Virus record (IMG/VR): IMGVR_UViG_3300045988_131014
Span: 1-64,000 of that record
DNA: 64,000 nucleotides
Reading direction: 5' to 3' (one strand)
Origin: a virus
The notes beneath the pieces are model-generated. The model made no database searches, had not been told where the DNA came from, and was given only the letters and a program-made list of their open reading frames with translations. This document shows, piece after piece, positions 1 to 64,000 of this stretch. A program made the translations under genes and the position numbers. The first letter of the stretch is position 1. Every line of letters begins with the position of its first letter.

Positions 1-69
1 GGAAATGACTCTTTCTTCCAATATTTACCAATCAGTCGCCAAACTGATCATAACTATATAGGGCGATAA

Positions 70-143
70 TATGGATAGCAGGACTTGAACCTACAACGTC
101 TAGTTCCCAAAACTAGTGGACTACCAAATTGTCCTATATCCAT
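70..143 (-). tRNA. tRNA-Pro (anticodon TGG), no encoded CCA
   Basis: Hand-folded cloverleaf on reverse strand: acceptor ATGGATA/TATCCAT, D stem GGAC/GTCC, anticodon stem CTAGT/ACTAG with loop TTTGGGA, T arm GTAGG-TTCAAGT-CCTGC. Confidence 0.85.
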
Positions 144-196
144 GTAATAATTTTAAAATTTCTTCACATACTAATCAAAAACCCAAGGAGTAACCA

Positions 197-865
197 ATGA
201 ACACATCATATAAAACAGCAATCAAATTCAAAGATTTATATATTCCCGTAAAAATGTTAAAAACATCACACAATAGTTCTATAGAACTTAATCAACTCTG
301 CAAAGACTCCAAAGAAAGAGTGCGTTATATCAAATTTTGTCCATCTTGTAATAAAGAAATCCACAATGAAGATATTGTAAAAGGATATAAATATGCAGAA
401 GATAAGTATGTTATTTTGGAACAACATGATATAGAATCAATTACATCAAACAAAGATAGAACACTTTCAATAAAATATTTCTGTAAATCAAAGGAAATAT
501 CAGACCTACTCATAGATAAATCATATTATTTAATTCCTGAAATGGAGTCAGAAATCGAATATGAACTTCTTCGTAAAGCTATGACTATGAATAGAGTAGT
601 AGGTATGGCTGAAATTGTATTAGGTACAAAACAAGAATTAGTTGCGTTGTTTGCCAATAAGAATTGTATTATTGCAACCATTTTATTTTATGAGAACGAG
701 ATTAACGAATTACCGATTATCATGAAGCATAAAACAGATAAACAGCAACTCGAAAATCTCAAACAAGATATCTTAGATAATACAAAAGAATTTGATTGGG
801 AATCTCATTATGATAAATATCAACTCAAGTTAAGAAAATTGATATTTGATAAAATTACAAAATGA
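197..865 (+). CDS. ku: Ku-family DNA end-binding protein
   Basis: Collinear with bacterial Ku: N-terminal KTAIKFKDLYIPVKM, RVRYIKFCPSCNKEI..EDIVKGYKY, KSYYLIPE, LLRKAM; SD AAGGAG upstream. Confidence 0.85.
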   Translation: MNTSYKTAIKFKDLYIPVKMLKTSHNSSIELNQLCKDSKERVRYIKFCPSCNKEIHNEDIVKGYKYAEDKYVILEQHDIESITSNKDRTLSIKYFCKSKEISDLLIDKSYYLIPEMESEIEYELLRKAMTMNRVVGMAEIVLGTKQELVALFANKNCIIATILFYENEINELPIIMKHKTDKQQLENLKQDILDNTKEFDWESHYDKYQLKLRKLIFDKITK

Positions 866-1056
866 TATTGCCTTTCTCATTCCATCCTCGAATGGCGAGC
901 TTTCATCTAAACTGCATAGGACGTATCCTATTGTTACAACAGTACCAGTCCGAAGACCGCAAAGGGCATAGGGCGGTAGTAAGTGTTGAACTTACACACT
1001 AAATTTCGTATGCATCCAAAAGATAAGCTTTCACATCAGGCTTACCGCATAAAAAA
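866..1056. ncRNA. Unassigned structured non-coding segment between ku and tRNA-Glu
   Basis: No credible ORF, visibly GC-richer than flanks. On the reverse strand: UUCG-capped hairpin (GGTCTTCGGACT) and a T-arm-like hairpin GTAAG-TTCAACA-CTTAC. Confidence 0.3.
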
Positions 1057-1127
1057 TAGGGCATAACGGACTCGAACCGATACTCATGGAATGAAAATCC
1101 ATTGTCTTACCTTTTGACTAATGCCCC
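1057..1127 (-). tRNA. tRNA-Glu (anticodon TTC), no encoded CCA
   Basis: Reverse strand GGGGCAT..ATGCCCT acceptor, anticodon stem ATGGA/TCCAT with loop TTTTCAT, T loop TTCGAGT. Confidence 0.85.
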
Positions 1128-1161
1128 ATATTTAGGGTGGAAGAGTACCACCCATTATTTT

Positions 1162-1638
1162 TTACAGAATAACTTCTGTTTCGCCTTCAAACTTAGTATT
1201 TAAAGCACGAATCTCAGCAAGCTTCTTACCGATTTCTTCCTGAATCTTAGTAGCGAAAAGTTCAACTTTTGCCTTGCCAAGTTTCTCAACACTATCAAAA
1301 GGTGCTTTGACTTCTGATTCTGGAATTTTTGTAACATCTACAGAGAATGTAATGTGAAGGTTTTCATCTACAACAAATGACTGGTTGATAATATCTTTTA
1401 ATTCAACAGAGATAATAGTTGAATCATCAACTTCACTATCAGTTGTAACTGGATCTCCATTAGAGTCAGCTTTCATATTAGATTTAAAGGATATTTTAGA
1501 ATATTCGATTGTTCTGACAAAATTATGTAACATATCTTTTTCAGTAGCAGCATCAGTATCAGATGTACCTAATTCTGCGACAGAAATATCTACACCAATA
1601 ATATTTTCATCAATAGTTTTGCTAATATTTAATTTCAT
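1162..1638 (-). CDS. hypothetical protein (acidic)
   Basis: 158-aa ORF, 4-nt overlap with the upstream gene, protein-like composition. Confidence 0.65.
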   Translation of the reverse strand: MKLNISKTIDENIIGVDISVAELGTSDTDAATEKDMLHNFVRTIEYSKISFKSNMKADSNGDPVTTDSEVDDSTIISVELKDIINQSFVVDENLHITFSVDVTKIPESEVKAPFDSVEKLGKAKVELFATKIQEEIGKKLAEIRALNTKFEGETEVIL

Positions 1639-1937
1639 GAATTTGTGCCCTCACTTTCGTTGTAAATAACTTGTCTGTAAGCATCTTTAATTGAAATAAA
1701 GAAATCTCGTAATACATCTTTATCAATCGAACAATCAAGATTTGATGTTTCAAATTTTGGATTATATACTGTAAAATCTAATGTTCCATTATCCCTAGGT
1801 ACAAATAAAATTTCTACATTGTTATTTAACTGTAATGTAATTGAATCTATTTTCTCACCATTACTAGAAGTAACTTTTCGTACTTGTCCGACCTTTAACG
1901 GGGTTTGTTCAATTACAAGTCTATTTGCCATATACAT
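1635..1937 (-). CDS. hypothetical protein
   Basis: The track ORF 1635..2036 runs into tRNA-Met. The SD-preceded start (AAAGGAG..ATGTATATGGCA) gives a product of about 100 aa. Confidence 0.6.
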   Translation of the reverse strand: MYMANRLVIEQTPLKVGQVRKVTSSNGEKIDSITLQLNNNVEILFVPRDNGTLDFTVYNPKFETSNLDCSIDKDVLRDFFISIKDAYRQVIYNESEGTNS

Positions 1938-1979
1938 ACTCCTTTCTTTTATTTTTCGTTTTCCTTTTAATCGTTTAGT

Positions 1980-2051
1980 TGCGGAAACAGGACTCGAACC
2001 TGCATATTCTTGGTTATGAGCCAAGTGAGCTTCCATTACTCGTCATTCCGC
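1980..2051 (-). tRNA. tRNA-Met family (anticodon CAT), no encoded CCA
   Basis: Reverse strand GCGGAA../..TTCCGC acceptor, anticodon stem CTTGG/CCAAG with loop CTCATAA, T arm GCAGG-TTCGAGT-CCTGT. Confidence 0.8.
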
Positions 2052-3050
2052 TATGATAATAGGAGAGGAGCGACCTCTCCATATTATATGTAGATTGGTA
2101 AGATCTACTGCCGATTGATTACCAGTCAACCGACAAAGAGAACATTGAAAATTCTCTGATATGTTACTTATATATTCTCCATATATTTTCAGTCTTCGGA
2201 GTAAAGACCAATTGATAAGGTTTCATATCTCTTACCAGTTAATTAAGGTTCTCATTAACGCAGAGAAGCACGAACATTTTCTCATTTCTGAAGGCTGAGA
2301 GAAACCGATGATCCGAGATGTTGGTAGGAGAGATATAGGTCTTACAATACTACATGAATAGCAAATGCCAAGATATGTTAATCGTCTACTAAGCCAAGAC
2401 CTCTCCATAACACCGCCAATGAGCAGTAAGCAGTGGGAAGTTTTAGACCATTCCAAAGGTCAATAATTTCGCAAACCGACCTTTATATTTATGTCACATA
2501 TCGGTCAGTGACAGCTCATTTGTAAAAAATGAACAATACCTAATATTATTCTGCTATGTTAGTTATACGATTTTTTCAGGCTTCGCAACCTCTACATAAT
2601 ACGATTTTGGTGAGATTCGTAACTCGATAATTAATGTAAAAGTCTGTCGATTTGTTGACAGACCGCCCTCACTTACTTTGGATGTGAGCAGCTTTGTTAT
2701 TCTGAATTGTTTAATTCATGATTCGTTCTATGTATTTATTCTCTACATTGTCGTCACCTTTTTATATATGCCTTTCGTGCCTGTTTATAAGGGCTTTATT
2801 GGGATAATACAGTGCTATCGGTCTGTTAGTCCGTCTGATTTTCACAGAGCCTTGGTGAGTGCGTAACTCAGAGCATTCGGCTTATAATTATTTATTCTCT
2901 GCTAAATGGAATATTTTGACATGAATTGTCGTAGATGATATAATACTTCATAAGGTGCTACTAAAAACGGTAGGACGGTTCTCTCCAATCTGGGAGTACA
3001 AGCCCAGTCTACATAGATGGTAATTGTGCCGTAGTTCAGAAAGGAGATTT
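2052..3050. ncRNA. About 1 kb non-coding, hairpin-rich region next to tRNA-Met (candidate large structured RNA(s))
   Basis: Only short, non-protein-like ORFs and a less AT-rich composition. Many stable hairpins, e.g. GGAGAGG-agcga-CCTCTCC at 2062 and GTCTGTC..GACAGAC at 2643. Reverse-strand AGAGAATAAA motifs at 2735 and 2891. Confidence 0.35.
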
Positions 3051-3055
3051 TGCAA

Positions 3056-3154
3056 ATGGTAACTTTGTCATACGAGGCATTGATTGCACTTGTCGCATTA
3101 TGCGGTGGTGCAGGATATATGCTCGGTAGAGATATACAAAAAGCAAAAAAGTAA
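3056..3154 (+). CDS. 32-aa hydrophobic peptide, type I toxin-like / holin-like small membrane peptide
   Basis: SD GAAAGGAG 9 nt upstream. MVTLSYEALIALVALCGGAGYMLGRDIQKAKK has one TM segment and a lysine tail, and is followed directly by a terminator. Confidence 0.45.
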   Translation: MVTLSYEALIALVALCGGAGYMLGRDIQKAKK

Positions 3155-3190
3155 TCGTCCACTGCCAATGGAATAACGATTACTTTTGCT
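3151..3190 (+). terminator. Rho-independent terminator
   Basis: GTAATCGT..ACGATTAC stem followed by TTTTGCTT. Confidence 0.6.
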
Positions 3191-3390
3191 TAGTCAAAAT
3201 AATTTATTAATTTCAGAGCAACCGTCTTGCTTCACGGTGGCATCTTTTTTGAATTATCTTTAATTCCTTTGTATTGTAACACATAAAACTGTGTGGTGCA
3301 AGAGGGAAGTTGATGAAGTGTTAGACGAAAGCTTTATCGGCATCTTCAGTATCTTCACGAATTACATACATCTGAGTGGTTTCGGAATGA

Positions 3391-4437
3391 TTATTTAGTC
3401 TCTTCGTCAGCAACATCAGAATTTTTACTTCTTAAAGCATTGATTTTGTTCATAACTTCTGCTTTAGTTTGTTTCCTGCAATAGAACTCCCTAGTGGTTT
3501 CAGTCGAACGGTGATTGGCAAGCTCGGCTGCTAATGCTAAATCACCAGTTTCTTCATATACAAGATTTAGCCTAGTCTTACGCTGGCAATGAGGTCTATA
3601 GTCAGAAATTCCAATAATTTCGCCATATTTCTTCATTCTATCTCTAATTGCACTGTCACCCATAGGTTTATATTCTCCATTGTATTTTGTAATTAACAAT
3701 GAATCACATTCCAAGTGGTCATAATCATTCTTTCGCATTTCAAGCCATTCTTGAATAAGTTCTTTTGCAACATCCCCAAAAACCACCTGTGTACGGTATC
3801 CTTCCTTCTCCCTTATATCTACGAACATGTTATTCTCTAAATCAAGTTTAGATAGTTGCAACCTTAACAACGCACCAATTCTATTTGCTGAGTCAAAACT
3901 TACCTCAAATAAAATTTGATCCTGAATTGAATACTTATCATTTTCAGATAATTCTCTACGGATTGTCTGAACTTGTTCTTCTGTAAGGAAGTAAGAGTTC
4001 AAAATATGTTCCTCATTAGCTTTCTTCATTCTATCAAGTTTACCGTCAAAAGGATGATACTTAACGAAACCACGCTTCATAGACCAAATATAGAATGAAC
4101 TAACAGCAGAGATTTTCATGTTGATAATCTTTTTATGATTCAGAAGTGTTTCTTGACAGAACATAATATAGTTCTCCATAATATCAACGGCATTCTCCAT
4201 AAACTCATCTGAATATAAATCTAAATCACCATAGTTTTCGCCTAACCACATAAGAAAATGACGAAATAATCCTTCATATCTTTTATATGTAGTGTCTTTA
4301 ACATCCTGATTTTTAATAATATTTGATTGTAGATATTTCTTATATTTCTTCAAGTTATCAGGATTTATGAATTTCTCCTTATCCTTGGTAAAATATTTTA
4401 CCCTTGTTACATGTGCCACTAAATCACTTCCTTTCAT
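3391..4437 (-). CDS. tyrosine recombinase / phage integrase family
   Basis: C-terminal catalytic signature RPHCQRKT (HxxR) and HRSTETTREFY (His..Tyr); N-terminal SAM-like core-binding region. Confidence 0.85.
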   Translation of the reverse strand: MKGSDLVAHVTRVKYFTKDKEKFINPDNLKKYKKYLQSNIIKNQDVKDTTYKRYEGLFRHFLMWLGENYGDLDLYSDEFMENAVDIMENYIMFCQETLLNHKKIINMKISAVSSFYIWSMKRGFVKYHPFDGKLDRMKKANEEHILNSYFLTEEQVQTIRRELSENDKYSIQDQILFEVSFDSANRIGALLRLQLSKLDLENNMFVDIREKEGYRTQVVFGDVAKELIQEWLEMRKNDYDHLECDSLLITKYNGEYKPMGDSAIRDRMKKYGEIIGISDYRPHCQRKTRLNLVYEETGDLALAAELANHRSTETTREFYCRKQTKAEVMNKINALRSKNSDVADEETK

Positions 4438-4473
4438 AACAAAGGAAGCAGTAGTATTATTAACTAACTGCTT

Positions 4474-5874
4474 CTAAGCGACATTTTCTATATTTAAAAA
4501 ATCAAATATTTCTTCCATAGTTTTTGTTCTTAAATCATCTCTTTTAATAATCTTATAATTTAAATGATTTTCCTTAAACAATTTTTCTTTATATCTTATC
4601 TTGAAAAAATATATCTGTTCTTCACGACTTCTAAGTTTAGAAAAATCATATGTATTTATAAAACCAGCCATTTCAACATACCAAACAGTTCCATCTGTAA
4701 GAGTAAATCTATAATCACAATTCATTTTCCCTTTATAATTAGTAGTGAAATCTACATAAGGTATATCTCTATCATATTTTATACCTTTAGATTTTAACCA
4801 TGTGGATATATCATATTCGCAACTACTGTCACATCTTTCACCATCATCCATATAAAACTCTGGTCTTCTACAATTCGGTTTAAATCCATAATGAATACAA
4901 GTTTCAGCCCAACTTCCAAATCTTTGTTGATAAACCCAAAATGAAGGTCTTCCAGTTTTATTAAAATCCTGTATTGTTGGGACTCTATCATATTCGTTAA
5001 CAAAATCCATAAATGCTTTATCTAACTCAGATTCTTTATATTCAGCTTTCTGATTTATTTTAAGACCAAGTGATTCTAAACAATTATTATATCCACCAAA
5101 ATATTTTTTGAAATAATTTTTAAGTTCAGTTCCATAATATTTATTTATATCACGTATTCCAGGAATTTTATTATATTTTTCAATGTATTCAAATATTATA
5201 TTCTGAAGGAATTCCGCATTATCATGCTTTAATACATAATCATCATTTTCATTTAAAACATAATTTTTTGCATATTCTTTTTCATCAAATCCACACTCAT
5301 GTAAAACATTTTTTCAACTACCAAATTTGTTATTATATGTCTTTCTATTTGGCATACCGTATTCTTTGCCATGAGTATCAATAAATTTAGCACTTGGGAT
5401 AAACCCATTTTCACTTACAAAATTTTTGACTGCTTCAATTAACTCTTCCTTAGAATATGAATGACCTCTATATGTACCAGTTTCTTCAAATCCTAATTCC
5501 TTGTTCATTTTATTAAAACTGCCAAAATAATATAGTATGTCACTTTTTTTAACCTGTTTATTATTTTCAAAATCAGAAAGTTTAATGTTTCTTCCCAATT
5601 GTTCTCTTAATTTAATTGCATATTCACATACTTGTTCTTTAGTAGGACGTTCTCTATAATATGCTTCTTCTCCAAGATATTTTAGAAAATCTGAAAACGT
5701 ACTTATATTCAAATCATCTGGTGCATTTCCAGGATACCAACTCCAACATTTTAATCCCATAAATCCATACTTTAACATTGTACAAGTAATTGTTTTTTCT
5801 AATTGTTTGCAAGCAGATTTATATTTTTCTACTTCGTCATACCATATTTTTTCATCGACTTTGTTTCTTCTCAT
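4474..5874 (-). CDS. homing-endonuclease-like protein with four FGSW-type repeats and a C-terminal nuclease-like domain, interrupted by one in-frame TGA (5314..5316)
   Basis: Track ORFs 5314..5874 and 4474..5010 are in the same frame. The 303 nt between them has no stop. The TGA falls at the Trp position of the repeat (FGS*KNVLHECGF vs FGSWAETCIHYGF). Confidence 0.7.
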
Positions 5875-6182
5875 AAATTTTTCCTACACTTTCCCCTACA
5901 CATACAATAAAAATAGAACAGTAGGAGAGGTGTGTAGGTTGCCACATATACTTGGTAGCTACTCCAAGTATCTACTGTTCCATAAATCCCACAATCAGCT
6001 ATGACACCAATCATGAGCACATATATTTATTCTCTGTTTCCATATAAAATTCGTTGCCGATTTAACATCTCCCAATCCGTATATAAAAACATTGAAAAGT
6101 CCTTCCACTTGGTAATGCTCCAAGCCGATCCGAAGACGACAGATTTACAGTCTGCCCCACATCTTTAGTGGTCTATGAGAGG

Positions 6183-6217
6183 ATACAAAAAGAGTGTGTA
6201 GCATACACCACACACTC
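6183..6217 (-). terminator. Rho-independent terminator after gene 6225..6893
   Basis: GAGTGTGT..ACACACTC stem, followed on the reverse strand by TTTTTGTAT. Confidence 0.6.
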
Positions 6218-6224
6218 TAAATAT

Positions 6225-6893
6225 TTAAAAAATAAAATCAAGCAAATCAAATAATCTTCCAACCGAATTATATTCGTCAAAATCACTTAAATCAATCGGC
6301 TTACTAGAATAAAATTCATGCTTTTCATATCCATTAACATCACTTTTAACAGAAGTAAATCCGTGAATATTTCCGTTTTCATCTTTATCAAATGTAATAT
6401 TTTTATGAGAATCATCACTTACGTCACTGCAACTGCAATTCTTACAATTACAATCATCGTCTACAGCGTCAGCGTCATCACCAATGTTGAATTCGTGAAT
6501 AATGCATCCAGAATCTTTATTGTCCATAACAAAAGCTGAACTCACATCTCCATGAATAAATACAATGTCTGTCTCATCCATATTGATATAAGTATCACTT
6601 CCCTCATACTTGGCAGCCTGAACATATACATTCATTTCAGGATCAATACTAAGAATAAATGCATCATCATAACCATCCCAATAAGGATCATTCAAATCGT
6701 TACAAGAAGCAAGTTTAAAATTCGTATTTTTAATAACAGAATTAAGAACATCTTTCATCACATCATACTTAGCCACAACTACAATTTCTGAACAATCATC
6801 GTCATAATCTCTTGTACAAACATCCAGCTTGTCAAAAGTATCTGCTAAAAATTCAGCAAAATCATTTGTATCTGTAAAACCAAATGTTTTCAA
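6225..6893 (-). CDS. hypothetical highly acidic, Cys-containing protein
   Basis: 222-aa ORF, very D/E-rich (DDADAVDDDCNCKNCSCSDVSDD). Confidence 0.65.
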   Translation of the reverse strand: MKTFGFTDTNDFAEFLADTFDKLDVCTRDYDDDCSEIVVVAKYDVMKDVLNSVIKNTNFKLASCNDLNDPYWDGYDDAFILSIDPEMNVYVQAAKYEGSDTYINMDETDIVFIHGDVSSAFVMDNKDSGCIIHEFNIGDDADAVDDDCNCKNCSCSDVSDDSHKNITFDKDENGNIHGFTSVKSDVNGYEKHEFYSSKPIDLSDFDEYNSVGRLFDLLDFIF

Positions 6894-6914
6894 TATATTT
6901 TCACCACCTTAGAA

Positions 6915-7199
6915 TTAGAGCTGTTTTGCAGACTTTGACATCTTAAAGTAAATCTCATCATGCTGTGGAGTTACATACTCCTCACCTTTGCGATTGCCCA
7001 TCATAATTTTTCCTCTACGCTCTGGAACTTCTTTAACCTTAAACTTTCCAAGTTTACCAACTGCGACTGATTCTGCGAGGTTTGCTGTTAATGTCTCTGT
7101 AATTACATCTGCAAATGCATCAAGAATAACTGCTATGTCCTTCTGTGAAGCTCCTTCAACCTTGTTTGATACTGCCTTTAATACTTCGTTCTTTGTCAT
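6915..7199 (-). CDS. HU/IHF-family DNA-binding protein
   Basis: MTKNEVLKAVS..SQKDIAVILDAFADVITETL..GKLGKFKVKEVPERRG..P is the typical HU fold signature; 94 aa. Confidence 0.85.
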   Translation of the reverse strand: MTKNEVLKAVSNKVEGASQKDIAVILDAFADVITETLTANLAESVAVGKLGKFKVKEVPERRGKIMMGNRKGEEYVTPQHDEIYFKMSKSAKQL

Positions 7200-7370
7200 T
7201 TTAATTTTCTCCTTTTTCTCAATTATTTATTTTTAATGCAAAAGAGGGTAGCGTCTCATTTAAGTACACTCCCTCTGATACATACAATTGTGACAGTAAC
7301 ATCACAATTTCCATACAATCGGACTAATTAAAAATAGAAAATTAGCCCAATTTTCATAGTTACTTATGCA

Positions 7371-7401
7371 TAATATAAAAACCAAGTCACTCGTACTTGG
7401 T
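7371..7401 (-). terminator. Rho-independent terminator after metallophosphoesterase gene
   Basis: ACCAAGT..ACTTGGT stem directly after the stop, then TTTTATATT on the reverse strand. Confidence 0.6.
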
Positions 7402-8397
7402 CTACTTTGTCATGAAATTAGTAATAATTCTTGTCTTGGAATCAATAATGTCACCATTTGAATCCAATGCAAGATACATAAACCCGTTCTGATTTGGAAT
7501 TATAAGTTTACCGTTGTTATAATCCAGCTTATCCAAATCACACACACAACCTTGCTCATACATTTTTATTCCACCTTGAGTAGAACTTCCTACTTTATGG
7601 GTATGAGCCATTACGATTCCAGTAAATGTGCGATCTACACGCAAGAAATAATTGACTGCCTTTTCTGTTGTTTTTAACATACCAGATGAATAATTTAATG
7701 GGTGACAGAAAATTACATTACCTTCTTTTATCCACCATTCTTTATCATAAACGATTTCAATATTTGAATCTTCAAACACTTCACGAATAGAAGAGTATTG
7801 TGTCTGGGTTTTATTTCTTTCATCATTAACTTTGAATCCATCGTCTACAATCATTCCTAGCGGATCTGTTGGGATGATGCCAAGTAATTCGTTTGATAAT
7901 CTATCAGAACAGTATCTTTGCATACGGTATTCATGATTTCCCATCACAAACATTACCTTTTTAGGTGTAGTCAGATTGATTAAATCAATAATATACTGTC
8001 TTCCTAAAACAAGTTCTTCATCAAGATTTACTTTGAATTTTTTAGGAAATGCAGAACATGAAAAACAATCCAATAAATCACCATTGACTATTAAAGTGTC
8101 TACAATTCCCTTATAACCTGAAAAAATATCAATAGGTAAATTAAACGGAATATGAACATCTGACACACATAAAATTCTTTCAGATGCACCCTCACAGTTG
8201 TGAATATAATTATCATACTCTTCATATCCAACAGCCTGTTTTCTAAGCTGATCTGGTGTAATGTTCAATCCAAGCATATCTCGAATTTCAATCCAATCCA
8301 TATCTGTCTCTTTACGTTTCTTTGCAAGGCAACATCTTAATTTCCATTCAAAATCTGTTTCATTTTCCAATCTATGTAAGTCGATTATAACATCCAC
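7402..8397 (-). CDS. calcineurin-like metallophosphoesterase
   Basis: Motifs SDVHIPF, NGDLLD, GNHEYR, MAHTHK in canonical order. Confidence 0.8.
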   Translation of the reverse strand: MDVIIDLHRLENETDFEWKLRCCLAKKRKETDMDWIEIRDMLGLNITPDQLRKQAVGYEEYDNYIHNCEGASERILCVSDVHIPFNLPIDIFSGYKGIVDTLIVNGDLLDCFSCSAFPKKFKVNLDEELVLGRQYIIDLINLTTPKKVMFVMGNHEYRMQRYCSDRLSNELLGIIPTDPLGMIVDDGFKVNDERNKTQTQYSSIREVFEDSNIEIVYDKEWWIKEGNVIFCHPLNYSSGMLKTTEKAVNYFLRVDRTFTGIVMAHTHKVGSSTQGGIKMYEQGCVCDLDKLDYNNGKLIIPNQNGFMYLALDSNGDIIDSKTRIITNFMTK

Positions 8398-8404
8398 CTA
8401 CTCT

Positions 8405-8614
8405 CTATTCAGCAGATTCAGACTCTTCATCTGAAATCTCAATACTGATTTTAATATCAAAGATAGTTGTACCTTCTGGTAATTTCTCTGCAATACGATC
8501 TACAATAGAACCTTCATCGTCAACGAAAGTTCCATTTTCAATTCTTACTCCACTCGCTGTAATATTCTTTTTAGCCGCACTAACAGTTGCTTTCTTAATT
8601 TTACTATCTACCAT
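8405..8614 (-). CDS. hypothetical protein
   Basis: 69-aa ORF packed between same-strand genes. Confidence 0.55.
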   Translation of the reverse strand: MVDSKIKKATVSAAKKNITASGVRIENGTFVDDEGSIVDRIAEKLPEGTTIFDIKISIEISDEESESAE

Positions 8615-8637
8615 AATCCTTTAAATCCTCCATAAAA

Positions 8638-8949
8638 TTAAAAAATCCCACCAGAACGTTTTCTGCCAGGATTGTAATACATTTGTTTACTTTTATTCTG
8701 TTTCACTTTGATATACTCACGAATCTTCCTAATATAATTTTCATCATAGCTCAAACGAATATGCGACTCCAAATAATAACACCCACAACGAGTAGGAATT
8801 TTATTAGATAACACATTATCTATAAGCTTATATGATGGATTAAGATTTGAGAGATGAGTATGTTTTTCTGTATCTTCTTGTCTACAGATACGGTAGCCAT
8901 TTTCAGTCTTGTCAATATAAAATCCTTTATACTCAATTCGATTTTTCAT
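8638..8949 (-). CDS. hypothetical protein
   Basis: 103-aa ORF, same-strand operon packing. Confidence 0.6.
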   Translation of the reverse strand: MKNRIEYKGFYIDKTENGYRICRQEDTEKHTHLSNLNPSYKLIDNVLSNKIPTRCGCYYLESHIRLSYDENYIRKIREYIKVKQNKSKQMYYNPGRKRSGGIF

Positions 8950-8958
8950 AAGCAGAAC

Positions 8959-9123
8959 CTACTTGACGTATTTATCTTCAATGTAACGCTTTCCACCACA
9001 AGTCTTGTAATATCCAATATGTTCGCCTCTGCGATCTACATATCCTCGTCTTGTGTTTCTAATTACACCTTCGGATAATAATTTTTCAATTTCATTTTTT
9101 GAAATGTACTTAATAATTTTCAC
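8959..9123 (-). CDS. hypothetical small protein (GTG start)
   Basis: 54-codon ORF VKIIKYISKNEIEKLLSEGVIRNTRRGYVDRRGEH.. fills the gap between the tRNA and gene 8638..8949; weak SD. Confidence 0.4.
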   Translation of the reverse strand: MKIIKYISKNEIEKLLSEGVIRNTRRGYVDRRGEHIGYYKTCGGKRYIEDKYVK

Positions 9124-9161
9124 TTCTTTCTTGATTTATTTCCTACAAAGTATGATAGTAG

Positions 9162-9236
9162 TTGGAAATGTAGGATTTGAACCCACGACCTCCTGAACCC
9201 AAATCAGGCGTTCTAACTAAACTGAACTAATTCCCA
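9162..9236 (-). tRNA. second, divergent tRNA-Pro (anticodon TGG), no encoded CCA
   Basis: Reverse strand TGGGAAT/ATTTCCA acceptor, D arm TAGTTCAGTTTAGTTAGAAC, anticodon stem CCTGA/TCAGG with loop TTTGGGT, T arm GTGGG-TTCAAAT-CCTAC. Confidence 0.8.
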
Positions 9237-10069
9237 AAATAAAAAATCCCATACCGAAGTATGAGATCCTTGCTTAATATGAGCTGAGATATTTGACTCA
9301 ATACACTAACATCTACTATGGTTGGACACAGTTTATCACACAAGCGATTAACTTGTAGTTAGCAACAACACCGATTTTGACATAATCGGCAAACTCTTAC
9401 CACAAAGTATTATAGATTTTCTTTCTGCACATTCTTCCTTGCGAGATTCATAGGTTGCAGCCTATTAGAGTTGTACGTACTTGTACTTTCTCATATAACA
9501 CCTTGCGAGTGCTATATGTCACCATATTACAGGTGAATAAGTTGTTTTTCTCTTTGCGGTCGCACACACTTTTGCTGTTTTGTAATTTTCTTTTAAATAT
9601 TTTTACCTAAAATAATTTGATTTCTTTCAAAAGTATGTACTTATTATGGACGATGAGGTGTACATTTGATCATCCGTACCTTTTGAGTACAGCCCAATCA
9701 TCACCATCCTACTCGGATTGCGATCTCCTTGCTTTTTGATTCCATCCCTGTTTTTCAACTTAAGAGATATTACCAAAATCCTATCAGCGGTTATACTTGC
9801 GATATTCCCACCAATAGTACACAAATCATACCCACATTTCTGCGTTACTACAGTGCCTATTTCAAGACACCCACCAATCAACCATATTCGCCAACAGTTG
9901 TCCTTGAATAGAAGGTTGGGCGTAGATTTTATGTGTTTTCCGTTAAACTGTATTTCACAGTCGCAGCCTTATAATACGATAAGAACCACTTTATACATGT
10001 CGCCATGCTTATTTTTGAGATTTAACATCTCCTGATCCGAAACCAACCAGTCCTACAAAAGTAGAAAAG
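9237..10069. ncRNA. About 830 nt non-coding spacer between tRNA-Pro and tRNA-Asn (candidate large structured RNA)
   Basis: No protein-like ORF in six frames; composition differs from the coding parts; multiple hairpins; ends with a conserved 19-mer also found at 6061. Confidence 0.35.
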
Positions 10070-10142
10070 CTCTTCCAGTAAGACTCGAACTTACGACTTT
10101 CGCATTAACAGTGCGATGCTCTACCAACTGAGCTATAAGAGA
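10070..10142 (-). tRNA. tRNA-Asn (anticodon GTT), no encoded CCA
   Basis: Reverse strand D arm TAGCTCAGTTGGTAGAGCA, anticodon stem TCGCA/TGCGA with loop CTGTTAA, T arm GTAAG-TTCGAGT-CTTAC; acceptor has a C4-A69 mismatch. Confidence 0.8.
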
Positions 10143-10679
10143 TTAAAAGAATAATCGGCAACCATACTACAAGAATTGTAGCACAGTCACCGACACATAT
10201 AAGAAGAGGAGTACAATATGAATATGTACCAATCTTAGAAATGATTTTTAGAATTGTTCTGTTTGAAAACGCCTTCGAATCGTTCCCCATAGGTTTGATT
10301 CCTATATATCTTCCACAGAAATGCATGGTACAGTCTCGCTTGATGTACTTAACTGGTTTTATCACACATGCACAAGTTTTTCATATGGCATCACATCAAC
10401 TAACTTATAGCCATATGTTAGACGAACTTTATACTATTATATTCTCTGTTTTATCAGCCAAGAAAAGCTGATTTCATTCTAAATCTGCAATGCCACTCGA
10501 AAGAGTAGCAGAGCAGACATACAAAGATTGTCGGTTTGTTTCTTCCATGACAATCGTTTTTGTATCATATTTTTGTAAATATTTCACTATATCTACATTT
10601 AAGAAAAACGAATTTTTTTTAAAAATGTGCAAAAAAGCCTTATAAATCAATGGTTTTAGCGAATGAGTTTTTCGAACAT

Positions 10680-11456
10680 TTATGCGTTTCTCAAGGTTTT
10701 CATACGTTCTTTTGCCTTATTTTTATCTATTTCCTTTGCACATTTTTCACAATATAACTTTGGTCTTCCAGTCTTTGTTATTCTTATTTTTCTTCCACAA
10801 CCAGAATTTGCACACTGCTTATAACCTTTTTTAAAATTCCCTATGTACTGATTACCAATATTCTCAAATTGAGTTACCTTATAAGCAATATCATCATCAG
10901 TGTCTCCTAAATCTATTTTGATATTAAGATTATTCACCTTTTTCCCAAAATGAATATAACCATTACTATATAACTCATGCAATAATTCATTCTTTTTATC
11001 AGATGAGAGAGTAACATTGGCAAGTTTAAATACTTCTGAAAGACCTTTTGAGTCTTTTTTATTTATCCATCCTTCACTATTCATATATCTTGCAATAGCA
11101 AATAGTGTAAACATAAATTTCTTTTGGCGATCATTTGGAAGAGACTCCACGACTTTTAATTCTTTTTCATAGATAGGAACATACTCAAGTTCCCTAAAGA
11201 GATTTTTTGATTCTGAATCATATAAATCAGTACATGTCTTTTTGATTTTATTGGCATATCTATATTCCTGATATCCTTCAATATTGAATTCAAGCATCTT
11301 TGCTTTGACTGTATCAATTAGAATATTTGGATCTTTACCTCTATCAAAATAATACTTAGCAATCAATGTTATCAAATATCCATTCGATATATTGTCTGGT
11401 TTATTACCAGACACTAATATCTCTCTAATATATTCTTTTTCATTCAGTATATACAA
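10680..11456 (-). CDS. hypothetical protein with C-terminal zinc ribbon
   Basis: 258-aa ORF overlapping the 852-aa gene by 17 nt; C-terminal CANSGC..YCEKC. Confidence 0.65.
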   Translation of the reverse strand: MYILNEKEYIREILVSGNKPDNISNGYLITLIAKYYFDRGKDPNILIDTVKAKMLEFNIEGYQEYRYANKIKKTCTDLYDSESKNLFRELEYVPIYEKELKVVESLPNDRQKKFMFTLFAIARYMNSEGWINKKDSKGLSEVFKLANVTLSSDKKNELLHELYSNGYIHFGKKVNNLNIKIDLGDTDDDIAYKVTQFENIGNQYIGNFKKGYKQCANSGCGRKIRITKTGRPKLYCEKCAKEIDKNKAKERMKTLRNA

Positions 11457-13998
11457 CTTCTTCCTCCATTTCTTCTAAACGCTTAATAATTAGTTCTCCA
11501 ATACAATCCCAACAAAACTGCCTATTACCTTTATATCCATAAGTCATATCAAGAATGATATTCATACGTTCATCATCATTTGGACATATTTCTTCGGCTT
11601 TCTTCTTAAACATTTCAACCATACTTGCACGTTGATAATATTTGTCGAATTCGTCCTGCTTATCAAAGATATCAGTTCTATTTAACTGTATTCCTTTTTC
11701 TTTTACCTGTTTCTTTTTATATTCTTTAATACATTCACAATAATATTGTTCAAGTTCTCGCAGAGCTTGTCTGTGTTCTTCAGTACAACGTCTTTTTACT
11801 TTTAGTATATTATAATCAAATGAAGAGTCCTTATGTAGCTGAGACTTATATCCGTCTAACTGACTTTCAACATATTTGCAAATTTGGTTCATAGAACAAT
11901 TTCCTGTACCAACTGGCATTTTTCTTTCGTACCAAAATAGAAAATCTTCTTGTTCTTTTGTAAGACTATCTTTGTTATACAAATCCTTGATAGAACATTT
12001 GTAGATAGCATAGCACTTAGCATTACTTTCTTTGATATACTGTTTATATTGTCTTTTAGTCTCATCATAAACATAAATCATAAAGTATGGCTTTCTGTAT
12101 GCGCAAAGCGATTGCAAATATCTATTCTCTCCGCAAGCACCTAAATTGTACCAACTACTTTCCATTGGTTTTGCAATGATTCCCTTAATTTTGTCCAACT
12201 CATTTTGTTGATAGAGCTGACCACATTCTATTCTATATTCTAATTCTTTATATTCAGATGAATCTTTCTCAAAATGAGATTGAACTTCCATCATAGATGT
12301 GACATAATTAGTGATTGTTCCAACTTGATTTCCCATACCTGCTTTATTTGTTTTTTTAACAGCAGCTTCAGTAACAACAATTTTTTCTGCATTTCGCTGA
12401 ACACATTCGATAGCAGGTAAATATCTATAACGTCTTTTCATAACTGGATTATTAGTAGAAAAGTTCAGATCCGAGTCCCAATCTTCCCCATTCTCAGCCA
12501 TACAAAATGAATCCCAACCGTTTATAATCATGATAGTATTCATATATTGATACCAATACTGACATTCATCCGAATTATTGATATTACACATTCGAATATT
12601 ATTATGACTTGTCATTGGGCTTCTAAAGAGTACAATTTCATCTTCATTTTTATCAATCCAAAATTTTGAATAACATTCATTTGCTTTTAATAAACCTGTA
12701 ACTTCCAACCCACAAAGAGATTGCATAAGAGCAAATGGATCGCCACTTGCAATCTGATAGTTACCTTTTACAAATAATTTACCAATTTTCGCATCATTCA
12801 TTTTTTTCTTGATATATCTATGTACAGAGTCGATTATATATGGATCTCCCAACATATATTCGCTTGTATATAAAGCACGTTGCCATGAATTTACATCAGT
12901 ATTTTCGTTAATACCAAGAAATTTAATAGTAGAAGAGTAGTCACCACACATAGCATCTTTTAAATAGTTGATTGTTGGTGCGCACAATTCCTCAACATCT
13001 TCGTCTGTAAATTCATAAGACTGAAGATATTGGTAATTCAATTCTCTCTGTTCTTCAAGAACATGCGGTGAAATTTTTGTTACAGAAAATCCGTATCCAC
13101 ATTCCTTATATGCATTCACATATTGCTCAATATTATCATACGCTCCCCATAATTTAAGAGAAGACTCTGTGACAATCATTTCACATTGACGAATATCTTG
13201 CATGTTTCCCCAAATATCTTCAATCATATAATTACCATTATTGTATTTTTCAATAAATTCATAAATAGGGAACGGATAGAGCATTCCTTTGAGCCATGCG
13301 TTTCTCAAGCACACACCGCCAGGAATATAATCAAGACCTAAAGATTCAGCTACTCGCTGCATATATTGTATAGTACAAAGATTAAAACCGTCAGATACAT
13401 TGTTTTCAAGAGCTTTATCTTTAATAATTTCTCTTGTCGGTTCTTTTGAATCGCCACCATCATCAAGTGATATAACATCTGCAAAATATTGTGTAATACA
13501 ATCTTTTACAACCAAAATTCCATGTGGATCACAAATCGGTTGTGATGCAGAACATGTTAATGCTTTGTAAGCTTCGTATTTTGCAGGAACTAATTTAGTA
13601 TCTGGATTTCTCTTGCATTCACATAATTCATTTAATTTGTCAATGTACTGTGAATTGCAGAAGAGAAGAGTATTATTTTTTAATCCACCAGTAGTTCCGA
13701 CAAAGCGTTTATAATTAACACCATTTATGATAACACCTTTTTTACCAGTCGCTCTTGCAAAATCAGATTTTTTATCAACAACTACCTGCATAAATATCTT
13801 TGAAAAATCAATACTCCAAATAGGTTTTTCTAAAATCTTATTTGCCATTATGCGGAATTCTTGGGCTTCAAACAGTGATATGAGTTCCTGATATTTAAAA
13901 GCCTCTTCTTTGGTAATCTGTAAATCCCAATTAGAATACTTTAGTTTATTTGTTCCAATTTTAAAAATCTCATATTGAGGTACGCTAATACCAGCCAT
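11440..13998 (-). CDS. candidate single-subunit two-barrel RNA polymerase (YonO / RdRp-like)
   Basis: 852 aa. FRSPMTSH (residues 458-465) followed about 40 aa later by DWDSD (codons at 12469..12483). This mirrors beta-prime RAPTLH..NADFDGD and eukaryotic RdRp RNPCLHPGD..DLDGD. Confidence 0.55.
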   Translation of the reverse strand: MAGISVPQYEIFKIGTNKLKYSNWDLQITKEEAFKYQELISLFEAQEFRIMANKILEKPIWSIDFSKIFMQVVVDKKSDFARATGKKGVIINGVNYKRFVGTTGGLKNNTLLFCNSQYIDKLNELCECKRNPDTKLVPAKYEAYKALTCSASQPICDPHGILVVKDCITQYFADVISLDDGGDSKEPTREIIKDKALENNVSDGFNLCTIQYMQRVAESLGLDYIPGGVCLRNAWLKGMLYPFPIYEFIEKYNNGNYMIEDIWGNMQDIRQCEMIVTESSLKLWGAYDNIEQYVNAYKECGYGFSVTKISPHVLEEQRELNYQYLQSYEFTDEDVEELCAPTINYLKDAMCGDYSSTIKFLGINENTDVNSWQRALYTSEYMLGDPYIIDSVHRYIKKKMNDAKIGKLFVKGNYQIASGDPFALMQSLCGLEVTGLLKANECYSKFWIDKNEDEIVLFRSPMTSHNNIRMCNINNSDECQYWYQYMNTIMIINGWDSFCMAENGEDWDSDLNFSTNNPVMKRRYRYLPAIECVQRNAEKIVVTEAAVKKTNKAGMGNQVGTITNYVTSMMEVQSHFEKDSSEYKELEYRIECGQLYQQNELDKIKGIIAKPMESSWYNLGACGENRYLQSLCAYRKPYFMIYVYDETKRQYKQYIKESNAKCYAIYKCSIKDLYNKDSLTKEQEDFLFWYERKMPVGTGNCSMNQICKYVESQLDGYKSQLHKDSSFDYNILKVKRRCTEEHRQALRELEQYYCECIKEYKKKQVKEKGIQLNRTDIFDKQDEFDKYYQRASMVEMFKKKAEEICPNDDERMNIILDMTYGYKGNRQFCWDCIGELIIKRLEEMEEEVVYTE

Positions 13999-14062
13999 AA
14001 ATCCTCCTTTTATCTTTTATTTATTATGTTTCACTTATATATTCTCCAAATGAAATTTCTAT

Positions 14063-14374
14063 TTACTTACTTTCAGATTTTCCTTCGTTGAAAGCTACAA
14101 TTCCAAACATATCAACAGAAATTATCAATCCTATTGTTCTAATACATAAATTGTCAACCATGATTGCGAAAATAAAAATGAAAGCAATTGATATAAATGT
14201 TAGGAATTCATATATTAACTTTTTATGAAATCTCTTTTTATCAATATAATGCTGTTTATCCTTAAATTTCACATACCAGAAATCTTGTGTGTTGCAAAAC
14301 TGAGGTAATTTATCTTTTAGTTTATTTACAATTTTATTCATCATAGTCCTCCATTTCTTTGTATTTAAATCCAA
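14063..14374 (-). CDS. hypothetical membrane protein
   Basis: 103-aa ORF with two hydrophobic segments (FLTFISIAFIFIFAIMV, GLIISVDMFGIVAF). Confidence 0.6.
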   Translation of the reverse strand: MDLNTKKWRTMMNKIVNKLKDKLPQFCNTQDFWYVKFKDKQHYIDKKRFHKKLIYEFLTFISIAFIFIFAIMVDNLCIRTIGLIISVDMFGIVAFNEGKSESK

Positions 14375-14543
14375 GCCAATTAATTACTTTGTCTGTGCCA
14401 ATACATCCAATACAGTCCTCATGCATATATTCTCCGTTTTCATTATCAAGATAGCGTTCACCTTGATAAATCCCTTCTCCGCAATAGCAGCATAAATATT
14501 TTGTGGTACTAATTGAATAACGGTAATAACCATTACAATGCAT
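14334..14543 (-). CDS. hypothetical Cys-rich (zinc-binding-like) protein
   Basis: CCYCGEG..HEDCIGC pattern and an acidic tail. No SD of its own; overlaps an alternative-frame ORF that has a strong SD. Confidence 0.45.
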   Translation of the reverse strand: MHCNGYYRYSISTTKYLCCYCGEGIYQGERYLDNENGEYMHEDCIGCIGTDKVINWLGFKYKEMEDYDE

Positions 14544-14698
14544 AACACAAAATTAAATATCCTCTTTAATATCTTCAATTTCTTCATATACAATTCCTCC
14601 TTTAAAATTAGATATATTCATTTTACTACCAAAAGAACAATAGTGCAATAATTACATTTTCATAAAGATAGAATAATACATCAAAGGAGGAATTAAAT

Positions 14699-14923
14699 AT
14701 GATACAAGAAAACGAAATACCAAAATATCTCAAATCAACAGAGAGCAATATCTCAAAGAGTAATCGCAAATCAAAACACAAACATCAATATGAAGAATGT
14801 CTTATTCAATATAAATGAAATTTTAAAAGTAACGTATTTACTCAAGAAGAAAAAGAACGTATACATACTTCATTAAGCAGTTACTGTACTATCTGTGGAA
14901 AAATTGGAGGAATAATTAAATGA
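14699..14923 (+). CDS. small protein with in-frame TGA (14816..14818)
   Basis: Strong SD AAAGGAGGAAT. 39 codons, then TGA, then 34 more open codons containing YCTICGK. Confidence 0.4.
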
Positions 14924-14995
14924 AAGAGTAAAACAAAAAATAAGAGTTTAATTAAAATCATTGTAATTGAATATCATAGTAAATGAACTATCTGC

Positions 14996-15068
14996 AAATT
15001 TGTACATTTTTGAGCACATTTTTTCTCTACACTTGGGGAGTGTACGTGCATAAATTTGTACATTTTTG
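14996..15068 (+). repeat. two direct copies of AAATTTGTACATTTTTG, 56 bp apart (iteron/operator-like)
   Basis: Exact 17-mer at 14996..15012 and 15052..15068 in the divergent intergenic region; a third TGTAC lies in between. Confidence 0.7.
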
Positions 15069-15157
15069 CACCATGGTTATTCATAATCATTGATTTTTAA
15101 GTGTTTTACTCTTCTGCACTCCTGTTGGAGAATATATAAGCGAAAGGAAGTGAACAG

Positions 15158-16105
15158 ATGCAATTATGGCTAAGTGAAAAAATATATAAATCAGACAAGC
15201 TTTCTATATATGGCTTAGCAGCCTATTGTGCCATAAAAACCCTTTTGCCTAATGAAGATGTAAAAGAAATATGTACATCTTGTGAAATACTAGCATATCA
15301 GCTTACAAAATCATTAGACTATCCACGTAGATTTTATACTGGTTTGAAAACTGGCTACGATGAGTTAATTGATCAAGGTATTATAAAGCGAGTTAAATCA
15401 AAAGGTAAATTTGACATAATAGATTGTTCTGATCTTTTTATCACAGAAGAAGGTGAATATTTTACAATTATTACCTACGAAGAGATTTTAACGATATGTC
15501 GGCTAAAGGATGTTAATACTCTTCTATTGTTGAAATACTTTATCTTCCTTATTGGAACTATCAGTTCAACGATTGATGTATATATAGACGCATATCAGCA
15601 CAAATGTCGAGTTGTTGGTAATCTTACTATAGAATACATATCTCAACTTTCAGGTATTTCAGAAAGATCCATTATTGATTACAACAAAATATTAGAAAGC
15701 ATTGGTCTTATTTATATTTATAGGCAGAATGATTTTATGATCAATAAAGATTCATGTGAAATAACTCGTTTACCAAATGTATACGGCAGACCTGAAGATC
15801 AGTTGTATATTGACGCTTTTGCTATTAGCCAACGAAAATATAAAGATTCATATAAATATGTGGAGAATAATATAAAGAAGGCTAATGCCAAAAGACGACT
15901 TGCTCAAATGTATAATCAAATCTGTAAAAATAAAGATTTTAAATATTCTGAAGAAGATATCCAACAAGTCTATGCATATGTCTTGCAAGAAAATCACAAA
16001 TATGAAGCAACTTACAAAAAGAATAATGATGAGTCATGTTTGGAAAAGATTCGTGATATACGAGTATTTGATAAATATGACTTCATAACAAAGGAGGAAA
16101 ATTAA
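15158..16105 (+). CDS. hypothetical protein, possible winged-helix DNA-binding / replication-initiator-like
   Basis: 315-aa ORF, first gene of the forward block. HTH-like LTIEYISQLSGISERSIIDYNKILESIGLI. Confidence 0.6.
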   Translation: MQLWLSEKIYKSDKLSIYGLAAYCAIKTLLPNEDVKEICTSCEILAYQLTKSLDYPRRFYTGLKTGYDELIDQGIIKRVKSKGKFDIIDCSDLFITEEGEYFTIITYEEILTICRLKDVNTLLLLKYFIFLIGTISSTIDVYIDAYQHKCRVVGNLTIEYISQLSGISERSIIDYNKILESIGLIYIYRQNDFMINKDSCEITRLPNVYGRPEDQLYIDAFAISQRKYKDSYKYVENNIKKANAKRRLAQMYNQICKNKDFKYSEEDIQQVYAYVLQENHKYEATYKKNNDESCLEKIRDIRVFDKYDFITKEEN

Positions 16106-16107
16106 AT

Positions 16108-16335
16108 ATGGGAAGAATGGTAAAAATCGCAGTAACAAATGAGATAGGTGACTCAAATCAATTATATAAAATTGGTACAAAATGGTTTAAGAACAAAGAA
16201 CATTATATCAATACACTAAAATCGTCCGACCTATCATATCAGACCGTATTAGACTTATTGGAGTCAGATAAAAATTGTTTATTTTCTGATAATGTTAAAA
16301 CAAAGATAATTAAATTATTAGAAAATGAATTATAA
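16108..16335 (+). CDS. hypothetical protein
   Basis: 75-aa ORF with SD AAGGAGGAAAAT upstream. Confidence 0.65.
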   Translation: MGRMVKIAVTNEIGDSNQLYKIGTKWFKNKEHYINTLKSSDLSYQTVLDLLESDKNCLFSDNVKTKIIKLLENEL

Positions 16336-16431
16336 AACAGAGAATATACATATGTAACCATTAACGCAGCACTCAAAGGAGCTGATGCAAAATGAACAAA
16401 TTATTTTTAAACAGAAAAGGAGAACTAATTA

Positions 16432-16593
16432 ATGAACAGAACAGTAACAATTACATCAAAGAACCATAAATACCAGAATACATACGGAGGAAATATTTGT
16501 GCTTCAGATTTTTGTACTGACTATGAAGGATCTCGAAATATTGCAGATAAGATTTTCGCAGATTGGGTTTTCGATCGCTCATGTGAAAAGTAA
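16432..16593 (+). CDS. hypothetical small protein
   Basis: 53-aa ORF with SD AAAGGAGAAC upstream. Confidence 0.5.
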   Translation: MNRTVTITSKNHKYQNTYGGNICASDFCTDYEGSRNIADKIFADWVFDRSCEK

Positions 16594-16636
16594 ATGAATA
16601 ACAGTATTAGAAGTTATAGAGAAAGGAAAATGAACA

Positions 16637-16939
16637 ATGGCAGATAAAAATATGACAGTTTCAATTGAAGAACAGGAAGTTTGTATCAATATGATGCGTG
16701 ATGAGAAATTTGCAACAATTTATGCTTCAGATTCTACATATATTACTAAATTGGATAGATTGTGTAAGGAAAGCCCTGATATGTACTCTCTCATTCAAGA
16801 TACTGGTAGAGGCAAGAAATATTTATTAAAGGATAAAACATTAATCAGTTTTAGAGCGAAGAAACGTGAACTTACAGATGAACAGAAGAAACAAGTTGCT
16901 GAACGTATGAGAAAATATCAAGCTAGTAAATCTAACTGA
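16637..16939 (+). CDS. hypothetical protein
   Basis: 100-aa ORF with SD GAAAGGAAAA upstream. Confidence 0.65.
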   Translation: MADKNMTVSIEEQEVCINMMRDEKFATIYASDSTYITKLDRLCKESPDMYSLIQDTGRGKKYLLKDKTLISFRAKKRELTDEQKKQVAERMRKYQASKSN

Positions 16940-17125
16940 GATGTCATTTCTAGCCAGAATTTCTAATGTACACCATTGTACAGAAAATTCTACGCCATTC
17001 GGTGAACAAATACCCATCTAAAAATTGTAACTTGAAAATTTAAACAACTGTATTAAAGGAGAATTAAATAACTATATGTGTAGTATGATATTCCTGAAAA
17101 TGCATATTCGGGACAGTATAATAAA

Positions 17126-17329
17126 ATGATCAAAATTGTAAACAATAATGATGTTACTGTTAATGTTAATATTTCTATTAAACAATACGATAAGGATGGA
17201 TTTTATATTAGACAAAACACAAATGATTATATAGTAAATAAAAATACTTATATTATTGCATTAATGGAATATAATAATGGACGTGTAATAGATTTTAATA
17301 ATCCAATACAATATGACGAACAGTTTTAA
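17126..17329 (+). CDS. hypothetical protein
   Basis: 67-aa ORF whose ATG overlaps the TGA of an SD-preceded 17-codon leader ORF (17076..17129), an ATGA coupling. Confidence 0.5.
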   Translation: MIKIVNNNDVTVNVNISIKQYDKDGFYIRQNTNDYIVNKNTYIIALMEYNNGRVIDFNNPIQYDEQF

Positions 17330-17335
17330 ATATCT

Positions 17336-17617
17336 TTGAGAAGTGTAAATAGAGCAGATTCTATTGATATAAAATATAATATTTCTGATCAGTATATTGA
17401 TAATGGTTGGATATATAGAGATATTGTTTTTACTTCACCTATTACTAAATCTGCAAAATATTCTGCGTTATGTTATAATAGTAGTGGAGAATTAACGAGA
17501 ATAGTTACTGGTTATGTATATGTCCCTGCTAATGAAAAAGTAAAAAAGAAAGATGGATATAATTTGAATTTTAAAGATAAATATGATATCCAAAAAATAA
17601 ATATATATTTCTATTGA
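17336..17617 (+). CDS. hypothetical protein (TTG start, same frame as 17126..17329)
   Basis: 93-aa ORF two codons after the in-frame TAA of the previous ORF; no SD. Confidence 0.45.
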   Translation: MRSVNRADSIDIKYNISDQYIDNGWIYRDIVFTSPITKSAKYSALCYNSSGELTRIVTGYVYVPANEKVKKKDGYNLNFKDKYDIQKINIYFY

Positions 17618-17634
17618 TCAAGTATTGGTTTATT

Positions 17635-17666
17635 GGACTATGGCTTTGGCTGTAGTCCTTTTTTAT
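17635..17666 (+). terminator. Rho-independent terminator
   Basis: GGACTA..TAGTCC stem followed by TTTTTTATT. Confidence 0.7.
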
Positions 17667-17727
17667 TGCTGTTTTATATATGGATATCTCTATTTAAAAG
17701 ATGATTTGTGCGAACAGTTTTAATATA

Positions 17728-17737
17728 CCCCCCCCCC
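17728..17737 (+). repeat. C10 homopolymer
   Basis: ATACCCCCCCCCCAAT in an otherwise AT-rich intergenic region. Confidence 0.9.
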
Positions 17738-17739
17738 AA

Positions 17740-18095
17740 TATGTTGAGATTCTTGAGTGTGACTTTTGATGGAAAAATCGTTATCGGTGAAAACGCTTAT
17801 ATATAAGGAAGAAAATAGGATTGTGGGTGTGATTTTAGTATGATGGGATTTTGAAATTTAGGGGTTGAAGTGAGTGAAATGCTTGATTTTAGTGGGTTTT
17901 AACGATATGGGATACGATAAGTGGTTTGAGATAGTAAAATTGGGATTTTGCTTGATTTTGTTGGAATTTAATGGATTGGAAAAGGATGGATTTTTAAGTT
18001 GGTGTGTGGATGAACCAGCTATAGGGTTTGCTGCATTTGCAGTCCTATTAGTTAGTTTTAACTACCCCCAGTTAGTCTATAACAATGGCTAATAG
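17740..18095 (+). other. C-depleted, G+T-rich repeat zone (candidate origin / packaging or genome-end region)
   Basis: Only about 4 C in roughly 200 nt (17810-18010). Repeated GGGATTTTG (17845, 17942) and TGATTTTAGT (17830, 17884), and many GGG runs. Confidence 0.4.
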
Positions 18096-18221
18096 ATATA
18101 TATTATACATTCTTTTCAGATAGAACAAATGTTCTATAAAATCAGTTCTAAACCATCTGATCAGAACATATTCGAACAAACGTTTGTATTATGATTCATC
18201 GTATTTTTTGAAAAATGATAC

Positions 18222-18250
18222 TTGACTTTAGACAAGTAACATGATATACT
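18222..18250 (+). promoter_or_regulatory. sigma-A type promoter P1
   Basis: TTGACT - 17 nt - TATACT with a TGA extended -10. Confidence 0.75.
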
Positions 18251-18279
18251 TGTATTAAGTCAAGCGAATAAAATGATAC

Positions 18280-18308
18280 TTGACTTTAGACAAGTATCAT
18301 GATATACT
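18280..18308 (+). promoter_or_regulatory. sigma-A type promoter P2 (repeat of P1)
   Basis: Same roughly 58-nt unit repeated: TTGACT - 17 nt - TATACT. Confidence 0.75.
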
Positions 18309-18381
18309 TGTATTAAGTCAAGCGAATAATTAGGAAGTAACAAGACTTTAAACTTCTTTGCAAGCAATCCTAAAACAATAC

Positions 18382-18410
18382 TTGACTTTAGACAAGTAAC
18401 ATGATATACT
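18382..18410 (+). promoter_or_regulatory. sigma-A type promoter P3 (repeat of P1)
   Basis: Third copy of ATACTTGACTTTAGACAAGTAACATGATATACT. Confidence 0.75.
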
Positions 18411-18445
18411 TTAAACAAGTCAAGCGATTGACTTAAAAATTCCAC

Positions 18446-18851
18446 AAAAAGTTTGCATATCTTTAAAAATGCCTTTGTGAATAGGTGGCAAATGTTACGG
18501 CATAAACCACACCATGAAACAAGTCACGGCTTGCGGATAACTATTTGCATTGCAATTCGGGGTGAAAATAGAGTGCCTACGTTCCCCAACTCGTAGGAAT
18601 TGAATATTGAGGTCTGTATCTATATCCTAAAGGGGTTAGAGGTCATGAATGCTCAAGACTAAGCATGAATACTCTTTAGGGGTGTACGAAGGTACAACGG
18701 TGTGAGGTGCACTAGGTAAGGTGAGGAGGACGTTATAAAGCTACCAGTCTGCAAAGATTGACAGTTCCAAGTCTGTTAAAAGCTGAGGATAACAACGTAC
18801 ACAATAAAAATACATAGCACCGATTGCGTCAAGTCGGAGAAAGAGAACATT
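18446..18851 (+). ncRNA. about 400-nt structured leader / candidate ncRNA downstream of the triple promoter
   Basis: No ORF and relatively GC-rich. Hairpins CCTACG..CGTAGG, CCTAAAG..CTTTAGG enclosing ATGCT..AGCAT. Confidence 0.4.
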
Positions 18852-19520
18852 ATGAGTAAAACAACAACTAACACAACAGTAGCAACAAACAACACTAAAG
18901 TTGACTTTTTCCAGTCAGCACGCACATTATCAACACGGACTTCTGAATTTTTCCGTTGCATCATCAAAAAAGCCGAACTGAATACAATCTATGGCTCAAA
19001 AATTGATGCTAATAATAACAGTATTGCAGCCATTGACGACATGCTCGAAAAAGGTTCGGGAAATCTTGACATTACAGTTGAGGATCTGAACCGGATGCGT
19101 ACTAATTATGTAACTATCAATGAAGGCTTAAAGGTTGAGTGGAATAAGTTGCTCAAAGAACAAGCTTCTTTTGAATACAACGAACACGACAAAAAATTCC
19201 GCAAAGCTATGAAAGATGCTAAGTGCTTAGAAGATGTCAAGACAGCAGTAGAGAACTTCTACAAAGTTTACAAACTTGATGTAGCAGGTACAACATTTGA
19301 AACTGCCGTTCTGGAATCAATCGGTAAGAAGATTGACACGAAAACCGTTGTAAAGTCTAACGGTACAAAGGCTCTCAAGTATGACGTAACAAATGCGCTT
19401 AAAAACCTTTACGGTGTAGGCTTTGAGTGGATGGTAGAAGCAGGAACTATCAAACCTGCCGATATTCCTAGCGTATTAACTGACAAGTACACAAAAAAAT
19501 CTAAGAAAAACAACAAATAG
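18852..19520 (+). CDS. hypothetical protein (first early gene)
   Basis: 222-aa ORF with SD GGAGAAAGAG upstream. Confidence 0.7.
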   Translation: MSKTTTNTTVATNNTKVDFFQSARTLSTRTSEFFRCIIKKAELNTIYGSKIDANNNSIAAIDDMLEKGSGNLDITVEDLNRMRTNYVTINEGLKVEWNKLLKEQASFEYNEHDKKFRKAMKDAKCLEDVKTAVENFYKVYKLDVAGTTFETAVLESIGKKIDTKTVVKSNGTKALKYDVTNALKNLYGVGFEWMVEAGTIKPADIPSVLTDKYTKKSKKNNK

Positions 19521-19532
19521 GAGGATAAAATC

Positions 19533-19700
19533 ATGGGAAAAGATAGAAGCATGGCAATTAAACATGCAAAAGCGAAAAAAGAAGCAATGAAAGAAGTGCT
19601 AAACGATCAAAACGACTTTGCACAAACTTCATGGGGACTTACTGACAATATACGTAAATGGTTCAAGGCAAAACCATATGCATTGACATATGGTAAATAA
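19533..19700 (+). CDS. hypothetical small basic protein
   Basis: 55-aa ORF with SD TAGGAGGAT upstream. Confidence 0.55.
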   Translation: MGKDRSMAIKHAKAKKEAMKEVLNDQNDFAQTSWGLTDNIRKWFKAKPYALTYGK

Positions 19701-19769
19701 AAATGATAGCACTTAAAAAAAGTCAAATAATATGCTATCTTTGAATATATAAAAGGAGGCGAAAATTAT

Positions 19770-20051
19770 ATGATAGTATATTATAAACTTGATACACTTT
19801 TAAGCGAACGCAAAATAACAAAAACACAACTATGTAAAGATACAGGAATTAGCACTAATGTTGTATCTAAAATAAATAAAAATGAAATATTCAAAACAGA
19901 TACATTAAACCGTATCTGCGAATATCTCAAAGTCCAACCATCTGACATAATGGAATGGATACCAGATGCAGAATATAATAAGGCAAACGAAGAAAAACAA
20001 GCCATAGAAGCTCAAATAGCTGAACTCAAAGAAAAGCTAAAAACCATGTAA
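19770..20051 (+). CDS. XRE-family helix-turn-helix regulator
   Basis: LSERKITKTQLCKDTGISTNVVSKI..TLNRICEYLKVQPSDIME matches the HTH_XRE pattern. Confidence 0.8.
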   Translation: MIVYYKLDTLLSERKITKTQLCKDTGISTNVVSKINKNEIFKTDTLNRICEYLKVQPSDIMEWIPDAEYNKANEEKQAIEAQIAELKEKLKTM

Positions 20052-20137
20052 AAAGGGAGGAACCACTATGCCAACAATAGAAGAAATGCGTCAATCAATG
20101 ACACAAGCAGGAGTGTATTCAGAAAAGGAGAACAAAT

Positions 20138-20635
20138 ATGAAAAAGAAATTATTATCACTCATTCTTACAACAGCAACAATCCTTACATCCTACACGGTA
20201 GGCACAATGCAACCAACGCAAACAGTCAATGCCTCAACTCCAAAGCAGATCAGTATCACAAATGCAATTCCAATCTGTGACATTGCTGGTTATTTCTATG
20301 ACAAATATGGATATCTCTGCTTTGAGCTTGGCGATACAACAAAGCAGTTCAATAAGGCAGATGGATATTCATATTCAAAAATCTGTGAGAAACTTCCGCA
20401 TCTTAAAGATTTAGATGAAAACAAAACATATCCTTTGACAGCGAAAGTAACAAAGGTAAACAAAAAGAAAAACGTTGTCACTGTACAGGATTATAGCGGA
20501 AACAAATGGAAATTTCGTGGCTGTGAAGACTATGAAAATGGAGACGTAGTATCTATGCTCATAGATAGTAACGGAACAGAAAAGGTAACTGATGATATTA
20601 TTTTACAGGTCAGATACAGCGGTGCAGAGTGGTAA
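20138..20635 (+). CDS. secreted/exported hypothetical protein
   Basis: N-terminal signal-like MKKKLLSLILTTATILTSYTVG; SD AAAAGGAG upstream. Confidence 0.7.
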   Translation: MKKKLLSLILTTATILTSYTVGTMQPTQTVNASTPKQISITNAIPICDIAGYFYDKYGYLCFELGDTTKQFNKADGYSYSKICEKLPHLKDLDENKTYPLTAKVTKVNKKKNVVTVQDYSGNKWKFRGCEDYENGDVVSMLIDSNGTEKVTDDIILQVRYSGAEW

Positions 20636-20659
20636 ATAATAAGAAAGGAAGTAAAAACA

Positions 20660-20821
20660 ATGTCAGAGAAAGCAAAACAAATTCATGCAACCTATTGTAA
20701 TTATGAAGTAGCAAAGGCAAGCAAACCATCACGGATCTATTCAGTCCGAACAGAAACACGGAAACCACACGGAATCAAAACTCATAACATGAGTAGAGCG
20801 ATGTTAGCATCGCTTTTTTAG
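20660..20821 (+). CDS. hypothetical small protein
   Basis: 53-aa ORF with SD GAAAGGAAG upstream; ends inside a terminator. Confidence 0.5.
   Translation: MSEKAKQIHATYCNYEVAKASKPSRIYSVRTETRKPHGIKTHNMSRAMLASLF
20797..20820 (+). terminator. Rho-independent terminator
   Basis: AGCGATG-ttag-CATCGCT followed by TTTTT. Confidence 0.65.
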
Positions 20822-20845
20822 TACAAATAGAAGGAGGAAAGGCAA

Positions 20846-21022
20846 ATGATAATTATTATAAAGGATGGTTATGATGTTATTGATAATCGTCCAGAAGCAG
20901 AAATCGCACAATCAGAGCGTGATTATTTTGAGGAGCGTTACAATAGAGAGTTAAAACGCAAACTCGAAGCAAACAAGCATCCATTTGCAAAGAAATTATT
21001 ATCTGCATGTGGACTGTTATAG
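20846..21022 (+). CDS. hypothetical small protein
   Basis: 58-aa ORF with SD GAAGGAGGAAAGG upstream. Confidence 0.55.
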   Translation: MIIIIKDGYDVIDNRPEAEIAQSERDYFEERYNRELKRKLEANKHPFAKKLLSACGLL

Positions 21023-21039
21023 AAGGGAGAGTGAAAATC

Positions 21040-21198
21040 ATGGCAAGAACATTACGGGATAATCAAGCATCATGGGACGCATTATTCTATGCGATTATTA
21101 CAGGATGCACAGCGAAAGACGCATTATTAGCTATGGGAATTTGCCCAGATAGCGAAAATAATTTAGCAAGGAGAACAGAAAGAGAGGCGAAAGAATAG
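21040..21198 (+). CDS. hypothetical small protein
   Basis: SD GAAGGGAGAG upstream of MARTLRDNQ.. Confidence 0.55.
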   Translation: MARTLRDNQASWDALFYAIITGCTAKDALLAMGICPDSENNLARRTEREAKE

Positions 21199-21312
21199 AT
21201 GAAAGGATATGAAGTACCGGATGGTTATATGGGTTGGATCAATGGAAAATACCAGCTTTTTGAAAGCGAAAACGAATATTACGAAACACTTTTAGAAAGA
21301 GAAGAGGTCTAA
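21199..21312 (+). CDS. hypothetical small protein
   Basis: 37-aa ORF abutting its neighbours (TAGATG junction). Confidence 0.4.
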   Translation: MKGYEVPDGYMGWINGKYQLFESENEYYETLLEREEV

Positions 21313-21450
21313 ATGGAAAGAGAAATAAAAGGCGAATTATTCAATGCATTGTGTAAAAGATGCGGAGAACGTAGAACTTGTCATGGGATCTGCGTTGACA
21401 TGAACAATGCAATGGTAAAGGCAAATGAAATTAAAGCGACTGCAAAATAA
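21313..21450 (+). CDS. hypothetical small Cys-containing protein
   Basis: 45-aa ORF, TAAATG junction, CKRCGERRTCHGIC. Confidence 0.4.
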   Translation: MEREIKGELFNALCKRCGERRTCHGICVDMNNAMVKANEIKATAK

Positions 21451-21587
21451 TTGTGGTCGCTATTTTAATGAAAAAAATTATTTTAAGAAGCGAGTGATGA
21501 AAATGAAACATCGGTAAAAGCGAAATGAAGCTATGCTATCAGGCTATACGGGCAAACACATTATAATAAGGAAAGGACAGATGAATT

Positions 21588-21785
21588 ATGGCATATAGAA
21601 AGACAAAACAACTAAGAGAATTTGAACCGATTCTGTTACAGAATGGATACAGATTTACACGGTGCAAGGGAAGTCATTTCATTTATATGAATCGAACTTC
21701 TCATAAAATCATAGCAGTCAATAAAGACTTGAACAGAATGGTTCGTGAACGATTAATAAAAGAGAATAAGTTACAGGAGGTATAA
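21588..21785 (+). CDS. hicA: HicA-like mRNA interferase toxin
   Basis: LLQNGYRFTRCKGSHFIY..IAV..LNRMVRERLIKE resembles the HicA/YcfA core (G..R.KGSH). Confidence 0.55.
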   Translation: MAYRKTKQLREFEPILLQNGYRFTRCKGSHFIYMNRTSHKIIAVNKDLNRMVRERLIKENKLQEV

Positions 21786-21789
21786 AACT

Positions 21790-21960
21790 GTGCAGACAAG
21801 AGAAATTAAAGTAGGAACAAAATTCAAGCATATGAAAGAAGAATGGATCTGTACATCGAACGATGGATTCATATTTGAAGCAGATTGTTTGAATAAAAAT
21901 TGTCCAATGAAAGATTTAATGCTTATTGGATCAAGCGAAGAAGTAGAAGTGATTGAATAG
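21790..21960 (+). CDS. hypothetical small protein (GTG start)
   Basis: GGAGG 9 nt upstream; 56 aa. Confidence 0.45.
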   Translation: MQTREIKVGTKFKHMKEEWICTSNDGFIFEADCLNKNCPMKDLMLIGSSEEVEVIE

Positions 21961-21973
21961 GAGGTGTAAGAAC

Positions 21974-22102
21974 ATGAAATGGACAGAGTTATTACGGAAA
22001 GATAATTATGCTTTACTGCAAAGCGAAAGTGATACACAGTATGCGGTTGCAAGCAGAACGACAATGATAAACTCAAAGAACGGAATCAGGGCAGATATGT
22101 AG
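21974..22102 (+). CDS. hypothetical small protein
   Basis: GGAGGTG upstream; 42 aa. Confidence 0.4.
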   Translation: MKWTELLRKDNYALLQSESDTQYAVASRTTMINSKNGIRADM

Positions 22103-22155
22103 CAATGTTTGATTTGTTACATAAGTTAGAGATTTATAAAAAGGAGTGAAGCGAA

Positions 22156-22371
22156 ATGACAAGAATTGAAAAGTCAAAAGAGGACGCACGGAACTTAAAT
22201 GAACTCACGGATCATTTGATTAAATTACTTGAATCGGATGACAGGCGGTTCTCATTTGAATTTTGTGCAGGTGGCACAATGGAGATTTATGACAAAGAAA
22301 AAGAAATCGGTTATGCAGTTCATATTACACCGATTGAATATGATGAAGATGGAAACGCAATTAATTTATAG
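22156..22371 (+). CDS. hypothetical protein
   Basis: 71-aa ORF with SD AAAGGAGTGAAG upstream. Confidence 0.65.
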   Translation: MTRIEKSKEDARNLNELTDHLIKLLESDDRRFSFEFCAGGTMEIYDKEKEIGYAVHITPIEYDEDGNAINL

Positions 22372-22380
22372 CAAACGCAA

Positions 22381-22420
22381 AGGCAGTTAGGAGAATAAAT
22401 ACCTAGCTGCCTATTTTATT
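22381..22420 (+). terminator. Rho-independent terminator
   Basis: AGGCAG..CTGCCT stem followed by ATTTTATT. Confidence 0.6.
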
Positions 22421-22443
22421 ACAAGAAAGCGAGGAAACGAATT

Positions 22444-23133
22444 ATGGAATTACGGAATAATTGGTATAAAGCAGACAAAGGAAAACATTTTGTGCTTACA
22501 GAAAAAGGCAAAGAAGAGTGTGCAAGCTACAAGCATAAAACAGTTGGTGAACCTGTAGACGAATATGATTATGAAGCAACTGAATGGTCAGTTGATAAAG
22601 GTTATGTAATCGAAACTGATATTCCAGTATGGACAAAAGGACTTAAGGGATATGAAGTTGTGTATTATTACGAAGGAAAATATAGATTATCAGCAGGTAA
22701 TCCACAGATATTCCCAACACGCAAAGCAGCAGAAATTTATAAAAAGCATTATGAAGCATATGCATGGTTCAATAAAGATTTAGTGATTGAAGAAGTTGAA
22801 TATGATGGTGTTCCATTAAACAAACCGAAAATGTACAAGGGAAAAGAAATTGTAGATAAAGAACATTACTTTGGACTTGATGCACATGAAGTTGGTGAGT
22901 ATTTCACAGAGGATATGATTGATTCCTTTATGGATTTATTACCACCAGCTTGTATGAGAAGTGATTGTTCACAGATTGGTGAACCATGTTCAAGTAGAAT
23001 TGATGAAAATGGAAAGGGCAGAACAACATATTCTACATTCAAAAAGGTAGATGATGGAATTTGGGAATATTGTGGAGATTGTTTTAGAGGTGAAAATTAT
23101 ATGCATGGAAAAGATATTCCGTATGTGAGATAA
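22444..23133 (+). CDS. hypothetical protein
   Basis: 229-aa ORF with SD GCGAGGAAACG upstream. Confidence 0.7.
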   Translation: MELRNNWYKADKGKHFVLTEKGKEECASYKHKTVGEPVDEYDYEATEWSVDKGYVIETDIPVWTKGLKGYEVVYYYEGKYRLSAGNPQIFPTRKAAEIYKKHYEAYAWFNKDLVIEEVEYDGVPLNKPKMYKGKEIVDKEHYFGLDAHEVGEYFTEDMIDSFMDLLPPACMRSDCSQIGEPCSSRIDENGKGRTTYSTFKKVDDGIWEYCGDCFRGENYMHGKDIPYVR

Positions 23134-23146
23134 GGAGATGATACTA

Positions 23147-23416
23147 ATGTTAAATATCAAATGGGATAACGGAGTTACAGGATATTTAAGCAAAAGCGAA
23201 AAAGAACTGTGTGAAAAGATTGATAGAGAAATCAGTGCTATCAATGCAGTAAGTAAAACGGAAATATCTGTAATAATCAGTATTGAAGGTGGCAATCAAT
23301 TCCACATAAAGAAAGATACTGGTTCACTGATTGGATATATGAACGCAGAACAGTGTTGGTATGCATTGAAGGGAATTATGACAAGTTTGTTATACATGGA
23401 AAGGCAGGTTGATTAG
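23147..23416 (+). CDS. hypothetical protein
   Basis: SD AAGGAG; the second ATG is chosen for spacing. Confidence 0.6.
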   Translation: MLNIKWDNGVTGYLSKSEKELCEKIDREISAINAVSKTEISVIISIEGGNQFHIKKDTGSLIGYMNAEQCWYALKGIMTSLLYMERQVD

Positions 23417-23591
23417 TATGATGACAAGAGAAAGATTTGCAGAGACAAACTGGAAAATGAGTTATGAAGAATATCAGAAATGTGATTGTACTGAATGTAA
23501 AAAAGAAGAGTGTCCACACAGAGGAGCATATAGAAGAGTGCCTGAAATTGATGGTGGTCTTAGTTTATGTCCTAATTTGAAAGGAGAGTGA
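23409..23591 (+). CDS. hypothetical Cys-rich protein
   Basis: 60-aa ORF overlapping the previous gene; CDCTECKKEECPH. Confidence 0.55.
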   Translation: MISMMTRERFAETNWKMSYEEYQKCDCTECKKEECPHRGAYRRVPEIDGGLSLCPNLKGE

Positions 23592-23595
23592 TTTT

Positions 23596-23799
23596 ATGAG
23601 ATTGGCTTATTTTTGTCATTATGATGGTCATGAATGTGATAAAGAAATACCAAAATTGAATGAAATTGGAGAAGTTATCTATCCTAAAAAAATTGATACA
23701 GATAATAGATATTGGGATTCTTGCATGTTATGTGAGAGGAATTACTCAATGTGCGGAAAATGTTATGGAAATTTAAAAATAGTTAAGGAGGTAGATTAA
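23596..23799 (+). CDS. hypothetical Cys-rich protein
   Basis: SD AAAGGAGAG upstream; several Cys pairs. Confidence 0.6.
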   Translation: MRLAYFCHYDGHECDKEIPKLNEIGEVIYPKKIDTDNRYWDSCMLCERNYSMCGKCYGNLKIVKEVD

Positions 23800-23800
23800 A

Positions 23801-24151
23801 ATGTATCAGCATATAGAATTTATTGATGGTAGTAATCCTTATATCAGCAAAACGGAAAAGGATTTCAAATGGATGTGTGAACATTATGTTCTCATTCCGA
23901 TTGTAGAAAATTTCTGGAAAGCAACTGATAAAATTTATTATAAGGTGGTTGGCTTTGCGGATAAAAATAAGATGGCTACTTTTAACAGAAATTACAAATC
24001 AAAAGCAGGTGCAATGAGGGTAATTCGGAAAGCAATTAAAGAGAATAAATTTGAGTGTATTGTACTTAGAAAAGAGGTTGAAGATTTACGGAATGATGAA
24101 CACTTTGATATTTCAGTGAGTACACCTATTAAAACATGGAATTTGGTATAG
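23801..24151 (+). CDS. hypothetical protein
   Basis: SD AAGGAGG upstream; 116 aa. Confidence 0.65.
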   Translation: MYQHIEFIDGSNPYISKTEKDFKWMCEHYVLIPIVENFWKATDKIYYKVVGFADKNKMATFNRNYKSKAGAMRVIRKAIKENKFECIVLRKEVEDLRNDEHFDISVSTPIKTWNLV

Positions 24152-24166
24152 ATTGGAGTGATGAAA

Positions 24167-24274
24167 ATGAAGAATAATGATTATCCAATATATTTCAAAA
24201 GTAAAGGTAATTATATATATGCAAGCTATGATGGTGTGCGATGGTTTTGGTATGGAAATATGGAATGTTGTTAG
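24167..24274 (+). CDS. hypothetical small protein
   Basis: 35-aa ORF after TTGGAG. Confidence 0.35.
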   Translation: MKNNDYPIYFKSKGNYIYASYDGVRWFWYGNMECC

Positions 24275-24314
24275 TAAGAATTAGCAATTTCATTTGATAA
24301 TTGGAGGAAAAATA

Positions 24315-24575
24315 ATGGACGAATTAAGAACAACACCACATGATTTTATATGGAGAGTGAAAAATCCTCAAGATTATTGGGCAGATACATTAAAAGAAGT
24401 AAAGTATGATGTTTATTTAAACGGCAAAAGAAGAGGCGGTTTTATTGGAGTCAATAGAACATTTGACGATGATATGTATTATGTAAATTATTATGATGAA
24501 AACAATAATATTGCATATTGTACTGCCTATACAGATACAGAAATTATTTTGAAACGAGTGAACCGAAAGGAGTAA
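24315..24575 (+). CDS. hypothetical protein
   Basis: SD TTGGAGGAAAA upstream of MDELRTT. Confidence 0.65.
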   Translation: MDELRTTPHDFIWRVKNPQDYWADTLKEVKYDVYLNGKRRGGFIGVNRTFDDDMYYVNYYDENNNIAYCTAYTDTEIILKRVNRKE

Positions 24576-24582
24576 TGATTTA

Positions 24583-24891
24583 ATGAAGATAACAGGAATA
24601 ATTCGTAGAGTTGATGATTTAGGTAGAATAGTAATTCCAAAGGAAATTAGAAGGCAGGTGTTTGGGAAAACGGATGCAACTGGTGAGCCAATGGAAATAT
24701 TTATTGATGAAGGAAATGTTGTACTCCGAAGATACGAGGAAATACAAACTTGTAAATGGATAAAATACGATTATAGAACGATTTGCCCGAAAGAACATGA
24801 TGCGAACACCCCATATTGGAGAATACCTGAAAATATGGATAAATTAAAATATTGTCCTTATTGTGGCAAAGAAATAGTTATTGAGGATTAA
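24583..24891 (+). CDS. AbrB/SpoVT-family DNA-binding domain fused to a C-terminal zinc ribbon
   Basis: GIIRRVDDLGRIVIPKEIRRQVF is the swapped-hairpin signature; C-terminal CPKE..CPYCGK. Confidence 0.8.
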   Translation: MKITGIIRRVDDLGRIVIPKEIRRQVFGKTDATGEPMEIFIDEGNVVLRRYEEIQTCKWIKYDYRTICPKEHDANTPYWRIPENMDKLKYCPYCGKEIVIED

Positions 24892-24936
24892 CATATGAAA
24901 GGATGATTTCTTGTTTTAGAAATGGAGGAAATAATT

Positions 24937-25197
24937 ATGAGCCAAACAGTATTTGATGAGAATGATTTTATAAAACGAGTACCAAAAAAGATTTTGGAAC
25001 GTACAAGAGAAAATATGGAAGTGTATCATATGGATTTAGCAGATTCATTTCAGGAAGCAACAAGGGAATTAGCAAAGAAAGGTACAACTTTGTGGAAAGC
25101 ATGGTATTATGATGATTTTAGAGAATATGTACCATGTATTTACTGCCCAGAATATTTGGATTTATCAAAATATCCATTAAAATACAAAGGGAAATAA
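24937..25197 (+). CDS. hypothetical protein
   Basis: SD ATGGAGGAAAT upstream of MSQTVF. Confidence 0.6.
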   Translation: MSQTVFDENDFIKRVPKKILERTRENMEVYHMDLADSFQEATRELAKKGTTLWKAWYYDDFREYVPCIYCPEYLDLSKYPLKYKGK

Positions 25198-25201
25198 TTC
25201 A

Positions 25202-25510
25202 ATGAATCGGAAATTTACTTGGAGAATATGTAAGAGGTTGGAATATTCAATCTCTTACTTTTTATGGAAAGGAATAGTGAAGACTATGTTTGATTACAAA
25301 GAATTTAAGAAGGAAATGTCTAAAAGAGGGCATGAAGTACATAAGAATGGAAAGTATCTTACAATTATTCCTAATAATAATTACGAGGGATACAGTAAAG
25401 GATTTATATTTGCAACAGATATTGTTAAAGGTTTTGAGGATGTATTAAAGTTACTAAATATGGATCATTTTAATACTTGGATATATAGTGCAAAATTTAA
25501 AGTCATGTGA
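25202..25510 (+). CDS. hypothetical protein (start uncertain, alternative ATG at 25286)
   Basis: 102-aa ORF ending in TGATAA. Confidence 0.55.
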   Translation: MNRKFTWRICKRLEYSISYFLWKGIVKTMFDYKEFKKEMSKRGHEVHKNGKYLTIIPNNNYEGYSKGFIFATDIVKGFEDVLKLLNMDHFNTWIYSAKFKVM

Positions 25511-25560
25511 TAAAATTATAGTAATGATATTCAACAGTTGGGAAAACGGAGGTAATTATT

Positions 25561-25713
25561 ATGGCACAGTTAATCGGATTTTTAATTGCAGGATATTTAT
25601 GTATTTATCTTCCTTGGAAAGCGCACCAAAAGGAAGAATCTCGTAAGAGACAATATATGTATGATAACCTTAATAAGAAGTCTGTTGATGAAATGGAAAA
25701 GTGGAGAAAATAG
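25561..25713 (+). CDS. small membrane protein
   Basis: SD ACGGAGG upstream; MAQLIGFLIAGYLCIYLPW TM segment. Confidence 0.5.
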   Translation: MAQLIGFLIAGYLCIYLPWKAHQKEESRKRQYMYDNLNKKSVDEMEKWRK

Positions 25714-25738
25714 TAATATAAAATAAGAAGGGTGGTTG

Positions 25739-26389
25739 ATGATTATGTTCGGAGGACTATTAGCGTTCTTAGGAATTTATGCAGCGTTCTTAGGAATTTA
25801 TGCAGAAAGTGCTGCAAAGGCAACTTACTACAATTATGACATGAAGAAAACTACTCGTACAGTTGATAAAGATGGAAATGTTCATTACATGGACAGATTG
25901 TGCAATGATTATATCAATGGTGAGCGAGTAAAGAGAGTTGAGACAACAGATAGAAATGGAGTTAAGTTGTATTCGACTGTTGGTGTGAATAGCAGTAAAG
26001 TGTATGACACTTCTTATTGGAGGGGTACACAGCAGTTATTCGAAATGAGTGAACGTGAAAAGCAAGATGCAATTGAACGTGGTAAATTAGCTTATATGCA
26101 GTACAATCCTTATTTTGGAAGATCAGTTACAACGGAAATTGCTACTGGTAGAACAATTACTTGTCTTTTTGCATGGGAACATGGAGATAAACCAATTTAT
26201 AAGAAATGGTACTTCAGACCTGAGTGCCAGGATAAATTCGGTTATAGAGAAACTGTTAAAGGCGATTATGGAATCGACATTACAAAAGAAGAATATTATA
26301 AGCTACAGACTATTGGAATTAGTTATTCGAATCTACCAAGTGATCAGAAAGTATTAAACGACTTATGGGGAAGGAATTGTGTAAAATAA
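25739..26389 (+). CDS. hypothetical protein with N-terminal TM segment
   Basis: SD GAAGGGTGG upstream; FGGLLAFLGIYAAFLGIYA. Confidence 0.65.
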   Translation: MIMFGGLLAFLGIYAAFLGIYAESAAKATYYNYDMKKTTRTVDKDGNVHYMDRLCNDYINGERVKRVETTDRNGVKLYSTVGVNSSKVYDTSYWRGTQQLFEMSEREKQDAIERGKLAYMQYNPYFGRSVTTEIATGRTITCLFAWEHGDKPIYKKWYFRPECQDKFGYRETVKGDYGIDITKEEYYKLQTIGISYSNLPSDQKVLNDLWGRNCVK

Positions 26390-26391
26390 AA

Positions 26392-26423
26392 ACAGAGAAG
26401 GGATCACCTTCTCTGTTTAATTA
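26392..26423 (+). terminator. Rho-independent terminator
   Basis: ACAGAGAAGG..CCTTCTCTGT 10-bp stem, then TTTAATT. Confidence 0.65.
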
Positions 26424-26514
26424 GTCACGTAATTCGAAAAGGTACTAAACCTAATCTTCCAACACAAAAAACATAATAGCATTAAATATTAAATATGTCA
26501 ATGAGGTGATTAAA

Positions 26515-26949
26515 ATGAAAAAAGACAAATTAACAGCAGAATTTTTTGAAAATGCGATTTGCAAAAATAAAGACATGGAAACAAAAGAATATTGGAGTAA
26601 TATTTTTAAGTCTAATTTGAAAACTTTTTTGGATGAAGTGGATGAGAATGACTTTAAGGAAATTAGAGATAATGTAAATTCAGATTATCTAATGGATTAT
26701 AATACATATCAAAATCATTATAGTTTTATTTGCGAAGTGATTGACATAGATATGGAAGATACATATGAGCCTTACAAAAGACAAATGAATAAAATTAAAA
26801 GACTGTCTGAAGGATATTCAAATATTGTTCAAAAATTTCCAGACAATATTGATTATAATGTTGAATTTTCGAGAAGTAGCTTGTCTGTATATTTGAATAC
26901 AAACGTTCCTGTTGCAGAGAATAATATTGATAGATTTCTTAATATCTGA
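26515..26949 (+). CDS. hypothetical protein; frame stays open 54 codons past its TGA (to 27114)
   Basis: SD GAGGTG upstream. TGA at 26947..26949 is followed by a protein-like ETIRGINITETYSEYEESDYKNK.. in the same frame. Confidence 0.6.
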   Translation: MKKDKLTAEFFENAICKNKDMETKEYWSNIFKSNLKTFLDEVDENDFKEIRDNVNSDYLMDYNTYQNHYSFICEVIDIDMEDTYEPYKRQMNKIKRLSEGYSNIVQKFPDNIDYNVEFSRSSLSVYLNTNVPVAENNIDRFLNI

Positions 26950-27129
26950 GAAACAATTAGAGGGATCAATATTACAGAAACATACTCTGAATATGAAGAA
27001 AGTGATTACAAGAATAAAACAATTGTGATTAGAATGTCGGATCACGATTTTGGTGGAAACAGAGACTACTCATATAAAATACCTTGTATCAATATTGTTT
27101 TAGAGAATAAATAGATTGGAGTGATAAGA

Positions 27130-27549
27130 ATGAAATCAAATTGGAAAGAGTTAGATTATTATCATGCGGAGTTTTCAAAGTTAAATGACAAAAACTTTGT
27201 CGAAGAGTATTTGGGATGCAAAATTAAAAAAGAGGGTAGAGATATATTTACTATAGAACTTGCAAATGAACTTATAGAAAAAGCGAATAAGGCATATAAG
27301 GAAAAGTATGGAAAAGATGTTGATTTTAACTATGTTAAATTAGACATGACAAATATAGTTGAAGATATAGAGAATATATTAGATGATGGAGTATCGCACC
27401 CAAGACGAGAAATTGGTAAAACAAGAGTTGGAAAATATGATAAGAGAAAAAATATCTTGAGAATTTGGGAAGACGATGTTCCAGTATATGAAAACAACAA
27501 CGGTAAAATATGTAAAGATGTTTGTGCATTAGCCGATAGTTTGATGTAA
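27130..27549 (+). CDS. hypothetical protein
   Basis: SD TTGGAGTG upstream. Confidence 0.65.
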   Translation: MKSNWKELDYYHAEFSKLNDKNFVEEYLGCKIKKEGRDIFTIELANELIEKANKAYKEKYGKDVDFNYVKLDMTNIVEDIENILDDGVSHPRREIGKTRVGKYDKRKNILRIWEDDVPVYENNNGKICKDVCALADSLM

Positions 27550-27768
27550 AAGGAGAATGTTGTTATGAATAATATTATATACAAAAATGAGGTTAAAAGA
27601 GCATATAGAGTTCTTGGTATAGAGCAGAATCACAGAACACCATTGATATTAATGGACTATATGAAGATAATATGGTTGATGAGATAGAAAGAAATGCATT
27701 GTTGAAGTATAATAAAGAACTTGCTAAAAGATATTATTAATTAAAAGATTTAAAACGGAGAAATAATA

Positions 27769-28308
27769 ATGCTATTATACAAAAACGTAGATATTTGTGA
27801 TTTGAAATCCATAATGGAGAATGGAATTCTGAGCATGGATGAGTGTGGAAACAACAATTGGGACAAAGGAAAACGAGCAGAAAACGATACATCGGTGGTA
27901 TATTTATTTAGCCCGATCGGTAAACAGAACTCATTCCCTAATTATGGTGCAGCATTACTGGAGGTTCAATGTGAAGCAAAGGAAAACAAAATCGGTAAAA
28001 CAGATACGCATGTAGACGATTACATAGAATATATTACAAAAAGAGTTGAACCATCAGAAATAAAAAGAGTTATTATTCCTAAAATTTTTAAAGATTACAT
28101 TTCAGTTCATCAAAATGTTGGAATTACATGGTGTGAATTGAAGGCAGAACGTTATGGGGATAATGGATTAGAAGAATGTAGCAATAAAATTTTGGAACAG
28201 TTTGCAAAAACCGCCCAATTAATGGATTCTACAGATTTTAACTTCTTTAGAGGCACAACGGAAAAACGCACGATGATTGATTTGTACAATATAGAATACA
28301 TATTCTAA
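27769..28308 (+). CDS. hypothetical protein
   Basis: 179-aa ORF with SD AACGGAG upstream. Confidence 0.65.
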   Translation: MLLYKNVDICDLKSIMENGILSMDECGNNNWDKGKRAENDTSVVYLFSPIGKQNSFPNYGAALLEVQCEAKENKIGKTDTHVDDYIEYITKRVEPSEIKRVIIPKIFKDYISVHQNVGITWCELKAERYGDNGLEECSNKILEQFAKTAQLMDSTDFNFFRGTTEKRTMIDLYNIEYIF

Positions 28309-28349
28309 GTAAATAATAGTTTCTTTTGGAAGATTGGAGTGAGATTTAT

Positions 28350-28586
28350 ATGTTTAAATGGAAAGATTATGAGGAAAATACGGCACTATTCATTGATGGA
28401 ATTAGTGAAAATGTAGCAATTTTAAGATACAAAGATTTTCAGTTGACAGATGCAGCTACAGGATTAAAAGTGAAAATGAAATCGTCCAATATTGATGAGG
28501 CGAAAGTTGATTCTGAAAATTTCTTGAAAGAATTTTGGAACAGAGTAGAGAATAATTATAAGAGAAACTTAGATGCATTAAATTAA
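28350..28586 (+). CDS. hypothetical protein
   Basis: TTTCTTTTGG box plus TTGGAG SD upstream. Confidence 0.6.
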   Translation: MFKWKDYEENTALFIDGISENVAILRYKDFQLTDAATGLKVKMKSSNIDEAKVDSENFLKEFWNRVENNYKRNLDALN

Positions 28587-28628
28587 AAGCCAAGTAAACC
28601 AAGTTTTCTTTTGGAAGGAATGAATAAT

Positions 28629-28829
28629 ATGAATGATGTATTAGAACAGCGATTAGCTGCAAAGAAGCGAGATTTGGAAAATCAACAAGAATATTTCAGA
28701 ATTGATATGAAAAACATTGAACAATCAAATTATGAAGATAATGCTATTAATGCATTATTATACATGAAGAAACTGAAAACGGAAATTGCAGAGTTAGAGT
28801 TAGTGATGCAGTTGAAAAAAGACAAATGA
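28629..28829 (+). CDS. hypothetical coiled-coil-like protein
   Basis: TTTCTTTTGG box plus GGAAGGA SD upstream. Confidence 0.6.
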   Translation: MNDVLEQRLAAKKRDLENQQEYFRIDMKNIEQSNYEDNAINALLYMKKLKTEIAELELVMQLKKDK

Positions 28830-28870
28830 ACTCTAAGCTTACTTATGTATAGAAAGAAGAATAAATTTGT

Positions 28871-29089
28871 ATGGAGATACCTAAATATATACAGAATAAG
28901 ATCAAGCAACAAAATGAAGCTTGTAAAAAAGCAAGTAAACTAGAAGCAGAAATTGAAAATTGGTGTCAATTATCTGGATTTAATCCATATTCGAAAGAAT
29001 ATAAAGAAATTAAAGGTAGATTAGTAGATGCAGTTGCACCATTAAATGCAGATAAGATAAAAGAGATTGCCAATACAATTGAGTATTAA
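28871..29089 (+). CDS. hypothetical protein
   Basis: 72-aa ORF. Confidence 0.55.
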   Translation: MEIPKYIQNKIKQQNEACKKASKLEAEIENWCQLSGFNPYSKEYKEIKGRLVDAVAPLNADKIKEIANTIEY

Positions 29090-29125
29090 ATGTTACTAAG
29101 AATTTTAAGTTTTAAGGAGAGCAAT

Positions 29126-29431
29126 GTGAATAAAGAAATAGAGGATAGATTAAGACAAGAACATGATCAGTGGTATATTGATATTACAGACATTGCGATT
29201 GAAATGTTCGGTGATATTGTTGATAAGGTAGAAATTACTGATTTTTATGATTATACAAAAGAAGAAGCAATTGAAGGCGCAAAAGCTCTTATTGAAAAAT
29301 GGAAAATAAATTCAAAAGATTCTGGGATTACCTTTGATGGAGAAAATATGCTTGTTACTTTTAAAAATGGAAAGAAAATTGAAATTTGGAACTCTGAATG
29401 GGGTGGAATTAGATTCCCAGAAGCCAAGTAA
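29126..29431 (+). CDS. hypothetical protein (GTG start)
   Basis: AAGGAG 6 nt upstream of the GTG. Confidence 0.55.
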   Translation: MNKEIEDRLRQEHDQWYIDITDIAIEMFGDIVDKVEITDFYDYTKEEAIEGAKALIEKWKINSKDSGITFDGENMLVTFKNGKKIEIWNSEWGGIRFPEAK

Positions 29432-29460
29432 ATTTTAATTTTACTATGAAAGGAAAACCT

Positions 29461-29709
29461 ATGGGATATTCGGGAACAATTAAAAATGTTATTATTAACA
29501 TAACTACTCAAAATGATATATATGTAAATATAACCAGTACAACTAGAATGCATATATATAAAGAAGATCTTGATAAAATATGGTATATAGTTGCTTGCGA
29601 AGTTTTAAAAAATAAAAAATATATAGAAGAATCAAATATGTCGGCTTGCAACATAGAAGATTTAAAAAGAATTGTTGGAATTAGCTATATGCATTGTAAT
29701 GAAATTTAA
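29461..29709 (+). CDS. hypothetical protein
   Basis: GAAAGGAAAA upstream of MGYSGT. Confidence 0.55.
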   Translation: MGYSGTIKNVIINITTQNDIYVNITSTTRMHIYKEDLDKIWYIVACEVLKNKKYIEESNMSACNIEDLKRIVGISYMHCNEI

Positions 29710-29739
29710 CTTTCCTTTGGTATAGAAATGGAGAATATT

Positions 29740-30018
29740 ATGTTGAGAAGAAATTTATTTATAGGCATTCCAAATGATAAACTAAAGGAATGCTATGAAA
29801 GTTATAAGCGTGTCAGTTGTAAAAATGACGAAGAAAAGGAATTGTTTTCAGAACTTGTAACAGAATATAGAACTTTTGTGGAAAGTGAACATCCAAAAGC
29901 AGCAGAAGCGATTTGTCAAGCTGATATGTTTAATGAGATCGCACATAGATTTTTCAAAATTGTAGATGTTATTAAGGACAAAGAATTTTGTGAGATCATG
30001 GGAATTGAGGTAAAGTAA
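29740..30018 (+). CDS. hypothetical protein
   Basis: TTTCCTTTGG box plus ATGGAG SD upstream. Confidence 0.6.
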   Translation: MLRRNLFIGIPNDKLKECYESYKRVSCKNDEEKELFSELVTEYRTFVESEHPKAAEAICQADMFNEIAHRFFKIVDVIKDKEFCEIMGIEVK

Positions 30019-30186
30019 ATGAAAGATTATAAAGAGTGGGCTTCTTTGAAAAAAGGAGATGAAGTTACAGATTTTTTTAGGAAAAAAACGGGTGTCATTA
30101 TTAGTAATGTTGGTATAGGATATACTGTAGAATGGAAAGATGGAACAAAAGAACGAATTACAAATGGAATGTTATATAAAAAATAA
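30019..30186 (+). CDS. hypothetical small protein
   Basis: 55-aa ORF, TAAATG junction. Confidence 0.45.
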   Translation: MKDYKEWASLKKGDEVTDFFRKKTGVIISNVGIGYTVEWKDGTKERITNGMLYKK

Positions 30187-30266
30187 AGCGATGAAGAATA
30201 TGGTGAAGAAAATTATACAATTGAATCATCATGCTATTAAATTAACTTTCCTTTGGAGGTGATTCT

Positions 30267-30485
30267 ATGGGAATGGAAATAGAAGTTATTGCAACAATAT
30301 GGTATACGGTACATCTAAGCGATGAAGATGTAAAGAAAGTAAAACAATGGATAAAAGACCATGAAGATGATTTGCCGAGCTTTGACATGAAAGAGAATAT
30401 ATCAGAAGCAGTACATGAATTATATGCAAACGGTGAAATTTCTTTTTATGAGGATGGAAAATGTACAGAAAGCGATTTCTTTTGA
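30267..30485 (+). CDS. hypothetical protein
   Basis: TTTCCTTTGGAGGTG directly upstream. Confidence 0.65.
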   Translation: MGMEIEVIATIWYTVHLSDEDVKKVKQWIKDHEDDLPSFDMKENISEAVHELYANGEISFYEDGKCTESDFF

Positions 30486-30506
30486 AAATTTGGAGGTGAA
30501 TAGATA

Positions 30507-30758
30507 ATGGATAATATAGTTTATATGTTTGGAATTGCTATTTTAGAACATGATGGATATTGTGATCCTATGGATGACAGTACACAGTATAAAGTTATTA
30601 AATGGAAACTTTCAGATATGAATAAATATAACGGAGAATATGCTGTTATAGGATTCGATGGTTCATTGAAAATATATGAATCAGAAGGTAAAAAAATATT
30701 TGACGGCTCATTACTTGATTCCTCTGATTTTTGTAATAAATTAAGAGAAAAGATATAA
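30507..30758 (+). CDS. hypothetical protein
   Basis: TTGGAGGTG upstream. Confidence 0.65.
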   Translation: MDNIVYMFGIAILEHDGYCDPMDDSTQYKVIKWKLSDMNKYNGEYAVIGFDGSLKIYESEGKKIFDGSLLDSSDFCNKLREKI

Positions 30759-30860
30759 CCCAAAGAAAAATTGCTTTCAAGTGGAGGCAGATGTGTTATA
30801 TAATATTGGTGATAAATTGAAATGTAAACATGAATTTAGCGGTGAAACCGAGGAGCAGCA

Positions 30861-31127
30861 ATGATTAATTTGAATTGGTTGAAAAATAAGATATGTGAAA
30901 AAGAGATTGTTTGGGATAAAATCCGAATGTACGGAGAGGAGGAACATCAATTCAGCTATTGGATAATGGCAGTCATCTCCACCGATAATAAGATAGAATG
31001 GTATGTAAAAAATACAGCTATTAACGAAGTTATTTTCGAAGGAAATACATATGAATCCTGTGTTAATTTTCTTGAAACACTTATAAATAAGTTGGTTGAA
31101 ACTGGAAAATATAAATATTTGGAATAA
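30861..31127 (+). CDS. hypothetical protein
   Basis: ATGA-coupled to a 22-codon SD-preceded ORF (30795..30863). Confidence 0.6.
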   Translation: MINLNWLKNKICEKEIVWDKIRMYGEEEHQFSYWIMAVISTDNKIEWYVKNTAINEVIFEGNTYESCVNFLETLINKLVETGKYKYLE

Positions 31128-31136
31128 ATGAAAGTA

Positions 31137-31162
31137 GAAGCAGAATAAACTGCTTCTTTTTT
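31137..31162 (+). terminator. Rho-independent terminator
   Basis: GAAGCAG..CTGCTTC followed by TTTTTT. Confidence 0.75.
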
Positions 31163-31186
31163 AATGCAGAAAACGAGGTGATAATA

Positions 31187-31453
31187 ATGAATATGGGAAA
31201 TCCAAAAAGAGCATCAAGATTTTTATGTCTTCACTGTATGAAAATTAATCAGTTAGGAAGTGGTATACAGAGAAATGGAAATCAGCGTAAGAAGAAACAT
31301 ATCAAAGACTTAACATGTTTTAATGAAGGCTGTGATGGAGAAATCACGAAAAACGTAGAAATTCGTTGGTGTGACGATTATCTGGAAATGTTGGATTATG
31401 CTCAACGAATTAGATCACGTTATTATACGGATAAAGTAGAGAATAATATGTAG
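31187..31453 (+). CDS. hypothetical zinc-ribbon protein
   Basis: CGAGGTG SD upstream; CLHC..CFNEGC. Confidence 0.6.
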   Translation: MNMGNPKRASRFLCLHCMKINQLGSGIQRNGNQRKKKHIKDLTCFNEGCDGEITKNVEIRWCDDYLEMLDYAQRIRSRYYTDKVENNM

Positions 31454-31469
31454 GAAGGTGGAATATAGT

Positions 31470-31739
31470 ATGGAAAGTTATAAAATTAGTTATAATGGTG
31501 ATACTCAAATTAAAAATATTCACCATATAGGTGTTGATTATAATGGAAATTATTATAGCGTGATTTTCGGAGAATATGTAAATGGAGGATTCTTTAGTAT
31601 TCCAAATTGGAATTGCGGTGGTGAGTTAGCTGGGTTTAGTGATGTGTTTTGGAATACAGAATCTATTCAGAAATCATTAAAAAGTAAAAGAGCAGCTAAA
31701 GCTATTGCAAAAGCGATATCAGATTATGTAAAGGAGTGA
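31470..31739 (+). CDS. hypothetical protein
   Basis: GGAAGGTGG SD upstream. Confidence 0.6.
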   Translation: MESYKISYNGDTQIKNIHHIGVDYNGNYYSVIFGEYVNGGFFSIPNWNCGGELAGFSDVFWNTESIQKSLKSKRAAKAIAKAISDYVKE

Positions 31740-31744
31740 TTGGT

Positions 31745-32725
31745 ATGTGTTATAAGATAGAAGTACAAAATAGAAACGCAGAGAAGCTTAATAGGAAGTT
31801 GGATGAGTTAAATCTTCCTATATATATGAGAAAATATTTCACTGTTAGAATAGAGAGTAAAGCAGGTGCGTTGAATTATCTTGGAGTTATTGTAGATTTA
31901 CTCAATTGGTTTATTGAAGAAAAACTTATTGACAAAACAAATATTTCAGATATTAAGCCATCGGATTTTACCGATATTATGGCAGAGGATATTACATTAT
32001 ATTTGAAAACTAAAGAACAGAATGGTATGTCACCAACCACATTGGAAACTAGAAAGCATATGATAAGTAGCTTTTGGGATTATATGAGTAGAGTAATGGG
32101 AGCTGAAATTAAAGATAAATTCTTCAAAGATGTAACATATAAAGGAATTCCATCTGGAAACAATTTAACTAAAAAACTTCCAACAGAAAAACAGCTTAAT
32201 GATATGGAAGAGAAAATAATGTGGAAAAAGGATATTCCAGTAAGAAATAGAAATATTGCTATCTTTCGTGTATTAAGAGGAACTGGAATAAGAGAATCTG
32301 AACTTGCTGGTTTAGATTTATCTGATTTACATTTGGACGAAGAAATGCCATATATTACTATTCTTGGTAAAGGTGTGTACCGAGAAATGCAAAATAGAGC
32401 AGTATATCTTAGCGGATCTGCTCTGAAAGCATTAAGAGAATGGTTAGAATACAGAAGCACCTTAGATAATATTGTAGATACGGAAGCTGTGTTTGTAAAT
32501 AAAAATGGCACACGTACAACGGAAAGAAATATCAAACAGATATTTGAGAATTATGGAAATGGTATTACTCCACATATGATGCGACATTATTATGCTAGTA
32601 TAATGAACAGAAATGGAAATCTTGCATTTGTTCAGCAGCAGTTGGGGCATAGTAGTGTAAATACAACAGTTAATAATTATGCAAACGGAGCTGTTGGTAT
32701 GAGAGAAAAATTAATGGAGATGTGA
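31745..32725 (+). CDS. tyrosine recombinase (XerC/XerD-like integrase)
   Basis: RGTGIRESEL (Arg I), HMMRHYYAS (HxxR), LGHSSVNTTVNNY (His..Tyr). Confidence 0.85.
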   Translation: MCYKIEVQNRNAEKLNRKLDELNLPIYMRKYFTVRIESKAGALNYLGVIVDLLNWFIEEKLIDKTNISDIKPSDFTDIMAEDITLYLKTKEQNGMSPTTLETRKHMISSFWDYMSRVMGAEIKDKFFKDVTYKGIPSGNNLTKKLPTEKQLNDMEEKIMWKKDIPVRNRNIAIFRVLRGTGIRESELAGLDLSDLHLDEEMPYITILGKGVYREMQNRAVYLSGSALKALREWLEYRSTLDNIVDTEAVFVNKNGTRTTERNIKQIFENYGNGITPHMMRHYYASIMNRNGNLAFVQQQLGHSSVNTTVNNYANGAVGMREKLMEM

Positions 32726-32732
32726 TTTGATT

Positions 32733-32927
32733 ATGGTTGAATATATTGGGAAGAAAATCAGAACTGAAAATAAAATAACAGTAAGAGGGCTTGCGAAAAT
32801 GGCTGATATTGCACCAAGTACAATTAGCAAATGGGAAAATGGAAGTGCTGTTCCTGATTTAGCTGTATTGGATTTGGTTGCCAAAGCTATGAAAGTGAAT
32901 CCGTTTGATTTGGTTAAATTTGTGTAA
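32733..32927 (+). CDS. XRE-family helix-turn-helix protein
   Basis: ITVRGLAKMADIAPSTISKWENG..PDL..L..VAKAMKV. Confidence 0.75.
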   Translation: MVEYIGKKIRTENKITVRGLAKMADIAPSTISKWENGSAVPDLAVLDLVAKAMKVNPFDLVKFV

Positions 32928-32940
32928 TATGTATACGACA

Positions 32941-33114
32941 CTAATTTTTAGTGTCGCTGTGAACTTTGTTAACTTCGTTTGTTACGAGATTTCGAATCCA
33001 CCCAGATAAGGTTCGCCCATCTGTACATGCAATTTTTTCAGCCTTTGCTTTAACGTCTCTTGATAAGACAACCATTACTCTTGTGTTCTCTGGTTTGATT
33101 TTACCTTGTGGCAT
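32941..33114 (-). CDS. ribbon-helix-helix (CopG/MetJ-like) protein, candidate antitoxin/repressor
   Basis: 57 aa with SD AAAGGAG. RVMVVLSRDVKAKAEKIACTDGRTLSGWIRNLV is the RHH pattern. Divergent from mazF. Confidence 0.6.
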   Translation of the reverse strand: MPQGKIKPENTRVMVVLSRDVKAKAEKIACTDGRTLSGWIRNLVTNEVNKVHSDTKN

Positions 33115-33202
33115 ATTATCTTCTCCTTTATCATTTTATAAACTATATTATAAGTTGTTGTAAACTGTATGTCAATTATTTTAAAAAACTGGCATAAACC
33201 TA

Positions 33203-33231
33203 TTGACAAGTTGTCATCAACTTGCTATAAT
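33203..33231 (+). promoter_or_regulatory. perfect-consensus sigma-A promoter with palindromic operator in the spacer
   Basis: TTGACA - 17 nt - TATAAT; the spacer contains CAAGTTG-tcat-CAACTTG. Confidence 0.8.
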
Positions 33232-33300
33232 GCGAAGCATAAGAAGTAAACAAAAGATAAAAACGTAGGACATTACATAAGAAGAAAGGAGGTAAAAGGA

Positions 33301-33666
33301 ATGACTGTAAACTTTGGGGATGTTATGATGATTGACTTTGGAGAAGACAATATTAATTCAGTTCAAGTAGGAGTAAGACCAGATGTGATCATTCAGAACG
33401 ACATCGGGAACAAATATTCTCCAACCTCAATAGCTGTTCCTTTGACCAGTGAAATCAAGAAATTAAATATGCCATGTCATAAAGTCCTACATATGAATGA
33501 ACAAAATGGCTTGACGGAAGATTCAATGGTGCTTGGAGAGCAAGTAAGGGTAATTGACAAAAATTCGATATTATACAAAATGGGCACTTTAAACGATGGT
33601 GAATGTGATCTTGTCGTTAAAGCATATTTTGCAAATGTACCTAGAAGGAGGGTTAGTTGTGGCTGA
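33301..33666 (+). CDS. mazF: MazF/PemK-family endoribonuclease toxin
   Basis: GDVMMIDFG..VGVRPDVIIQND..N..SPTSIAVPLTS..LTEDSMVLGEQVRVIDK is collinear with the PemK family. Confidence 0.8.
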   Translation: MTVNFGDVMMIDFGEDNINSVQVGVRPDVIIQNDIGNKYSPTSIAVPLTSEIKKLNMPCHKVLHMNEQNGLTEDSMVLGEQVRVIDKNSILYKMGTLNDGECDLVVKAYFANVPRRRVSCG

Positions 33667-33961
33667 ATATAAGACTATCACAAAGAAAGAATTGACAGAA
33701 TTGCTTGATAAATATCCAGAAGATGAAGAGTTCAATATTATCCAAACTCAACTTGGAATGACAATTATTCCATTAGGAGGGCGGATAGCAAATAAGGTAG
33801 ACATTTTGGAAATTGCAAATGCAGCAAAAACAATGATTTATTCAGAGAATAAATTCATGTCACAAGTTGACATGCACAGTGTAAGGCAAGATATATTTAA
33901 TATAGAAAGAAATGGTGTAATGAATACGTTACTACTGCCGAGATTTTCTAATAAAGAATAA
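33659..33961 (+). CDS. hypothetical protein overlapping mazF 3' end (GTG start)
   Basis: GAAGGAGGG 6 nt upstream of the GTG; 8-nt overlap with mazF. Confidence 0.55.
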   Translation: MAEYKTITKKELTELLDKYPEDEEFNIIQTQLGMTIIPLGGRIANKVDILEIANAAKTMIYSENKFMSQVDMHSVRQDIFNIERNGVMNTLLLPRFSNKE

Positions 33962-34042
33962 TTTTAGTGTCCTGATTATAGGACACCATACATATTAAAA
34001 TGCAAACATGAACAAGAAATCGAACAAGTGTTTGTTTTATAC

Positions 34043-34071
34043 TTGACACAAACATATGTTTGGACTATGAT
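34043..34071 (+). promoter_or_regulatory. sigma-A type promoter with palindromic operator
   Basis: TTGACA - 17 nt - TATGAT; the spacer holds the perfect palindrome CAAACATATGTTTG. Confidence 0.7.
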
Positions 34072-34265
34072 TATTATTGTAAGAGAAATAATGGAAATAA
34101 AAACAGTCCGAATGACGTGGCTGCAACCACATATGTCATTCAGACTGTAACTCAACCAACCAAGATTAAGTCATTACATATTTTGGCATAATTTTCCAGT
34201 TATGTCAAGTTCAGTATGGCTAAAATCATAGCCTGTTTCCAATATTTTATCAAAATTTAATATTT

Positions 34266-34338
34266 AGGGCATTCGCCAAGCGGTAAGGCACAGGAATTTG
34301 ATTCCTGCATTACATCAGTTCGAATCTGATATGCCCTG
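34266..34338 (+). tRNA. tRNA-Gln (anticodon TTG), no encoded CCA
   Basis: AGGGCAT/ATGCCCT acceptor, D arm GCCAAGCGGTAAGGC, anticodon stem CAGGA/TCCTG with loop ATTTGAT, T arm ATCAG-TTCGAAT-CTGAT. Confidence 0.9.
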
Positions 34339-34494
34339 CTTTGTGACATTCCACCCGGTATGTTACAGAACGCAAGTGATTTCCTTGTAAGAGCAAAATG
34401 TGTAGTTGCTATAGTTCTACCATAGTCTAATCCACTAACGGATTACAAGCTGATACTATACTTCCTGATAAACTTGCGATAGTGTCAGCGACTT
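34339..34494 (+). ncRNA. 156-nt structured spacer between tRNA-Gln and tRNA-Met (tRNA-like or small RNA, unassigned)
   Basis: Stems TAATCC-actaac-GGATTA and GATACTAT..ATAGTGTC, plus terminal pairing GTTGCT../..AGCGAC. Confidence 0.3.
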
Positions 34495-34568
34495 GGATCA
34501 TTAGCACAATTGGTTAGTGCATTCGGCTCATAACCGAAAGGCTCAGAGTTCAAGTCTCTGATGATCCA
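34495..34568 (+). tRNA. tRNA-Met family (anticodon CAT), no encoded CCA
   Basis: GGATCAT/ATGATCC acceptor, D stem GCAC/GTGC, anticodon stem TTCGG/CCGAA with loop CTCATAA, T arm CAGAG-TTCAAGT-CTCTG. Confidence 0.9.
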
Positions 34569-34593
34569 TTGCTAAATCAAACAAAGAGAGGAG

Positions 34594-35211
34594 ATGATTA
34601 CGTTGGCACAATATGTAATTACAGACGGTTCTCGTTGGATTATGAGAAATCGTAATGGTAAATATGTTCCAACATCTTACGAAGCATTGGCTGATATATT
34701 TTCAAATAAAGTAGCCAATAATCTATATAATAACTCGCTACCCAAAGCCTTGAAATCAGTATTTCATATCCAGAAAATTGATACCCCACCCGATAATATA
34801 AAGCAGATTACACAATCAGAAGTGGAAAATAATACCGAAAAAGTTATGGTTGCTGAAAATATCCAGAAATGGATTGACAAAATAACTGATCTTAATGGAT
34901 TAGCAACAGATGCATTACATAGAAAAGAAGAGTTGTGTGAAGAACTTAGCTTTGTAGACATGGAATTATCCGATATCAATCATTATATAGAATTTTGCAA
35001 TCTTAATGCAGCACAGGGATGGAAAGCATATAAGATGATAAAGGAACGGAGGATAAAAAGAAGAAGTATCAAAAATGAGATACAAATTCTTAACATTATT
35101 CTTGATAAAAAGATTTCTGACACAGTTACAAATGAGATTTTGGAGTCCATGTCGAAAATGGATAAGCGTACATATGAACCACGAGTAATGAACGAGCTGT
35201 TTGATTTGTAA
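34594..35211 (+). CDS. hypothetical protein
   Basis: 205-aa ORF right after the tRNAs, with AGAGGAG upstream. Confidence 0.65.
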   Translation: MITLAQYVITDGSRWIMRNRNGKYVPTSYEALADIFSNKVANNLYNNSLPKALKSVFHIQKIDTPPDNIKQITQSEVENNTEKVMVAENIQKWIDKITDLNGLATDALHRKEELCEELSFVDMELSDINHYIEFCNLNAAQGWKAYKMIKERRIKRRSIKNEIQILNIILDKKISDTVTNEILESMSKMDKRTYEPRVMNELFDL

Positions 35212-35226
35212 AGGAAGGATATACAT

Positions 35227-35406
35227 ATGGTGATTTGTAAAAATTGTTACATTCCGATGATTGGAGTTATGTCGTTTTCAAAGGACAAGCATGAGAAATT
35301 CTGTCGCTGTCCTAAGTGTATGGCAGAAACAAGACATACAAAATTAGACGATTCTGGATTAAATTTTGGAGAATATTTACATAGAGAGATTAAGAAGGGG
35401 AACTAA
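35227..35406 (+). CDS. small zinc-ribbon protein
   Basis: AAGGAAGGA SD upstream; CKNC..CRCPKC. Confidence 0.55.
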   Translation: MVICKNCYIPMIGVMSFSKDKHEKFCRCPKCMAETRHTKLDDSGLNFGEYLHREIKKGN

Positions 35407-35413
35407 TTACATA

Positions 35414-35974
35414 ATGGAAATTCAAGAAATGTTGGAGTGGTACTGTGATCATAACATGTACCATTTAAAGAAAATGTGCTATCCAATGTTAATAAAAATC
35501 GGTGGTATATCAAGCAAAGATTATGATGATTTCTATTCTATTGCATTAAGCGTTTTGGCAGATGTCGCTTTAAAATACGATGAAGATAATGATTGTGATT
35601 TTGATGGTTTTTTGGCGAGCTGTATTAATAGAAAATTTAAGACAGAAATCCGTGACCGTAATCGAAAAAAACAAATACCGGCAAAGAAGTTAGAGAGTAC
35701 AAGTAATCTTGTTACAGAAGATGGACTGGAACTTGGAGAAACCATTCCATCAAAGTTTGATACATATGAAGCTGCTTGTGAATATTTGTTTGAAGGTACT
35801 AAGATTCAAAGATATTTGGATAAGTTATCATATACGCAACGCAAAATCGTTTCGCTGTTATCTGATGGATATAAGGCAAAGGAAATCAGAGAATTATTAC
35901 ATATGGATAGCAAACAATATTCTAATAATCTTGCAGCTATTCAAGCATATGAAAATGTAAAAATTTTAATGTAA
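35414..35974 (+). CDS. sigma-70 family RNA polymerase sigma factor (compact, ECF/phage-like)
   Basis: Region-4-like HTH LSYTQRKIVSLLSDGYKAKEIRELLHMDSKQYSNNLAAI; region-2-like N-terminal half. Confidence 0.65.
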   Translation: MEIQEMLEWYCDHNMYHLKKMCYPMLIKIGGISSKDYDDFYSIALSVLADVALKYDEDNDCDFDGFLASCINRKFKTEIRDRNRKKQIPAKKLESTSNLVTEDGLELGETIPSKFDTYEAACEYLFEGTKIQRYLDKLSYTQRKIVSLLSDGYKAKEIRELLHMDSKQYSNNLAAIQAYENVKILM

Positions 35975-35993
35975 ACATAAGGAGGAAATAGTC

Positions 35994-37430
35994 ATGGCAA
36001 ACAAAGTAAGAGAAGAAAATATCCCATTAATTAACTATACCAATGAGGTAAAAGATGAAGATGTTAGTGATAATCAGGACGTACAGAGATATTTCTGTAG
36101 TGACAAGCCATTTGTTAATGGAATTGGCGTTACGATTTTAACTGGTGACTATCTTCCACCTTTAATTTTAGCTGAAGTTCCATTAAATGAAGATATCGTA
36201 CAGAAATATATTGTGGATGGTCTTCAGAGAACAACCGCATTAATGCAGATTAGATACGGAAATCATAAATTTACTGGTGCTATTGAAGATAGTGAAATTG
36301 AGTACCAAGAAAAACAGGTAGATGAAAATGGAAAATTCTTAAAAGATGATGACGGGAATTTTGTATGGGAAAAGAAAACATTTGATATTAAAAATAAAAC
36401 ATATGATGATTTTCCAAAAGAACTGAAGAAGCGTTTTGACAATTATCAGCTCAGAATTGCCACATATCAAAATTGTGATATGAAAAAGGTAAGCAAATTG
36501 GTAAGAAAGCTGAATGTACAAAGAGGAATGAATACAAGTCAGAGAGCATTGACTTGGATTCCTACATATGCAAGAAAAATTAAAAATATTGCTGATGAAG
36601 GATTTTTTAAAAATAGTATTGAGTATTCTGACACTGCCAGAAAAAATGGAGAATATATGCAGAGCGTATGCCGATCTGTTATGAATGTTTTTCATTTTGA
36701 TGACTACAAACGTGGTGCAAAAGAAATATGTGATTATCTCGAAGATAATAGTAACATTGAAGAATTCAATACAGTCCATGAATATTTTCAAAGAATCGAA
36801 GCAGCTTGTAAAGATACTTGTAAAGATATTCTTGTCAAAAAAGATATTCCTGTATGGCTGACAGTATTCAGTAGATTTGTAAAATGTGGTTTAGAAGATA
36901 GCAAGTTTGCAGATTTTATTCATGAGTTATCAGGAAAATTACATAGTATTGATGTTAATGGTGTCAGTTACGATTCGTTAAATAAAGAGTCTGGTACTAC
37001 AGACAAAAAACTTGTAGTTGCTAAAATTAATACATATACAGCTTTGATGAACGATTTTTTACATTTTGATATAACAGAAACAAGTAGCACAGAAGTAGAG
37101 AATAACAATACAGAAGAAAATGCTGAAGATAATACGGAAGAAAGTGTTCTTTCCTTTGTTCAAGAAAATGCAAATCCAAATGTGACAGACGAAGATATAA
37201 ACCTTTACACAGACATGGTAGAAGATTGTGTTAAGATTGACGATCCAGTTTATAAAGAGTGTGGAATGGCATTAGTAGCACTCATGGCATATGCTTGTCA
37301 AAATGATAAGGATCAGGATTTTGAAAAATGGATTGAGAATTACAGAAATAAATCTGATTTTAGTTCATCACAGAAAGTTAATTATACATATATGAAACGC
37401 AGCTTTGATAATTTTATAGCAAATGCGTAA
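35994..37430 (+). CDS. DUF262 (ParB-like / GmrSD N-terminal) domain protein
   Basis: Hallmark DGLQRTTAL motif in the N-terminal third. SD AAGGAGGAAAT upstream. No obvious HNH/DUF1524 motif in the C-terminal half. Confidence 0.65.
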   Translation: MANKVREENIPLINYTNEVKDEDVSDNQDVQRYFCSDKPFVNGIGVTILTGDYLPPLILAEVPLNEDIVQKYIVDGLQRTTALMQIRYGNHKFTGAIEDSEIEYQEKQVDENGKFLKDDDGNFVWEKKTFDIKNKTYDDFPKELKKRFDNYQLRIATYQNCDMKKVSKLVRKLNVQRGMNTSQRALTWIPTYARKIKNIADEGFFKNSIEYSDTARKNGEYMQSVCRSVMNVFHFDDYKRGAKEICDYLEDNSNIEEFNTVHEYFQRIEAACKDTCKDILVKKDIPVWLTVFSRFVKCGLEDSKFADFIHELSGKLHSIDVNGVSYDSLNKESGTTDKKLVVAKINTYTALMNDFLHFDITETSSTEVENNNTEENAEDNTEESVLSFVQENANPNVTDEDINLYTDMVEDCVKIDDPVYKECGMALVALMAYACQNDKDQDFEKWIENYRNKSDFSSSQKVNYTYMKRSFDNFIANA

Positions 37431-37799
37431 TCAATTTGGTAATAAGCAATAGCTTTTACATAAAAGATGGGCAACGATATGTCGTGAAGTTGCTGTTGCC
37501 CATCTCGCATATCAACTAGGAATAATCCAGAAGTCGATATACATATATAGTATCTCATTTCTATGGCTGAATCAATATCCAAATGACATTCTTCTCGTTC
37601 TGAGTTGGATTATTCCATTATTAAAAATGGTAAATGAACAGAAATTAAAATAGAAATATCAAAATAAAGTTCGATTTCTTTGGAAAATGAAAGGAGAAAA
37701 ATATGATTACAAAGACATTATATACTTGTCAGTTCTGTAATACTGATTATACAAAGAAATGAAAAAGCAATTGAACATGGTAAAATCGCTAAACATTCA

Positions 37800-38084
37800 A
37801 TGCATTTGATTCGTCTGTATATGATGTGTTTGGATATTCTTGAAAAAGAGAGAATAATCACGTATAGAGAAGACGAACATGATTTACTTATGGATATTCG
37901 TAATGGTAAGTATTTGGATAGCAACGATCAGCCAATCCCAGAATTCTTTGAAATGGTAAATGATTATGAAAAGAGATTGGATTATGCGAAGAAGAACACA
38001 AATCTTCCTGATAATCCTAATTATAAGGCTATCAATGAATTTGTTGCTAGTGTAAATGAAAGGGTGGTAAAAGGTGAAATCTAA
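37800..38084 (+). pseudogene. C-terminal fragment of an RlaP-like (RNA-repair-associated) nucleotidyltransferase family protein
   Basis: KHSMHLIRLYMMCLDILEKERIITYRE resembles the family's C-terminal helix. The N-terminal catalytic half is absent. The SD-preceded ATG at 37703 is in another frame and stops at TGA 37760. Confidence 0.4.
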
Positions 38085-39426
38085 TCTAAAAATTGAAATT
38101 CCATATGGTGCAAATGAAATTATTCATACCTTACAGAATAATGGATATGAAGCTTTCTTAGTTGGAGGGTGCGTAAGAGACAGTATCCTTGGAAGACCAA
38201 TTCACGATTATGACATTACAACTTCTGCCACACCAGATGAAATGATGGAAGTATTCAAGGACAAGAGAATTATTGAAACTGGTTTGCAACATGGAACTAT
38301 TACCATTGTAATTGACGGTGATGGATATGAATGTACCACTTACAGAATTGACGGTAATTACTCAGATAGTCGTAGACCTGATAGTGTAACATTTACACGA
38401 AATCTTAAAGAAGATTTAAAGCGTAGAGATTTTACAATCAATGCAATGGCATATAATGATGAAGTTGGTCTTGTAGATCCGTTTAATGGTATGGAAGATA
38501 TTAAATACCACAAGATTAGATGTGTTGGTAGAGCAGAAGACAGATTTTCAGAAGATGCATTAAGAATTTTACGTGCTATTCGGTTTGCATCACAGTTGGG
38601 ATTTGTCCTTGAACCTGATACAGATTGGAATATCTCTAAAATGTATAAGAATTTGGAGAATATATCTATTGAAAGGATCAATAGTGAGTTCTGTAAAATT
38701 GCTGCATCGAGTGATTTCTGTGTACAAATGGTCTTATATCACGAAGTATTCTCATTGTTCATTCCTGAAATTAAAGACATGTTTGGCTTTCAACAGAATA
38801 ATCCATATCATATTTATGATGTATGGAATCATACAGTACATGCAATAGAATATTGTGAATCTGATGATTTAGTAACAAGATTAGCTGTGTTCTTTCATGA
38901 CATAGGAAAGCCACGTTGTTATCAAGATAGCGAGGATGGTATTAGACATTTCAAAGGTCATGGAAGAGTCAGTGCTGATATGACTGATAAAATAATGAAG
39001 CGATTAAGATTTGACAATGATACAAGAGAAAAGGTCGTTGAATTAGTCTATTATCATGATGCTACTTTTGAGGTGGGAAAGAAATATATCAAGAGATGGC
39101 TTAATAAAATTGGGGAAGAACAGTTCAGAAGGTTATTAAATGTTCGTAGAGCTGATATTAAAGCACAAGCAGACATTAATCAGGGAACAAGGTTACAGAA
39201 GATTGATAACATCGGATATATTTTAGAAGAAGTCTTACAGGATGATGAATGTTTTTCTCTAAAGGATTTAGCAGTTAATGGAAAGGATTTAATTACTATT
39301 GGATATAAGCCAGGAAAAGAAATTGGTGAGGTATTAAATAATCTGTTGGATTCAGTCATTAGTGGAGAATATATAAATGAGAAAGAAAAACTATTAGAAA
39401 TAGCAGAGAGAAGATTACATGGTTAA
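38074..39426 (+). CDS. cca: CCA-adding tRNA nucleotidyltransferase with HD domain
   Basis: GGCVRDSILGRPIHDYDITT, RRDFTINAMA, LRAIRFASQLGF, and HD motif FFHDIGKP. Confidence 0.9.
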   Translation: MKSNLKIEIPYGANEIIHTLQNNGYEAFLVGGCVRDSILGRPIHDYDITTSATPDEMMEVFKDKRIIETGLQHGTITIVIDGDGYECTTYRIDGNYSDSRRPDSVTFTRNLKEDLKRRDFTINAMAYNDEVGLVDPFNGMEDIKYHKIRCVGRAEDRFSEDALRILRAIRFASQLGFVLEPDTDWNISKMYKNLENISIERINSEFCKIAASSDFCVQMVLYHEVFSLFIPEIKDMFGFQQNNPYHIYDVWNHTVHAIEYCESDDLVTRLAVFFHDIGKPRCYQDSEDGIRHFKGHGRVSADMTDKIMKRLRFDNDTREKVVELVYYHDATFEVGKKYIKRWLNKIGEEQFRRLLNVRRADIKAQADINQGTRLQKIDNIGYILEEVLQDDECFSLKDLAVNGKDLITIGYKPGKEIGEVLNNLLDSVISGEYINEKEKLLEIAERRLHG

Positions 39427-40339
39427 ATTATTCAGTCATACAGATTTAGATGGAATCGGTTGTGGTATTTTGGCAAAACTTGCATTCGGAGATGATGTAG
39501 ATATTTCATATTGTGATTATGATAACATTGATTCAAGTGTCATGGAGTTTATTGATAGTGAAACAGAATTTGATATGTGTATTATTACAGATATCAGAGT
39601 AAATGAAGATACAGCGAAAATTATTGATGACAGATTTAATAATTTTTATTTATTAGACCATCATCCAACAGCTCTTGGACTTAATAAGTATCTTTGGTGT
39701 TCTGTGACTATTGAGTATGAAGATATGGAACTTGGAACTATTAAAACCAGTGGAACAGAGATGTTTTATTATTGGTTAATCAAGAATGGTTATTTAAAAG
39801 ATTCAGAGACATTAAGAAGATTTGCTGAACTTGTGAGAGATTATGACACTTGGAGATGGTCGGAACTTGGTGGAGATGGGGTTATTTGTAAGCAGGTGAA
39901 TGACTTACTTTATCTGTATGGTCGAGATGATTTTATTCATTGGTGCGTTAACGAGATACGTGGTGAAATATTCCCATTATTATCTGCTAAAGATGAGGTC
40001 GTTCTAAAGATTAAGCAGGATGAAATTGATAGATATATCGAAGAGAAGAACGAAACTATGTTTACCAGTCCTATGTGTGGTAAGGTTTGTGGTTTTGTAT
40101 TTGCAGATAGGTTTGTTAGTGAATTAGGTAATAGACTTTGTAAAATGCATCCTGAAATCGATTTCGTGGCTATGATTGATATTGATGGTTGCACAGTATC
40201 TTATAGAACTGTTAAAGAAGATCTTGATCTTGGTAAAGAGGTAGCAAGTTTATTTGGTGGCGGCGGTCATCCAAAAGCTGCTGGTTCAGAATTTAGTCAG
40301 ACTATTAAGTTAAAAATTATTGAGAAAATCTTCGAATAA
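39419..40339 (+). CDS. DHH/DHHA1-family phosphoesterase (NrnA-like)
   Basis: HTDLDGIGCG, ITD, LLDHHP, and DHHA1 motif GGGGHPKAAG; overlaps the cca stop. Confidence 0.8.
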   Translation: MVKLFSHTDLDGIGCGILAKLAFGDDVDISYCDYDNIDSSVMEFIDSETEFDMCIITDIRVNEDTAKIIDDRFNNFYLLDHHPTALGLNKYLWCSVTIEYEDMELGTIKTSGTEMFYYWLIKNGYLKDSETLRRFAELVRDYDTWRWSELGGDGVICKQVNDLLYLYGRDDFIHWCVNEIRGEIFPLLSAKDEVVLKIKQDEIDRYIEEKNETMFTSPMCGKVCGFVFADRFVSELGNRLCKMHPEIDFVAMIDIDGCTVSYRTVKEDLDLGKEVASLFGGGGHPKAAGSEFSQTIKLKIIEKIFE

Positions 40340-40406
40340 TCTTTAATTCTATTCAAGGCTGATCAGCCAAAATTTCCAAATAAAAGTAACAAGAAATATT
40401 TTTTTT

Positions 40407-40448
40407 CCTATGGTTTTTGCAGACGTGCAAATTCCATAGGATTTTTTA
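40407..40448 (+). terminator. Rho-independent terminator
   Basis: CCTATGG..CCATAGG followed by ATTTTTT. Confidence 0.7.
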
Positions 40449-40530
40449 CAACAAAATAATTAAGAAGAAAGGAATTAAGCAGTAACTCCTAGGTAATTAT
40501 GGTTACGTAACCTCTGTAAAATAGTGTATT

Positions 40531-41496
40531 TTGACAGAGAATAATGAAAAAAATAATTCTCAAGGACTACGAGTATTAAGTTTATGTGGTGGAATCTCTT
40601 GTGGAAGAGTTGCATTAGATAAAGCCAATATTTCAGTCAGTGAGTATAACGCATTTGAAATTGAAGAGAATGCAATCAAAATCAGTAGATATAATTATCC
40701 TGATATCAAAAGATACGGTGACGTATTTTCTACCGACTTCAAGGGTTTTAATGGAGTCGATCTATTAATGGGTGGTTCACCTTGCCAGTTCTGGTCGAAA
40801 GCCAAGTGTAGTAAAACAGCAAAATTGAAGAGAGAAATTGATACAGAAGGCGAAGGTTGGAAACTGTTTCAGAAATTTGTGGAAGCAAAGAATAACACAA
40901 ATCCAAAATATTTCCTATATGAAAACAATTATGGAATGGCTGATGAGATTCAAGACGCTATTAGTGAGGAATTGGGTGTACAACCAATTATGATTGATAG
41001 TCAATTATTATCAGCTCAGAGAAGAAAACGTCTGTATTGGACGAACATACCAAATATCACGCTTCCTGATGATAAAGGATTATTAGTGAAAGATGTTATT
41101 TGTGATGATCCAGATTTAGTCAAATACTTTGATGACAGAATCAGGAACACAATGATTAAGTGTGAGAATTACATAAAATATGATCTTGGTGGCAAAGGTC
41201 ATTATTCGCAACAGGACAGGCTGTACTTTTTAGATAAGAAAGCTCCAACAGTACCACGTTGTAGAACAGAAACAAAATTCAATGTTTGGCTTGGTGGAGA
41301 AAAATATAAAAAGACATGTCCATTAGAGATTGAACGACTTCAGACACTTCCAGACAATTATACGGAGTTTGGAATGGATGAGAGTGGCAATGTAAAAGCA
41401 ATGCCTAAGACAAGAAGGTTTGAAGCAATTGGTAACGGATGGACTGTCGATGTTATAGCACATATTTTGAGTTTTATGAAGTGTAATGGAGAATAA
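40531..41496 (+). CDS. dcm: DNA (cytosine-5)-methyltransferase
   Basis: Motif I LSLCGGISCG, motif IV GGSPCQFWS, motif VI YENNYG, motif VIII QRRKRLYW, motif X GNGWTV. Only a TTG start, with no SD. Confidence 0.85.
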   Translation: MTENNEKNNSQGLRVLSLCGGISCGRVALDKANISVSEYNAFEIEENAIKISRYNYPDIKRYGDVFSTDFKGFNGVDLLMGGSPCQFWSKAKCSKTAKLKREIDTEGEGWKLFQKFVEAKNNTNPKYFLYENNYGMADEIQDAISEELGVQPIMIDSQLLSAQRRKRLYWTNIPNITLPDDKGLLVKDVICDDPDLVKYFDDRIRNTMIKCENYIKYDLGGKGHYSQQDRLYFLDKKAPTVPRCRTETKFNVWLGGEKYKKTCPLEIERLQTLPDNYTEFGMDESGNVKAMPKTRRFEAIGNGWTVDVIAHILSFMKCNGE

Positions 41497-41583
41497 CATA
41501 ATATGAAGTTCGCAGTAAAGCGGAATTTCTTCTGAGTTTTCAGAGAATAAATACATATAAAAATAAAGAAAAGAGGTAGCAAA

Positions 41584-42108
41584 ATGAGAGAAACATTAAT
41601 TGTTGTAGATATGCAGAATGATTTTATTGATGGAACACTTGGTACAAAGGAAGCACAGGCAATTGTATCAAATGTAGCAAAGAAAATTAAGGAGTATAAG
41701 GATGCTGGTAAGCAGGTAATTTTTACAAGAGATACACATTCTGAGAATTACTTAGAAACATACGAGGGTAAGCACCTTCCTGTTGCTCACTGTGTAAAGA
41801 ATACTATTGGTTGGCAGATTTCCGATAAGTTAGATTTTGATATTGAGAACGATATTCTGATTGATAAGCCTACATTTGGTTGTTTAAACTGGAAGGATTT
41901 TGGATTTGAAAGCGTTGAGATTTGCGGATTATGCACCGATATCTGTGTGGTTTCAAATGCACTTATTATCAGAGCAAATTATCCTGAGATTGATATTACA
42001 ATAGATGCAAGTTGCTGTGCAGGTGTCACACCTGATACTCACAAGGCTGCATTAGCAACTATGAAGATGTGTCAGATCGAAGTGATTGGAGAGAATAATG
42101 AAGTGTAA
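41584..42108 (+). CDS. pncA: nicotinamidase (isochorismatase/cysteine-hydrolase family)
   Basis: VVDMQNDF (Asp), DTH..LPVAHCV..T.GWQI (metal site / PncA-type), IDKPTFG (Lys), ICGLCTDICV (Cys). Confidence 0.8.
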   Translation: MRETLIVVDMQNDFIDGTLGTKEAQAIVSNVAKKIKEYKDAGKQVIFTRDTHSENYLETYEGKHLPVAHCVKNTIGWQISDKLDFDIENDILIDKPTFGCLNWKDFGFESVEICGLCTDICVVSNALIIRANYPEIDITIDASCCAGVTPDTHKAALATMKMCQIEVIGENNEV

Positions 42109-42652
42109 GAATTATATCATTAATACTTTCAGACATTTTAAGAAAGTCTGTACTCATAAACGTTGGGTATTCTACTATTGCTGTAAAGTGGGAATTCCAT
42201 TTCAAGGGTTAGTACATGATTTATCTAAATTTTCTCCAACGGAATTTTGGGAGAGTGTTAAGTATTATCAAGGTACTTCAAGTCCAATAGATGCTTGCAA
42301 GAAAGAGAATGGTTGGTCAGTAGCTTGGATGCACCATAAAGGAAGAAACAAGCACCATTACGAATATTGGCAGGACAATTTTGATAATGGTGGAAATCCT
42401 ATTGAAATGCCAATGAAGTATAAAAAAGAAATGCTTTGTGATTATCTTGGAGCAGGTAGAGCATATCATGGTAAATCATTTAATTTTGAGAAGGAATTAA
42501 AATGGTGGGAATCTAAGAAAAGTAAACCAATTGCAATGCATCCAAATGACATGGCTTTTATTGATAAGTACATTAATCTGTTTTATGAGTACGAAAACAG
42601 AGAATATGATATTAGAACAATATTTAATCAAATCAAGAAAGAAGGAAAATAA
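42098..42652 (+). CDS. His/Trp-rich protein of unknown function inside the NAD operon (DUF5662-like by recollection)
   Basis: GGAG 7 nt upstream. LVHDLSKFSP..WMHHKGRNKHHYEYWQD. Overlaps pncA and abuts pncB. Confidence 0.6.
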   Translation: MKCKNYIINTFRHFKKVCTHKRWVFYYCCKVGIPFQGLVHDLSKFSPTEFWESVKYYQGTSSPIDACKKENGWSVAWMHHKGRNKHHYEYWQDNFDNGGNPIEMPMKYKKEMLCDYLGAGRAYHGKSFNFEKELKWWESKKSKPIAMHPNDMAFIDKYINLFYEYENREYDIRTIFNQIKKEGK

Positions 42653-42653
42653 T

Positions 42654-43862
42654 ATGGAGCAGATTATTACAAGTTTGTTGGAGACAGATGCCTACAAATT
42701 GTCAATGGGACAGGCTATTTATCATCAGTTTAGCGATTATAAAACCACTTGGAGTTTTAAATGTCGTAATAAGGATGTTCATTTTACACCAGAAATGGTA
42801 GAAGAGATCCGTAGACAGATTAAATTATATTGTGGTTTGAGATTCACAGAAGATGAACTTACTTATATTGATAATATCAAATGGATGAAAGGTTCATATG
42901 TTGATTTTCTGAGATTGTGGCAGCCAAGATATGAGGATTTTGAGATTACAACAGATTCAGATTGTGGTCTTTCTATCGAAACATTTGGTACATGGCTTAA
43001 TACATCTATGTATGAGATTCCTACACTTGCGATTGTAAACGAAGTATATTTCAGAATGGCATATAACTATGAGGAATTGCTTAATAGTTTCAAAAAGAGA
43101 TTAGATGAAAAGTACGAAAATCTCAGAAGCGGTCATTGGTACGCTGGTACATTTTCTGAATTTGGTCTTAGAAGAAGACTTTCTGCTGAAGCACAGGAGT
43201 TAGCTGTTGAGAAGTTTTCACATTTGAATGATACATTACACAGTCCATCTAAGTTTGTTGGTACATCTAATGTATATCTCGCAAAGAAATACAATCTCAC
43301 GCCTGTTGGAACTATGGCTCATGAATGGATTATGTGTTCTGGTCAGGGCAATCACAAGCACAATCCAGCATATTCAAACTGGTATGCCATAGACGCATGG
43401 GTTAGAGAGTATGGTGTGTTAAATGGTATTGCGCTCACAGACACAATTACAACTGATTGTTTCTTGAAAGATTTTCAGTTGACATATGCAACATTATTCA
43501 GTGGTGTAAGACATGATAGTGGCGATCCGATTGAATGGGGTGAAAAGATGATTAATCATTATGAGTCACTTGGTATCAATCCTAAGACAAAGACACTTCT
43601 GTTTAGTGACAGTCTTGATTTTGAAAGAGCTGATAAGTTATTCAGACACTTCCATGATAGAGTAAACGTTGCATTTGGAATTGGTACTTATTTGAGTAAT
43701 GACACAGATGTTCCCGCTTTAAATATTGTAATGAAAACCACTAAATGTAATGGCATGGATGTTGCAAAAGTGTCTGATGTAGAAGGTAAAGGTATGTGTA
43801 AAAACCCTGATTATGTTGATTATTTAAAGAGATGTATTAATTGGAGAATGAATCATGAATAA
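42654..43862 (+). CDS. pncB: nicotinate phosphoribosyltransferase
   Basis: Collinear with E. coli PncB: LLETDAYKLSMGQA, FGLRRRLS, FVGTSNVYLAKKY.LTPVGTMAHEW, GIALTDT, GVRHDSGDPIEWGEK, FGIGT, NIVMK..KCNG..VAK.SD. Confidence 0.9.
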   Translation: MEQIITSLLETDAYKLSMGQAIYHQFSDYKTTWSFKCRNKDVHFTPEMVEEIRRQIKLYCGLRFTEDELTYIDNIKWMKGSYVDFLRLWQPRYEDFEITTDSDCGLSIETFGTWLNTSMYEIPTLAIVNEVYFRMAYNYEELLNSFKKRLDEKYENLRSGHWYAGTFSEFGLRRRLSAEAQELAVEKFSHLNDTLHSPSKFVGTSNVYLAKKYNLTPVGTMAHEWIMCSGQGNHKHNPAYSNWYAIDAWVREYGVLNGIALTDTITTDCFLKDFQLTYATLFSGVRHDSGDPIEWGEKMINHYESLGINPKTKTLLFSDSLDFERADKLFRHFHDRVNVAFGIGTYLSNDTDVPALNIVMKTTKCNGMDVAKVSDVEGKGMCKNPDYVDYLKRCINWRMNHE

Positions 43863-44481
43863 AATTTTACTTATACCAGGAAGTTTTAATCCAATTACTA
43901 ACGCCCATGTTGATATGGCATTGACTGCTAAAAAAGCGGTTAATGCCGATGCTATATTGTTTATTCCTGCACATGATACATATGTTGCGAAGAAAAAGAT
44001 TTTGATACCTGGATATTGTCGAGTATCGCTGATTAATTCAATGCCAAATTGTGAGGAAAATAATATGTGCGCATCCGAAGTTGAAACAACCAGCTTCTTT
44101 CCACAGAGGACATACAATACTATTACTCAGATAAGAGATATGAATGAAAAAGATTATATTTTCAACGAATACTATATTTGTTTAGGAATGGATAATATTG
44201 AAACACTTACAACTTGGTATAATTGGAAACCGTTTGTTGAGGAATATAATTTTGTAGCATGTGTGAGGGAAGGTCAGAATCTTGAGACTGCTTTAAGAGA
44301 AGCAAATCTTATGGAATATAAAGATCACTTCACAGAAATTCAGATACCAGAAAATCACACTTCTTCAAGTTTGGTTAGAGATTTATGTGAAAAGGGTGAA
44401 TTTGAAAAAGTAAAAGAATTAGTTCCTAGAAATGTATATGAGTATTTAATTCGGTTCTATGATGTGATGAATCGAATGTAG
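43855..44481 (+). CDS. nadD: nicotinate-nucleotide (NaMN/NMN) adenylyltransferase
   Basis: PGSFNPITNAH (HxGH-type motif) and C-terminal TSSSLVRD (ISSTxxR-type motif); 8-nt overlap with pncB. Confidence 0.8.
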   Translation: MNKILLIPGSFNPITNAHVDMALTAKKAVNADAILFIPAHDTYVAKKKILIPGYCRVSLINSMPNCEENNMCASEVETTSFFPQRTYNTITQIRDMNEKDYIFNEYYICLGMDNIETLTTWYNWKPFVEEYNFVACVREGQNLETALREANLMEYKDHFTEIQIPENHTSSSLVRDLCEKGEFEKVKELVPRNVYEYLIRFYDVMNRM

Positions 44482-44497
44482 GAAGGAGAATATATAA

Positions 44498-45262
44498 ATG
44501 TTTGATGCTAAGAAAGTAAAGAATGAGATCGTAGAGTGGATTAGAGATTGGTTTGAACAGAATGGTAAAGATTGTATGGCAGTAGTTGGAATTTCTGGCG
44601 GTAAAGATTCAAGTGTTGTAGCTGCATTATGTGTAGAAGCTCTTGGAAAAAATAGAGTAATTGGAGTCCTTATGCCAAATGGACATCAATCAGATATTAT
44701 GGATGCATATAAATTATGCAAATTACTGAATATTAAAAGTATTGAGGTTAATATAAAAGAAACTGTAGATAGTGTGTACGATGCTATTCGTTATGGTGTT
44801 TATGATGATACACGACAAGGTTTTGACGAATTAAACATATCTGTACAGTCCAGAATTAATTTACCACCAAGAATTAGAATGGCTACATTATATGCTATTT
44901 CTCAGTCAGTAAATGGTCGTGTTGCTAATACATGTAATCTTTCTGAGGATTGGGTAGGTTATGCTACAAAATATGGCGATGCCGCTGGTGATTTCAGTCC
45001 ATTATCTCAGCTTACAGTAACAGAGGTTAAGGCTCTTGGTCGTGAGTTAGGACTTACATCTGAATTAATTGACAAGACACCTACCGATGGTCTTTGTGGA
45101 AAGACAGATGAAGATAATCTTGGATTTACATATGCAGAATTAGACGCATATATCAGAGATGGAATCGAGCCAAATGAGGAAGTAAAAGCTAAGATTGATT
45201 CAATGCATGAGAAAAATCTGTTTAAATTACAGCCAATGCCAAGTTTTGTGTATCAAGCGTAA
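44498..45262 (+). CDS. nadE: NH3-dependent NAD+ synthetase
   Basis: PP-loop VVGISGGKDSSVVAAL; NadE-like DWVGYATKYGDAAGDFSPL and TPTDGL. Confidence 0.9.
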   Translation: MFDAKKVKNEIVEWIRDWFEQNGKDCMAVVGISGGKDSSVVAALCVEALGKNRVIGVLMPNGHQSDIMDAYKLCKLLNIKSIEVNIKETVDSVYDAIRYGVYDDTRQGFDELNISVQSRINLPPRIRMATLYAISQSVNGRVANTCNLSEDWVGYATKYGDAAGDFSPLSQLTVTEVKALGRELGLTSELIDKTPTDGLCGKTDEDNLGFTYAELDAYIRDGIEPNEEVKAKIDSMHEKNLFKLQPMPSFVYQA

Positions 45263-45269
45263 ATGAGAT

Positions 45270-45322
45270 ACTATATATAGTGTTTGTGGAAGATATAGGC
45301 ACTATATATAGTAATATTTTTA
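45270..45322 (+). terminator. terminator closing the NAD operon
   Basis: Two copies of the self-complementary ACTATATATAGT form a 12-bp stem, followed by AATATTTTT. Confidence 0.6.
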
Positions 45323-45364
45323 CCAAGAAACATAGATTTCCTTGGGTTAGAAAAGAGGTAAAAA

Positions 45365-45568
45365 ATGGCAAAATTAAAGAAAATCGCTGAAATTAAGGCA
45401 TATTACGGATGTGAAGCAAAAGAGGTCGTTGAAACCCTTGAAAATAAAGGGTTTTTGGTGGTCGATGATGATGAAAACGATACTGTCAATAAAATATGGC
45501 ATGTGCTAAAAAATGTAGAAAAACGGATGAAACCGAAGTTTCTTGGTGATTTAGGAGGTGACAAATGA
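45365..45568 (+). CDS. hypothetical protein
   Basis: TTTCCTTGGG box plus AAGAGG SD upstream. Confidence 0.6.
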   Translation: MAKLKKIAEIKAYYGCEAKEVVETLENKGFLVVDDDENDTVNKIWHVLKNVEKRMKPKFLGDLGGDK

Positions 45569-45849
45569 CAGAAAGTGAAGCTATCGAAGAACTAAAATAT
45601 GATTGTAATGAACTTGGTAAAGCAATCCCATGTGATACTTCATGGGGATGTTCTTTTGAAAATGCTTATGGAATGGCAATACAGGCACTTGAAAAGCAGA
45701 CACCAAAGAAAGTAAAAAATAGCGGAGAGAGAATTCCGTTTGAATGGTATTGTCCTACTTGCGGAGAAATATTGTGTGATGATGGCTACAAAGATATCGA
45801 CATTAAATATTGTGATCAATGCGGTCAGGCATTAGATTGGGAAAATTAA
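45565..45849 (+). CDS. hypothetical zinc-ribbon protein
   Basis: 4-nt overlap with the previous gene; CPTCGE..CDQCGQ. Confidence 0.6.
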   Translation: MTESEAIEELKYDCNELGKAIPCDTSWGCSFENAYGMAIQALEKQTPKKVKNSGERIPFEWYCPTCGEILCDDGYKDIDIKYCDQCGQALDWEN

Positions 45850-45918
45850 GAGAATAAGAATAATGAAAGGAGACGAGGTTCGTGTACACAAGAAGGAATT
45901 CCTTACTCCAAGTAATTT

Positions 45919-46653
45919 ATGAAATATATGGGTTCAAAATCTCGTATAGTTGATAATATTTTACCGATTATTCAAGAAAGATTGCGAGATTATAATATCA
46001 AAACATACATAGAGCCATTTTGCGGTGGTTGTAATGTAATCGACAAAGTTCAGTGTGACACAAAAATCGCTTCTGACAATCATAAATATCTTATTGAAAT
46101 GTTCAAGAATCTAAATCAGATTCAAAATCTCCCAGAATTTATTACAAAAGAACACTATTCAGATGTAAGAGAGTGCTTTAACAAAAGATTGTCTACATAT
46201 CCTGATTGGTATATTGGAGCAGTTGGTTTTCTCTCAAGTTATAACGGCAGATTCTTTGATGGCGGTTACTCAGGTATCGTACATACAAAAGCTGGAACTG
46301 AAAGAAATTATTATGACGAAGCTAAGAGAAATTTGTTAGAACAAATTCCAAGGTTAGAAGATATTCAATTCCAATGTGGAGATTATGAAGAGTTATATTC
46401 TGATAAAGTTGACTGCTTATTTTATTGCGATATTCCATATAAGGGTACGAAACAATATGGATCAAGTAAGAACTTTGATTATGACAGATTTTGGAATTGG
46501 GCTGAGAAGATGAGTGAGAGGAATATTGTCTTAGTCAGTGAGCATGAAGCTCCTTCAGAATGGGAATGTATTTGGCAACAGGAAGTCAAAAGAACGATTG
46601 ACAATACAAAGCGAGTTAAAGCAGTAGAAAAGTTATTTGAAATAAGAGAATAA
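45919..46653 (+). CDS. dam: DNA N6-adenine methyltransferase (Dam / D12 class)
   Basis: MKYMGSKSRIV, motif I YIEPFCGGCNV, motif IV YCDIPYKGT. Confidence 0.85.
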   Translation: MKYMGSKSRIVDNILPIIQERLRDYNIKTYIEPFCGGCNVIDKVQCDTKIASDNHKYLIEMFKNLNQIQNLPEFITKEHYSDVRECFNKRLSTYPDWYIGAVGFLSSYNGRFFDGGYSGIVHTKAGTERNYYDEAKRNLLEQIPRLEDIQFQCGDYEELYSDKVDCLFYCDIPYKGTKQYGSSKNFDYDRFWNWAEKMSERNIVLVSEHEAPSEWECIWQQEVKRTIDNTKRVKAVEKLFEIRE

Positions 46654-46672
46654 ATATCTGGGAGGTGATAAT

Positions 46673-47059
46673 TTGATAGAACCAAAGTCTTGTGTACAAG
46701 AATTAATATCTATGGAATGTATAGACAGAAGTGTTTTAATCCTATATCCATATGGACTTAGCAATGAACCAATATTAAAAGACAATATTCCCAAAATGAC
46801 AAAAGTGATAAGAGAATATATAAAAGAGTATGAAATGTATAGAAAGTGTGTAGATACAATTCCAAATCTTATATGGGATTCTCAAAAATTATCTATGCAG
46901 AATGAAGCTGATGAGCATCAAAGAAAAGCCGATGAACTTGCAAAAATAATGAATGAAGGTATCAGCCCTTATGCATGGTATGTCAAAGGTAGGTTTAATG
47001 GAGAGATAGGTGTGCTTCATTATAATGTAGATAATATAGTTTATTTGGATAGAAACTAA
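46673..47059 (+). CDS. hypothetical protein (TTG start)
   Basis: GGGAGGTG 5 nt upstream. Confidence 0.6.
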   Translation: MIEPKSCVQELISMECIDRSVLILYPYGLSNEPILKDNIPKMTKVIREYIKEYEMYRKCVDTIPNLIWDSQKLSMQNEADEHQRKADELAKIMNEGISPYAWYVKGRFNGEIGVLHYNVDNIVYLDRN

Positions 47060-47297
47060 AAAGAAATTTTGGTTTCATTTGGTTCTTAAAAAATCACTTA
47101 TTTTCAAATCAATCGCTCAAAACCCTTAATTTATAAGGCTTTCAGAGCATTGATTTTTATAAAATTAGACAAATCCTTAAAAATGCCGTATTTTACTCAA
47201 TTTTTGACGATTTTCAAATTTTCATGCCCTGCAACCCTTGATTTTACTAGGGTTACAGAGCCAAGGAAATCCACGTTTCTTTTGAGGAGGTGATTGA

Positions 47298-47459
47298 TTG
47301 GATACATCGTGTGAAACTTGTAAATGTAATACATGTAAGATGAATGAAAATGGTGGTATTTATGGTGGATGTCTTGACTGTGAAAATTGCAAAGAACAAG
47401 ATTTACACTGTGAAGGTTGTTCAATGTATGAATATGACAAAGATAGACTGAGTAATTAA
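47298..47459 (+). CDS. small Cys-rich protein (12 Cys in 53 aa, TTG start)
   Basis: GAGGAGG upstream; SCETCKCNTCK..CLDCENCK..CEGC. Confidence 0.45.
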   Translation: MDTSCETCKCNTCKMNENGGIYGGCLDCENCKEQDLHCEGCSMYEYDKDRLSN

Positions 47460-47471
47460 GAGAATAATAGT

Positions 47472-47753
47472 ATGAATAAGAGACAGAAAAAGAAATTTAT
47501 TAAGAATAATATGACAAAGCTAAGGAAGATACATCCAAATGAAGGTGATATTGTAGTTCTTCAATGGAATCCAGATAGTGAATATATAAATTTTGACACC
47601 ATTGTTGAGTTCTATAAAGCTTGGGAGAATGCAGGAATTTTTGATAAATGCGGAGCTGCTATTGTTCCGTGCGACTTTAAGATTTTCAACAAGGAAGAAG
47701 CTCAGATATATATTGATAAGTTACAGAGCATTGTAGATCAGATGGGAGAATAA
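47472..47753 (+). CDS. hypothetical protein
   Basis: 93-aa ORF preceded by the AAGAGAATAA motif. Confidence 0.6.
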   Translation: MNKRQKKKFIKNNMTKLRKIHPNEGDIVVLQWNPDSEYINFDTIVEFYKAWENAGIFDKCGAAIVPCDFKIFNKEEAQIYIDKLQSIVDQMGE

Positions 47754-47757
47754 GAAC

Positions 47758-48138
47758 ATGAGTAAATATAAGGTAAGTAATTATATTGCGAAAAAGTGGG
47801 AAGATATTTCAAAAGAGACACCAATGTATAAAGCTTATGAATTAGGTATAGCACAGGGAATGGCTTGGAGTTATGAAAATTTAAAATCTGCAACAGATAA
47901 GGAAACAGCAGATAAAATATGGCGTAATTATTTAGATGGAACAGATGAATTATGCACCATTTTTAGAACAATTGTTAATTTATCAAATGATGATACCAAT
48001 TCAAAAATTGAAAAATTAATGGAGAGACTATCTGAGACTAAGAAACCAGAAAAGGTTATGTCTGATGATGATAGAGATATGATTGAAGAGTTTCTTGAAT
48101 ATCTACAACATAAAAATGAAAATAAAAAGTCTAATTAA
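47758..48138 (+). CDS. hypothetical protein
   Basis: 126-aa ORF abutting the previous gene. Confidence 0.6.
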   Translation: MSKYKVSNYIAKKWEDISKETPMYKAYELGIAQGMAWSYENLKSATDKETADKIWRNYLDGTDELCTIFRTIVNLSNDDTNSKIEKLMERLSETKKPEKVMSDDDRDMIEEFLEYLQHKNENKKSN

Positions 48139-48244
48139 AGAAGCATTTCCTGTTGATTTTATCTAAGAGCGTTTCTGCTCACAATTTCCAAAATAAAAGA
48201 GAGAATAATTAAGCGACAATAAAAGTTTGAAGGAGATATGTTTT

Positions 48245-48937
48245 ATGAGTAAGAAGCAACAATTTAAAGGTTTGAAATTTAATTATTCCATAAATGGGAA
48301 AGGCTTGAAAAGTAAATATAAGACAATCAAGGATTTCTTAAACACAGAATTCCCAAAGAACAATAATCCATTGTCGCCTACTCTTGATACAGAGATTACA
48401 GGAATTAAATGGAATGGTAATACTATTTCTATTTCCAATAAAATTCACACAGTAAGAGATTTGGTTAACTTATTAAGCAAGAAAAATACAGAAAATGTTT
48501 TTATTTCAAATAAAGATATTAGATTGCATGAGTTTAAACCAAAACATGACAATCTCATCAGAAAATCCACGTACTCCATAGGAGAGGTACACGATAAGGT
48601 TAAAGATGTTTTATTTGAGAAAGATAAAAGACTTGCAAAAGTTGATTTCGATGGGGATTTAATTAAGGGTAACAGCCAGAGATACCAGACTTTTTTCACT
48701 AAAGGCTGTAAATGTGCAGTTTGTGGAATTGAAGGAAAATATTTTGCAAAAGAAAGACATTTGCAGGATAAGAATTATCATCTGAATTTGTATGCAGTTG
48801 ATGATAATGGTGATGAAATTTTAATGACAAAAGATCATATTATACCACGCTCAAAAGGTGGTATTGATGATATTAGTAACTATCAAACAATGTGTAAGCT
48901 TTGTAATGAAGCAAAAGGCAACAAATTAGAAGATTAA
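48245..48937 (+). CDS. HNH endonuclease
   Basis: C-terminal CAVCG..KDHIIPRSKGGIDDISNYQTMCKLCNEAKGNK. Confidence 0.85.
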   Translation: MSKKQQFKGLKFNYSINGKGLKSKYKTIKDFLNTEFPKNNNPLSPTLDTEITGIKWNGNTISISNKIHTVRDLVNLLSKKNTENVFISNKDIRLHEFKPKHDNLIRKSTYSIGEVHDKVKDVLFEKDKRLAKVDFDGDLIKGNSQRYQTFFTKGCKCAVCGIEGKYFAKERHLQDKNYHLNLYAVDDNGDEILMTKDHIIPRSKGGIDDISNYQTMCKLCNEAKGNKLED

Positions 48938-49009
48938 AAATAAGAAAGGAAAAATAGAAAAGTTCCTATAGGATAAAGTGCGCACTACTTACTAAGATAA
49001 GAGGAACTT

Positions 49010-50329
49010 ATGTATTGTGCTTATATCACAACATTAAAAGGATTAAGAAAACATAGTAACGCTGATAGATTACAGTGTGTAGAAGTATTTGGACAGAATG
49101 TAATTGTAGATTTGAGTTATCATGAAGGGCAGAAAGTGGTCTTCTTCCCATCTGACGGTCAGTTATCACTTGAGTATGCAACAGATAACAACCTTGTAAG
49201 GAAGAAAGACGAAAGCGGAAACAACATTGGTGGTTATATGGATGCTGAGAAGAGAAATGTAACCGCTATTAGACTTAGAGGTGAGAAGTCAGAAGGACTT
49301 GTATTACCTGTTGAGACGCTTTCTAAGTATACAGATATTTCAAAATTAAAAGATGGCGATCAGATTACAGTTCTTGGTGGTCATGAGATTTGTCAGAAAT
49401 ATATTCCTAGTGGAAAGAATCGTTCAAGAAGTGATGGAAATAGTTCAAATAAGAAGAACAAGTTTCAGAAAGAAACAGTATCATATCCATTTTTTGAGGA
49501 GCATAAAGATACTGCACAGCTTGCATATAATATGTCAGCATTTAAGCCAGGAGATACAATTTATATTACTCGTAAGCTCCATGGAACATCAGCTCGTACT
49601 ATGAAGACTGTTAAGGTTACAAAGAAGAATAGTAAACTGAGAAAGTTCTTACATATGCAGCCAAAGGTTACAAGAGAAGTTTCTGTTGTATCTGGTAGCA
49701 GAAGAGTTGTATTAAAGGATATGACAAAGAATGATGGATATTATTCTGATAATGGATTTAGAAAGAAGTACCACGATTTATTAAAAGACAAGCTTCCTGA
49801 GGGTGCTGAGATTTTCTATGAAATTGTAGGATATGTAAATGAAACAACACCAATTATGGGTTCAGTATCTAATAAAGGAGTTAAGGAAAAAGAATTTACA
49901 AAGAAATTTGGTGACATCACAACATTCTCATATGGTTGTGAGCCAGGCGAAAATGAGATGTATGTATATCGAATGACAATGACAACAGCAGACGGAACAG
50001 TTGTTGAAGTGCCTTGGGAGATTGTAGAGGTATGGTGTGACAAGTTGGGTGTTAAGCATGTACCTGATTTAGAGAAGTTTATTTTTACTACACCAGAAGA
50101 TTTGAAAGAAAGAGTAAATAAATATCTTGATGGTATGCCAGCAGATGAAATCGGTAAGACACATGTTGCCGAAGGTGTAGTTGTTCGTATTGATAACAGA
50201 GCAACATTCACGGCTTATAAGGATAAGGTGTTTGAATTTAAGGTAATTGAGGGGATCGCCAAAGATACATCTGATGTACCTGATATGGAAGAAGCTGAAG
50301 AATTATTTGAGGAGACTTTAAATGAATAA
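49010..50329 (+). CDS. ATP-dependent RNA ligase (Rnl2/DRB0094-like)
   Basis: N-terminal NADRLQCVEVFGQNVIV module, motif I RKLHGTS, motif IV AEGVVVRI, motif V YKDKVFEFK. Confidence 0.75.
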   Translation: MYCAYITTLKGLRKHSNADRLQCVEVFGQNVIVDLSYHEGQKVVFFPSDGQLSLEYATDNNLVRKKDESGNNIGGYMDAEKRNVTAIRLRGEKSEGLVLPVETLSKYTDISKLKDGDQITVLGGHEICQKYIPSGKNRSRSDGNSSNKKNKFQKETVSYPFFEEHKDTAQLAYNMSAFKPGDTIYITRKLHGTSARTMKTVKVTKKNSKLRKFLHMQPKVTREVSVVSGSRRVVLKDMTKNDGYYSDNGFRKKYHDLLKDKLPEGAEIFYEIVGYVNETTPIMGSVSNKGVKEKEFTKKFGDITTFSYGCEPGENEMYVYRMTMTTADGTVVEVPWEIVEVWCDKLGVKHVPDLEKFIFTTPEDLKERVNKYLDGMPADEIGKTHVAEGVVVRIDNRATFTAYKDKVFEFKVIEGIAKDTSDVPDMEEAEELFEETLNE

Positions 50330-51212
50330 ACCTACAATGTGGGTACTCGTTTGACTGAGTGGTAGTGGCAAGTCAACCATTGCTACTCAGATTGCCAATG
50401 AGAATCCAAATACAGTAATCGTATCATCAGACGCAATTCGTGAAGAATTAACAGGTAATTACGAAGATCAAGAACATAACGAAGAAGTGTTTAAGATTTT
50501 TCACGATAGAATCCGCAAGAATTTGGAGAATAAAAAGAATGTAATTGCAGATGCAACTAATCTAACTATGAAATCTCGTAGAGCAATTATGATGAAAGTA
50601 AATGGTTTAAATGTCAGAAAAGTATGTGTAATTATTCCAAAGCCATTTAAACAGTGCAAAAAAGATAATCTACATAGAGAACATCCTGTACCTGATTTTG
50701 TGTTGGATAAGCAGATTAGAAAATATCAGATTCCGTTCTACGAGGAAGGATTCGATGAGATTATTATTCATAAATTTCATAATGCTAATGCAATGACCAC
50801 AGGTGGATTGATTGCTAAAATGAAAGATTTTGACCAGAAGAATCCTCATCATACTATGACTTTAGAAAATCATTGCTTTAATACATATGATTTATTTACA
50901 GAAAAAGGACATAAAGCTGAATACAATATTGGAGCAGTTCTTCATGATTATGGCAAACTATACTGCCAGACAATTGATGAAAATGGTATAGCTCATTATT
51001 ATGACCACCCATCTGTCGGATGCTATTTGGTTTTAGAGAGTTTAATGGAAGAGTTTAATAAGGTTGTATTAGATATATGTTTCCTCATCAATTACCATAT
51101 GATGCCTTTTAGTTGGGATACTGATAAAGCAAAGCAGCGTTGGAAAGAAAGATTTGGAGAATATAAATATAAGATGCTTTTAGATTTCAATGAATGTGAT
51201 AAAGCGAGGTAA
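50322..51212 (+). CDS. polynucleotide kinase (P-loop) fused to HD phosphohydrolase, with in-frame TGA at 50352..50354
   Basis: MNKPTMWVLV*LSGSGKST: the TGA sits at the first Gly position of Walker A. Downstream are SSDAIREEL, DATNL and the HD motifs HHTMTLENH..LHDYGK. The ATG overlaps the ligase stop. Confidence 0.7.
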
Positions 51213-51216
51213 GTGT

Positions 51217-51393
51217 ATGTGTAATCGTTGTGATTATGACTCACCTGATAATCGAATATATGTAGATCCATTGACGAATGAATATTATTTGGATATAGAA
51301 ACATCAGAATGGGATGAATATGACGATGGATTTGTTCATCAGGAAGAGTATATTGCATATTGTCCTTGGTGTGGAAGAAAGTTAGGAGAATAA
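51217..51393 (+). CDS. small zinc-ribbon protein
   Basis: CNRC..CPWCG. Confidence 0.55.
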   Translation: MCNRCDYDSPDNRIYVDPLTNEYYLDIETSEWDEYDDGFVHQEEYIAYCPWCGRKLGE

Positions 51394-51397
51394 AGAT

Positions 51398-51871
51398 ATG
51401 AGGATAGAATTAATTAGATTAAAATTTAACGACACTCATTCGTACAAGTATAAGCCATTTAAGTATTGTTGTGATGAAATTCAGAATAATGAGTGCATAG
51501 AATTTACAAACGAAAATTTAACAAATTTTAATGTTGATTATGATAAAGAATATGGTTTTATTCCTCAGCTCTGTACTTCACATACAGAAGTTATTACATC
51601 GTATGAAGATGAATGGGAACAGACAGACAATTATCCAATCCAGTTTTGTCCTCATTGTGGCAAAAAGATTGAGATTTCAGTCGTAGAAGAGATTAATGTA
51701 TCTGATAAGTACAATGAATTATCTAAGCAGCGTAATGAATTATGGAAGAAGTGTCAGAGAACAGATAGTAAGAAGAAAGAATCTGAATTAAGAGAGCAAG
51801 TTAGAAAGCTTGATAAACAGATTGATAGTTTCTATTGGTTAGATGAGTGGAAAGAGGACGTATATGTATAA
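51398..51871 (+). CDS. hypothetical zinc-ribbon protein
   Basis: 157-aa ORF; CPHCGK. Confidence 0.6.
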   Translation: MRIELIRLKFNDTHSYKYKPFKYCCDEIQNNECIEFTNENLTNFNVDYDKEYGFIPQLCTSHTEVITSYEDEWEQTDNYPIQFCPHCGKKIEISVVEEINVSDKYNELSKQRNELWKKCQRTDSKKKESELREQVRKLDKQIDSFYWLDEWKEDVYV

Positions 51872-52277
51872 ACAAATTATTATTGCTAGAAAAGATTTGA
51901 ATATGAGTTCTGGGAAGCTCGCAGCTCAAGTCAGCTACGGCTCTATGGCATTTCTTAGTTGGTTTATTAGAAATAATGCCGATTTAGATGGTCATGTCGA
52001 TGGCTATATTGACGAAGATATTCTTCACAATTGGATTGAGGGTGAATTTACAAAATGTGTTCTTCAAGCCAAGAATAAGAATCAGTTGCTAAAAGCTAAG
52101 ACTATGGCAGAAGAATTAGGAATGGTTGAAGGCAAAGATTTCTGGCTCATAAAGGATAACTATCACACTGAATTAGAACCAGAAGAAGATGGTAGAACAC
52201 TTACTGTAATTGGTTTTAGACCAATGGACAGTGAACTTATTGATCAGATTGGAAGAAAATATCATTTATATATGTAG
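51864..52277 (+). CDS. peptidyl-tRNA hydrolase, PTH2 (archaeal/eukaryotic type)
   Basis: KQIIIARKDLNMSSGKLAAQVSYGSMAF matches the PTH2 N-terminal signature; size is about 137 aa. Confidence 0.75.
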   Translation: MYKQIIIARKDLNMSSGKLAAQVSYGSMAFLSWFIRNNADLDGHVDGYIDEDILHNWIEGEFTKCVLQAKNKNQLLKAKTMAEELGMVEGKDFWLIKDNYHTELEPEEDGRTLTVIGFRPMDSELIDQIGRKYHLYM

Positions 52278-52294
52278 AAATGGAGAATAATAAA

Positions 52295-52630
52295 ATGGCA
52301 AATAGATTATTATTTGAGAAAGATATTATTAGAGCAGTTGATAGGCATACGAATGACGATAGTAAGTTAGATGATGATATTAGCTGTATTCTTGAAGAAG
52401 TTGAAACAGCTACAATAGAACTTCCACCTATTATATTATCTCCAAAAGTAGAAACTAAACCAGTGCAGAAACAGAGACGAGTATTATTATTCGAGAATGA
52501 GAATCTTGACTTAGAGCAGCGTGGTAACAGATATTATTTATCCCTTTATGATAAGGAAGGAAAATTTCAGAGAGAAGTAACTATTGATGTAAAGGATGAC
52601 TATAAAGTTGGACTTGGGAATGGTAAGTAG
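52295..52630 (+). CDS. hypothetical protein
   Basis: GGAG 8 nt upstream of MANRLL. Confidence 0.6.
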   Translation: MANRLLFEKDIIRAVDRHTNDDSKLDDDISCILEEVETATIELPPIILSPKVETKPVQKQRRVLLFENENLDLEQRGNRYYLSLYDKEGKFQREVTIDVKDDYKVGLGNGK

Positions 52631-52639
52631 AGGAGTTTT

Positions 52640-52828
52640 ATGAGATCAGAGATTAAAAGACGACAATTTTCTGAAAATCATCAATCTTGGTTCTCCCATG
52701 ATTATGCTTGTTGGGCAAATAATCACAATGGTTGGAGAAAGATGAAAAAGAAGAATCGTAGATTATTCAAAAAGAAATATAGAAGAGAAGTTGAGAAAGA
52801 TATTAATAAAGAATTGAATGATATGTAA
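52640..52828 (+). CDS. hypothetical basic protein
   Basis: 62-aa ORF with GAGGAG upstream. Confidence 0.55.
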   Translation: MRSEIKRRQFSENHQSWFSHDYACWANNHNGWRKMKKKNRRLFKKKYRREVEKDINKELNDM

Positions 52829-52891
52829 TAACAGTAAATTCAGGTTTCTTTTGGTTACAAAGAAAGAATATTAGAGCGAGGTGAACGATTA

Positions 52892-53518
52892 ATGTCTTTG
52901 GCATATAAAAATGACACATACAACTATAATGGCGAATATGAAATGGGTTCATTAAATAAGTTTGCACAAGCAGAAAGAAGATTGTCTGCAAAGAAACAAG
53001 CATTGGATGATATGAAGAATGAATATAACCTTATTGAACAACAAACATTTCGCATTTATAAAGAAAACATCCAGTATATGCTGCTTGATCAGCCGTCCAC
53101 GATTAAAATGTGTAGAGAATGGTTAAATATGTTATTAAAAAATCAGGATACGGACGGTAACAAGCTTGACAAAAGAAAGAAGTATAAAGAAAAGGAAACA
53201 TATGATTGGTATGTCAATTATATTAAAAAGCTTCTTGATATTGAGTATATGAATGATGTTAAATTCATTGACTTTAATTTTGGGCAAGCTACTAATATTC
53301 AGTTTGAATATAAAAAGCATAATTGGCGTTTAGAAATTCCTCATATTAAAGCTATCAAATTAGATGCATATAAGAATTATGGTGGCAGTGTATTTGAACT
53401 TGCGTTAGTACACAATGATATAGAATATAGTTGTAGTTGGTCGCAGTTTGGCTCTACATATGAGGAAGATGAATTAAGAGATATTATGACACAAGGTATT
53501 GAGAAATATTGTAATTAG
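52892..53518 (+). CDS. hypothetical protein
   Basis: 208-aa ORF with GCGAGGTG upstream. Confidence 0.65.
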   Translation: MSLAYKNDTYNYNGEYEMGSLNKFAQAERRLSAKKQALDDMKNEYNLIEQQTFRIYKENIQYMLLDQPSTIKMCREWLNMLLKNQDTDGNKLDKRKKYKEKETYDWYVNYIKKLLDIEYMNDVKFIDFNFGQATNIQFEYKKHNWRLEIPHIKAIKLDAYKNYGGSVFELALVHNDIEYSCSWSQFGSTYEEDELRDIMTQGIEKYCN

Positions 53519-53577
53519 TTGGGAGTAACTTTACAAGAAAGCAACATATCCTTGGATTATTGAAAAGAGGTGATTGA

Positions 53578-54054
53578 GTGTTAGTACCTGCAATTTTATA
53601 TAAAGAACAGATTAAAAAAGAATTTCAGAAATATTACTATACAACAGATATGATGTACGAGACTGGTTGCATGTGCAATTGGAGTCCTGAAATTGCAGAA
53701 TGTCCAAATGAGAGTCAATTCCAATATGCAATAGTTGATAAGAACGAAAAAGTCATTGGCTACTTAGGATATTCAGTAGATTGGTATGCGTCTAAAGCGT
53801 ATAACTTTGGATTATTTTCATTTGACAGAGGGAATATCTTGGTTGGTAAGAATGTATTCGATAAATTAGAAGAATTGATTAAAACATTACATAGAGTTGA
53901 ATGGAGAGCTGTTGGTGGCAATCCTGCTTGTAGAGGATATGATAGCTTTATCGAGAGACATAATGGAACGAAACATGTTCTAAAAGATTCGATTAAAGAT
54001 AAGAATGGTAAATATCACGATGATATTATTTATGAGATTGTGAGTGGAGAATAA
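53578..54054 (+). CDS. possible GNAT-family acetyltransferase (GTG start)
   Basis: LHRVEWRAVGGNPACRGYDSFIERHNG..GKYHDDIIYEI resembles the GNAT C-terminal half. Confidence 0.4.
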   Translation: MLVPAILYKEQIKKEFQKYYYTTDMMYETGCMCNWSPEIAECPNESQFQYAIVDKNEKVIGYLGYSVDWYASKAYNFGLFSFDRGNILVGKNVFDKLEELIKTLHRVEWRAVGGNPACRGYDSFIERHNGTKHVLKDSIKDKNGKYHDDIIYEIVSGE

Positions 54055-54075
54055 TACATTGGAGGTGAAAACATA

Positions 54076-54507
54076 ATGGAAATGTATACAGAGATTAATG
54101 TGTGTTTTGATTTGTTAAGGAACACACCGAAAGACATTGTAGATATTTTACATTGTCTTATAGAAGGAACAGATGCTCCTTTAATATTACCAGAACACAA
54201 ATTTTTCAGGTGTGATAGATGGAGTATGGTCGCTTGTTGTGACAGTTATTATTTTGATGGCTCAACTAACAGTAAAATGGTGTTTGATGATATTTCTAAA
54301 ACTTGGAAAATTAATATCAGAGCCAATTTGAAAAATTATGATTCTGAAATTGAAGAGTTTTTAGATTGGTTAGAGCCTTATATCGGAACAGATGGTTTTA
54401 TTGGATACATGAGATATGAAGAGTGGGAAGATCCAACATTAATTTATAATGATTTTGACAATGATAAAATTGTATTTAAATGCGTAGAAGCAGCAGAAGT
54501 TGAATAA
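54076..54507 (+). CDS. hypothetical protein
   Basis: 143-aa ORF with TTGGAGGTG upstream. Confidence 0.65.
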   Translation: MEMYTEINVCFDLLRNTPKDIVDILHCLIEGTDAPLILPEHKFFRCDRWSMVACCDSYYFDGSTNSKMVFDDISKTWKINIRANLKNYDSEIEEFLDWLEPYIGTDGFIGYMRYEEWEDPTLIYNDFDNDKIVFKCVEAAEVE

Positions 54508-54528
54508 ATTTAAAGGAGAATATTAAAC

Positions 54529-54855
54529 ATGGAAACAATTTTAAGATTATTAGCAGAGAACCCAGAAAGTTTAGGAGAGGTAGTAAAAACATATATTACA
54601 AAGTACAAAGAGCCTGTATATGATGTTCTGAAGGAACTCATGATTATTGCAAAGGATTATTCTGAGAATACTGAGTATCCTGCAATTCAGGCGAGAACTA
54701 AGAAAAATATGTTTGATGCATATGTAAATGTTGGTTTTACTGAGGATCAGGCATTAGCACTTATGATTAACGATAATATTCAGCTTATGAAGAATATTCA
54801 GAAATCAGTTAATAATACTTCTGTAAAAAAAGAGCAAGTAGTGGTTTCTAAGTAA
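54529..54855 (+). CDS. hypothetical protein
   Basis: 108-aa ORF with AAAGGAG upstream. Confidence 0.65.
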   Translation: METILRLLAENPESLGEVVKTYITKYKEPVYDVLKELMIIAKDYSENTEYPAIQARTKKNMFDAYVNVGFTEDQALALMINDNIQLMKNIQKSVNNTSVKKEQVVVSK

Positions 54856-55034
54856 ACAAATCTTTCAAGCGAATTTTCAATCTTCACTCGATAGAATTTA
54901 TGTTCATTTCCTTGCTTATCAAATCCTTTAATAATGGATTTATCTAGCCAAAAGTAGCCTTCTTTCAGATCTTCTAATGGCTGTTTAGTCGTATCTCGCA
55001 AGAATGTAAGATACTCATTGTAAATTGGGTTCAC
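54798..55034 (-). CDS. hypothetical protein (lone reverse-strand ORF, GTG start)
   Basis: 78-aa protein-like ORF in an otherwise ORF-free gap; converges on and overlaps gene 54529..54855. Confidence 0.35.
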   Translation of the reverse strand: MNPIYNEYLTFLRDTTKQPLEDLKEGYFWLDKSIIKGFDKQGNEHKFYRVKIENSLERFVYLETTTCSFFTEVLLTDF

Positions 55035-55099
55035 TCATATACCTGAGTGTTATGTACATAACCTTTTAACTAGTATTATCCTTACCTTTCTTTGATTTT

Positions 55100-56284
55100 A
55101 TGGCATTTGCAACTACCATTTATGTTGTTATTTATCCAAAATTTTTCAATGAAAGATTGGATTGTACCAAATTGAAATCCTATGACAATATATCAGATGT
55201 AGATTTAGCAAGTTGGCAAGATTTAATCAAATTACAGAAAGAACATCTAACGCAGCTTGAAGCTGATTCATTAGAACTAATCAAAGAAAAGACAGAGAAA
55301 TTTAATACATATACTTCGATAATTCCTGTCTCTATGGGTAAGGATTCAATGCTTACCTGTCATCTAGTCAGAAAATTATATCCAGAAACAAAAGCAATAT
55401 TCAATAATACATCACTTGATTGTGTTGACACATATAGAATGATTAAGACTTTCCCTAATTGTGAGATTATGAATCCTGAGAAGGGATTTTACCAATATAT
55501 TAAAGAACAAAATATTATATTTAATAGAATTTCTCGTGGTTGTTGTAGAATCTTCAAAGTAGGTGAAATGGTTAGGCGTTTAGACCATAACAAACCATAT
55601 TTAATGTGGATGGGTATGCGAAACGAAGAATCTAATACTAGAAGCGGATATCAGGATGAATGGGTAAACGAAGCTGAATGGGGAAATACATGTTGGCAGG
55701 GAATACTACCAATAAGAAAATGGGACGAAATAGATGTCTGGTTATATACAATATGGAAAAATATTGAAATAAATTCAAAGTATAAAAAGGGATATTCAAG
55801 GGTTGGCTGTGCCGTATCGTGCCCTTACTACACCAAATCAACGTGGATTCTTGATAAATATTGGTATCCAACAATGAGAAATCGTTGGGAGAATATTTTA
55901 AAAGAAGACTTTATAGGCAATTCAAAATGGTTAGTTATGAATTGCACAGTAGATGAATATATCAATCAAGCTTGGAATGGTGGCGTGTTTAGAGATGAAC
56001 CAACAAAAGAGGTTATTAAAGAATATGCTAAGTATAGCAATTTAGATGAGAAAGTTGCTGCACAGTATTTTAACAAATATTGTGACAATGGATGCAAGTC
56101 TCAATCTGGTAAGTTGAAGCGAATTAAGGCGAAGGATGTTATTGGTATGAACTTAAAATATCATGGAAGGAATATCAATAAGTTTTATTGTAAAAAGTGT
56201 CTCATGAAAATGTATAACATGGATGAAGAAAAATGGAACAAACAAGTAGAAAGATTTAAACAATCAGGATGTGATTTGTTTTAA
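55100..56284 (+). CDS. PAPS reductase / PP-loop ATP pyrophosphatase family protein with C-terminal Cys cluster
   Basis: PP-loop variant IIPVSMGKDSMLTCHLV; later CAVSCPYY and CKKC; no SD at the annotated start. Confidence 0.6.
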   Translation: MAFATTIYVVIYPKFFNERLDCTKLKSYDNISDVDLASWQDLIKLQKEHLTQLEADSLELIKEKTEKFNTYTSIIPVSMGKDSMLTCHLVRKLYPETKAIFNNTSLDCVDTYRMIKTFPNCEIMNPEKGFYQYIKEQNIIFNRISRGCCRIFKVGEMVRRLDHNKPYLMWMGMRNEESNTRSGYQDEWVNEAEWGNTCWQGILPIRKWDEIDVWLYTIWKNIEINSKYKKGYSRVGCAVSCPYYTKSTWILDKYWYPTMRNRWENILKEDFIGNSKWLVMNCTVDEYINQAWNGGVFRDEPTKEVIKEYAKYSNLDEKVAAQYFNKYCDNGCKSQSGKLKRIKAKDVIGMNLKYHGRNINKFYCKKCLMKMYNMDEEKWNKQVERFKQSGCDLF

Positions 56285-56405
56285 AACAGAGAATAATATG
56301 ATGTAACAATTAATCATATCTAAGCCATTCGGCTATGGGAATCCCAATAAATAAGAGAATATTACAGTGTAACCAATAAAAATATTACATATAAAGGATA
56401 TTGAA

Positions 56406-56957
56406 ATGAAGAACACAAATTGGAAAGTGCCAGTAATTATTGGCGTAGGAGTATTAGCAGTTATTTTGATGATTGTATTTGGTGTACAGAGTTCGCAGAA
56501 TAAAGCTATTGCACTTGAGGAGCAGGTAAATACAGCGTCATCAGATATTAAGGTACAGGAAAAACGAAGAGTTGACCTTGTATATAACCTTGCTGATTGT
56601 GTAAAACAGTATGACAAACATGAAGCTGATACATTGACAGCAGTTGCAGATGGTCGTGGATCAACAGGAGATATTGAGAATGTAACAACAGCTATCACAG
56701 CGGTTGCAGAAGCATATCCTGAGTTGAAGTCCAATGAGAACTATAAGACTCTTATGAATGAGTTATCTATGACAGAGAATATGATTGCAGAGTATCGCAG
56801 CAATTATAATAAACAGATTAAGGAATACAAGCGATATGTGAGAAAGTTCCCTACAAGACAGTTTCTTGGATTGCTTGGATATGAAGTACAGGAATATGAG
56901 TATCTGGATTACAATGCACCAGTTGATGCTCCACAGGATTTGTTTAAAGAGGATTAG
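56406..56957 (+). CDS. lemA: LemA-family membrane protein
   Basis: N-terminal TM, then QNKAIALEEQVNTASSDIKVQEKRRVDLVYNL..AYPELKSNENY..L..EL..TEN.I..R..YN..I..Y. Confidence 0.85.
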   Translation: MKNTNWKVPVIIGVGVLAVILMIVFGVQSSQNKAIALEEQVNTASSDIKVQEKRRVDLVYNLADCVKQYDKHEADTLTAVADGRGSTGDIENVTTAITAVAEAYPELKSNENYKTLMNELSMTENMIAEYRSNYNKQIKEYKRYVRKFPTRQFLGLLGYEVQEYEYLDYNAPVDAPQDLFKED

Positions 56958-56960
56958 TCT

Positions 56961-57722
56961 ATGAGATATGGTAGAAAAGGTTTTGATTTTGGCGATTTTG
57001 AAATAACAAAACGGGAAATCTTGGCTAGTATTTCTATCATTGCAGTTATGATTCTGTTTGATATTCTGATTTCTTCCAAGATTTCAGAATACCAAATGGA
57101 TAAAAATGAAATTTATAACAAAGCTGTTAAGATAGAAAGTCAAGAAATGTTCCAATATGGAATGGATACAAATGTTGGTAATGCGTTTGTATATGGTGAC
57201 TTGAAAGCAGTTGATACAGTTACATATCCTGAAATTAGTGGGGAATATATGTATGTAGAAAAAGTCAAAGAGCGATATACGATGCATACAAGAGTTGTTA
57301 CATATACAACGGGTAGTGGAAAAACAAGACGAACTCATACAAGAACAGAAACATATTGGACTTGGGATAGAGTTGGAAGTGAAGATATTAAGTGTAAAAA
57401 AGTATCATTTTGTGGAGTAAATTTCACAAGTAATAAAATTGATTTACCTGGTACTGGTTATATTGACACTATCAAGGAATCAAGTCATGTAAGGTATAAG
57501 TATTATGGTGTTGGTACTGAATATAAAGGAACAATTTTTACAGATTTGAGAGATAAAACCATTTCTGATAACACATCATTTTATAATAATTCAACTATTG
57601 ATGAGACGATAGAAAGGCTAGAATCTGATTTTCCAATTATTATTTTCTGGATCTTTTGGGTTATTTTAATTGGTGGAATGGTATTTGGTTTCTATTATTT
57701 AGATAATAGATGGTTGGATTAG
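56961..57722 (+). CDS. membrane protein partner of LemA (N- and C-terminal TM segments)
   Basis: 253-aa ORF 3 nt after lemA; TM segments ILASISIIAVMILFDILI and IIIFWIFWVILIGGMVFGFYY. Confidence 0.65.
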   Translation: MRYGRKGFDFGDFEITKREILASISIIAVMILFDILISSKISEYQMDKNEIYNKAVKIESQEMFQYGMDTNVGNAFVYGDLKAVDTVTYPEISGEYMYVEKVKERYTMHTRVVTYTTGSGKTRRTHTRTETYWTWDRVGSEDIKCKKVSFCGVNFTSNKIDLPGTGYIDTIKESSHVRYKYYGVGTEYKGTIFTDLRDKTISDNTSFYNNSTIDETIERLESDFPIIIFWIFWVILIGGMVFGFYYLDNRWLD

Positions 57723-57750
57723 GATTTTTTCAAGTGAGGTTAAAGGATAA

Positions 57751-57963
57751 ATGGACAAAGAAATTAAAAATAAATTAATTGAATGGGTAAAGAACAATTA
57801 TAGCCCAAAGGTGTGTGGGTATACAGAAATGAGATCTTCTGGGAATGAATCTGATGTATTTTGTGATGGATATGATTGTGGTATATCAAACGCTGCATAT
57901 GAAATTGGTTGTATTCTTGGTATGGAATTAAAAGAACCTGAAGAGCAGGACTATGGCTTCTAA
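57751..57963 (+). CDS. hypothetical protein
   Basis: 70-aa ORF with GTGAGG upstream. Confidence 0.55.
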   Translation: MDKEIKNKLIEWVKNNYSPKVCGYTEMRSSGNESDVFCDGYDCGISNAAYEIGCILGMELKEPEEQDYGF

Positions 57964-58011
57964 AATTTTAAATGAATTTTTTCTTTCCCTTGGATAGATT
58001 GGAGGTATTAT

Positions 58012-58200
58012 ATGCCTTTTACAGTAGATTTTAGTTCAATAAGAACAGTTAGAGTTCACAAAGAACAATTTGACGCAATAGACAATAAAGCAAATGTCGT
58101 AATGATTACTTGCATTGAGGACGGAAGAGTTATTCCATTCAATAGAGCTGATAGCGAAAAAGATAAAATTGATAGATTGAACAGGAATAGTGGAGAATAA
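58012..58200 (+). CDS. hypothetical protein
   Basis: TTGGAGG upstream. Confidence 0.6.
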   Translation: MPFTVDFSSIRTVRVHKEQFDAIDNKANVVMITCIEDGRVIPFNRADSEKDKIDRLNRNSGE

Positions 58201-58204
58201 CATT

Positions 58205-58939
58205 ATGGATAATTTAACACGTAGAGAAGAAGTAAATCTTCATGAAGCAATTCAGAAATCTTTTCCTAAAATTCTTATCAAGGATCTAACAGAACATGAA
58301 AGAATCTGTCCTGTCTGTAATGGTCTTGGTATGATCATTGAAAACAATATTTATGGAATCAAAGGTGACAAGTCCGAAGCTGCGAAACGAGAACCCTTCC
58401 CATATAAGCATCAAGCACTTTCATTTTGTCAGAGTTGTTTTAATGGAGTACAGAGATTATGTCCTTATTGTGAACAGCCTTATAAGAATCAGGGATATAT
58501 GCATTGTGATTGTGAAGGACAAAAGAAAGCTGATGAAGAAGAGAGAATAAAGAAGTGGAATGAGAAAGTAGCAAATGCAGTAGCTGTTGATGAAAAAGAT
58601 GTAGATACAATGCTGTACTGTGAGGAATTTGACGAGTATTACGACACTGTTGATGATTTCTTTGACGATTATGCATGTAATCATGAAGAAGATGATAATG
58701 AAAGACCTGTACGATTATGGGTATGTAGCGTAGAGAAGATTTATATTGATGCTGATAATGTAGCTGATAATGCTTGTGAAGATCTACATGAAGATGCTTA
58801 TGAACAATGCGATATTGGTGGTCTGCAAACTCTGTTAGATGGCTGGTGCGAAGCTCAAACAGGAACTACTACATATTATCCTTGTTATGAAAAATATGTA
58901 GAAATTGATTGGGGTAAATATGAAGATTGTAGCAGGTAA
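58205..58939 (+). CDS. hypothetical protein with DnaJ-like CxxCxGxG zinc motif and acidic tail
   Basis: CPVCNGLGMI, CQSC..CPYC. Confidence 0.6.
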   Translation: MDNLTRREEVNLHEAIQKSFPKILIKDLTEHERICPVCNGLGMIIENNIYGIKGDKSEAAKREPFPYKHQALSFCQSCFNGVQRLCPYCEQPYKNQGYMHCDCEGQKKADEEERIKKWNEKVANAVAVDEKDVDTMLYCEEFDEYYDTVDDFFDDYACNHEEDDNERPVRLWVCSVEKIYIDADNVADNACEDLHEDAYEQCDIGGLQTLLDGWCEAQTGTTTYYPCYEKYVEIDWGKYEDCSR

Positions 58940-59234
58940 TTATTTCGGTAAAAATATTCAGTTTGTATGTAGATGCTGCAACTGTGTATATGAAGTTGAA
59001 TCAAAGGATGATTGGAATGTTCAGATGATATTTCCTAACTATTATAGTTTTAAATATAAAGTTCCTGAATATGGAGTAACTTGTCCTAATTGTGGTCATG
59101 AAGAATATCTTGGTTGCGATCAAGATGACTTGATAGGAACTGAATCTGAAAACCTACACTGTCCTTGGATTCCATTATTAAAGAAGAGAGCAGATTGGAA
59201 TGAACGATATAGGGTTGAGCCAATAAGAGAATAA
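58920..59234 (+). CDS. hypothetical zinc-ribbon protein
   Basis: CRCCNC..CPNCGH. Confidence 0.55.
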   Translation: MKIVAGNYFGKNIQFVCRCCNCVYEVESKDDWNVQMIFPNYYSFKYKVPEYGVTCPNCGHEEYLGCDQDDLIGTESENLHCPWIPLLKKRADWNERYRVEPIRE

Positions 59235-59253
59235 GTATTTGTGAGGTGAGTAG

Positions 59254-59478
59254 ATGAGAGCATACAAATGTGATGTTTGTGGTAAGTATTGTGAAGATTG
59301 TTTTGAAATTAAGGATGATACATTTGATGTCTTCCCATCAGATTTCGTTGACAGAGGACAATATGATAAAAAAAAGGTGGAAGTACGAGATTTGTGTTCT
59401 GAATGTTATGTAGATATTAAAAATTATATTCATAACAAAGTATTCAATAGGTTTAAGAAAGAGGAAGAATCGAAGTAA
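59254..59478 (+). CDS. hypothetical zinc-ribbon protein
   Basis: GTGAGGTGAG upstream; CDVCGK..CSEC. Confidence 0.6.
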   Translation: MRAYKCDVCGKYCEDCFEIKDDTFDVFPSDFVDRGQYDKKKVEVRDLCSECYVDIKNYIHNKVFNRFKKEEESK

Positions 59479-59514
59479 AGATTCGTTTCTTGTGGAATGA
59501 AAGGAGAATATATA

Positions 59515-59790
59515 ATGAATGAAGAATTTTTATTAATCGTAGAAAGCTTAGAAAAATATAAGGATCTATTAGAAAGCAAAAATGATGAAATTTGTGATGG
59601 AATGACTGAAGGCGAAAAAAGAGCATATCAGTTAGGAATTACAAATATGTATGAAATGTTGAAACAAATTATTGAACATGATCACAGCGAAGGTAATTAT
59701 AACGTATTTGTTCCTGAGATTAAGGAAGAAGAATCTGGTGAATATGATTTAGAAGATTTTATTGAGTGGGATTTTAAAAATAGAGAATAA
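59515..59790 (+). CDS. hypothetical acidic protein
   Basis: AAAGGAG 9 nt upstream. Confidence 0.6.
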   Translation: MNEEFLLIVESLEKYKDLLESKNDEICDGMTEGEKRAYQLGITNMYEMLKQIIEHDHSEGNYNVFVPEIKEEESGEYDLEDFIEWDFKNRE

Positions 59791-59828
59791 ATAAGTAAGA
59801 ATTATCGGTTTCCTTTGGAGGTGAAAAA

Positions 59829-60410
59829 TTGGAGAAAGAAATAGTATACATTGCAGATTTAGACCAAGATGTTGATGATGTTGTTGCAGCACATTATCTT
59901 CATAACGAAGGTGTATTGAAATGTGTTGTATGTGATCCATATCCAATGACAGAAGATGGGTTGAAAAGAAAAGACATTCTTGAAAGTTTGGGCGTTCAAG
60001 TATTAAAGAAAATGCCACCAGTTGCAAAATATGTATTTGTTGGTGGTGCATTAACGCTTGTTGCCGATTATATCAAAATGCATCACATTGACTGGTTAGT
60101 AATGAATGGTGGTTTTGTTGGTACAAACATCGCTTCGTTTGAACTGGATAAATTTAAAGGAAAAGAAACAGTAAGAACATTAGTAACAGATAACAAGAAA
60201 AGCTTTAGAGTTGGTGAAGATGTTGCATTTACGTTATTCAATAAAGTGACAAATCATCACGATCACTACATAGGAAATATTATAGAAATGACAGACACTT
60301 CTATTAAAATTTCTAATATTGAAATTGATAGATGTCATGAAGATGGCGAAATGATTATTGACTTAGAAAATATTGAATCCAATAGCTGTAATTATGTGTA
60401 TTATGATTAA
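59829..60410 (+). CDS. short protein with nucleoside-hydrolase-like N-terminal Asp cluster (TTG start)
   Basis: IADLDQDVDDVVAAHYL resembles the IU-nucleoside hydrolase DxDxxxDD signature, but the protein is only 193 aa; GGAGGTG upstream. Confidence 0.4.
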   Translation: MEKEIVYIADLDQDVDDVVAAHYLHNEGVLKCVVCDPYPMTEDGLKRKDILESLGVQVLKKMPPVAKYVFVGGALTLVADYIKMHHIDWLVMNGGFVGTNIASFELDKFKGKETVRTLVTDNKKSFRVGEDVAFTLFNKVTNHHDHYIGNIIEMTDTSIKISNIEIDRCHEDGEMIIDLENIESNSCNYVYYD

Positions 60411-60442
60411 AACAGAGAATATATAGTTAGAGAGGTGAGAAT

Positions 60443-60727
60443 GTGATTCAAGTAATTGAGACAAATTTAAGCATTGACAAAGATGACACCATAAGAGATC
60501 ATCAGTCACGAATTGTTGAAGTTGAAGATTGGGATACATATTGCAAAGCATTTGAAAAATATAATGGCGAAGCCGTTTATTTCAAGTCAAAGACTATGCG
60601 TGGTTACAGTATCTTATCGAATTGCACAATGACAGATTTGATATATGATGACATTCATTTATCTTGTATGGTCTTACACCGATCAGGTTTTATTACTAAG
60701 AAACTTGCATATAGAATTGTTCTATAA
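60443..60727 (+). CDS. hypothetical protein (GTG start)
   Basis: GAGAGGTGAG upstream. Confidence 0.55.
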   Translation: MIQVIETNLSIDKDDTIRDHQSRIVEVEDWDTYCKAFEKYNGEAVYFKSKTMRGYSILSNCTMTDLIYDDIHLSCMVLHRSGFITKKLAYRIVL

Positions 60728-60796
60728 TCTATGACTCATTCGAGTCACAATTTCCAATAAAAAGAAAATCGAATAGAGAATAAGTAAGAGGTGGAT

Positions 60797-61129
60797 ATGG
60801 ATAATCAAACATATAACGCTTGCCGTTGTTTTATTAGTAATATTGATTCAATAAGCAGTAATGCAAAAATTGTTATTGATAACATTAAATCTTATAACAA
60901 TGATACTGATTCATCAGCAAAATTATTTATTCATTCAAAACACTCCAATACGGAAAACATACTAACAGAAGATGAGGTAAATCTGGTAATTTCAATGCTA
61001 TTGAAAAAATATAAGAAAAGTATTGAGCAATATCAAAAGGAATTGAATGAATGTATTAATGAAGAAGTTTTGAAAATAACGGAGACATTAAAAGAGTTGG
61101 ATAATAAGAGTAAAACAGAGAATAAGTAA
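60797..61129 (+). CDS. hypothetical protein
   Basis: AAGAGGTGG upstream. Confidence 0.6.
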   Translation: MDNQTYNACRCFISNIDSISSNAKIVIDNIKSYNNDTDSSAKLFIHSKHSNTENILTEDEVNLVISMLLKKYKKSIEQYQKELNECINEEVLKITETLKELDNKSKTENK

Positions 61130-61144
61130 GTGAAAGGAAAACAT

Positions 61145-61300
61145 ATGAGTAAGAAAATTATTGTAAAGATTACAAGATTATTATGCAAGCTAACACATAA
61201 TGAATTTCTCATTATATTAGATGGAATCAGCTCTTGGTCTGTATCTAAGAATACACATATAAGAGATGTGGTTTATTATCATAGAAAATTATTATCATAG
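61145..61300 (+). CDS. hypothetical small protein
   Basis: GAAAGGAAAA upstream; 51 aa. Confidence 0.45.
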   Translation: MSKKIIVKITRLLCKLTHNEFLIILDGISSWSVSKNTHIRDVVYYHRKLLS

Positions 61301-61356
61301 AAAAACAGAAAGTTGATTGTAAATCACTGTTTCATTCGGATTTTGAGGAGGTGAAC

Positions 61357-61590
61357 ATGTTAGTAGTTTTAATGAGTATTCATATAATTGGAGCAATTAT
61401 TACTATTATTATTCATTGTAGAGACGGAACAATGGAACATGCTTCAAAATATGGAGATGGATTTAGATTTGCAAAACCGTCAGATATTATATTTCAAGAT
61501 TGCTTACTATGGGAAATTCAATTAGTAATTCATACGATAGTCTTTGTAGAAGATTACATAAACAGTAAATTCAATAAGCATTTTCATTGA
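61357..61590 (+). CDS. small membrane protein
   Basis: GAGGAGGTG upstream; LVVLMSIHIIGAIITIIIH TM. Confidence 0.6.
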   Translation: MLVVLMSIHIIGAIITIIIHCRDGTMEHASKYGDGFRFAKPSDIIFQDCLLWEIQLVIHTIVFVEDYINSKFNKHFH

Positions 61591-61844
61591 ACAAATCAGT
61601 TCAAAATTTTCAAAAACAAAATGTCACGAATAATATATAAAATCCGTGACAAACAAGAGAATAAATAAATGCGGAAAGCATTTGTACAGGTGGAAGAACA
61701 GCATACCCTTGGGCTTTTGCGCTCAAAAATCACTGTTGAAGATAGATTTTTACATAAATTTATTTTCTGTGTTCCAGTCGCAAGACTGTTCAAATATAGT
61801 TATCAAAAAATTTTATTTCATATTATAAGGAGGACATTTTTTAA

Positions 61845-62921
61845 ATGGCAGAGACAAAGAAAAAAGGAAGATTATTTGATTTACCTGAGACAAAGGGTGC
61901 ATTCCAGTTAAAGGGAGTTGTATCTGGTATGGAGAAGGATACGGCATTTAAGGAAATTAAGACCAAAAGTGGGAAACCTATGAGAATGCTTAATTTTGGT
62001 ACAAGTTATCTTGGCGGTGAGACATTATATGTCAATCTTCAGGGAATGGAACAGGAATATGTTTATTTCTATAAGAGGGCTGAAAAGAAGGGTGAAAAGG
62101 CTGATATTGTAAAAGTACCTTGGGCTGATAGATTTTCTTATAACCGTGAAGGATATCGCATGATTGGTAAGAATATCGGTGTAAAGAAGAAGGTTGATTC
62201 TGAGGGTAAGACAGTTAATGACAAGAAGGTTCTTACAGATTTTGATGCTTGTAAGGAAGTTAAAGAGAATCTGAAGGATGGTGCAAGCGTATTTATTCGT
62301 GGAAATCTTGATTATAGCAGTTTTACAGATGATAAGGGTAATAAGAGAACATCTACAAAGCTTGTTCCAAATCAAATTTCACTTTGCTCAGAGGTAAACT
62401 TTGATGATGAGAAGTTTGAGAAGCAGAATGATTTCAACCAGGTAATTATTTTCATGGAAATCGAGCAGGAAAAGGATGATAACGATAAGCCAACAGGCAG
62501 ATTTATTGTCCTTGCAAAGATTGTTACATACAGCAATATTGAGGATGTTCAGTTTATCATCGAGGATAAGGCTCTCGCTAATAAGTTTAAGAAGTCACTT
62601 AATCCTTACAATGCAATTAAGGTAAGTGGACATATGGTTTCTTCTACTCAGACAGAGACAGTTGCAACAGATGATGATGACAATTGGGGTGAAGAGGACA
62701 GCATGGAGAAAGTATCTGCACCTACAAAGAGAGAGTTTATTATCACAGGAGCAAAGGGTTCTTCAATTGATAAGGAACTTTATACAGAGGAGAATGTAAC
62801 AGAGGCTATTGCAAAGATTAAGAATGCAAATAAGGCAGAGGAGAGTTTTGGTTCTGATTCTAATGACGATTGGGGAGATGGAACAGATCTTGATGATGGA
62901 GACGATGAAGCGTGGGATTAA
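61845..62921 (+). CDS. putative single-stranded DNA-binding protein with acidic C-terminal tail
   Basis: 358 aa with AAGGAGG upstream; C-terminus DDWGDGTDLDDGDDEAWD is typical of SSB protein-interaction tails; the fold is not verifiable by eye. Confidence 0.4.
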   Translation: MAETKKKGRLFDLPETKGAFQLKGVVSGMEKDTAFKEIKTKSGKPMRMLNFGTSYLGGETLYVNLQGMEQEYVYFYKRAEKKGEKADIVKVPWADRFSYNREGYRMIGKNIGVKKKVDSEGKTVNDKKVLTDFDACKEVKENLKDGASVFIRGNLDYSSFTDDKGNKRTSTKLVPNQISLCSEVNFDDEKFEKQNDFNQVIIFMEIEQEKDDNDKPTGRFIVLAKIVTYSNIEDVQFIIEDKALANKFKKSLNPYNAIKVSGHMVSSTQTETVATDDDDNWGEEDSMEKVSAPTKREFIITGAKGSSIDKELYTEENVTEAIAKIKNANKAEESFGSDSNDDWGDGTDLDDGDDEAWD

Positions 62922-63006
62922 TTCTCACAACAGAGAATAACTAAGTGGAACGTCAGAAATGGCGTTCCAATAAATCAATATTATAGAATTACGGAGGAAT
63001 TATTTA

Positions 63007-64000
63007 ATGGCAAAAGCAAGAAAAGCGTCAGTAACAGAAAGTAAATTAGGAATGATTTTATATGGTAAACCATTTACAGGTAAATCAACTATGGCAATGC
63101 AACTTGCGTATTTTAAGCGTCCTAATGGAAAGCCTTTCAGAGTTTTATATCTTGATCCTGAGTCTGGTTCAATTGATGATTACCTTGGCGATTTAGAAGC
63201 AAATGGTGTAAATCTTGAAAATATTTATATTGTTTATACACAGTCTCTTGGAGAAGTAAGACAGTATATTGCAAAGGTAAAGAATAATGAAGATTTTTAT
63301 GAGTTAGACGATGATGGCAATGAAACAGATGATGTTGTTGTAGATGCGGATGGAGAACCATTTAGAGCAGATGCAATCGTTGTTGATGGCACTACAATTC
63401 TTAATTTAACAACAAAACAGGGATTAGTAGAGTTCTCTAAAAAGAGAAATAAGGTTAAAGCTGACAAAGATGGACTTGTAGGAGATGCTAGGCTCGTAAA
63501 AATTGAAGGTGCTGGAATGGAATTAAAGGATTACCAGACTGTTAATTTTAAAGGTCAGGATTTAATTCTTGATTTAATGTCATCTGGTGTTCATTATATT
63601 GTAACTGCAAGAGAAACAGATGAGAAGGAAACAATTAAGTTACCTGATGGAACAACTCAGAGTGTGGTTACTGGAAGAAAGATTCCAGATGGATTTAAAG
63701 GAATGGATCACAATGTTAAGACTGAGATTCGTATGTTTAGAAATGAAGACGGAACAGTTTGTGCATGGATTGAAAAGGATAGAACCCATGTACATGATGA
63801 TTATGTAACTATTGAAGATCCAACATTGGTTGACTGGCAGGCAGTTATTGATAAAACAGCAGGAAAATCAAAATTCGTTCTCAAGAATGATTTAACAAAA
63901 GCTGTTGATATTGAGCAGGATATTTATAGAAAGGAAATTCTTGGTCAGGTTGGCGAACCAGCTGAAGAGGATACTACATCTAATGATGGGCATGCAGATA
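63007..64000 (+). CDS. Sak4-like / AAA_24-type recombination ATPase (3' end outside window)
   Basis: Walker A ILYGKPFTGKST, then LYLDPESG and VVDGTT (Walker B-like). The frame is open to the window end. Confidence 0.6.
   Translation, partial: MAKARKASVTESKLGMILYGKPFTGKSTMAMQLAYFKRPNGKPFRVLYLDPESGSIDDYLGDLEANGVNLENIYIVYTQSLGEVRQYIAKVKNNEDFYELDDDGNETDDVVVDADGEPFRADAIVVDGTTILNLTTKQGLVEFSKKRNKVKADKDGLVGDARLVKIEGAGMELKDYQTVNFKGQDLILDLMSSGVHYIVTARETDEKETIKLPDGTTQSVVTGRKIPDGFKGMDHNVKTEIRMFRNEDGTVCAWIEKDRTHVHDDYVTIEDPTLVDWQAVIDKTAGKSKFVLKNDLTKAVDIEQDIYRKEILGQVGEPAEEDTTSNDGHAD

What the first reader, a model, noticed from the sequence alone, without database searches (positions are those of the whole stretch)
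16333..62942. Highly over-represented junction motif (A)AACAGAGAATAA
**Forward-strand copies.**
- Copies of AGAGAATA(A/T) with an ACAG or AAG prefix sit at or just after stop codons, 10-120 nt upstream of the next start. Positions are 16337, 27101, 40534, 41541, 45848, 46644, 47458, 48198, 56285, 59781, 60412, 60772, 61113, 61655 and 62931.
- Stop-overlapping GGAGAATAA copies occur at 41488, 47743, 51383, 54043 and 58190.

**Reverse-strand copies.** These lie in the reverse-strand block, at 2735, 2891, 6026 and 10441.

By my rough composition estimate, a 9-mer like this should occur only once or twice per strand in 64 kb. Several proteins end in ..GE or ..RE simply because the motif overlaps their stop codon.

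The motif is rare in the early block (18.9-31 kb) and dense from 40 kb onward. It precedes the NAD operon, dam, the HNH gene, lemA and the replication genes. It therefore looks like a stage-specific promoter or processing signal, perhaps for the phage sigma factor (35414) or for the YonO-like polymerase.
Basis: seen in the sequence. Interest (0 to 1): 0.75.

Follow-up and report, generated by a model that had tools for sequence, protein, structure and literature searches.

The report
Phage-specific promoter-like junction motif
A short DNA word (RGAGAATAW) repeated in front of dozens of genes and RNA genes of a gut Lachnospiraceae phage is most likely that phage's own promoter signal for its non-structural genes, mixed with some ordinary ribosome-binding sites that look alike.

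Summary
AGAGAATAW occurs 38 times against 4.35 expected. GGAGAATAA occurs 9 times against 1.06. 70 of the 72 GAGAATA cores lie on the coding strand.

The set is mixed:
- About a quarter of junction copies are plain ribosome-binding sites (AAAGGAGAATAW-N4-ATG).
- Some copies are in-frame codons (GEY, EN).
- The rest share a longer consensus, AAAnRGAGAATAW-wwaAn-T-R, with no -35 box and no general hairpin.

The copies in that last group:
- follow intrinsic terminators in many unrelated contexts;
- precede tRNA and GOLLD RNA genes;
- sit 20-24 or 30-60 nt before start codons;
- recur in 459 distinct contexts in related gut phages.

Density is 14-18 per 10 kb, one strand only, in the replication and nucleotide-metabolism module. 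It is about 1 per 10 kb, with no strand bias, in the late structural module of the same lineage.

The best reading is a phage-specific, single-element promoter for middle genes, starting transcription about 6 nt after the 9-mer. The core fits the sigma-H-type -10 consensus RRMGAAW, and the phage encodes a small sigma factor. An RNA-level signal is not excluded.

The parts
10439..10453 (-). Exact 15-mer TAAAACAGAGAATAT. It heads a non-coding stretch that runs into tRNA-Asn, GOLLD RNA and tRNA-Pro.
   Evidence: The motif is kept in about 45 relatives while the sequence just downstream falls into at least 6 unrelated variants.
16333..16347 (+). Exact 15-mer directly after the stop of ORF 16108-16335. 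It is followed by ATGTAA at +12 from the core.
   Evidence: Homology breakpoints lie at 16333 and 16340.
56282..56296 (+). Exact 15-mer after the stop of the PAPS-reductase-like gene. It is followed by ATGTAA.
56354..56362 (+). Second copy (AAGAGAATAT) in the same junction, 44 nt before the start at 56406. It is followed by GTGTAA.
60408..60422 (+). Exact 15-mer. The Shine-Dalgarno GAGGTG begins about 6 nt after the 9-mer, and the start codon is 21 nt after the core.
61111..61125 (+). Exact 15-mer. The start codon is 20 nt after the core.
2736..2744 (-). AGAGAATAA ahead of about 90 nt of non-coding sequence that ends at a terminator-like hairpin (2664-2641).
2892..2900 (-). CAGAGAATAA ahead of non-coding, structured sequence.
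6027..6035 (-). AACAGAGAATAA about 150 nt downstream of terminator 6218-6191. It is followed by a strong hairpin leader.
2172..2180 (-). TGGAGAATAT about 120 nt upstream of tRNA-Met, with no ORF in between. The same family sits about 580 nt ahead of the late operon in relative L269.
14039..14047 (-). TGGAGAATAT 41 nt upstream of the YonO-like polymerase gene.
   Evidence: The family is seen in more than 40 relatives.
15127..15135 (+). TGGAGAATAT 23 nt before the first plus-strand gene (15158), in the divergent control region.
21761..21769 (+). AGAGAATAA inside the last codons of ORF 21588-21785, 21 nt before the next start.
27102..27110 (+). AGAGAATAA 20 nt before the start at 27130.
31438..31446 (+). 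AGAGAATAA 24 nt before the start at 31470.
40536..40544 (+). ACAGAGAATAA in the 40.3-40.7 kb gap.
41488..41496 (+). TGGAGAATAA. Its TAA is the stop of ORF 40768-41496. The next start is 88 nt away, so this copy is not a ribosome-binding site.
41542..41550 (+). CAGAGAATAA 34 nt before the start at 41584.
42599..42607 (+). AACAGAGAATAT 47 nt before the nicotinamide phosphoribosyltransferase-like gene (42654), inside the upstream ORF.
45849..45857 (+). AGAGAATAA directly after the stop at 45849.
46645..46653 (+). AGAGAATAA. Its TAA is the stop of ORF 45919-46653. The Shine-Dalgarno GGGAGGTG begins at +14 from the core, and the start codon is 20 nt after the core.
48200..48208 (+). GAGAGAATAA 37 nt before the start at 48245.
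54046..54054 (+). TGGAGAATAA. Its TAA is the stop of ORF 53578-54054. A separate Shine-Dalgarno GGAGGTG follows, and the start codon is 22 nt after the core.
59226..59234 (+). AGAGAATAA, stop-overlapping. It is followed by TTGTGA and then GAGGTG. The start codon is 20 nt after the core.
59782..59790 (+). AGAGAATAA, stop-overlapping. The start codon is 39 nt after the core.
60775..60783 (+). AGAGAATAA 14 nt before the start at 60797.
61656..61664 (+). AAGAGAATAA with ATG at +12 from the core (ORF 61669-61911).
62932..62940 (+). AACAGAGAATAA 11 nt after the stop at 62921. It is followed by a GGAACG..CGTTCC hairpin.
47745..47753 (+). GGAGAATAA used as a Shine-Dalgarno site plus spacer, with ATG 9 nt after GGAG. 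Its TAA is also the upstream stop codon. This is an ordinary coupled ribosome-binding site.
51385..51393 (+). The same ribosome-binding-site class (AGGAGAATAA-N4-ATG).
58192..58200 (+). The same ribosome-binding-site class.
44485..44493 (+). The same ribosome-binding-site class (AAGGAGAATAT-N4-ATG). Others of this class are at 29730, 52282, 54515 and 59503.
35414..35974 (+). Small sigma-70-family protein (186 aa, regions 2 and 4). It is a candidate reader of the motif.
   Evidence: Pfam Sigma70_r2, E 0.008. PHROG 351, E 1e-8. NCBIfam sigma70-ECF 2e-8, PRK08295, SigI and spore_sigH, all below their cut-offs. Alignment A1.
34044..34072 (+). Canonical sigma-A-type promoter TTGACA-17-TATGAT. It lies ahead of tRNA-Gln, tRNA-Met, two ORFs and the sigma gene.
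   Evidence: Read directly from the sequence.
11440..13998 (-). YonO-like single-chain RNA polymerase (852 aa). It is the rival candidate reader.
   Evidence: tblastn gives 49% identity to Enterocloster phages, 35% to Clostridium phage c-st and 25% to SPbeta YonO, E 2e-16.
10680..11456 (-). 258-aa ORF overlapping the polymerase gene's 3' end by 17 nt. The same arrangement is found in PMBT24, and the ORF co-occurs with the polymerase in 90 loci. It is a possible polymerase partner.
18222..18410 (+). Three tandem sigma-A-type promoters (TTGACT-17-TATACT, each with an upstream TG) heading the 18.8-31 kb block.

Best explanation
Outside the plain ribosome-binding-site copies, RGAGAATAW is the core of a phage-specific, single-element promoter. 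It drives the non-structural ('middle') genes, tRNAs and non-coding RNAs of this SPbeta-like Lachnospiraceae phage.

**Proposed mechanism**
- The element is AAAn-RGAGAATAW. It is followed by an A/T-rich, G-poor 5-nt spacer and then T(-1)R(+1).
- Transcription therefore starts about 6 nt after the 9-mer, often exactly at the first base of the next gene's Shine-Dalgarno sequence.
- The most likely reader is host core RNA polymerase carrying the phage sigma factor (35414-35974). That sigma gene is itself expressed from a canonical sigma-A promoter.
- The cascade would be: host sigma-A (early), then phage sigma acting on the motif (middle, including the YonO-like polymerase gene), then the YonO-like polymerase acting on the late structural operon.

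**Shown and inferred**
- Shown: enrichment, strand bias, consensus, positions, module specificity, and recurrence in relatives.
- Inferred: that the motif is a promoter, where transcription starts, and which factor reads it.
For: 1. **Enrichment and strand coherence**.
2. **Recurrence.** There are 459 distinct sequence contexts in the window plus relatives, and 355 of them are near gene boundaries.
3. **Shared consensus.** The A-prefixed and the non-Shine-Dalgarno G-prefixed classes share the same downstream signature: W7, A10, A11, T13 (66%), R14 (90%), and G depleted at positions 8-13. This matches the 'element, 6 nt, Y-1/R+1' geometry of the mapped AR9 promoters AAATATATATTAT-6N-G(+1) and AACA-6N-T-A/G(+1) (PMC5312081). 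From my own knowledge, it also matches bacterial -10 elements.
4. **Terminator contexts.** A terminator scan found 46 junction contexts. They fall into about a dozen apparently unrelated terminator families, with a strong intrinsic terminator followed 8-54 nt later by the motif. Where a gene start is called, it lies a few tens of nt further on.
5. **Non-coding targets.** Copies head stretches leading to tRNA-Asn, GOLLD RNA and tRNA-Pro, and to tRNA-Met. This rules out a purely translational role.
6. **Spacing to start codons.** Peaks lie at 20-24 nt and at 30-60 nt. In the 20-24 nt group the Shine-Dalgarno sequence begins at position 13-15.
7. **Module specificity.** Density is 14-18 per 10 kb, all on one strand, in relatives of the 45-64 kb module. 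In the late structural module of the same lineage it is about 1 per 10 kb on either strand, at similar base composition.
8. **Canonical promoters.** Sigma-A-like promoters and terminators are at chance level in 44-64 kb. They exist elsewhere, at 18222-18410 and at 34044.
9. **Fit to sigma-H.** [AG]GAGAAT fits the sigma-H -10 consensus (A/G)(A/G)(A/C)GAA(A/T). GGAGAAT is a documented Listeria sigma-H -10 box (PMC4754846).
10. **The phage sigma.** Its best family matches are ECF, PRK08295, SigI and SigH-type. It lies downstream of a sigma-A promoter.
11. **Polymerase gene.** The YonO-like polymerase gene has a motif copy 41 nt upstream. In SPbeta, YonO transcribes only the late operon (PMC5467207).
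Against: - There is no transcript mapping, so promoter function and the start site are inferences.
- No -35 element was found, although the sigma has a region 4.
- Position -7 would be A in 62% of copies.
- The consensus extends into the presumed transcribed region (T-R-t-a-a, with 27 NTG-TAA start-stop cases). This is more typical of promoters for phage-encoded polymerases.
- The motif copy upstream of the sigma gene is not conserved in close relatives.
- Sigma homologues were detected in only 44 loci, and their contigs overlap little with other motif-rich contigs. That search is pattern-limited.
- GGAGAATAW makes up 31% of GGAG-N9-start ribosome-binding sites and is far rarer at other spacings. 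The same word is therefore also tied to translation starts, in a way the promoter model explains only awkwardly.
- Phylogenetic footprinting was uninformative because of mosaicism.
Confidence: 0.42

Rival explanations
1. The element is the same and is a promoter, but it is read by the phage's YonO-like single-chain RNA polymerase, perhaps together with the 258-aa protein whose gene overlaps the polymerase gene. This would work like T7-type promoters scattered through the middle region. It would be the first promoter consensus for the YonO family.
For: - The consensus is long (about 20-24 nt), lacks a -35 box, and shows conservation at and after the presumed start.
- Copies sit downstream of the polymerase / 258-aa / HU-like genes at the head of non-coding RNA stretches (10446, 6034). 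A copy also lies about 580 nt ahead of the late operon in L269. In SPbeta the YonO start site lies upstream of an unannotated non-coding RNA and yonK.
- The polymerase is present in every relative fetched through it, and those with 87% identity or more carry the motif.
- The 258-aa ORF is coupled to the polymerase gene in this phage, in PMBT24 and in 90 loci.
Against: - In SPbeta, YonO transcribes one late operon from one start site. Here the motif is at background level inside the late structural module and dense in the non-structural one.
- The SPbeta P_YonO amplicon shows no similar word.
- A motif copy precedes the polymerase gene itself.
- The core matches a sigma-type -10 consensus.
Confidence: 0.27
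2. The motif acts in RNA. It is a recognition site for a phage or host endoribonuclease or an RNA-binding regulator, in the manner of T4 RegB cutting GGAG in early-gene ribosome-binding sites or RegA binding them. It would process or silence middle-gene messages and release tRNA and non-coding RNA precursors.
For: - The motif is strictly on the sense strand.
- It occurs both inside ribosome-binding sites at one exact spacing (31% of GGAG-N9 sites) and just upstream of Shine-Dalgarno sequences.
- It is dense in non-structural modules and absent from the late module. From my own knowledge, RegB targets in T4 are distributed in a similar way.
- It lies upstream of tRNAs.
Against: - A bipartite consensus with a fixed spacer and a Y-R step is typical of start-site geometry, not of a contiguous RNA site.
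- Many copies lie directly after strong terminators, where little read-through RNA would exist.
- There is no common secondary structure: mean z is -0.45 downstream and -0.48 upstream.
- I identified no nuclease candidate.
Confidence: 0.13
3. There is no single function. The excess is a sum of ribosome-binding sites (GGAG plus an A/T-rich spacer), TAA stop codons, favoured codons (GGA GAA TAT, GAG AAT AAx) and purine-rich coding-strand composition.
For: - 51 of 126 G-prefixed junction contexts are at Shine-Dalgarno spacing.
- Several in-gene hits read as GEY or EN.
- Eight copies supply the stop codon.
Against: - The late structural module of the same lineage has similar GC and purine content but only 1-4 cores per 10 kb, with no strand bias.
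- A-prefixed copies are almost never at Shine-Dalgarno spacing (3 of 162).
- Flanking positions are conserved outside any codon or Shine-Dalgarno logic.
- Some copies lie in gene-free stretches.
Confidence: 0.07
4. The word is mainly a recombination or module-boundary sequence, by analogy with the promoter-stem-loop cassettes said to shuffle genes in T4-type phages (recalled from memory, not checked in the literature). Its spread would reflect cassette exchange rather than expression.
For: - At 10446(-) the left flank and the motif are shared by about 45 relatives, while at least 6 unrelated sequences follow immediately.
- Well-supported homology breakpoints lie at 6041, 10432, 10460 and 16333.
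Against: - Only 10 of 175 breakpoint clusters lie within 15 nt of a core, against 5.5 expected.
- Recombination at short repeats is a plausible by-product of repeated promoters.
- This idea does not explain the strand bias, the spacing to start codons or the T-R signature.
Confidence: 0.04

Closest known systems
Sigma-H / ComX-type promoters of Firmicutes. The -10 consensus is (A/G)(A/G)(A/C)GAA(A/T), with examples such as GGCGAAT and GGAGAAT. The streptococcal com-box TACGAATA is cited from memory.
   Same: - [AG]GAGAAT fits the published -10 consensus position for position.
- The phage sigma's weak family matches include PRK08295, SigH and SigI models.
- The com-box is likewise a single -10-type element.
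   Different: - No AGGA-type -35 box 11-12 nt upstream was found.
- The motif extends to ATAW and to an A-rich stretch upstream.
- The sigma scores below every curated cut-off, so it is not a SigH orthologue.
- Nothing was tested experimentally.
Single-element promoters read through phage-encoded sigma factors: T4 late promoters (TATAAATA, gp55) and the middle/late promoters of phiEco32 gp36. Both are cited from my own knowledge. The gp36 literature was located but its consensus was not read.
   Same: - An 8-9 nt element at about -10 with no -35 box.
- Placed in front of many genes, often inside or right after the previous gene.
- Specific to one temporal class.
   Different: - The sequence, host phylum and sigma lineage all differ.
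Promoters of phage-encoded multisubunit-type polymerases: AR9 early AAATATATATTAT-6N-G(+1), AR9 late AACA-6N-T-A/G(+1), and phiKZ TATG.
   Same: - The geometry is the same: conserved element, about 6 nt, then T followed by a purine start.
- The context is A/T-rich.
- The A-class copies even begin with AACA.
   Different: - The AACA-to-TR distance is 13 nt here and 6 nt in AR9.
- The polymerase here is a single-chain YonO type, not a split beta/beta' enzyme.
- No start sites have been mapped.
Shine-Dalgarno ribosome-binding sites.
   Same: About 50 distinct junctions in relatives, and about 8 in the window, use AAAGGAGAATAW with the start codon 9 nt after GGAG.
   Different: - The A-prefixed class (AGAGA) pairs poorly with the anti-Shine-Dalgarno sequence and is almost never at that spacing.
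- It usually has its own strong Shine-Dalgarno sequence downstream.

Membership tests
Bacterial sigma-dependent promoter (-10-type element) | A conserved hexamer-like element about 6-7 nt upstream of a purine start that is preceded by a pyrimidine. | tested here: met
   After GAATAW at positions 2-7 come T13 (66%, or Y 80%) and R14 (90%). This holds in 221 A-class and 75 non-Shine-Dalgarno G-class contexts. The start site itself is inferred, not mapped.
Bacterial sigma-dependent promoter (-10-type element) | A -35 element at a fixed distance. | tested here: not met
   No conserved position or enriched k-mer was found between -45 and -9. Some sigma classes do without a -35 element.
Bacterial sigma-dependent promoter (-10-type element) | Primary (5'-triphosphate) transcripts start at the site, and initiation depends on the sigma factor. 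| not testable with these tools
   This needs dRNA-seq or in vitro transcription.
Sigma-H-type promoter | A -10 box matching RRMGAAW. | tested here: met
   AGAGAAT and GGAGAAT both fit. GGAGAAT is listed as a Listeria sigma-H -10 box.
Sigma-H-type promoter | A -35 box RMAGGRWWW 11-12 nt upstream. | tested here: not met
   AGGA shows no positional peak upstream of the motif.
Shine-Dalgarno site | Complementary to the 16S rRNA 3' end and 5-10 nt upstream of a start codon of a real ORF. | tested here: inconclusive
   The test is met by the AAAGGAGAATAW-N4-ATG subclass. It is not met by the A-prefixed class, where 3 of 162 copies are at that spacing, nor by 75 G-prefixed contexts.
Promoter of a phage-encoded (YonO-type) RNA polymerase | Resembles the known promoter of the family. 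| not testable with these tools
   The YonO promoter sequence is unknown (PMC5467207). The SPbeta start-site amplicon has no similar word.
Promoter of a phage-encoded (YonO-type) RNA polymerase | Located in front of the genes that the polymerase transcribes, which in SPbeta is the late structural operon. | tested here: inconclusive
   The motif is at background level inside the late module. One copy lies about 580 nt ahead of that module in L269. The motif is dense in non-structural modules.
Intrinsic terminator | A G+C-rich hairpin followed by a run of T. | tested here: not met
   The motif has no hairpin of its own and there is no general structure signal. Terminators lie upstream of it, not at it.
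Mobile regulatory cassette (promoter plus stem-loop, T4-type phages) | Promoter-like repeats that flank variable gene cassettes and coincide with mosaic breakpoints. | tested here: inconclusive
   There are clear cases at 10446(-), 16340 and 6034. Overall, 10 of 175 breakpoint clusters lie near a core against 5.5 expected. No associated stem-loop was found.

The most novel reading that the evidence does not exclude
RGAGAATAW, with its A-rich upstream stretch and T-R-taa start region, is the promoter recognised by the YonO-type single-chain, two-barrel RNA polymerase, possibly through the co-translated 258-aa partner. This would give the first promoter consensus for that polymerase family. It would also show that in clostridial SPbeta-like phages the enzyme transcribes middle genes, tRNAs and a GOLLD RNA, and not only a single late operon.
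Probability: 0.27. Interest if true: 0.75.

Novelty: new member of a known kind. Interest (0 to 1): 0.5.

Why it matters
If the motif is a promoter, it supplies a ready-made transcription map for a large, common but uncultured group of human-gut phages. These are 70-215 kb contigs with prophages in Eubacterium segne and Roseburia.
- It points to a three-step cascade: host sigma-A, then a phage factor, then the YonO-like polymerase.
- It gives about 30 testable promoter fragments, which could settle what the phage sigma and the YonO-type polymerase each recognise. The YonO promoter has been unknown since 2017.
- It marks the transcription unit of a phage-borne GOLLD RNA.
- It flags short promoter repeats as likely crossover points in the mosaic evolution of these phages.

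Tried and rejected
1. **Near-identical published phage.** None was found in the phage collection.
2. **Scan of viral contigs with the exact 15-mer.** Almost all hits were single chance matches, so this was uninformative.
3. **Motif plus hairpin as a unit.** The idea came from GNRA-loop hairpins after the motif in some variants at 10446. I rejected it as a general feature. The downstream folding z-score (-0.45) equals the upstream one (-0.48), and stems start anywhere from +7 to +25.
4. **Obligatory link to stop codons.** Rejected, because the upstream stop has no fixed position.
5. **A -35 box or AGGA box.** None was found.
6. **Phylogenetic footprinting of orthologous junctions.** Too few alignments span the motif because of mosaicism, so nothing could be concluded.
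7. **A substitute motif in relatives of the 45-64 kb module that lack the word** (L231, L252, L251, L256, L264). The enriched k-mers inspected in two of them (L231, L264) are coding. No clear replacement motif stands out in the k-mer lists of the others.
8. **Variant motifs GAAGAATAT and GAAGAATT in distant polymerase relatives.** These turned out to be coding EEY and EEL.
9. **Similarity to the SPbeta YonO start-site region.** None was found.
10. **Co-occurrence of sigma or polymerase with the motif across contigs.** The contig lists overlap too little, and the pattern-based searches are allele-specific.
11. **Autoregulatory motif upstream of the sigma gene.** It is not conserved in close relatives, so the copy at 35369 is probably incidental coding sequence.
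12. **Literature search for the word.** Nothing relevant was found.

Full report
**1.

AGAGAATAW occurs 38 times against 4.35 +/- 2.0 in dinucleotide-preserving shuffles. GGAGAATAA occurs 9 times against 1.06. AGAGAATA is the commonest 8-mer on the coding strand.

Of 72 GAGAATA cores, 70 point the same way as the genes: minus strand below about 14.6 kb and plus strand above. About 15 further exact copies were missed. A longer exact 15-mer, TAAAACAGAGAATAW, occurs five times.

With my crude gene calls, the core is 3.7 times denser in intergenic or stop-overlapping positions than inside genes (p = 1e-7).

**2. What the window is**

The 852-aa ORF is a YonO homologue. It is 49% identical to Enterocloster phages, 35% to Clostridium phage c-st and 25% to SPbeta YonO. 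Relatives are abundant in human-gut viral contigs of 70-215 kb. They also occur as prophages in Eubacterium segne, Roseburia and other Lachnospiraceae.

ORF 35414-35974 is a small sigma-70-family protein with regions 2 and 4. Genes use strong canonical Shine-Dalgarno sequences.

Canonical sigma-A promoters exist. There are three in tandem at 18222-18410. A TTGACA-17-TATGAT promoter at 34044 lies ahead of two tRNAs and the sigma gene.

**3. The copies are not all one thing**

I pooled the window with about 110 related loci and removed near-duplicates. This gave 459 distinct contexts of [AG]GAGAATA[AT].

- *G-prefixed copies at Shine-Dalgarno spacing.* They show a sharp peak with the start codon 5 nt after the core, which is 9 nt after GGAG, and have AAA in front. 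These are ribosome-binding sites. The word is unusually tied to that one spacing. AATAA or AATAT makes up 31% of spacers in GGAG-N9-start sites and about 3-10% at other spacings.
- *A-prefixed copies.* They are almost never at that spacing (3 of 162). They peak at 20-24 nt and at 30-60 nt before the next start, with a separate strong Shine-Dalgarno sequence in between.
- *Another 75 G-prefixed contexts.* These are mostly T or C followed by GGAGAATAW, and they behave like the A class.
- *In-gene hits.* Some read as GGA GAA TAT or GAG AAT AAx.

The upstream stop codon has no fixed position relative to the motif. The '..RE*' and '..GE*' protein endings are therefore a by-product of a word that ends in TAA.

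**4. The consensus**

The A class and the non-Shine-Dalgarno G class share the same flanks:
- A-rich at -5 to -3;
- W at +7;
- A at +10 and +11;
- G depleted from +8 to +13;
- T at +13 (66%);
- purine at +14 (90%).

A weaker t-a-a follows. In 27 of the 56 A-class contexts with NTG at +12 to +14, the next codon is TAA, giving a one-codon start-stop ORF.

There is no -35-like element. There is also no general hairpin: downstream and upstream folding z-scores are equal.

'Conserved element, about 6 nt, pyrimidine, then purine' is the geometry of mapped promoters. Examples are the AR9 early and late promoters, where the final purine is the start site (PMC5312081). From my own knowledge, bacterial -10 elements have the same geometry.

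**5. Context points to transcription**

- *Terminators.* A terminator scan found 46 junction contexts. They fall into about a dozen apparently unrelated terminator families, with a strong intrinsic terminator followed 8-54 nt later by the motif. Where a gene start is called, it lies a few tens of nt further on.
- *Non-coding targets.* In the window, copies head gene-free stretches. The 10446(-) copy leads into tRNA-Asn, a GOLLD RNA (Rfam RF02032, 100 bits, E 7e-26, below the gathering score of 150) and tRNA-Pro. The 2179(-) copy lies 120 nt before tRNA-Met. The 2743(-) copy is followed about 90 nt later by a terminator-like hairpin.
- *Short leaders.* In the 20-24 nt group the Shine-Dalgarno sequence begins at +13 to +15. 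The predicted transcript would start right at the ribosome-binding site.
- *Canonical signals.* In 44-64 kb, sigma-A-type promoters (106 against 106 expected) and terminators (5 against 5.1) are at chance level, while the motif sits at most junctions.

**6. Module specificity gives an internal control**

Relatives of the 45-64 kb module carry 14-18 copies per 10 kb, all on the gene strand. The late structural module of the same lineage runs from the terminase gene onward. It includes some of the same contigs and has similar GC and purine content. It has 1-4 cores per 10 kb on either strand.

Codon usage and base composition therefore cannot explain the excess. The motif belongs to the non-structural genes. 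A few relatives of the module lack the word altogether. Where I inspected their enriched k-mers they were coding, and I found no clear substitute motif.

**7. Who reads it**

*For the phage sigma:*
- [AG]GAGAAT fits the published sigma-H -10 consensus RRMGAAW, and GGAGAAT is a documented Listeria sigma-H box (PMC4754846).
- The sigma's weak family matches are ECF, PRK08295, SigI and SigH-type.
- The sigma gene lies behind a sigma-A promoter.
- The polymerase gene has a motif copy 41 nt upstream.
- In SPbeta, YonO transcribes only the late operon from one start site (PMC5467207).
- Sigma homologues down to 47% identity keep the KRKFKTEIRDRNR stretch, and their loci keep the motif. Loci with 30% homologues have almost none.

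*For the YonO-like polymerase:*
- The consensus is long, lacks a -35 element and seems to extend past the start.
- Copies occupy positions analogous to SPbeta's P_YonO: after the polymerase and HU-like genes, ahead of non-coding RNA, and about 580 nt ahead of the late operon in L269.
- A 258-aa ORF is coupled to the polymerase gene and could be a specificity factor.

*Tests that failed to separate them:*
- The SPbeta start-site region has no similar word.
- The contig lists overlap too little for a co-occurrence test.
- The motif copy upstream of the sigma gene is not conserved.

I favour the sigma (0.42) over the polymerase (0.27). Together these give about 0.7 for 'promoter'.

**8. Rivals that are not promoters**

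An RNA-level site, such as a RegB- or RegA-like target, would explain two things. One is the sense-strand restriction. The other is the exact-spacing link to ribosome-binding sites. It fits poorly with the bipartite consensus and with the post-terminator positions (0.13).

A purely compositional explanation is contradicted by the late-module control and by the conserved flanks (0.07).

The motif coincides with some striking mosaic breakpoints. That is best seen as a consequence of repeated promoters rather than their purpose (0.04).

**9. Verdict**

This is a real, strong and lineage-wide signal. It is most likely a new promoter consensus of a familiar kind: a single-element, phage-specific middle-class promoter.

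The open question of which enzyme reads it is what makes it worth an experiment. A cultured lysogen, Eubacterium segne BX4, is available for 5'-end mapping.

Noticed in passing
window 9281-9709 (-), flanked by tRNA-Asn 10069-10142 (-) and tRNA-Pro 9161-9236 (-): There is a full-length match to the GOLLD RNA model (RF02032): 100 bits, E 7e-26, below the gathering score of 150. It lies between two phage tRNA genes and downstream of the 10446(-) motif copy. This looks like a phage-borne GOLLD RNA in a Lachnospiraceae phage.
   Followed up: partly
window 10680-11456 (-): A 258-aa ORF of unknown function overlaps the 3' end of the YonO-like polymerase gene by 17 nt. The same arrangement is found in Enterocloster phage PMBT24, and the ORF co-occurs with the polymerase in 90 fetched loci. 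It could be a polymerase partner or specificity factor.
   Followed up: partly
window 18222-18410 (+): Three tandem copies of a sigma-A-type promoter (TTGACT-17-TATACT, each with an upstream TG), spaced about 60-100 nt apart. They head the 18.8-31 kb block of small genes.
   Followed up: no
window 2916-2944 (+): A perfect consensus promoter, TTGACA-17-TATAAT with TG (12 of 12 matches). It points away from the motif copy at 2899(-) and runs antisense to the minus-strand block. No obvious plus-strand ORF lies downstream.
   Followed up: no
window about 14985-15065 (+): Two direct copies of AATTTGTACATTTTTG(A)GCAC about 57 nt apart, in the divergent region between the minus and plus gene blocks. 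They look like operators for a repressor.
   Followed up: no
window 16352-16357, 56301-56306, 56367-56372 and 59239-59244 (+); 27 contexts in relatives: One-codon start-stop ORFs (ATGTAA, GTGTAA, TTGTGA) sit exactly 12 nt after the G of the core. Among the 56 A-class contexts with NTG at that position, 27 are followed by TAA.
   Followed up: partly
window 10439-10453 (-), 16333-16347 (+) and 6027-6041 (-), compared with loci L119-L198: Homology between relatives breaks exactly at the motif. At least 6 unrelated sequences follow the conserved ATAAAACAGAGAATAW at the 10446 junction. This suggests crossover within the short repeat.
   Followed up: partly
loci L231, L232, L251, L252, L256 and L264: These relatives carry the same PAPS-reductase-like module, with up to 86% protein identity, but have virtually no copies of the word. 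No clear replacement motif stands out in simple k-mer counts.
   Followed up: partly
window 45269-45313 (+): A 45-nt near-perfect palindrome, TACTATATATAGTG...CACTATATATAGTA (20 pairs), just after the gene ending at 45262.
   Followed up: no
window 3391-4437 (-) and 31745-32725 (+): There are two tyrosine-integrase-like genes in one window. A Ku-like gene lies at 197-865 (+). The window also encodes RNA ligase (49010-50329), a CCA-adding enzyme (38074-39426) and a metallophosphoesterase (7402-8397). Together these look like a tRNA or RNA repair set.
   Followed up: no
SPbeta record NC_001884, 59153-60833 (locus L225 1154-2834, minus strand): The 1.7-kb gene-free stretch between yonN and yonK holds the YonO start site. 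It contains long hairpins, for example GGATAATAGTCATTTAT...ATAAATGGCTATTATC. This fits the unannotated non-coding RNA mentioned in the YonO paper.
   Followed up: no

Follow-up and report, generated by a model that had tools for sequence, protein, structure and literature searches.

A conserved five-gene phage operon with a predicted nicotinamide-to-NAD+ salvage pathway in a large human-gut phage

Gene content and boundaries of the operon

The window analysed here, a 64-kb stretch of viral DNA, represents part of a phage genome of roughly 150-190 kb. Between positions 41584 and 45262 it contains five plus-strand genes, coding for a PncA-like nicotinamidase, a DUF5662 protein, PncB, a NadD-like adenylyltransferase and an NH3-type NadE (Table 1). 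The original prediction had described five tightly packed or overlapping forward genes at this place and all of them are present, each with its family assignment upheld. The pncA-like gene shares its last 11 nt with DUF5662, a single nucleotide separates DUF5662 from pncB, pncB runs 8 nt into nadD, and the 16-nt gap between nadD and nadE contains a GGAAGGAG ribosome-binding site. Junctions this tight suggest that the five genes are co-transcribed.

Both ends of the cluster are marked. The CAGAGAATAA junction motif proposed from the sequence is real, since the window has 45 matches with up to one mismatch where 10.8 +/- 3.1 would be expected, and none of 100 shuffles reached 45. The matches are oriented like the neighboring genes and lie mostly between genes, 20-45 nt 5' of start codons, and a promoter-like function is a candidate role for this element. 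At the other end, the strong terminator that had been claimed corresponds to a terminator-like hairpin, which has a 20-bp stem and -23.1 kcal/mol (shuffles, -8.9 +/- 2.2; z -6.5); none of 200 shuffles folded equally well, and AUAUUUUUA lies 3' of it. Transcription would probably run from the CAGAGAATAA-type element to this hairpin.

Table 1. Features of the operon and recombinase genes of the window
Feature	Position	Strand	Remarks
Tyrosine-recombinase gene 1	3391-4437	-	
Tyrosine-recombinase gene 2	31736-32725	+	
CAGAGAATAA junction motif	41541..41550	+	43 nt 5' of pncA start codon; candidate phage-specific promoter element
pncA-like nicotinamidase, 174 aa	41584..42108	+	Isochorismatase fold; PF00857, E 9.5e-30
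DUF5662 protein, 184 aa	42098..42652	+	PF18907, E 8e-33
pncB, nicotinate phosphoribosyltransferase, 402 aa	42654..43862	+	TIGR01514, NF003704
nadD-like NaMN/NMN adenylyltransferase, 208 aa	43855..44481	+	PF01467, E 1.4e-14
nadE, single-domain NH3-type NAD+ synthetase, 254 aa	44498..45262	+	TIGR00552, PF02540
Terminator-like hairpin and U-rich tail	45269..45323	+	Closes operon; hairpin at 45269-45313

Profile searches supported the families proposed for pncA, pncB, nadD and nadE, and on alignment the catalytic motifs of the four proteins were intact. The nearest solved relative of the PncA-like protein is the pyrazinamidase/nicotinamidase PncA of P. horikoshii (1IM5, E 4e-16); D9, K95 and C121 align with its catalytic triad and D50, H52 and H69 with its Zn site, while the score was below the NCBIfam equivalog cutoffs. 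PncB scored 402 bits with TIGR01514 (cutoff 269.55) and 480.6 bits with NF003704 (cutoff 379), and is collinear over its full length with P. aeruginosa PncB2 (1YIR, E 8e-96), including the conserved GTMAHEW at residues 220-226; its start was corrected from an upstream TTG to 42654. NadE (TIGR00552, 184.9 bits, cutoff 63.65; PF02540, E 5e-54) has the SGGKDS PP-loop at residues 33-38, and family and motif searches found no glutaminase domain in it. The NadD-like protein can be aligned over its whole length with B. anthracis NadD (2QTR), its GSFNPITNAH (residues 9-18) corresponding to GGTFDPPHYGH and its SSSLVR (170-175) to SSSLLR. With TIGR00482 it scored 100.8 bits, slightly below the cutoff of 112.45, which is a point against the explanation that we favor below; the predicted substrate is NaMN or NMN.

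The second gene had been called an unknown His-rich gene. It can now be assigned to a family, DUF5662, most likely starting at the ATG at 42098. In 30 homologues the invariant residues were H13, H20, H40, D41, H79, H80, H86, H87, E89, D93, E111 and D115, an HD-like His/Asp set within an all-alpha protein. The AF2 model (pLDDT 92.3) had no significant fold match in PDB and BFVD, the top hit being the HD-GYP protein 4r8z (E 0.57). The protein is probably a metal-dependent nucleotide hydrolase. In several divergent lineages its gene has pncA on one side and pncB on the other, and in one case (P0381) it is fused to a NadD-like gene. Phages devoid of NAD genes also carry DUF5662, another point against the favored explanation.

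Phage setting and origin of the genes

The source of the window is a large human-gut phage infecting Lachnospiraceae, and its gene content places it with the SPbeta/c-st type. The YonO-type RNA polymerase is 49% identical to homologues of cultured Enterocloster phages and also matches those of Clostridium phage c-st and SPbeta. The window also encodes seven tRNAs, RNA-repair genes and DNA methyltransferases; the latter flank the operon, which lies within, and in the same direction as, a long run of phage genes for replication and repair.

A survey of phage genomes for the same gene order, suggested with the original prediction, showed that the order recurs. Of the 80 closest viral contigs retrieved from IMG/VR (up to ~216 kb), about 70 preserve it, and contigs carrying the module are mostly of 90-196 kb. 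The DUF5662-pncB-nadD core has at least 95% nucleotide identity in about 57-61 of these 80 loci, with the flanking genes swapped. Furthermore, the same module was found in divergent phage-like lineages (L162, L164, L182, L184, L186 and L188), with NadD identity down to 45%. A NadR-like and PnuC pair is located 4 kb 5' of the module in L164, a NUDIX gene follows nadE in L179-181, in L182 a PARG gene lies nearby on the 5' side and a SIR2 gene ~1.3 kb 3' of nadE, and in L184 nadD and nadE are separated by a Lar restriction-alleviation gene. Together with the methyltransferases of the window, these neighbors other than SIR2 give the locus a counter-defence flavor, a point for the explanation favored below.

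Chromosomal operons of Lachnospiraceae (Agathobacter, Butyrivibrio, Roseburia) resemble the phage cluster in the order pncA, pncB, nadE. In this family pncA-pncB(-nadE) forms one unit and many genomes have a pncA homologue directly 5' of pncB. Identities to these operons are 77-85% for PncB, 35-55% for PncA and 47-57% for NadE. The best match of the phage PncB among 185,579 species-representative genomes was that of Agathobacter (85%), and in the tree its clade nests beside this genus. Unlike the chromosomal copies, the phage operon has phage junction motifs and phage base composition: GC3 of pncB is 0.28 versus 0.445 in Agathobacter, the nucleotide identity is only 76%, and its GC and GC3 are those of the neighboring phage genes. 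DUF5662 was found in none of 80 bacterial pncB loci and a nadD-like gene adjoins pncB in only two of them. Close relatives of the NadD-like protein were only 88, all on contigs of up to 275 kb. Judging from these comparisons, the chromosomal operons evidently represent the source of the phage core, to which a phage-restricted nadD-like gene and DUF5662 were added from the phage side. The core was captured long ago from an Agathobacter-like lineage and then adapted to the phage. A host-derived segment had been considered fatal to the original prediction; the derivation stands, in the evolutionary sense only, so a phage function of the operon is not refuted by it.

Related NAD+ pathways of phages

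Phages are known to rebuild NAD+ against NADase defences by NARP1 (Adps and Namat) and NARP2 (Nampt and Nmnat) (Osterman et al., 10.1101/2024.02.11.579819), and NARP3 (PnuC and NadR) counters Sir2-HerA experimentally (PMC13464706). NARP2 is, like the present cluster, phage-encoded and operonic, with the same expected conversion of nicotinamide, PRPP and ATP to NAD+; PncB, like Nampt, belongs to the type II phosphoribosyltransferases, and the nucleotidyltransferase fold of Nmnat recurs in the NadD-like protein. The differences are the predicted deamidated route through NaMN and NaAD, with PncA and NadE as added steps, and a phosphoribosyltransferase that scores as NAPRTase (TIGR01514) rather than Nampt. 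NARP1 and NARP3 also rebuild NAD+, from ADPR and nicotinamide riboside respectively, but the window cluster has none of their enzymes; the pair close to the module in L164 is that of NARP3. Some NARP1 operons are extended by an accessory phosphatase (10.64898/2026.01.28.702374), which makes a similar role for DUF5662 thinkable, although this protein belongs neither to the Macro-domain nor to a known phosphatase family. Most likely it would be an accessory hydrolase serving the adenylyltransferase step or the handling of ADP-ribose side products.

The idea that such a cluster had not been described as an anti-defence module was too strong. Gut jumbo phages such as Kuafu_71 carry complete Preiss-Handler clusters pncB-nadD-nadE, and the same study mentions phage pncA and proposes that phage NAD+ synthesis counters NAD+-depleting defence (PMC11662467, Microbiome 2024), as a 2026 study (PMC13384950) likewise proposed for Xanthomonas phage X1 and its NAD genes. 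We found in the literature no experimental test of a phage Preiss-Handler cluster against NAD+-destroying defence. The clustering of the three genes and the proposed role are common to all these phages. The present one is SPbeta/c-st-like and not clearly jumbo, has pncA and thus nicotinamide as the entry point, conserves DUF5662 between pncA and pncB, and its PncB shares only 34-38% identity with the megaphage copies. Besides, pncB adjoins nadE in the uncultured 735-kb phage LR756501, and in the 117-kb gut phage MT835470 a neighbor of pncB-nadE weakly matches pncA (27% identity, E 6e-7).

Proposed pathway and benefit to the phage

The claim of a complete nicotinamide-to-NAD+ enzymology held, with the four deamidating-route families, their motifs intact, in one operon-like unit of a genuine phage. 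From their families, the enzymes should carry out the whole conversion. PncA would convert nicotinamide to nicotinate and NH3, PncB would join nicotinate with PRPP (using ATP) to give NaMN, the NadD-like enzyme would adenylate it to NaAD and NadE would amidate this to NAD+. The main gain would most likely be an NAD+ pool kept or rebuilt during infection using the nicotinamide freed by NAD+ cleavage, including that by SIR2- or TIR-type NADase defences. Our best explanation, to which we give about even credence, is a phage-borne, host-captured nicotinamide salvage operon that would sustain NAD+ during infection, including against NADase defence. The counter-defence benefit is plausible by analogy with NARP1, NARP2 and NARP3, which provide the precedent, and the data fit general NAD+ provisioning too. 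The four-step route has a higher ATP cost than NARP1 or NARP2, which speaks against counter-defence.

A general auxiliary metabolic module, supplying more NAD+ for the needs of the phage irrespective of host defence (phage sirtuins, ADP-ribosyltransferases, ligases or simply a large burst where the gut host is short of niacin), is a possible alternative that we hold tentatively. The genes are host-derived and copy a housekeeping salvage operon; the host already has this pathway, so they fit an ordinary auxiliary set. Bacteria usually pair pncA with pncB, and for this reason pncA is no specific pointer to NADase products. Nucleotide and cofactor genes are frequent cargo of large phages. SIR2-type enzymes are product-inhibited by nicotinamide (known from sirtuin and Pnc1 biochemistry), so its removal could harm the phage by relieving a defence enzyme; PncA would also keep nicotinamide from inhibiting a phage sirtuin. 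The SIR2 adjoining the L182 cluster, with PARG 5' of it, points to NAD+ consumption by the phage rather than to defence. Many NAD+-consuming enzymes are reported from phages with NAD pathways (PMC11662467). However, none was detected among roughly 50 ORFs scanned within the visible 64 kb, the operon neighbors are of counter-defence rather than metabolic type, and the NARP3-like pair of L164 is close to the module. Both readings are mutually compatible.

Lysogenic-conversion cargo, adding niacin/nicotinamide salvage to a gut lysogen, seems unlikely to us. The two tyrosine-recombinase genes would fit it, as would the temperate or plasmid-prophage lifestyle of the related SPbeta and c-st, but no prophage copy was found among the 185,579 species-representative genomes (where the PncB match above was the top one), the host already has pncA-pncB, and the operon lies in the replication/repair block behind a phage junction motif, unlike a moron, which would stand apart under a promoter of its own.

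Misassembled host DNA (an assembly chimera) or non-functional passenger genes, for which only the PncB identity to a bacterial chromosomal gene could speak, are hardly credible and effectively refuted by the recurrence of the cluster with intact ORFs in contigs from many samples and by its phage-like, not Agathobacter-like, composition, to which the divergence of pncB from the host gene, the intact motifs and the strong conservation of the core can be added.

New here is that a five-gene form including DUF5662 is conserved, in an abundant gut phage of less than 200 kb. In the infected Lachnospiraceae cell the favored salvage operon would duplicate, under phage control, the complete deamidating route of nicotinamide salvage, acting in a NARP2-like manner and assembled from enzymes of the Firmicute pool.

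Enzymes of the NAD cluster

The window belongs to a phage, and ORF calling in this region found five co-directional genes (pncA-like, DUF5662, pncB, nadD-like and nadE). The first two overlap by 11 nt, 1 nt separates DUF5662 from pncB, pncB overlaps the nadD-like gene by 8 nt, and 16 nt separate the latter from nadE. The original prediction had read them as a four-enzyme route from nicotinamide to NAD+. The motifs that it named are all present and aligned with those of solved enzymes, and profile searches recovered PF00857 and PF01467 together with the NAPRTase and NAD synthase families. The pncA-like product (isochorismatase/nicotinamidase, E 9.5e-30 in Pfam) has the isochorismatase fold, with D9/K95/C121 and D50/H52/H69 aligning to the Asp-Lys-Cys triad and the Asp/His/His Zn site of P. 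horikoshii PncA (1IM5). It scored below the nicotinamidase equivalog cutoff (NF008623, 36.3 bits vs 174, N-terminus only), and its predicted identity as PncA rests on the motifs and on the adjacency to pncB in hosts. The pncB gene codes for a NAPRTase (TIGR01514 in NCBIfam, 402 bits with a cutoff of 269.55), a full-length equivalog match that over residues 3-397 runs collinearly with P. aeruginosa PncB2 (1YIR, E 8e-96) and in which the phospho-His segment (GTMAHEW) is conserved. The nadD-like product is a cytidylyltransferase-like protein of NadD type, slightly below the TIGR00482 cutoff (100.8 bits, cutoff 112.45). Aligned over the full length of NadD with the B. anthracis enzyme (2QTR, residues 1-200), it shows both nucleotidyltransferase motifs, (H/T)xxH and SxxxxR, as GSFNPITNAH (9-18) and SSSLVR (170-175); TNAH is similar to the motif in eukaryotic NMNATs. 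NadE (TIGR00552, 184.9 bits, cutoff 63.65) is a single-domain protein of 254 aa with the SGGKDS PP-loop at 33-38 and no glutaminase domain in the Pfam and NCBIfam scans, as in NH3-dependent NAD+ synthetases. From the established knowledge of these four families, the enzymology Nam to NA to NaMN to NaAD to NAD+ is predicted with high confidence.

The second gene codes for a member of DUF5662 (PF18907, E 8e-33 in Pfam), a family of 3,672 clusters at 50% identity of which we found no mention in the published literature. Invariant across 30 homologues are H13, H20, H40-D41, H79/H80, H86/H87, E89, D93, E111 and D115, an H...HD...H...D set of metal ligands whose likeness to the HD superfamily pattern was judged by eye. 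The AF2 model is all-alpha (pLDDT 92.3). Neither profile nor fold similarity to known HD proteins was significant: Foldseek against PDB and BFVD gave nothing significant (top HD-GYP 4r8z, E 0.57, TM 0.31), PDB profile and sequence searches gave chance matches only, Pfam at a relaxed threshold (E <= 5) found in 30 family members DUF5662 alone and no HD, and NCBIfam gave no match. DUF5662 is also found without NAD genes, beside RNase H, Rnl1 or PNK, or alone. It is fused to a NadD-like protein (P0381) and, in other proteins (P0407, P0431, P0385, P0432, P0414), to 2-thiouracil desulfurase (twice), HAD_SAK_2 (RNA repair), a nucleoside deoxyribosyltransferase-like domain and DMP19; some of these fusions may be gene-calling artefacts. 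The NadD-like half of P0381 matches TIGR00482 over the full profile length (E 1.4e-10) and has no close relationship to the NadD of the window. Taken together, these observations suggest a putative metal hydrolase directed at nucleotides and often found as a partner of the NAD module, and the evidence reaches no further.

Candidate transcription signals and surroundings

The hairpin downstream of nadE has a folding energy of -23.1 kcal/mol (z -6.5). At the other end of the cluster is the junction motif CAGAGAATAA, over-represented in the window (45 matches vs 10.8 +/- 3.1 expected) and found in the degenerate form [C/A/T]AGAGAATA[A/T], for example at 2892, 6027, 26915, 33843, 40535, 41541, 56287, 61116 and 62931. 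It always has the orientation of the genes around it; most copies are intergenic, 20-45 nt before start codons, and an A-run often precedes them. We regard the motif as a candidate promoter of the YonO-type RNA polymerase that the phage encodes. This enzyme has 49% identity to those of cultured Enterocloster phages, 35% to that of Clostridium phage c-st and ~26% to SPbeta YonO. In some GenBank records it is labelled as an RNA-dependent RNA polymerase. A scan for the sigma-70 consensus was not enriched (41 found vs 51 expected) and was therefore useless for placing the promoter, and Rfam at gathering thresholds found only the seven tRNAs, with no NAD+ riboswitch or other leader upstream of pncA.

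The NAD operon is surrounded by an RNA-repair and translation set (CCA-adding enzyme, RNA ligase, PNK-like kinase, PTH2 and seven tRNAs). RNA-repair genes adjoin the module elsewhere too: locus L188 has RtcB, L164 has RlaP and PNK, and L182 has a tRNA nucleotidyltransferase. The window also encodes a DHH phosphoesterase and C5 and Dam-type methyltransferases.

Coordinates of features in the window and in related viral loci
Sequence	Feature	Coordinates	Strand	Remark
Window	tRNAs (7)	70-143, 1056-1128, 1978-2052, 9161-9236, 10069-10142, 34266-34339, 34494-34569		
Window	Ku-like DNA-end-binding gene	197-865	+	
Window	Tyrosine recombinase/integrase-like gene	3391-4437	-	
Window	YonO-type single-subunit RNA polymerase	11440-13998	-	852 aa; similarity to phage polymerases
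Window	Tyrosine recombinase/integrase-like gene	31736-32725	+	
Window	GmrSD_N-like match	35994-37430		weak, 26 bits, below cutoff
Window	CCA-adding enzyme	38074-39426		
Window	pncA-like	41584-42108	+	swapped segment
Window	DUF5662	42098-42652	+	
Window	pncB	42654-43862	+	
Window	nadD-like	43855-44481	+	
Window	nadE	44498-45262	+	swapped segment 44498-45000 (5' part)
Window	Terminator-like hairpin	45269-45313		
Window	RNA ligase	49010-50329		
Window	PNK-like kinase	50487-51212		
Window	PTH2	51843-52277		
Window	PAPS-reductase-domain protein	55100-56284		394 aa
Window	LemA-family protein	56406-56957		
L164	NadR-like + PnuC pair	77-1898		4 kb upstream of the module
L179	NUDIX	8385-8963		directly 3' of nadE
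L182	PARG	2339-3118		upstream of the module
L182	SIR2	9605-10189		downstream of the module
L184	Lar restriction-alleviation gene	7648-7914		between nadD and nadE
L085, L098	214-aa ORF	8814-9458		between pncA and DUF5662

Origin and recurrence of the cluster

The closest cellular PncB proteins are those of Agathobacter and other Lachnospiraceae (77-85% identity), in whose genomes pncA is directly 5' of pncB and nadE often directly 3'. The bacterial pncB loci contain no DUF5662, and an adjacent nadD-like gene in just 2 of 80. In a neighbour-joining PncB tree (no bootstrap) the phage five-gene clade forms a single group beside Agathobacter. By these sequence comparisons the cluster is derived from the host lineage. 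The acquisition is old, since the phage pncB has the composition of its phage neighbours (GC/GC3 of 0.35/0.28, against 0.42/0.445 in Agathobacter) and shares only 76% nucleotide identity with the Agathobacter gene. The original prediction had named a host-derived segment and an assembly chimera together as grounds for refutation; the former is borne out by the PncB identities in the evolutionary sense only, and chimera or misassembly is ruled out by the recurrence across viral loci and the base composition. On conservation, tree and composition the segment thus has a host origin and is not a chimera, nor is it recent cargo. We also considered a prophage of a sequenced species; a near-identical copy was absent from species-representative genomes.

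A close PncB is encoded on at least 167 viral contigs of IMG/VR, and the best 80, mostly of 90-196 kb and the longest of 216 kb, were compared. The order pncA-DUF5662-pncB-nadD-nadE is kept in ~70 of these 80 loci and the DUF5662-pncB-nadD core is >=95% identical in nucleotides in ~57-61 of them, while the neighbours are replaced (the upstream methyltransferase is common to 10, the downstream genes to 1-12). By contrast with the core, pncA is mosaic (52-98% protein identity), as is nadE in its 5' two-thirds (57-97%). Within one phage clade (L082-L161) the core is 95-100% identical and the swapped alleles of pncA and 5' nadE only 52-78%. Some relatives have homing-endonuclease ORFs (GIY-YIG, HNH/AP2-like) between cluster genes, which together with the allele swapping suggests diversification via endonuclease-driven gene conversion or recombination. 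In some relatives (for example L085 and L098) an ORF between pncA and DUF5662 has a CxxxCxxC (radical-SAM-like) motif, and its C-terminal ...IGENNEV is shared with the window PncA.

Further modules, on phage-like contigs, were found via look-ups from DUF5662 and NadD homologues. All five genes are present in L164 (225 kb), L182 (206 kb), L186 and L188, and L162 (301 kb) has pncA-DUF5662-pncB and, further on, nadE. The NadD of L184 is just 45% identical, and L179-181 carry pncA-pncB-nadD-nadE-NUDIX without DUF5662. Additional NAD/ADP-ribose or anti-defence neighbours in these modules are NadR-like with PnuC, NUDIX, PARG, SIR2 and Lar. The close relatives of the window NadD-like protein form a small family (n=88), every one on a contig of <=275 kb.

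Megablast found no match to the cluster in 50,697 GenBank phage records, and judging from these records it is not carried by any cultured phage. PncB matched by tblastn in only 14 of the same records. Among GenBank phages, pncB-nadE occurs in the 735-kb uncultured LR756501 and in MT835470, a gut phage of 117 kb in which only a weak pncA-like match (27% identity, E 6e-7) adjoins the pair. In one of the 14 records, CAKLQH020000008.1 (L175, 'Acinetobacter phage MD-2021a'), the neighbours of pncB are the housekeeping serB, dtd, psd and phoBR, and the pncB-bearing part looks bacterial and chromosomal.

Candidate role during infection

NAD+ depletion is among the commonest ways in which bacterial immunity stops phages, and to our knowledge three phage routes for rebuilding NAD+ have been proven so far, none via nicotinate. 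NARP1 (Adps and Namat) and NARP2 (Nampt and Nmnat) (10.1101/2024.02.11.579819) and NARP3 (PnuC and NadR) (PMC13464706) use enzymes that differ from those of the window cluster. Like them, the cluster is phage-encoded and operonic; it differs in having a NAPRTase, not Nampt (Pfam, NCBIfam), and Adps, Namat, PnuC and NadR were absent from the cluster and the window ORFs scanned with the same databases. Only L164 has the NARP3 gene pair, NadR-like with PnuC. A Preiss-Handler cluster with pncB, nadD and nadE, as here, is known from 'NAD-jumbo phages', a class with genomes >200 kb (PMC11662467); the related IMG/VR contigs are mostly of 90-196 kb, with one of 216 kb. The original prediction, that such a module had not been described as anti-defence, was overstated: that work described phage Preiss-Handler clusters, mentioned phage pncA and suggested counter-defence, and PMC13384950 repeated the idea. 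No experimental trial of it was found in the published literature.

With moderate confidence, we favour the reading that the operon would maintain or rebuild NAD+ during infection, including under attack by NADase defences. This is based on the precedent of NARP1-3, on the counter-defence character of the genes nearby, both in the window and in related loci, and on the persistence of the module in an otherwise fluid accessory region. A general provisioning of NAD+ for phage needs is possible, if less probable, and may coexist with counter-defence; in its favour are the SIR2 gene adjoining the module in L182 and the relief by PncA of the nicotinamide inhibition of sirtuins. Among ~50 window ORFs scanned, Pfam and PHROGs gave no NAD+ consumers (sirtuin, ART, Tpt1, NAD-ligase, Macro, NUDIX). 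Lysogenic conversion is a weaker and improbable explanation, and an artefact deserves practically no credence.

NAD+ rebuilding could be extended to a fourth phage route, 'NARP4', common in gut-Firmicute phages, in which nicotinamide released by NADases would be deamidated and converted to NAD+ with DUF5662 as an integral hydrolase; we consider this rather unlikely. DUF5662 would then be a new metal-dependent hydrolase family, whose substrate might be ADP-ribose or else a product or signal derived from ADPR. Alternatively it might act as a proofreader of the adenylyltransferase reaction, a role proposed for the HD protein YqeK with NadD. 'NARP4' would fit the recurrence of the pncA-DUF5662-pncB linkage across lineages with NadD only 45% identical, the DUF5662-NadD-like fusion and the NUDIX in place of DUF5662 in one lineage.

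As a candidate the cluster is well defined and abundant, and it can be tested directly. If the operon does not rescue phages from NADases, it would still be a clean case in which phages captured a host operon, extended it and fixed it as a metabolic module of their own. If it does, the classical four-step salvage would be shown to have been recruited as counter-defence, in abundant human-gut Lachnospiraceae phages where anti-defence biology is almost unexplored, and the 3,672 clusters of DUF5662 would have their first functional context.

Follow-up and report, generated by a model that had tools for sequence, protein, structure and literature searches.

In phage T4, Pnkp and the ligase Rnl1 repair tRNA against PrrC by a logic shared with the Pnkp and ligase of mycobacteriophages Omega and Cjw1 and with the genes described here, in which an ATP-dependent ligase follows a kinase for 5′ ends and a phosphoesterase for 3′ ends. 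An HD-type mode of end healing has been characterized in Runella slithyformis (Munir & Shuman 2017, as presented in PMC6097658). Its HD-Pnk combines an HD phosphoesterase and a P-loop 5′-OH kinase in one enzyme, encoded directly downstream of an ATP-dependent ligase ORF that overlaps its start. According to the same account, the Runella ligase-like protein failed to seal any substrate on which it was tried. Ligases of the Rnl5 family, such as NgrRnl and DraRnl, seal duplex nicks, and their physiological substrates were termed unknown or uncharted in two studies that had also noted that bacterial viruses encode members of this family (PMC4408790, PMC5397189). DraRnl was linked to post-irradiation DNA repair rather than to RNA repair (PMC5397189). 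In large phages, a layered set comprising RNA ligase, Pnk, phosphoesterase, CCA enzyme and PTH2 has already been described (PMC7824862; Iyer et al. 2021).

The locus analyzed here is carried by a large temperate phage that infects Lachnospiraceae of the human gut. It lies in a window of 64,000 nucleotides, the whole stretch of DNA that was analyzed (positions 1 to 64,000 of IMG/VR record IMGVR_UViG_3300045988_131014). ORF, domain and motif searches recovered, at the same coordinates, all the elements that a first-pass annotation had described. With a probability of about 0.6, the core of this locus consists of two genes, coupled in translation, that form a “heal-and-seal” cassette for nucleic-acid end repair, disabled in this genome, with PTH2 as a separate neighbor. 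The domain identities, the conserved pairing of the ligase with the kinase/HD enzyme (Pnk-HD) and the nature of an in-frame TGA are established by the comparisons detailed below.

Gene order and the RNA ligase

The ligase, Pnk-HD, two small zinc-ribbon ORFs and PTH2 are packed within 3.3 kb on one strand (the plus strand, as for all features below), their ORFs overlapping or abutting. Genes here form one long run in the same orientation, in which promoter-like sites are as frequent as expected by chance and no terminator-like sites were found. In such an array, adjacency by itself says little about gene linkage. Directly upstream of the ligase lies an HNH homing-type endonuclease gene (48245..48937, 230 aa; PF14279 and PF01844 matches), which shares 72% nucleotide identity with an HNH gene of Bacillus phage G and is kept upstream of the ligase in relatives L003, L005 and L011–L016. 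Its mechanical ORF begins at TTG 48227; the ATG at 48245, after an AGGAG site, gives the 230 aa seen in the relatives. Downstream of Pnk-HD come a 58-aa CxxC...CxxC zinc-ribbon protein (51217..51393; DUF6980-like, with a weak PF22400 match of 22.9 bits and phrog_1494), also annotated as 58 aa in relatives, and a 157-aa protein with Cys motifs (CC...C and CPHC; 51398..51871) that gave zero matches in Pfam, PHROG and NCBIfam. Both follow Pnk-HD in this order in L003, L011, L012 and L019.

The ATP-dependent RNA ligase (49010..50329, 439 aa) had been recognized by its motifs KLHG, EGVVVRI and KDKVFEFK. All three are present, at aa 189–192 (49574..49585) for motif I, and at aa 388–394 and 404–411 for motifs IV and V (50171..50242, including E388 and K404/K406 of KDK). 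The assignment is in agreement with PF09414 RNA_ligase (40 bits, cut-off 27) and phrog_968 “RNA ligase” (1.7e-66), PF21189 giving a weak OB match. Residues K189, G192, E388, G389, R393 and K404 are invariant in the ligase alignment, whose profile retrieves NgrRnl from the PDB (5cot/6vt*, E=2.5e-21); the signature N-terminal OB domain gives 55 bits. KLHG aligns with KLDG of NgrRnl and E388 with its REGLVF motif, i.e., E312, and K189 is the predicted adenylylated lysine. The score against TIGR02306 RNA_lig_DRB0094 (51.9 bits) stays under the NCBIfam equivalog cut-off of 151. The predicted structure is of poor quality (pLDDT 37.6). Judged by its sequence, the protein is a divergent nick-sealing ligase of the Rnl5 type (NgrRnl/DraRnl), in a “long form”, and not a T4 Rnl1-type tRNA ligase.

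Its layout comprises an OB domain (about aa 1–130), a Lys/Ser-rich linker, an NTase domain (about aa 157–414) and an acidic C-terminal tail. As in NgrRnl and DraRnl, the OB domain precedes the NTase, a C-terminal appended domain is absent, and the lysines of motifs I and V and the glutamate of motif IV are all kept. However, the phage ligase is about 100 aa longer (439 versus 339–342 aa), because of NTase insertions, the linker and the tail. Its motif I has His where NgrRnl has the metal-contacting Asp, and Arg4 of NgrRnl has no counterpart. His is also found in motif I of T4 Rnl2, which reads KIHG. Sister phages carry a 387-aa canonical ligase in place of the 439-aa form, and mycobacteriophage Omega encodes a homolog of about 30% identity.

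The Pnk-HD enzyme and its pairing with the ligase

The stop codon of the ligase (TAA 50327–50329) is indeed overlapped by the start of the Pnk-HD gene (50322..51212), whose ATG at 50322 lies within the final ligase codons (8-nt overlap) after a GAGGAG Shine–Dalgarno (SD) site. Read through the TGA, this gene comprises 296 codons, with an N-terminal P-loop kinase (aa 1–150; AAA_33, 86 bits) and a C-terminal HD phosphoesterase (aa 170–296). The proposed fusion stands at once for its kinase half; the HD score of this single protein (18.4 bits) is under the Pfam cut-off of 22, and the HD call is solid only at the family level. PF01966 HD is matched by 31 of the 47 family members (28–73% identity), and H177, H184, H208, D209, G211, K212, H229, H259 and D293 are invariant in all of them. 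The metal-ligand motifs (50841..51104) are NPHH (H177), H184, LHDYGK (H208–D209), HYYDH (H229) and NYHMM (H259), D293 lying further downstream. The HD profile also matches CCA/poly(A)-polymerase entries (1.5e-10) as well as the PhnZ and Cas3 HD domains.

For the kinase, profile matches in the PDB include CthPnkp (6.8e-25) and T4 Pnk (1.7e-10), and also Pnkp1, PNKP and PSTK. Foldseek matches have TM-scores of 0.75–0.76 (0.76 for T4 Pnk, rmsd 2.3). The AF2 model of Pnk-HD (pLDDT 93.7) matches gp264 of Bacillus phage G over its full length (TMq 0.85). Profile and model together indicate a bona fide polynucleotide-kinase fold and clade (CthPnkp, T4 Pnk, PNKP).

An HD domain in place of the T4-type phosphatase had been considered non-standard. 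This no longer holds, given the Runella HD-Pnk (as characterized in PMC6097658) and the about 1,700 clusters (at 50% identity) of the kinase-first form. Nevertheless, differences exist with both systems. The T4 phosphatase is of the HAD/DxDxT type and its ligase is Rnl1, whereas the phage enzymes are HD and Rnl5. As far as the Runella locus is described in that source, the domain order is reversed, the phage enzyme having the kinase first and HD last. The phage partner is an Rnl5-type ligase, Tpt1 and MTase-HIT neighbors are lacking, and the setting is a phage instead of a bacterial chromosome.

The closest viral equivalents are found in the large Bacillus siphophages PBC2, Tsamsa, Thrax1-5, Kirov and vB_BcoS-136. 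The order is the same, with a 425-aa ligase (52–54% identity) and, within 5 nt of it, a 331-aa kinase-first Pnk-HD with the same P-loop and HD motifs, and the two proteins are already labeled “RNA ligase” and “polynucleotide kinase”. They differ in that Pnk-HD identity is only about 27%, PTH2 is not nearby, the genes are intact, and the hosts are Bacillaceae instead of Lachnospiraceae. More generally, phages and prophages of Lachnospiraceae and the Tsamsa-like phages of Bacillus share the order ligase then Pnk-HD, at Pnk-HD identities from 100% to about 27%. The ligase is directly upstream of Pnk-HD in close relatives and in L008 (66% identity), in Eubacterium segne, Lacrimispora and Konateibacter genomes (77–51%) and in PBC2 and Thrax3 (27%); one ORF separates the two genes in L020 and L021. 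The pairing even outlasts a switch between two ligase subtypes with a mutual identity of just 24%, and between lineages Pnk-HD has a dN/dS of 0.055 and the ligase one of 0.08. These data support a translationally coupled heal-and-seal pair. The initial comparison with T4 Pnkp/Rnl is thus retained for the coupled, conserved pair and abandoned for the ligase type. Because Rnl5 enzymes seal nicks and have uncharted substrates, an analogy with tRNA repair by T4 Rnl1 is one that we infer.

PTH2, the CCA enzyme and the tRNA genes

The PTH2-family peptidyl-tRNA hydrolase (51864..52277, 137 aa) lies two ORFs downstream of Pnk-HD, as first annotated. Its likely start is 51864, which follows an AGAGGA SD site and is also the start in relatives; 51843 is less likely. 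PF01981 is matched with 72.4 bits (cut-off 23), and the PDB matches are archaeal Pth2 (1rlk, 3.3e-11; 1wn2, 1.9e-10). The score against the NCBIfam Pth2 equivalog NF003314 (72 bits) is under its cut-off of 126. The exact sequence is that of WP_343087483.1, “PTH2 family peptidyl-tRNA hydrolase”, found on at least 1000 contigs. It most likely releases the tRNA moiety of peptidyl- or N-acyl-aminoacyl-tRNA. It differs from the archaeal enzymes by an insertion of about 20 aa, and has Tyr in place of the His of the AAQVAHA motif. PF01981 is shared with XacN1, Xoo-sp13, SCTP-2, Atu_ph07, the Sinorhizobium phiM12 group and Mycobacterium phage Myrna; identity to the phage homologs is 28–43% and, in contrast with the other large-phage PTH2, the host here belongs to the Firmicutes. 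The enzyme had been called unusual for phages: it is rare (32 of 50,697 phage records), but already known there.

Its inclusion in a repair module is not supported by comparison with relatives. L011, L012 and L019 lack PTH2 between the same two flanking genes (those of the 157-aa protein and p116), and it is missing from the examined regions of L005, L008, L020, L021 and the Bacillus phages. It is an indel confined to this sublineage, outside of which linkage to the cassette is absent, and is a genuine, independently acquired neighbor rather than a constant member of the cassette. The CCA enzyme and phage tRNAs invoked together with it are confirmed. The CCA-adding tRNA nucleotidyltransferase (38074..39426) is encoded about 10 kb upstream and has its own HD domain (PF01743 with 132 bits, plus HD and tRNA_NucTran2_2; NF009814 with 324 bits, cut-off 290), and seven tRNA genes were found in the window by both ARAGORN and Rfam. 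The idea of a layered answer to tRNA-targeting defenses is not new, having been published for large phages with PTH2 included (PMC7824862).

A nonsense codon, rival readings and a possible role

The first-pass annotation had pointed to an in-frame TGA and had held that inactivity of the kinase/HD protein would speak against its proposal. This TGA is real (50352–50354, codon 11). It stands where the family has its invariant first P-loop Gly (G11 of Walker A GLSGSGKST, 47-sequence alignment). The intact allele of L003 and L004 has GGA, a single G-to-T difference, and is otherwise identical, with 0 synonymous differences from L003. The exact intact allele (WP_343087485.1) is found on 883 contigs, versus 6 contigs listed (9 contigs read) for the 241-aa product. 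The same TGA recurs in three other samples (L015, L017, L018), and its presence in at least three independent samples identifies it as a genuine knockout allele of minor frequency and not as a case of recoding. Decoding of the TGA (as Gly, Trp or Sec) or programmed read-through, by which the kinase would be made in this phage, is extremely improbable, even though the codon sits exactly at the required Gly, genetic code 25 reads UGA as Gly, and the downstream ORF is open and identical to the intact allele. Such an open frame is expected after any recent point mutation, and near-identical genomes carry GGA. TGA acts as a stop here, since eleven ORFs of at least 100 aa (both strands of the window) terminate in it, including ATGA overlaps such as 31458–31739/31736–32725, and no suppressor tRNA is present among the seven of the window. 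In other relatives, this gene is disrupted differently, by a TAA stop, by a +1 frameshift, or by truncation after residue 264 or 273. The kinase therefore cannot be made from this G11* allele, which is a naturally segregating nonsense allele. The first possible restart for the HD part, GTG 50487, has no SD site, so its expression is doubtful. Since the kinase is stopped and HD expression is doubtful, the cassette is probably disabled in this window and non-functional for 5′-OH ends. Several independent loss-of-function alleles of both the ligase and Pnk-HD genes are in circulation, which indicates that the cassette is often dispensable.

This allele also bears on the view that ligase, kinase/HD and PTH2, together with the tRNAs and CCA enzyme, form one functional, integrated module against anticodon nucleases and tRNA toxins. 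All components are present, the genes from the ligase to PTH2 lie within 3.3 kb in this lineage, the effect of tRNA-acetylating toxins can be undone by Pth activity (PMC9241777), and PTH2 was proposed to aid recycling of damaged tRNAs in jumbo phages (PMC7824862). But the kinase gene ends at codon 11 here, PTH2 is missing at this position in sister lineages and from the examined regions of more distant relatives that keep the pair, and the ligase differs from the Rnl1 type known for anticodon-loop repair. PrrC is the target for T4, whereas no cognate anticodon nuclease has been identified for the host of this phage; such a module seems quite unlikely. A somewhat better case, although still an unlikely one, can be made for DNA-end or replication repair, in which Pnk-HD would heal 3′-phosphate/5′-OH DNA ends and the ligase would seal 3′-ribonucleotide-ended DNA nicks. 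DraRnl requires just two or more 3′-terminal ribonucleotides, and its deletion delays post-irradiation genome reassembly (PMC5397189); NgrRnl seals RNA-OH/pDNA nicks (PMC4408790). Runella HD-Pnk is termed a DNA/RNA end-healing enzyme in the account cited (PMC6097658), PBC2 and Thrax3 have a DNA ligase three genes downstream of the pair, and mammalian PNKP, matched by the kinase profile, is a DNA-repair enzyme. Candidate nicks for this activity are RNA-patched gaps, primer junctions and nuclease damage to the phage genome. However, the closest sequence matches of the HD part include CCA-adding tRNA nucleotidyltransferases, the other near relatives of the kinase are RNA-repair Pnkp and the tRNA-acting PSTK, and the neighborhood is rich in tRNA functions. 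In L008, the pair is closely preceded by genes for RlaP and a CCA enzyme. Re-ligation of RNAs cut by the phage's own MazF/PemK-like toxin, after the toxin has served its purpose, appears very improbable: a PemK/MazF-family gene is present (33301–33666, 67 bits) and such toxins leave exactly the ends that Pnk-HD and the ligase would process, but it lies 16 kb from the cassette.

The preferred reading remains the two-gene cassette, whose enzymatic activities, substrates and anti-defense role we infer from homology. In intact alleles, the HD domain of Pnk-HD would remove 2′,3′-cyclic or 3′-phosphates to leave a 3′-OH, its P-loop domain would phosphorylate the 5′-OH, and the Rnl5-type ligase, once adenylylated on K189, would join the 3′-OH and 5′-PO4 ends. 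The likeliest substrates would be breaks held in a duplex-like context, for example in structured tRNA or rRNA cut by metal-independent host RNases. The cassette belongs to an already known type, with a putative tRNA-repair function, and with such duplex-held host-RNase cuts as substrate it would provide the phage with an accessory counter-defense function.

Gene arrangement and source of the cassette

The RNA ligase gene (49010-50329, 439 aa) and the kinase/HD reading frame, here called Pnk-HD (50322-51212, 296 codons), belong to a long, densely packed array of genes on the + strand. They are preceded by a homing-type HNH endonuclease gene (48245-48937) and followed by the zinc-ribbon ORF p58 (51217-51393, 58 aa), the Cys-rich ORF p157 (51398-51871, 157 aa) and the PTH2 gene (51864-52277, 137 aa), all on the same strand. 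Ligase and Pnk-HD are translationally coupled: the ATG of Pnk-HD lies inside the final codons of the ligase, with an overlap of 8 nt with its stop, and a Shine-Dalgarno-like site precedes every start from HNH to PTH2. Scanning of the 47.0-54.2 kb interval revealed no terminator-like sites, and promoter-like sites were at chance level (42 seen for 38.9 expected). The Rfam scan returned tRNAs and nothing else. All the elements described in the first-pass annotation are present, including the ligase motifs KLHG (aa 189), EGVVVRI (aa 388) and KDKVFEFK (aa 404).

When 24 kb of the window were compared with the phage collection by megablast, no match emerged, which indicates that there is no close isolate phage. 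The nearest known phages are 160-170 kb Bacillus siphophages of the Tsamsa/PBC2 type, with 66-68% nucleotide identity in the ligase only. Human-gut metagenomes are rich in the exact window proteins (on 743 to more than 1000 contigs), which are also filed under a Roseburia faecis assembly and viral MAG entries. Relatives of the cassette are found inside genome contigs of Eubacterium segne, Lacrimispora and Konateibacter, and the window itself encodes a tyrosine integrase (31736-32725). Gut abundance, Lachnospiraceae relatives and integrase together identify the source as a large temperate phage of Lachnospiraceae. Another sample, ERZ827518, contains a contig 100% identical to positions 47487-54212. 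Some of the contigs carrying the cassette are as long as 0.4-0.66 Mb; these are probably bacterial contigs with a prophage, not megaphages. The segment 48130-52645, from the HNH gene to just beyond PTH2, is 98-99.6% identical to three related contigs (L003, L004 and L016), with flanks at 87-92%. Such mosaic identity beside a homing-type endonuclease suggests recent exchange or gene conversion of the block.

Several other genes of the window deserve mention. A complete nicotinamide-to-NAD+ (Preiss-Handler) set lies in one block (41584-45262), made of an isochorismatase/nicotinamidase-like gene (41584-42108), DUF5662 (42086-42652), NAPRTase (42531-43862), a cytidylyltransferase-like/NMNAT-like gene (43855-44481) and NAD synthase (44498-45262); it could offset NAD-depleting host defences. 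A toxin of the PemK/MazF family (33301-33666, 67 bits) was detected, and no antitoxin was identified for it; endoribonucleases of this type make cuts leaving ends that a Pnk-HD and ligase pair would repair. The gene for a 306-aa DHH/DHHA1-like (RecJ/nanoRNase-like) protein (39419-40339) starts before the CCA-adding enzyme gene ends, and the same 306-aa neighbour follows the CCA enzyme in L008, a more distant related locus. Nearby genes related to defence or DNA modification (40531-41496, 45919-46653, 55100-56284 and 35994-37430) code for a C5 cytosine methylase, a D12-class N6-adenine methylase, a protein with a PAPS-reductase domain and a protein weakly resembling GmrSD_N.

An Rnl5-type ligase and a kinase-first Pnk-HD

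The ligase matches Pfam RNA_ligase (40 bits) and phrog_968 (1.7e-66). A single-sequence phmmer search against the PDB retrieved chance matches only. A profile built from eight homologs retrieved the Naegleria gruberi RNA ligase NgrRnl from the PDB with an E-value of 2.5e-21. Most of this score is supplied by the N-terminal OB domain, which defines the Rnl5 family: profile positions 2-119 align to NgrRnl residues 5-117 (55 bits), which places the signature OB fold ahead of the NTase domain. The corresponding Pfam family, PF21189, is weak in the window ligase (20 bits) and strong in ligases of sister phages at the same position (81-85 bits). K189, E388 and K404 of motifs I, IV and V are conserved and aligned with the Rnl5 catalytic residues. 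In motif I, KLHG faces KLDG of NgrRnl, His191 standing where Asp172 does, and in motif IV EGVVV faces EGLVF; FYEIVG (aa 269-274) is a low-confidence candidate for the motif III Glu. Motif V is followed by an acidic tail of about 33 residues with no further domain match, so that, judged from its sequence, the ligase appears to lack any additional C-terminal domain beyond the NTase domain, as in Rnl5. TIGR02306 (RNA_lig_DRB0094, NCBIfam) matches the N-terminal half only, with 51.9 bits for an equivalog cut-off of 151, as expected of a divergent relative rather than an equivalog.

The ligase is thus assigned by profile to the Rnl5 (NgrRnl/DraRnl) family, as a divergent member about 100 aa longer. 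It is not a tRNA ligase of the Rnl1 type: the profile search against the PDB yields Rnl5 and no Rnl1 match; the Rnl2 match is weak and local (0.0016). The AlphaFold2 model of the ligase was unusable (pLDDT 37.6) because its alignment held near-identical sequences only (24 sequences, 82-97% identity). Homologs occur in 373 phage records, mainly of mycobacteriophages, Omega included. Rnl5 enzymes are known from bacteria, bacterial viruses, archaea and eukarya, and seal 3'-OH/5'-PO4 nicks in duplexes with RNA as the 3'-OH strand; their physiological substrates are described as unknown (PMC4408790; PMC5397189).

With its stop read as Gly, Pnk-HD is a 296-aa protein composed of a kinase (aa 1-150) and an HD domain (aa 170-296). 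The best PDB relative of the kinase half is the kinase domain of Clostridium thermocellum Pnkp (2.2e-11 with the single sequence, 6.8e-25 with the family profile), followed by PSTK, Pnkp1 of the Pnkp1/Rnl/Hen1 repair complex, mammalian PNKP and T4 Pnk (1.7e-10). The AlphaFold model of Pnk-HD has a pLDDT of 93.7, and Foldseek aligns it to CthPnk and T4 Pnk with TM scores of 0.75-0.76. In a 47-sequence alignment, G11 and R86 are invariant among the kinase residues, and S15, G16, K17, D37, R40 and D77 nearly so. By its P-loop (GxxxxGK[ST]), its catalytic Asp, an Arg following strand 2 and its kinase fold, the intact allele (WP_343087485.1) belongs to the 5'-OH polynucleotide kinase clade; the window allele is stopped at G11.

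The HD ligands H177, H184, H208-D209, H229, H259 and D293 are invariant in the same 47 sequences (28-73% identity). PF01966 is matched by 31 of the 47 family members, with a best E-value of 1.2e-06; the window protein scores 18.4 bits against Pfam HD, under the cut-off of 22. The Pnk-HD family profile matches the CCA/poly(A)-polymerase class (1.5e-10), as well as the HD domains of PhnZ and Cas3. HD membership comes from this sequence profile, the best 50 Foldseek PDB matches listed being to kinase domains only.

The HD half, used as query against 1.84 billion representatives, retrieved 1,706 clusters at 50% identity. Nearly all the matches listed are proteins of about 290-330 aa with a C-terminal HD domain, and the kinase-first order is dominant among the best 150 of the 1,706 clusters. 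Kinase-first Pnk-HD proteins therefore represent an established architecture with many members. Copies in Bacillus phages are already annotated "polynucleotide kinase", and gp264 of Bacillus phage G matches Pnk-HD over its whole length (TMq 0.85). The literature search found no biochemical characterisation of a kinase-first Pnk-HD.

The closest characterised relative is Runella slithyformis HD-Pnk, which is described with an N-terminal HD and a C-terminal kinase domain, whereas the order is reversed in the window protein. The Runella gene is reported to lie directly downstream of a ligase ORF and to overlap it (PMC6097658), and the window pair does likewise with its 8-nt overlap. The T4-type Pnkp/Rnl1 system, to which the cassette had initially been likened, uses a HAD (DxDxT) 3'-phosphatase and an Rnl1 ligase; in contrast, the window cassette has an HD phosphoesterase, with no HAD domain found, and a ligase matching Rnl5. 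All the components, the pairing of ligase and Pnk-HD and the overall counter-defence concept have been described or annotated previously. A literature search for recent anti-defence studies of phage ligase/Pnk pairs gave no specific match. Neither the long-form Rnl5 ligase nor the kinase-first Pnk-HD enzyme has been characterised so far.

A conserved pair, variable neighbours and knockout alleles

All relatives examined have an Rnl5-type ligase gene immediately upstream of Pnk-HD, apart from one intervening ORF in the Lacrimispora and Konateibacter loci (L020, L021). The pair is kept in close relatives, in the 66%-identical L008 on a 581-kb Hadza gut contig, in the Eubacterium, Lacrimispora and Konateibacter genomes, and at about 27% identity in Bacillus phages. 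The ligase preceding orthologous Pnk-HD genes is either the 439-aa long form or a 387-389-aa canonical form composed of PHA02142-OB and RNA_ligase (L008 6799-7959; Eubacterium segne locus L019 4828-5991; L020 and L021 4025-5194), the two sharing 24% identity. The ligase has been swapped while its pairing with Pnk-HD was kept, and survival of the pairing through a switch of ligase subtype is good evidence for a functional pair.

The downstream genes are less constant. In L011, L012 and L019, Pnk-HD is followed by p58, p157 and p116 (the gene flanking PTH2), and PTH2 is missing between the last two. In L005, whose Pnk-HD is 76% identical, a calcineurin-like phosphoesterase (PF00149, 29 bits; L005 8905-9462) directly follows Pnk-HD, and together with unrelated ORFs occupies the place of p58, p157 and PTH2; this phosphoesterase may heal ends as a substitute or as an additional enzyme. 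ORFs of 138 and 169 aa after this Pnk-HD were considered as PTH2 and p157 homologs and rejected as not homologous. No PTH2 was found in the flanking regions examined of L008, L020, L021 and the Bacillus phages. Since PTH2 is missing near the pair in all these relatives that keep it, it represents a lineage-specific insertion, and not a fixed member of the module. The small Cys-motif, zinc-ribbon-like proteins p58 and p157 follow Pnk-HD in the window lineage, L011, L012 and L019, and are missing from more distant relatives. One source names p157 "rRNA maturation protein Nop10", a name that probably derives from the zinc ribbon alone.

As for PTH2 itself, its assignment by profile is firm: PF01981 is matched with 72.4 bits for a cut-off of 23, full-length over profile positions 1-115, and PDB Pth2 structures are retrieved at 3.3e-11 to 1.6e-04, archaeal ones being best. 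The window segments SGKLAAQV and KDNYHTELEP align to archaeal GKIAAQV and QDRGYTQVEP, with conservation of the GK-LAAQV and D-x-x-x-T-E-L-E-P stretches. The catalytic residues in S. solfataricus Pth2 are reportedly the Lys of GK-[IL]AAQ and the Asp and Thr of D-x-G-x-T. The protein is divergent, with an insertion of about 20 aa and a Tyr where AQVAHA has His, and misses the NCBIfam equivalog cut-offs (72 bits for 126; 56.8 for 82). It had been called unusual for phages; it is indeed rare, occurring in 32 of 50,697 phage records, but already known there and mostly annotated as such, for instance in XacN1, Xoo-sp13, SCTP-2, Atu_ph07, the Sinorhizobium phiM12 group and Mycobacterium phage Myrna. 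Iyer and colleagues discussed a role of jumbo-phage PTH2 in tRNA recycling, together with phage tRNAs, RNA ligases, polynucleotide kinases, RlaP, CCA-adding enzymes and phosphoesterases of the HD-like and other types (PMC7824862). Pth enzymes reverse the action of tRNA-acetylating toxins (PMC9241777), which would be another plausible role.

The Pnk-HD copy of the window is a knockout allele. An in-frame TGA (50352-50354) replaces the first Gly of the Walker A motif G-LSGSGKST, G11, which is invariant across the whole Pnk-HD family. Two near-identical contigs have GGA at this codon and no other difference nearby. The exact protein with Gly at codon 11 is found in 883 contigs, and the 241-aa truncated product is listed for 6 (9 contigs were read). 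The identical TGA allele recurs in contigs of three other samples (ERZ827518, ERR912143 and ERR14023264), which rules out a sequencing error and makes it a real circulating allele. Recoding was ruled out too: 11 window ORFs of at least 100 aa end in TGA, no suppressor is present among the seven tRNAs, and the near-identical contigs have GGA. The first possible restart, a GTG at 50487, has no Shine-Dalgarno site, and its product would lack the P-loop.

Several other loss-of-function alleles, broken independently, occur in wild gut populations. L016 has a +1 G frameshift at codon 7-8 (about 2855 in the locus), and L011-L014, from four samples, have a Pnk-HD S36* stop (TCA to TAA; 5782-5889 in the loci), on top of which L012 has a ligase E355* stop (GAG to TAG; about 5532 in the locus). 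Related Pnk-HD proteins include forms truncated after residues 264 and 273 (P0242; P0244 and P0246) and one with an internal deletion (P0253). Purifying selection between lineages is strong: dN/dS is 0.055 in Pnk-HD and 0.08 in the ligase. The cassette thus looks like a normally functional accessory element that is occasionally lost, and is probably disabled in the window. The heal-and-seal pair of the first-pass annotation therefore stands as regards the paired, overlapping genes, but not for the window kinase, with its real knockout at G11.

Probable repair of structured RNA and its alternatives

The enzyme families suggest how an intact cassette might act. The HD domain would open or remove 2',3'-cyclic or 3'-phosphates, the kinase would phosphorylate the 5'-OH, and the Rnl5 ligase, adenylylated on K189, would then seal the healed ends where a duplex-like context keeps them together. 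The surroundings are oriented towards tRNA, with a CCA enzyme (38074-39426), the seven tRNAs and PTH2 in the window, and RlaP and CCA enzymes adjoining the pair in L008. On these grounds, the leading reading is repair of structured RNA cut by metal-independent RNases, with a probability of roughly 60%. The main rival sees the cassette as a repair system for RNA-terminated DNA nicks and DNA ends. It draws support from the literature on HD-Pnk and on DraRnl, which has been implicated in recovery from irradiation (PMC5397189), and is considered unlikely for the present cassette.

The RNA-repair reading can be carried one step further. The Rnl5 ligase and kinase-first Pnk-HD of Lachnospiraceae and Bacillus phages might form a distinct RNA-repair pathway, whose study could provide Rnl5 ligases with a first defined physiological substrate, namely structured RNA cut by host or phage RNases. 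The several independent knockouts might be due to a cost arising under certain conditions, such as a host defence sensing or exploiting the healing enzyme, and not to mere drift. Taken jointly, these proposals are rather doubtful.

For annotation, the window Pnk-HD copy is best marked as a pseudogene or knockout allele, and PTH2 is best kept out of the cassette. These data place a heal-and-seal cassette in a very prevalent phage lineage of human-gut Lachnospiraceae, and its coexisting natural intact and knockout alleles offer a ready-made genetic series for the roles of Rnl5 ligase and Pnk-HD in vivo.
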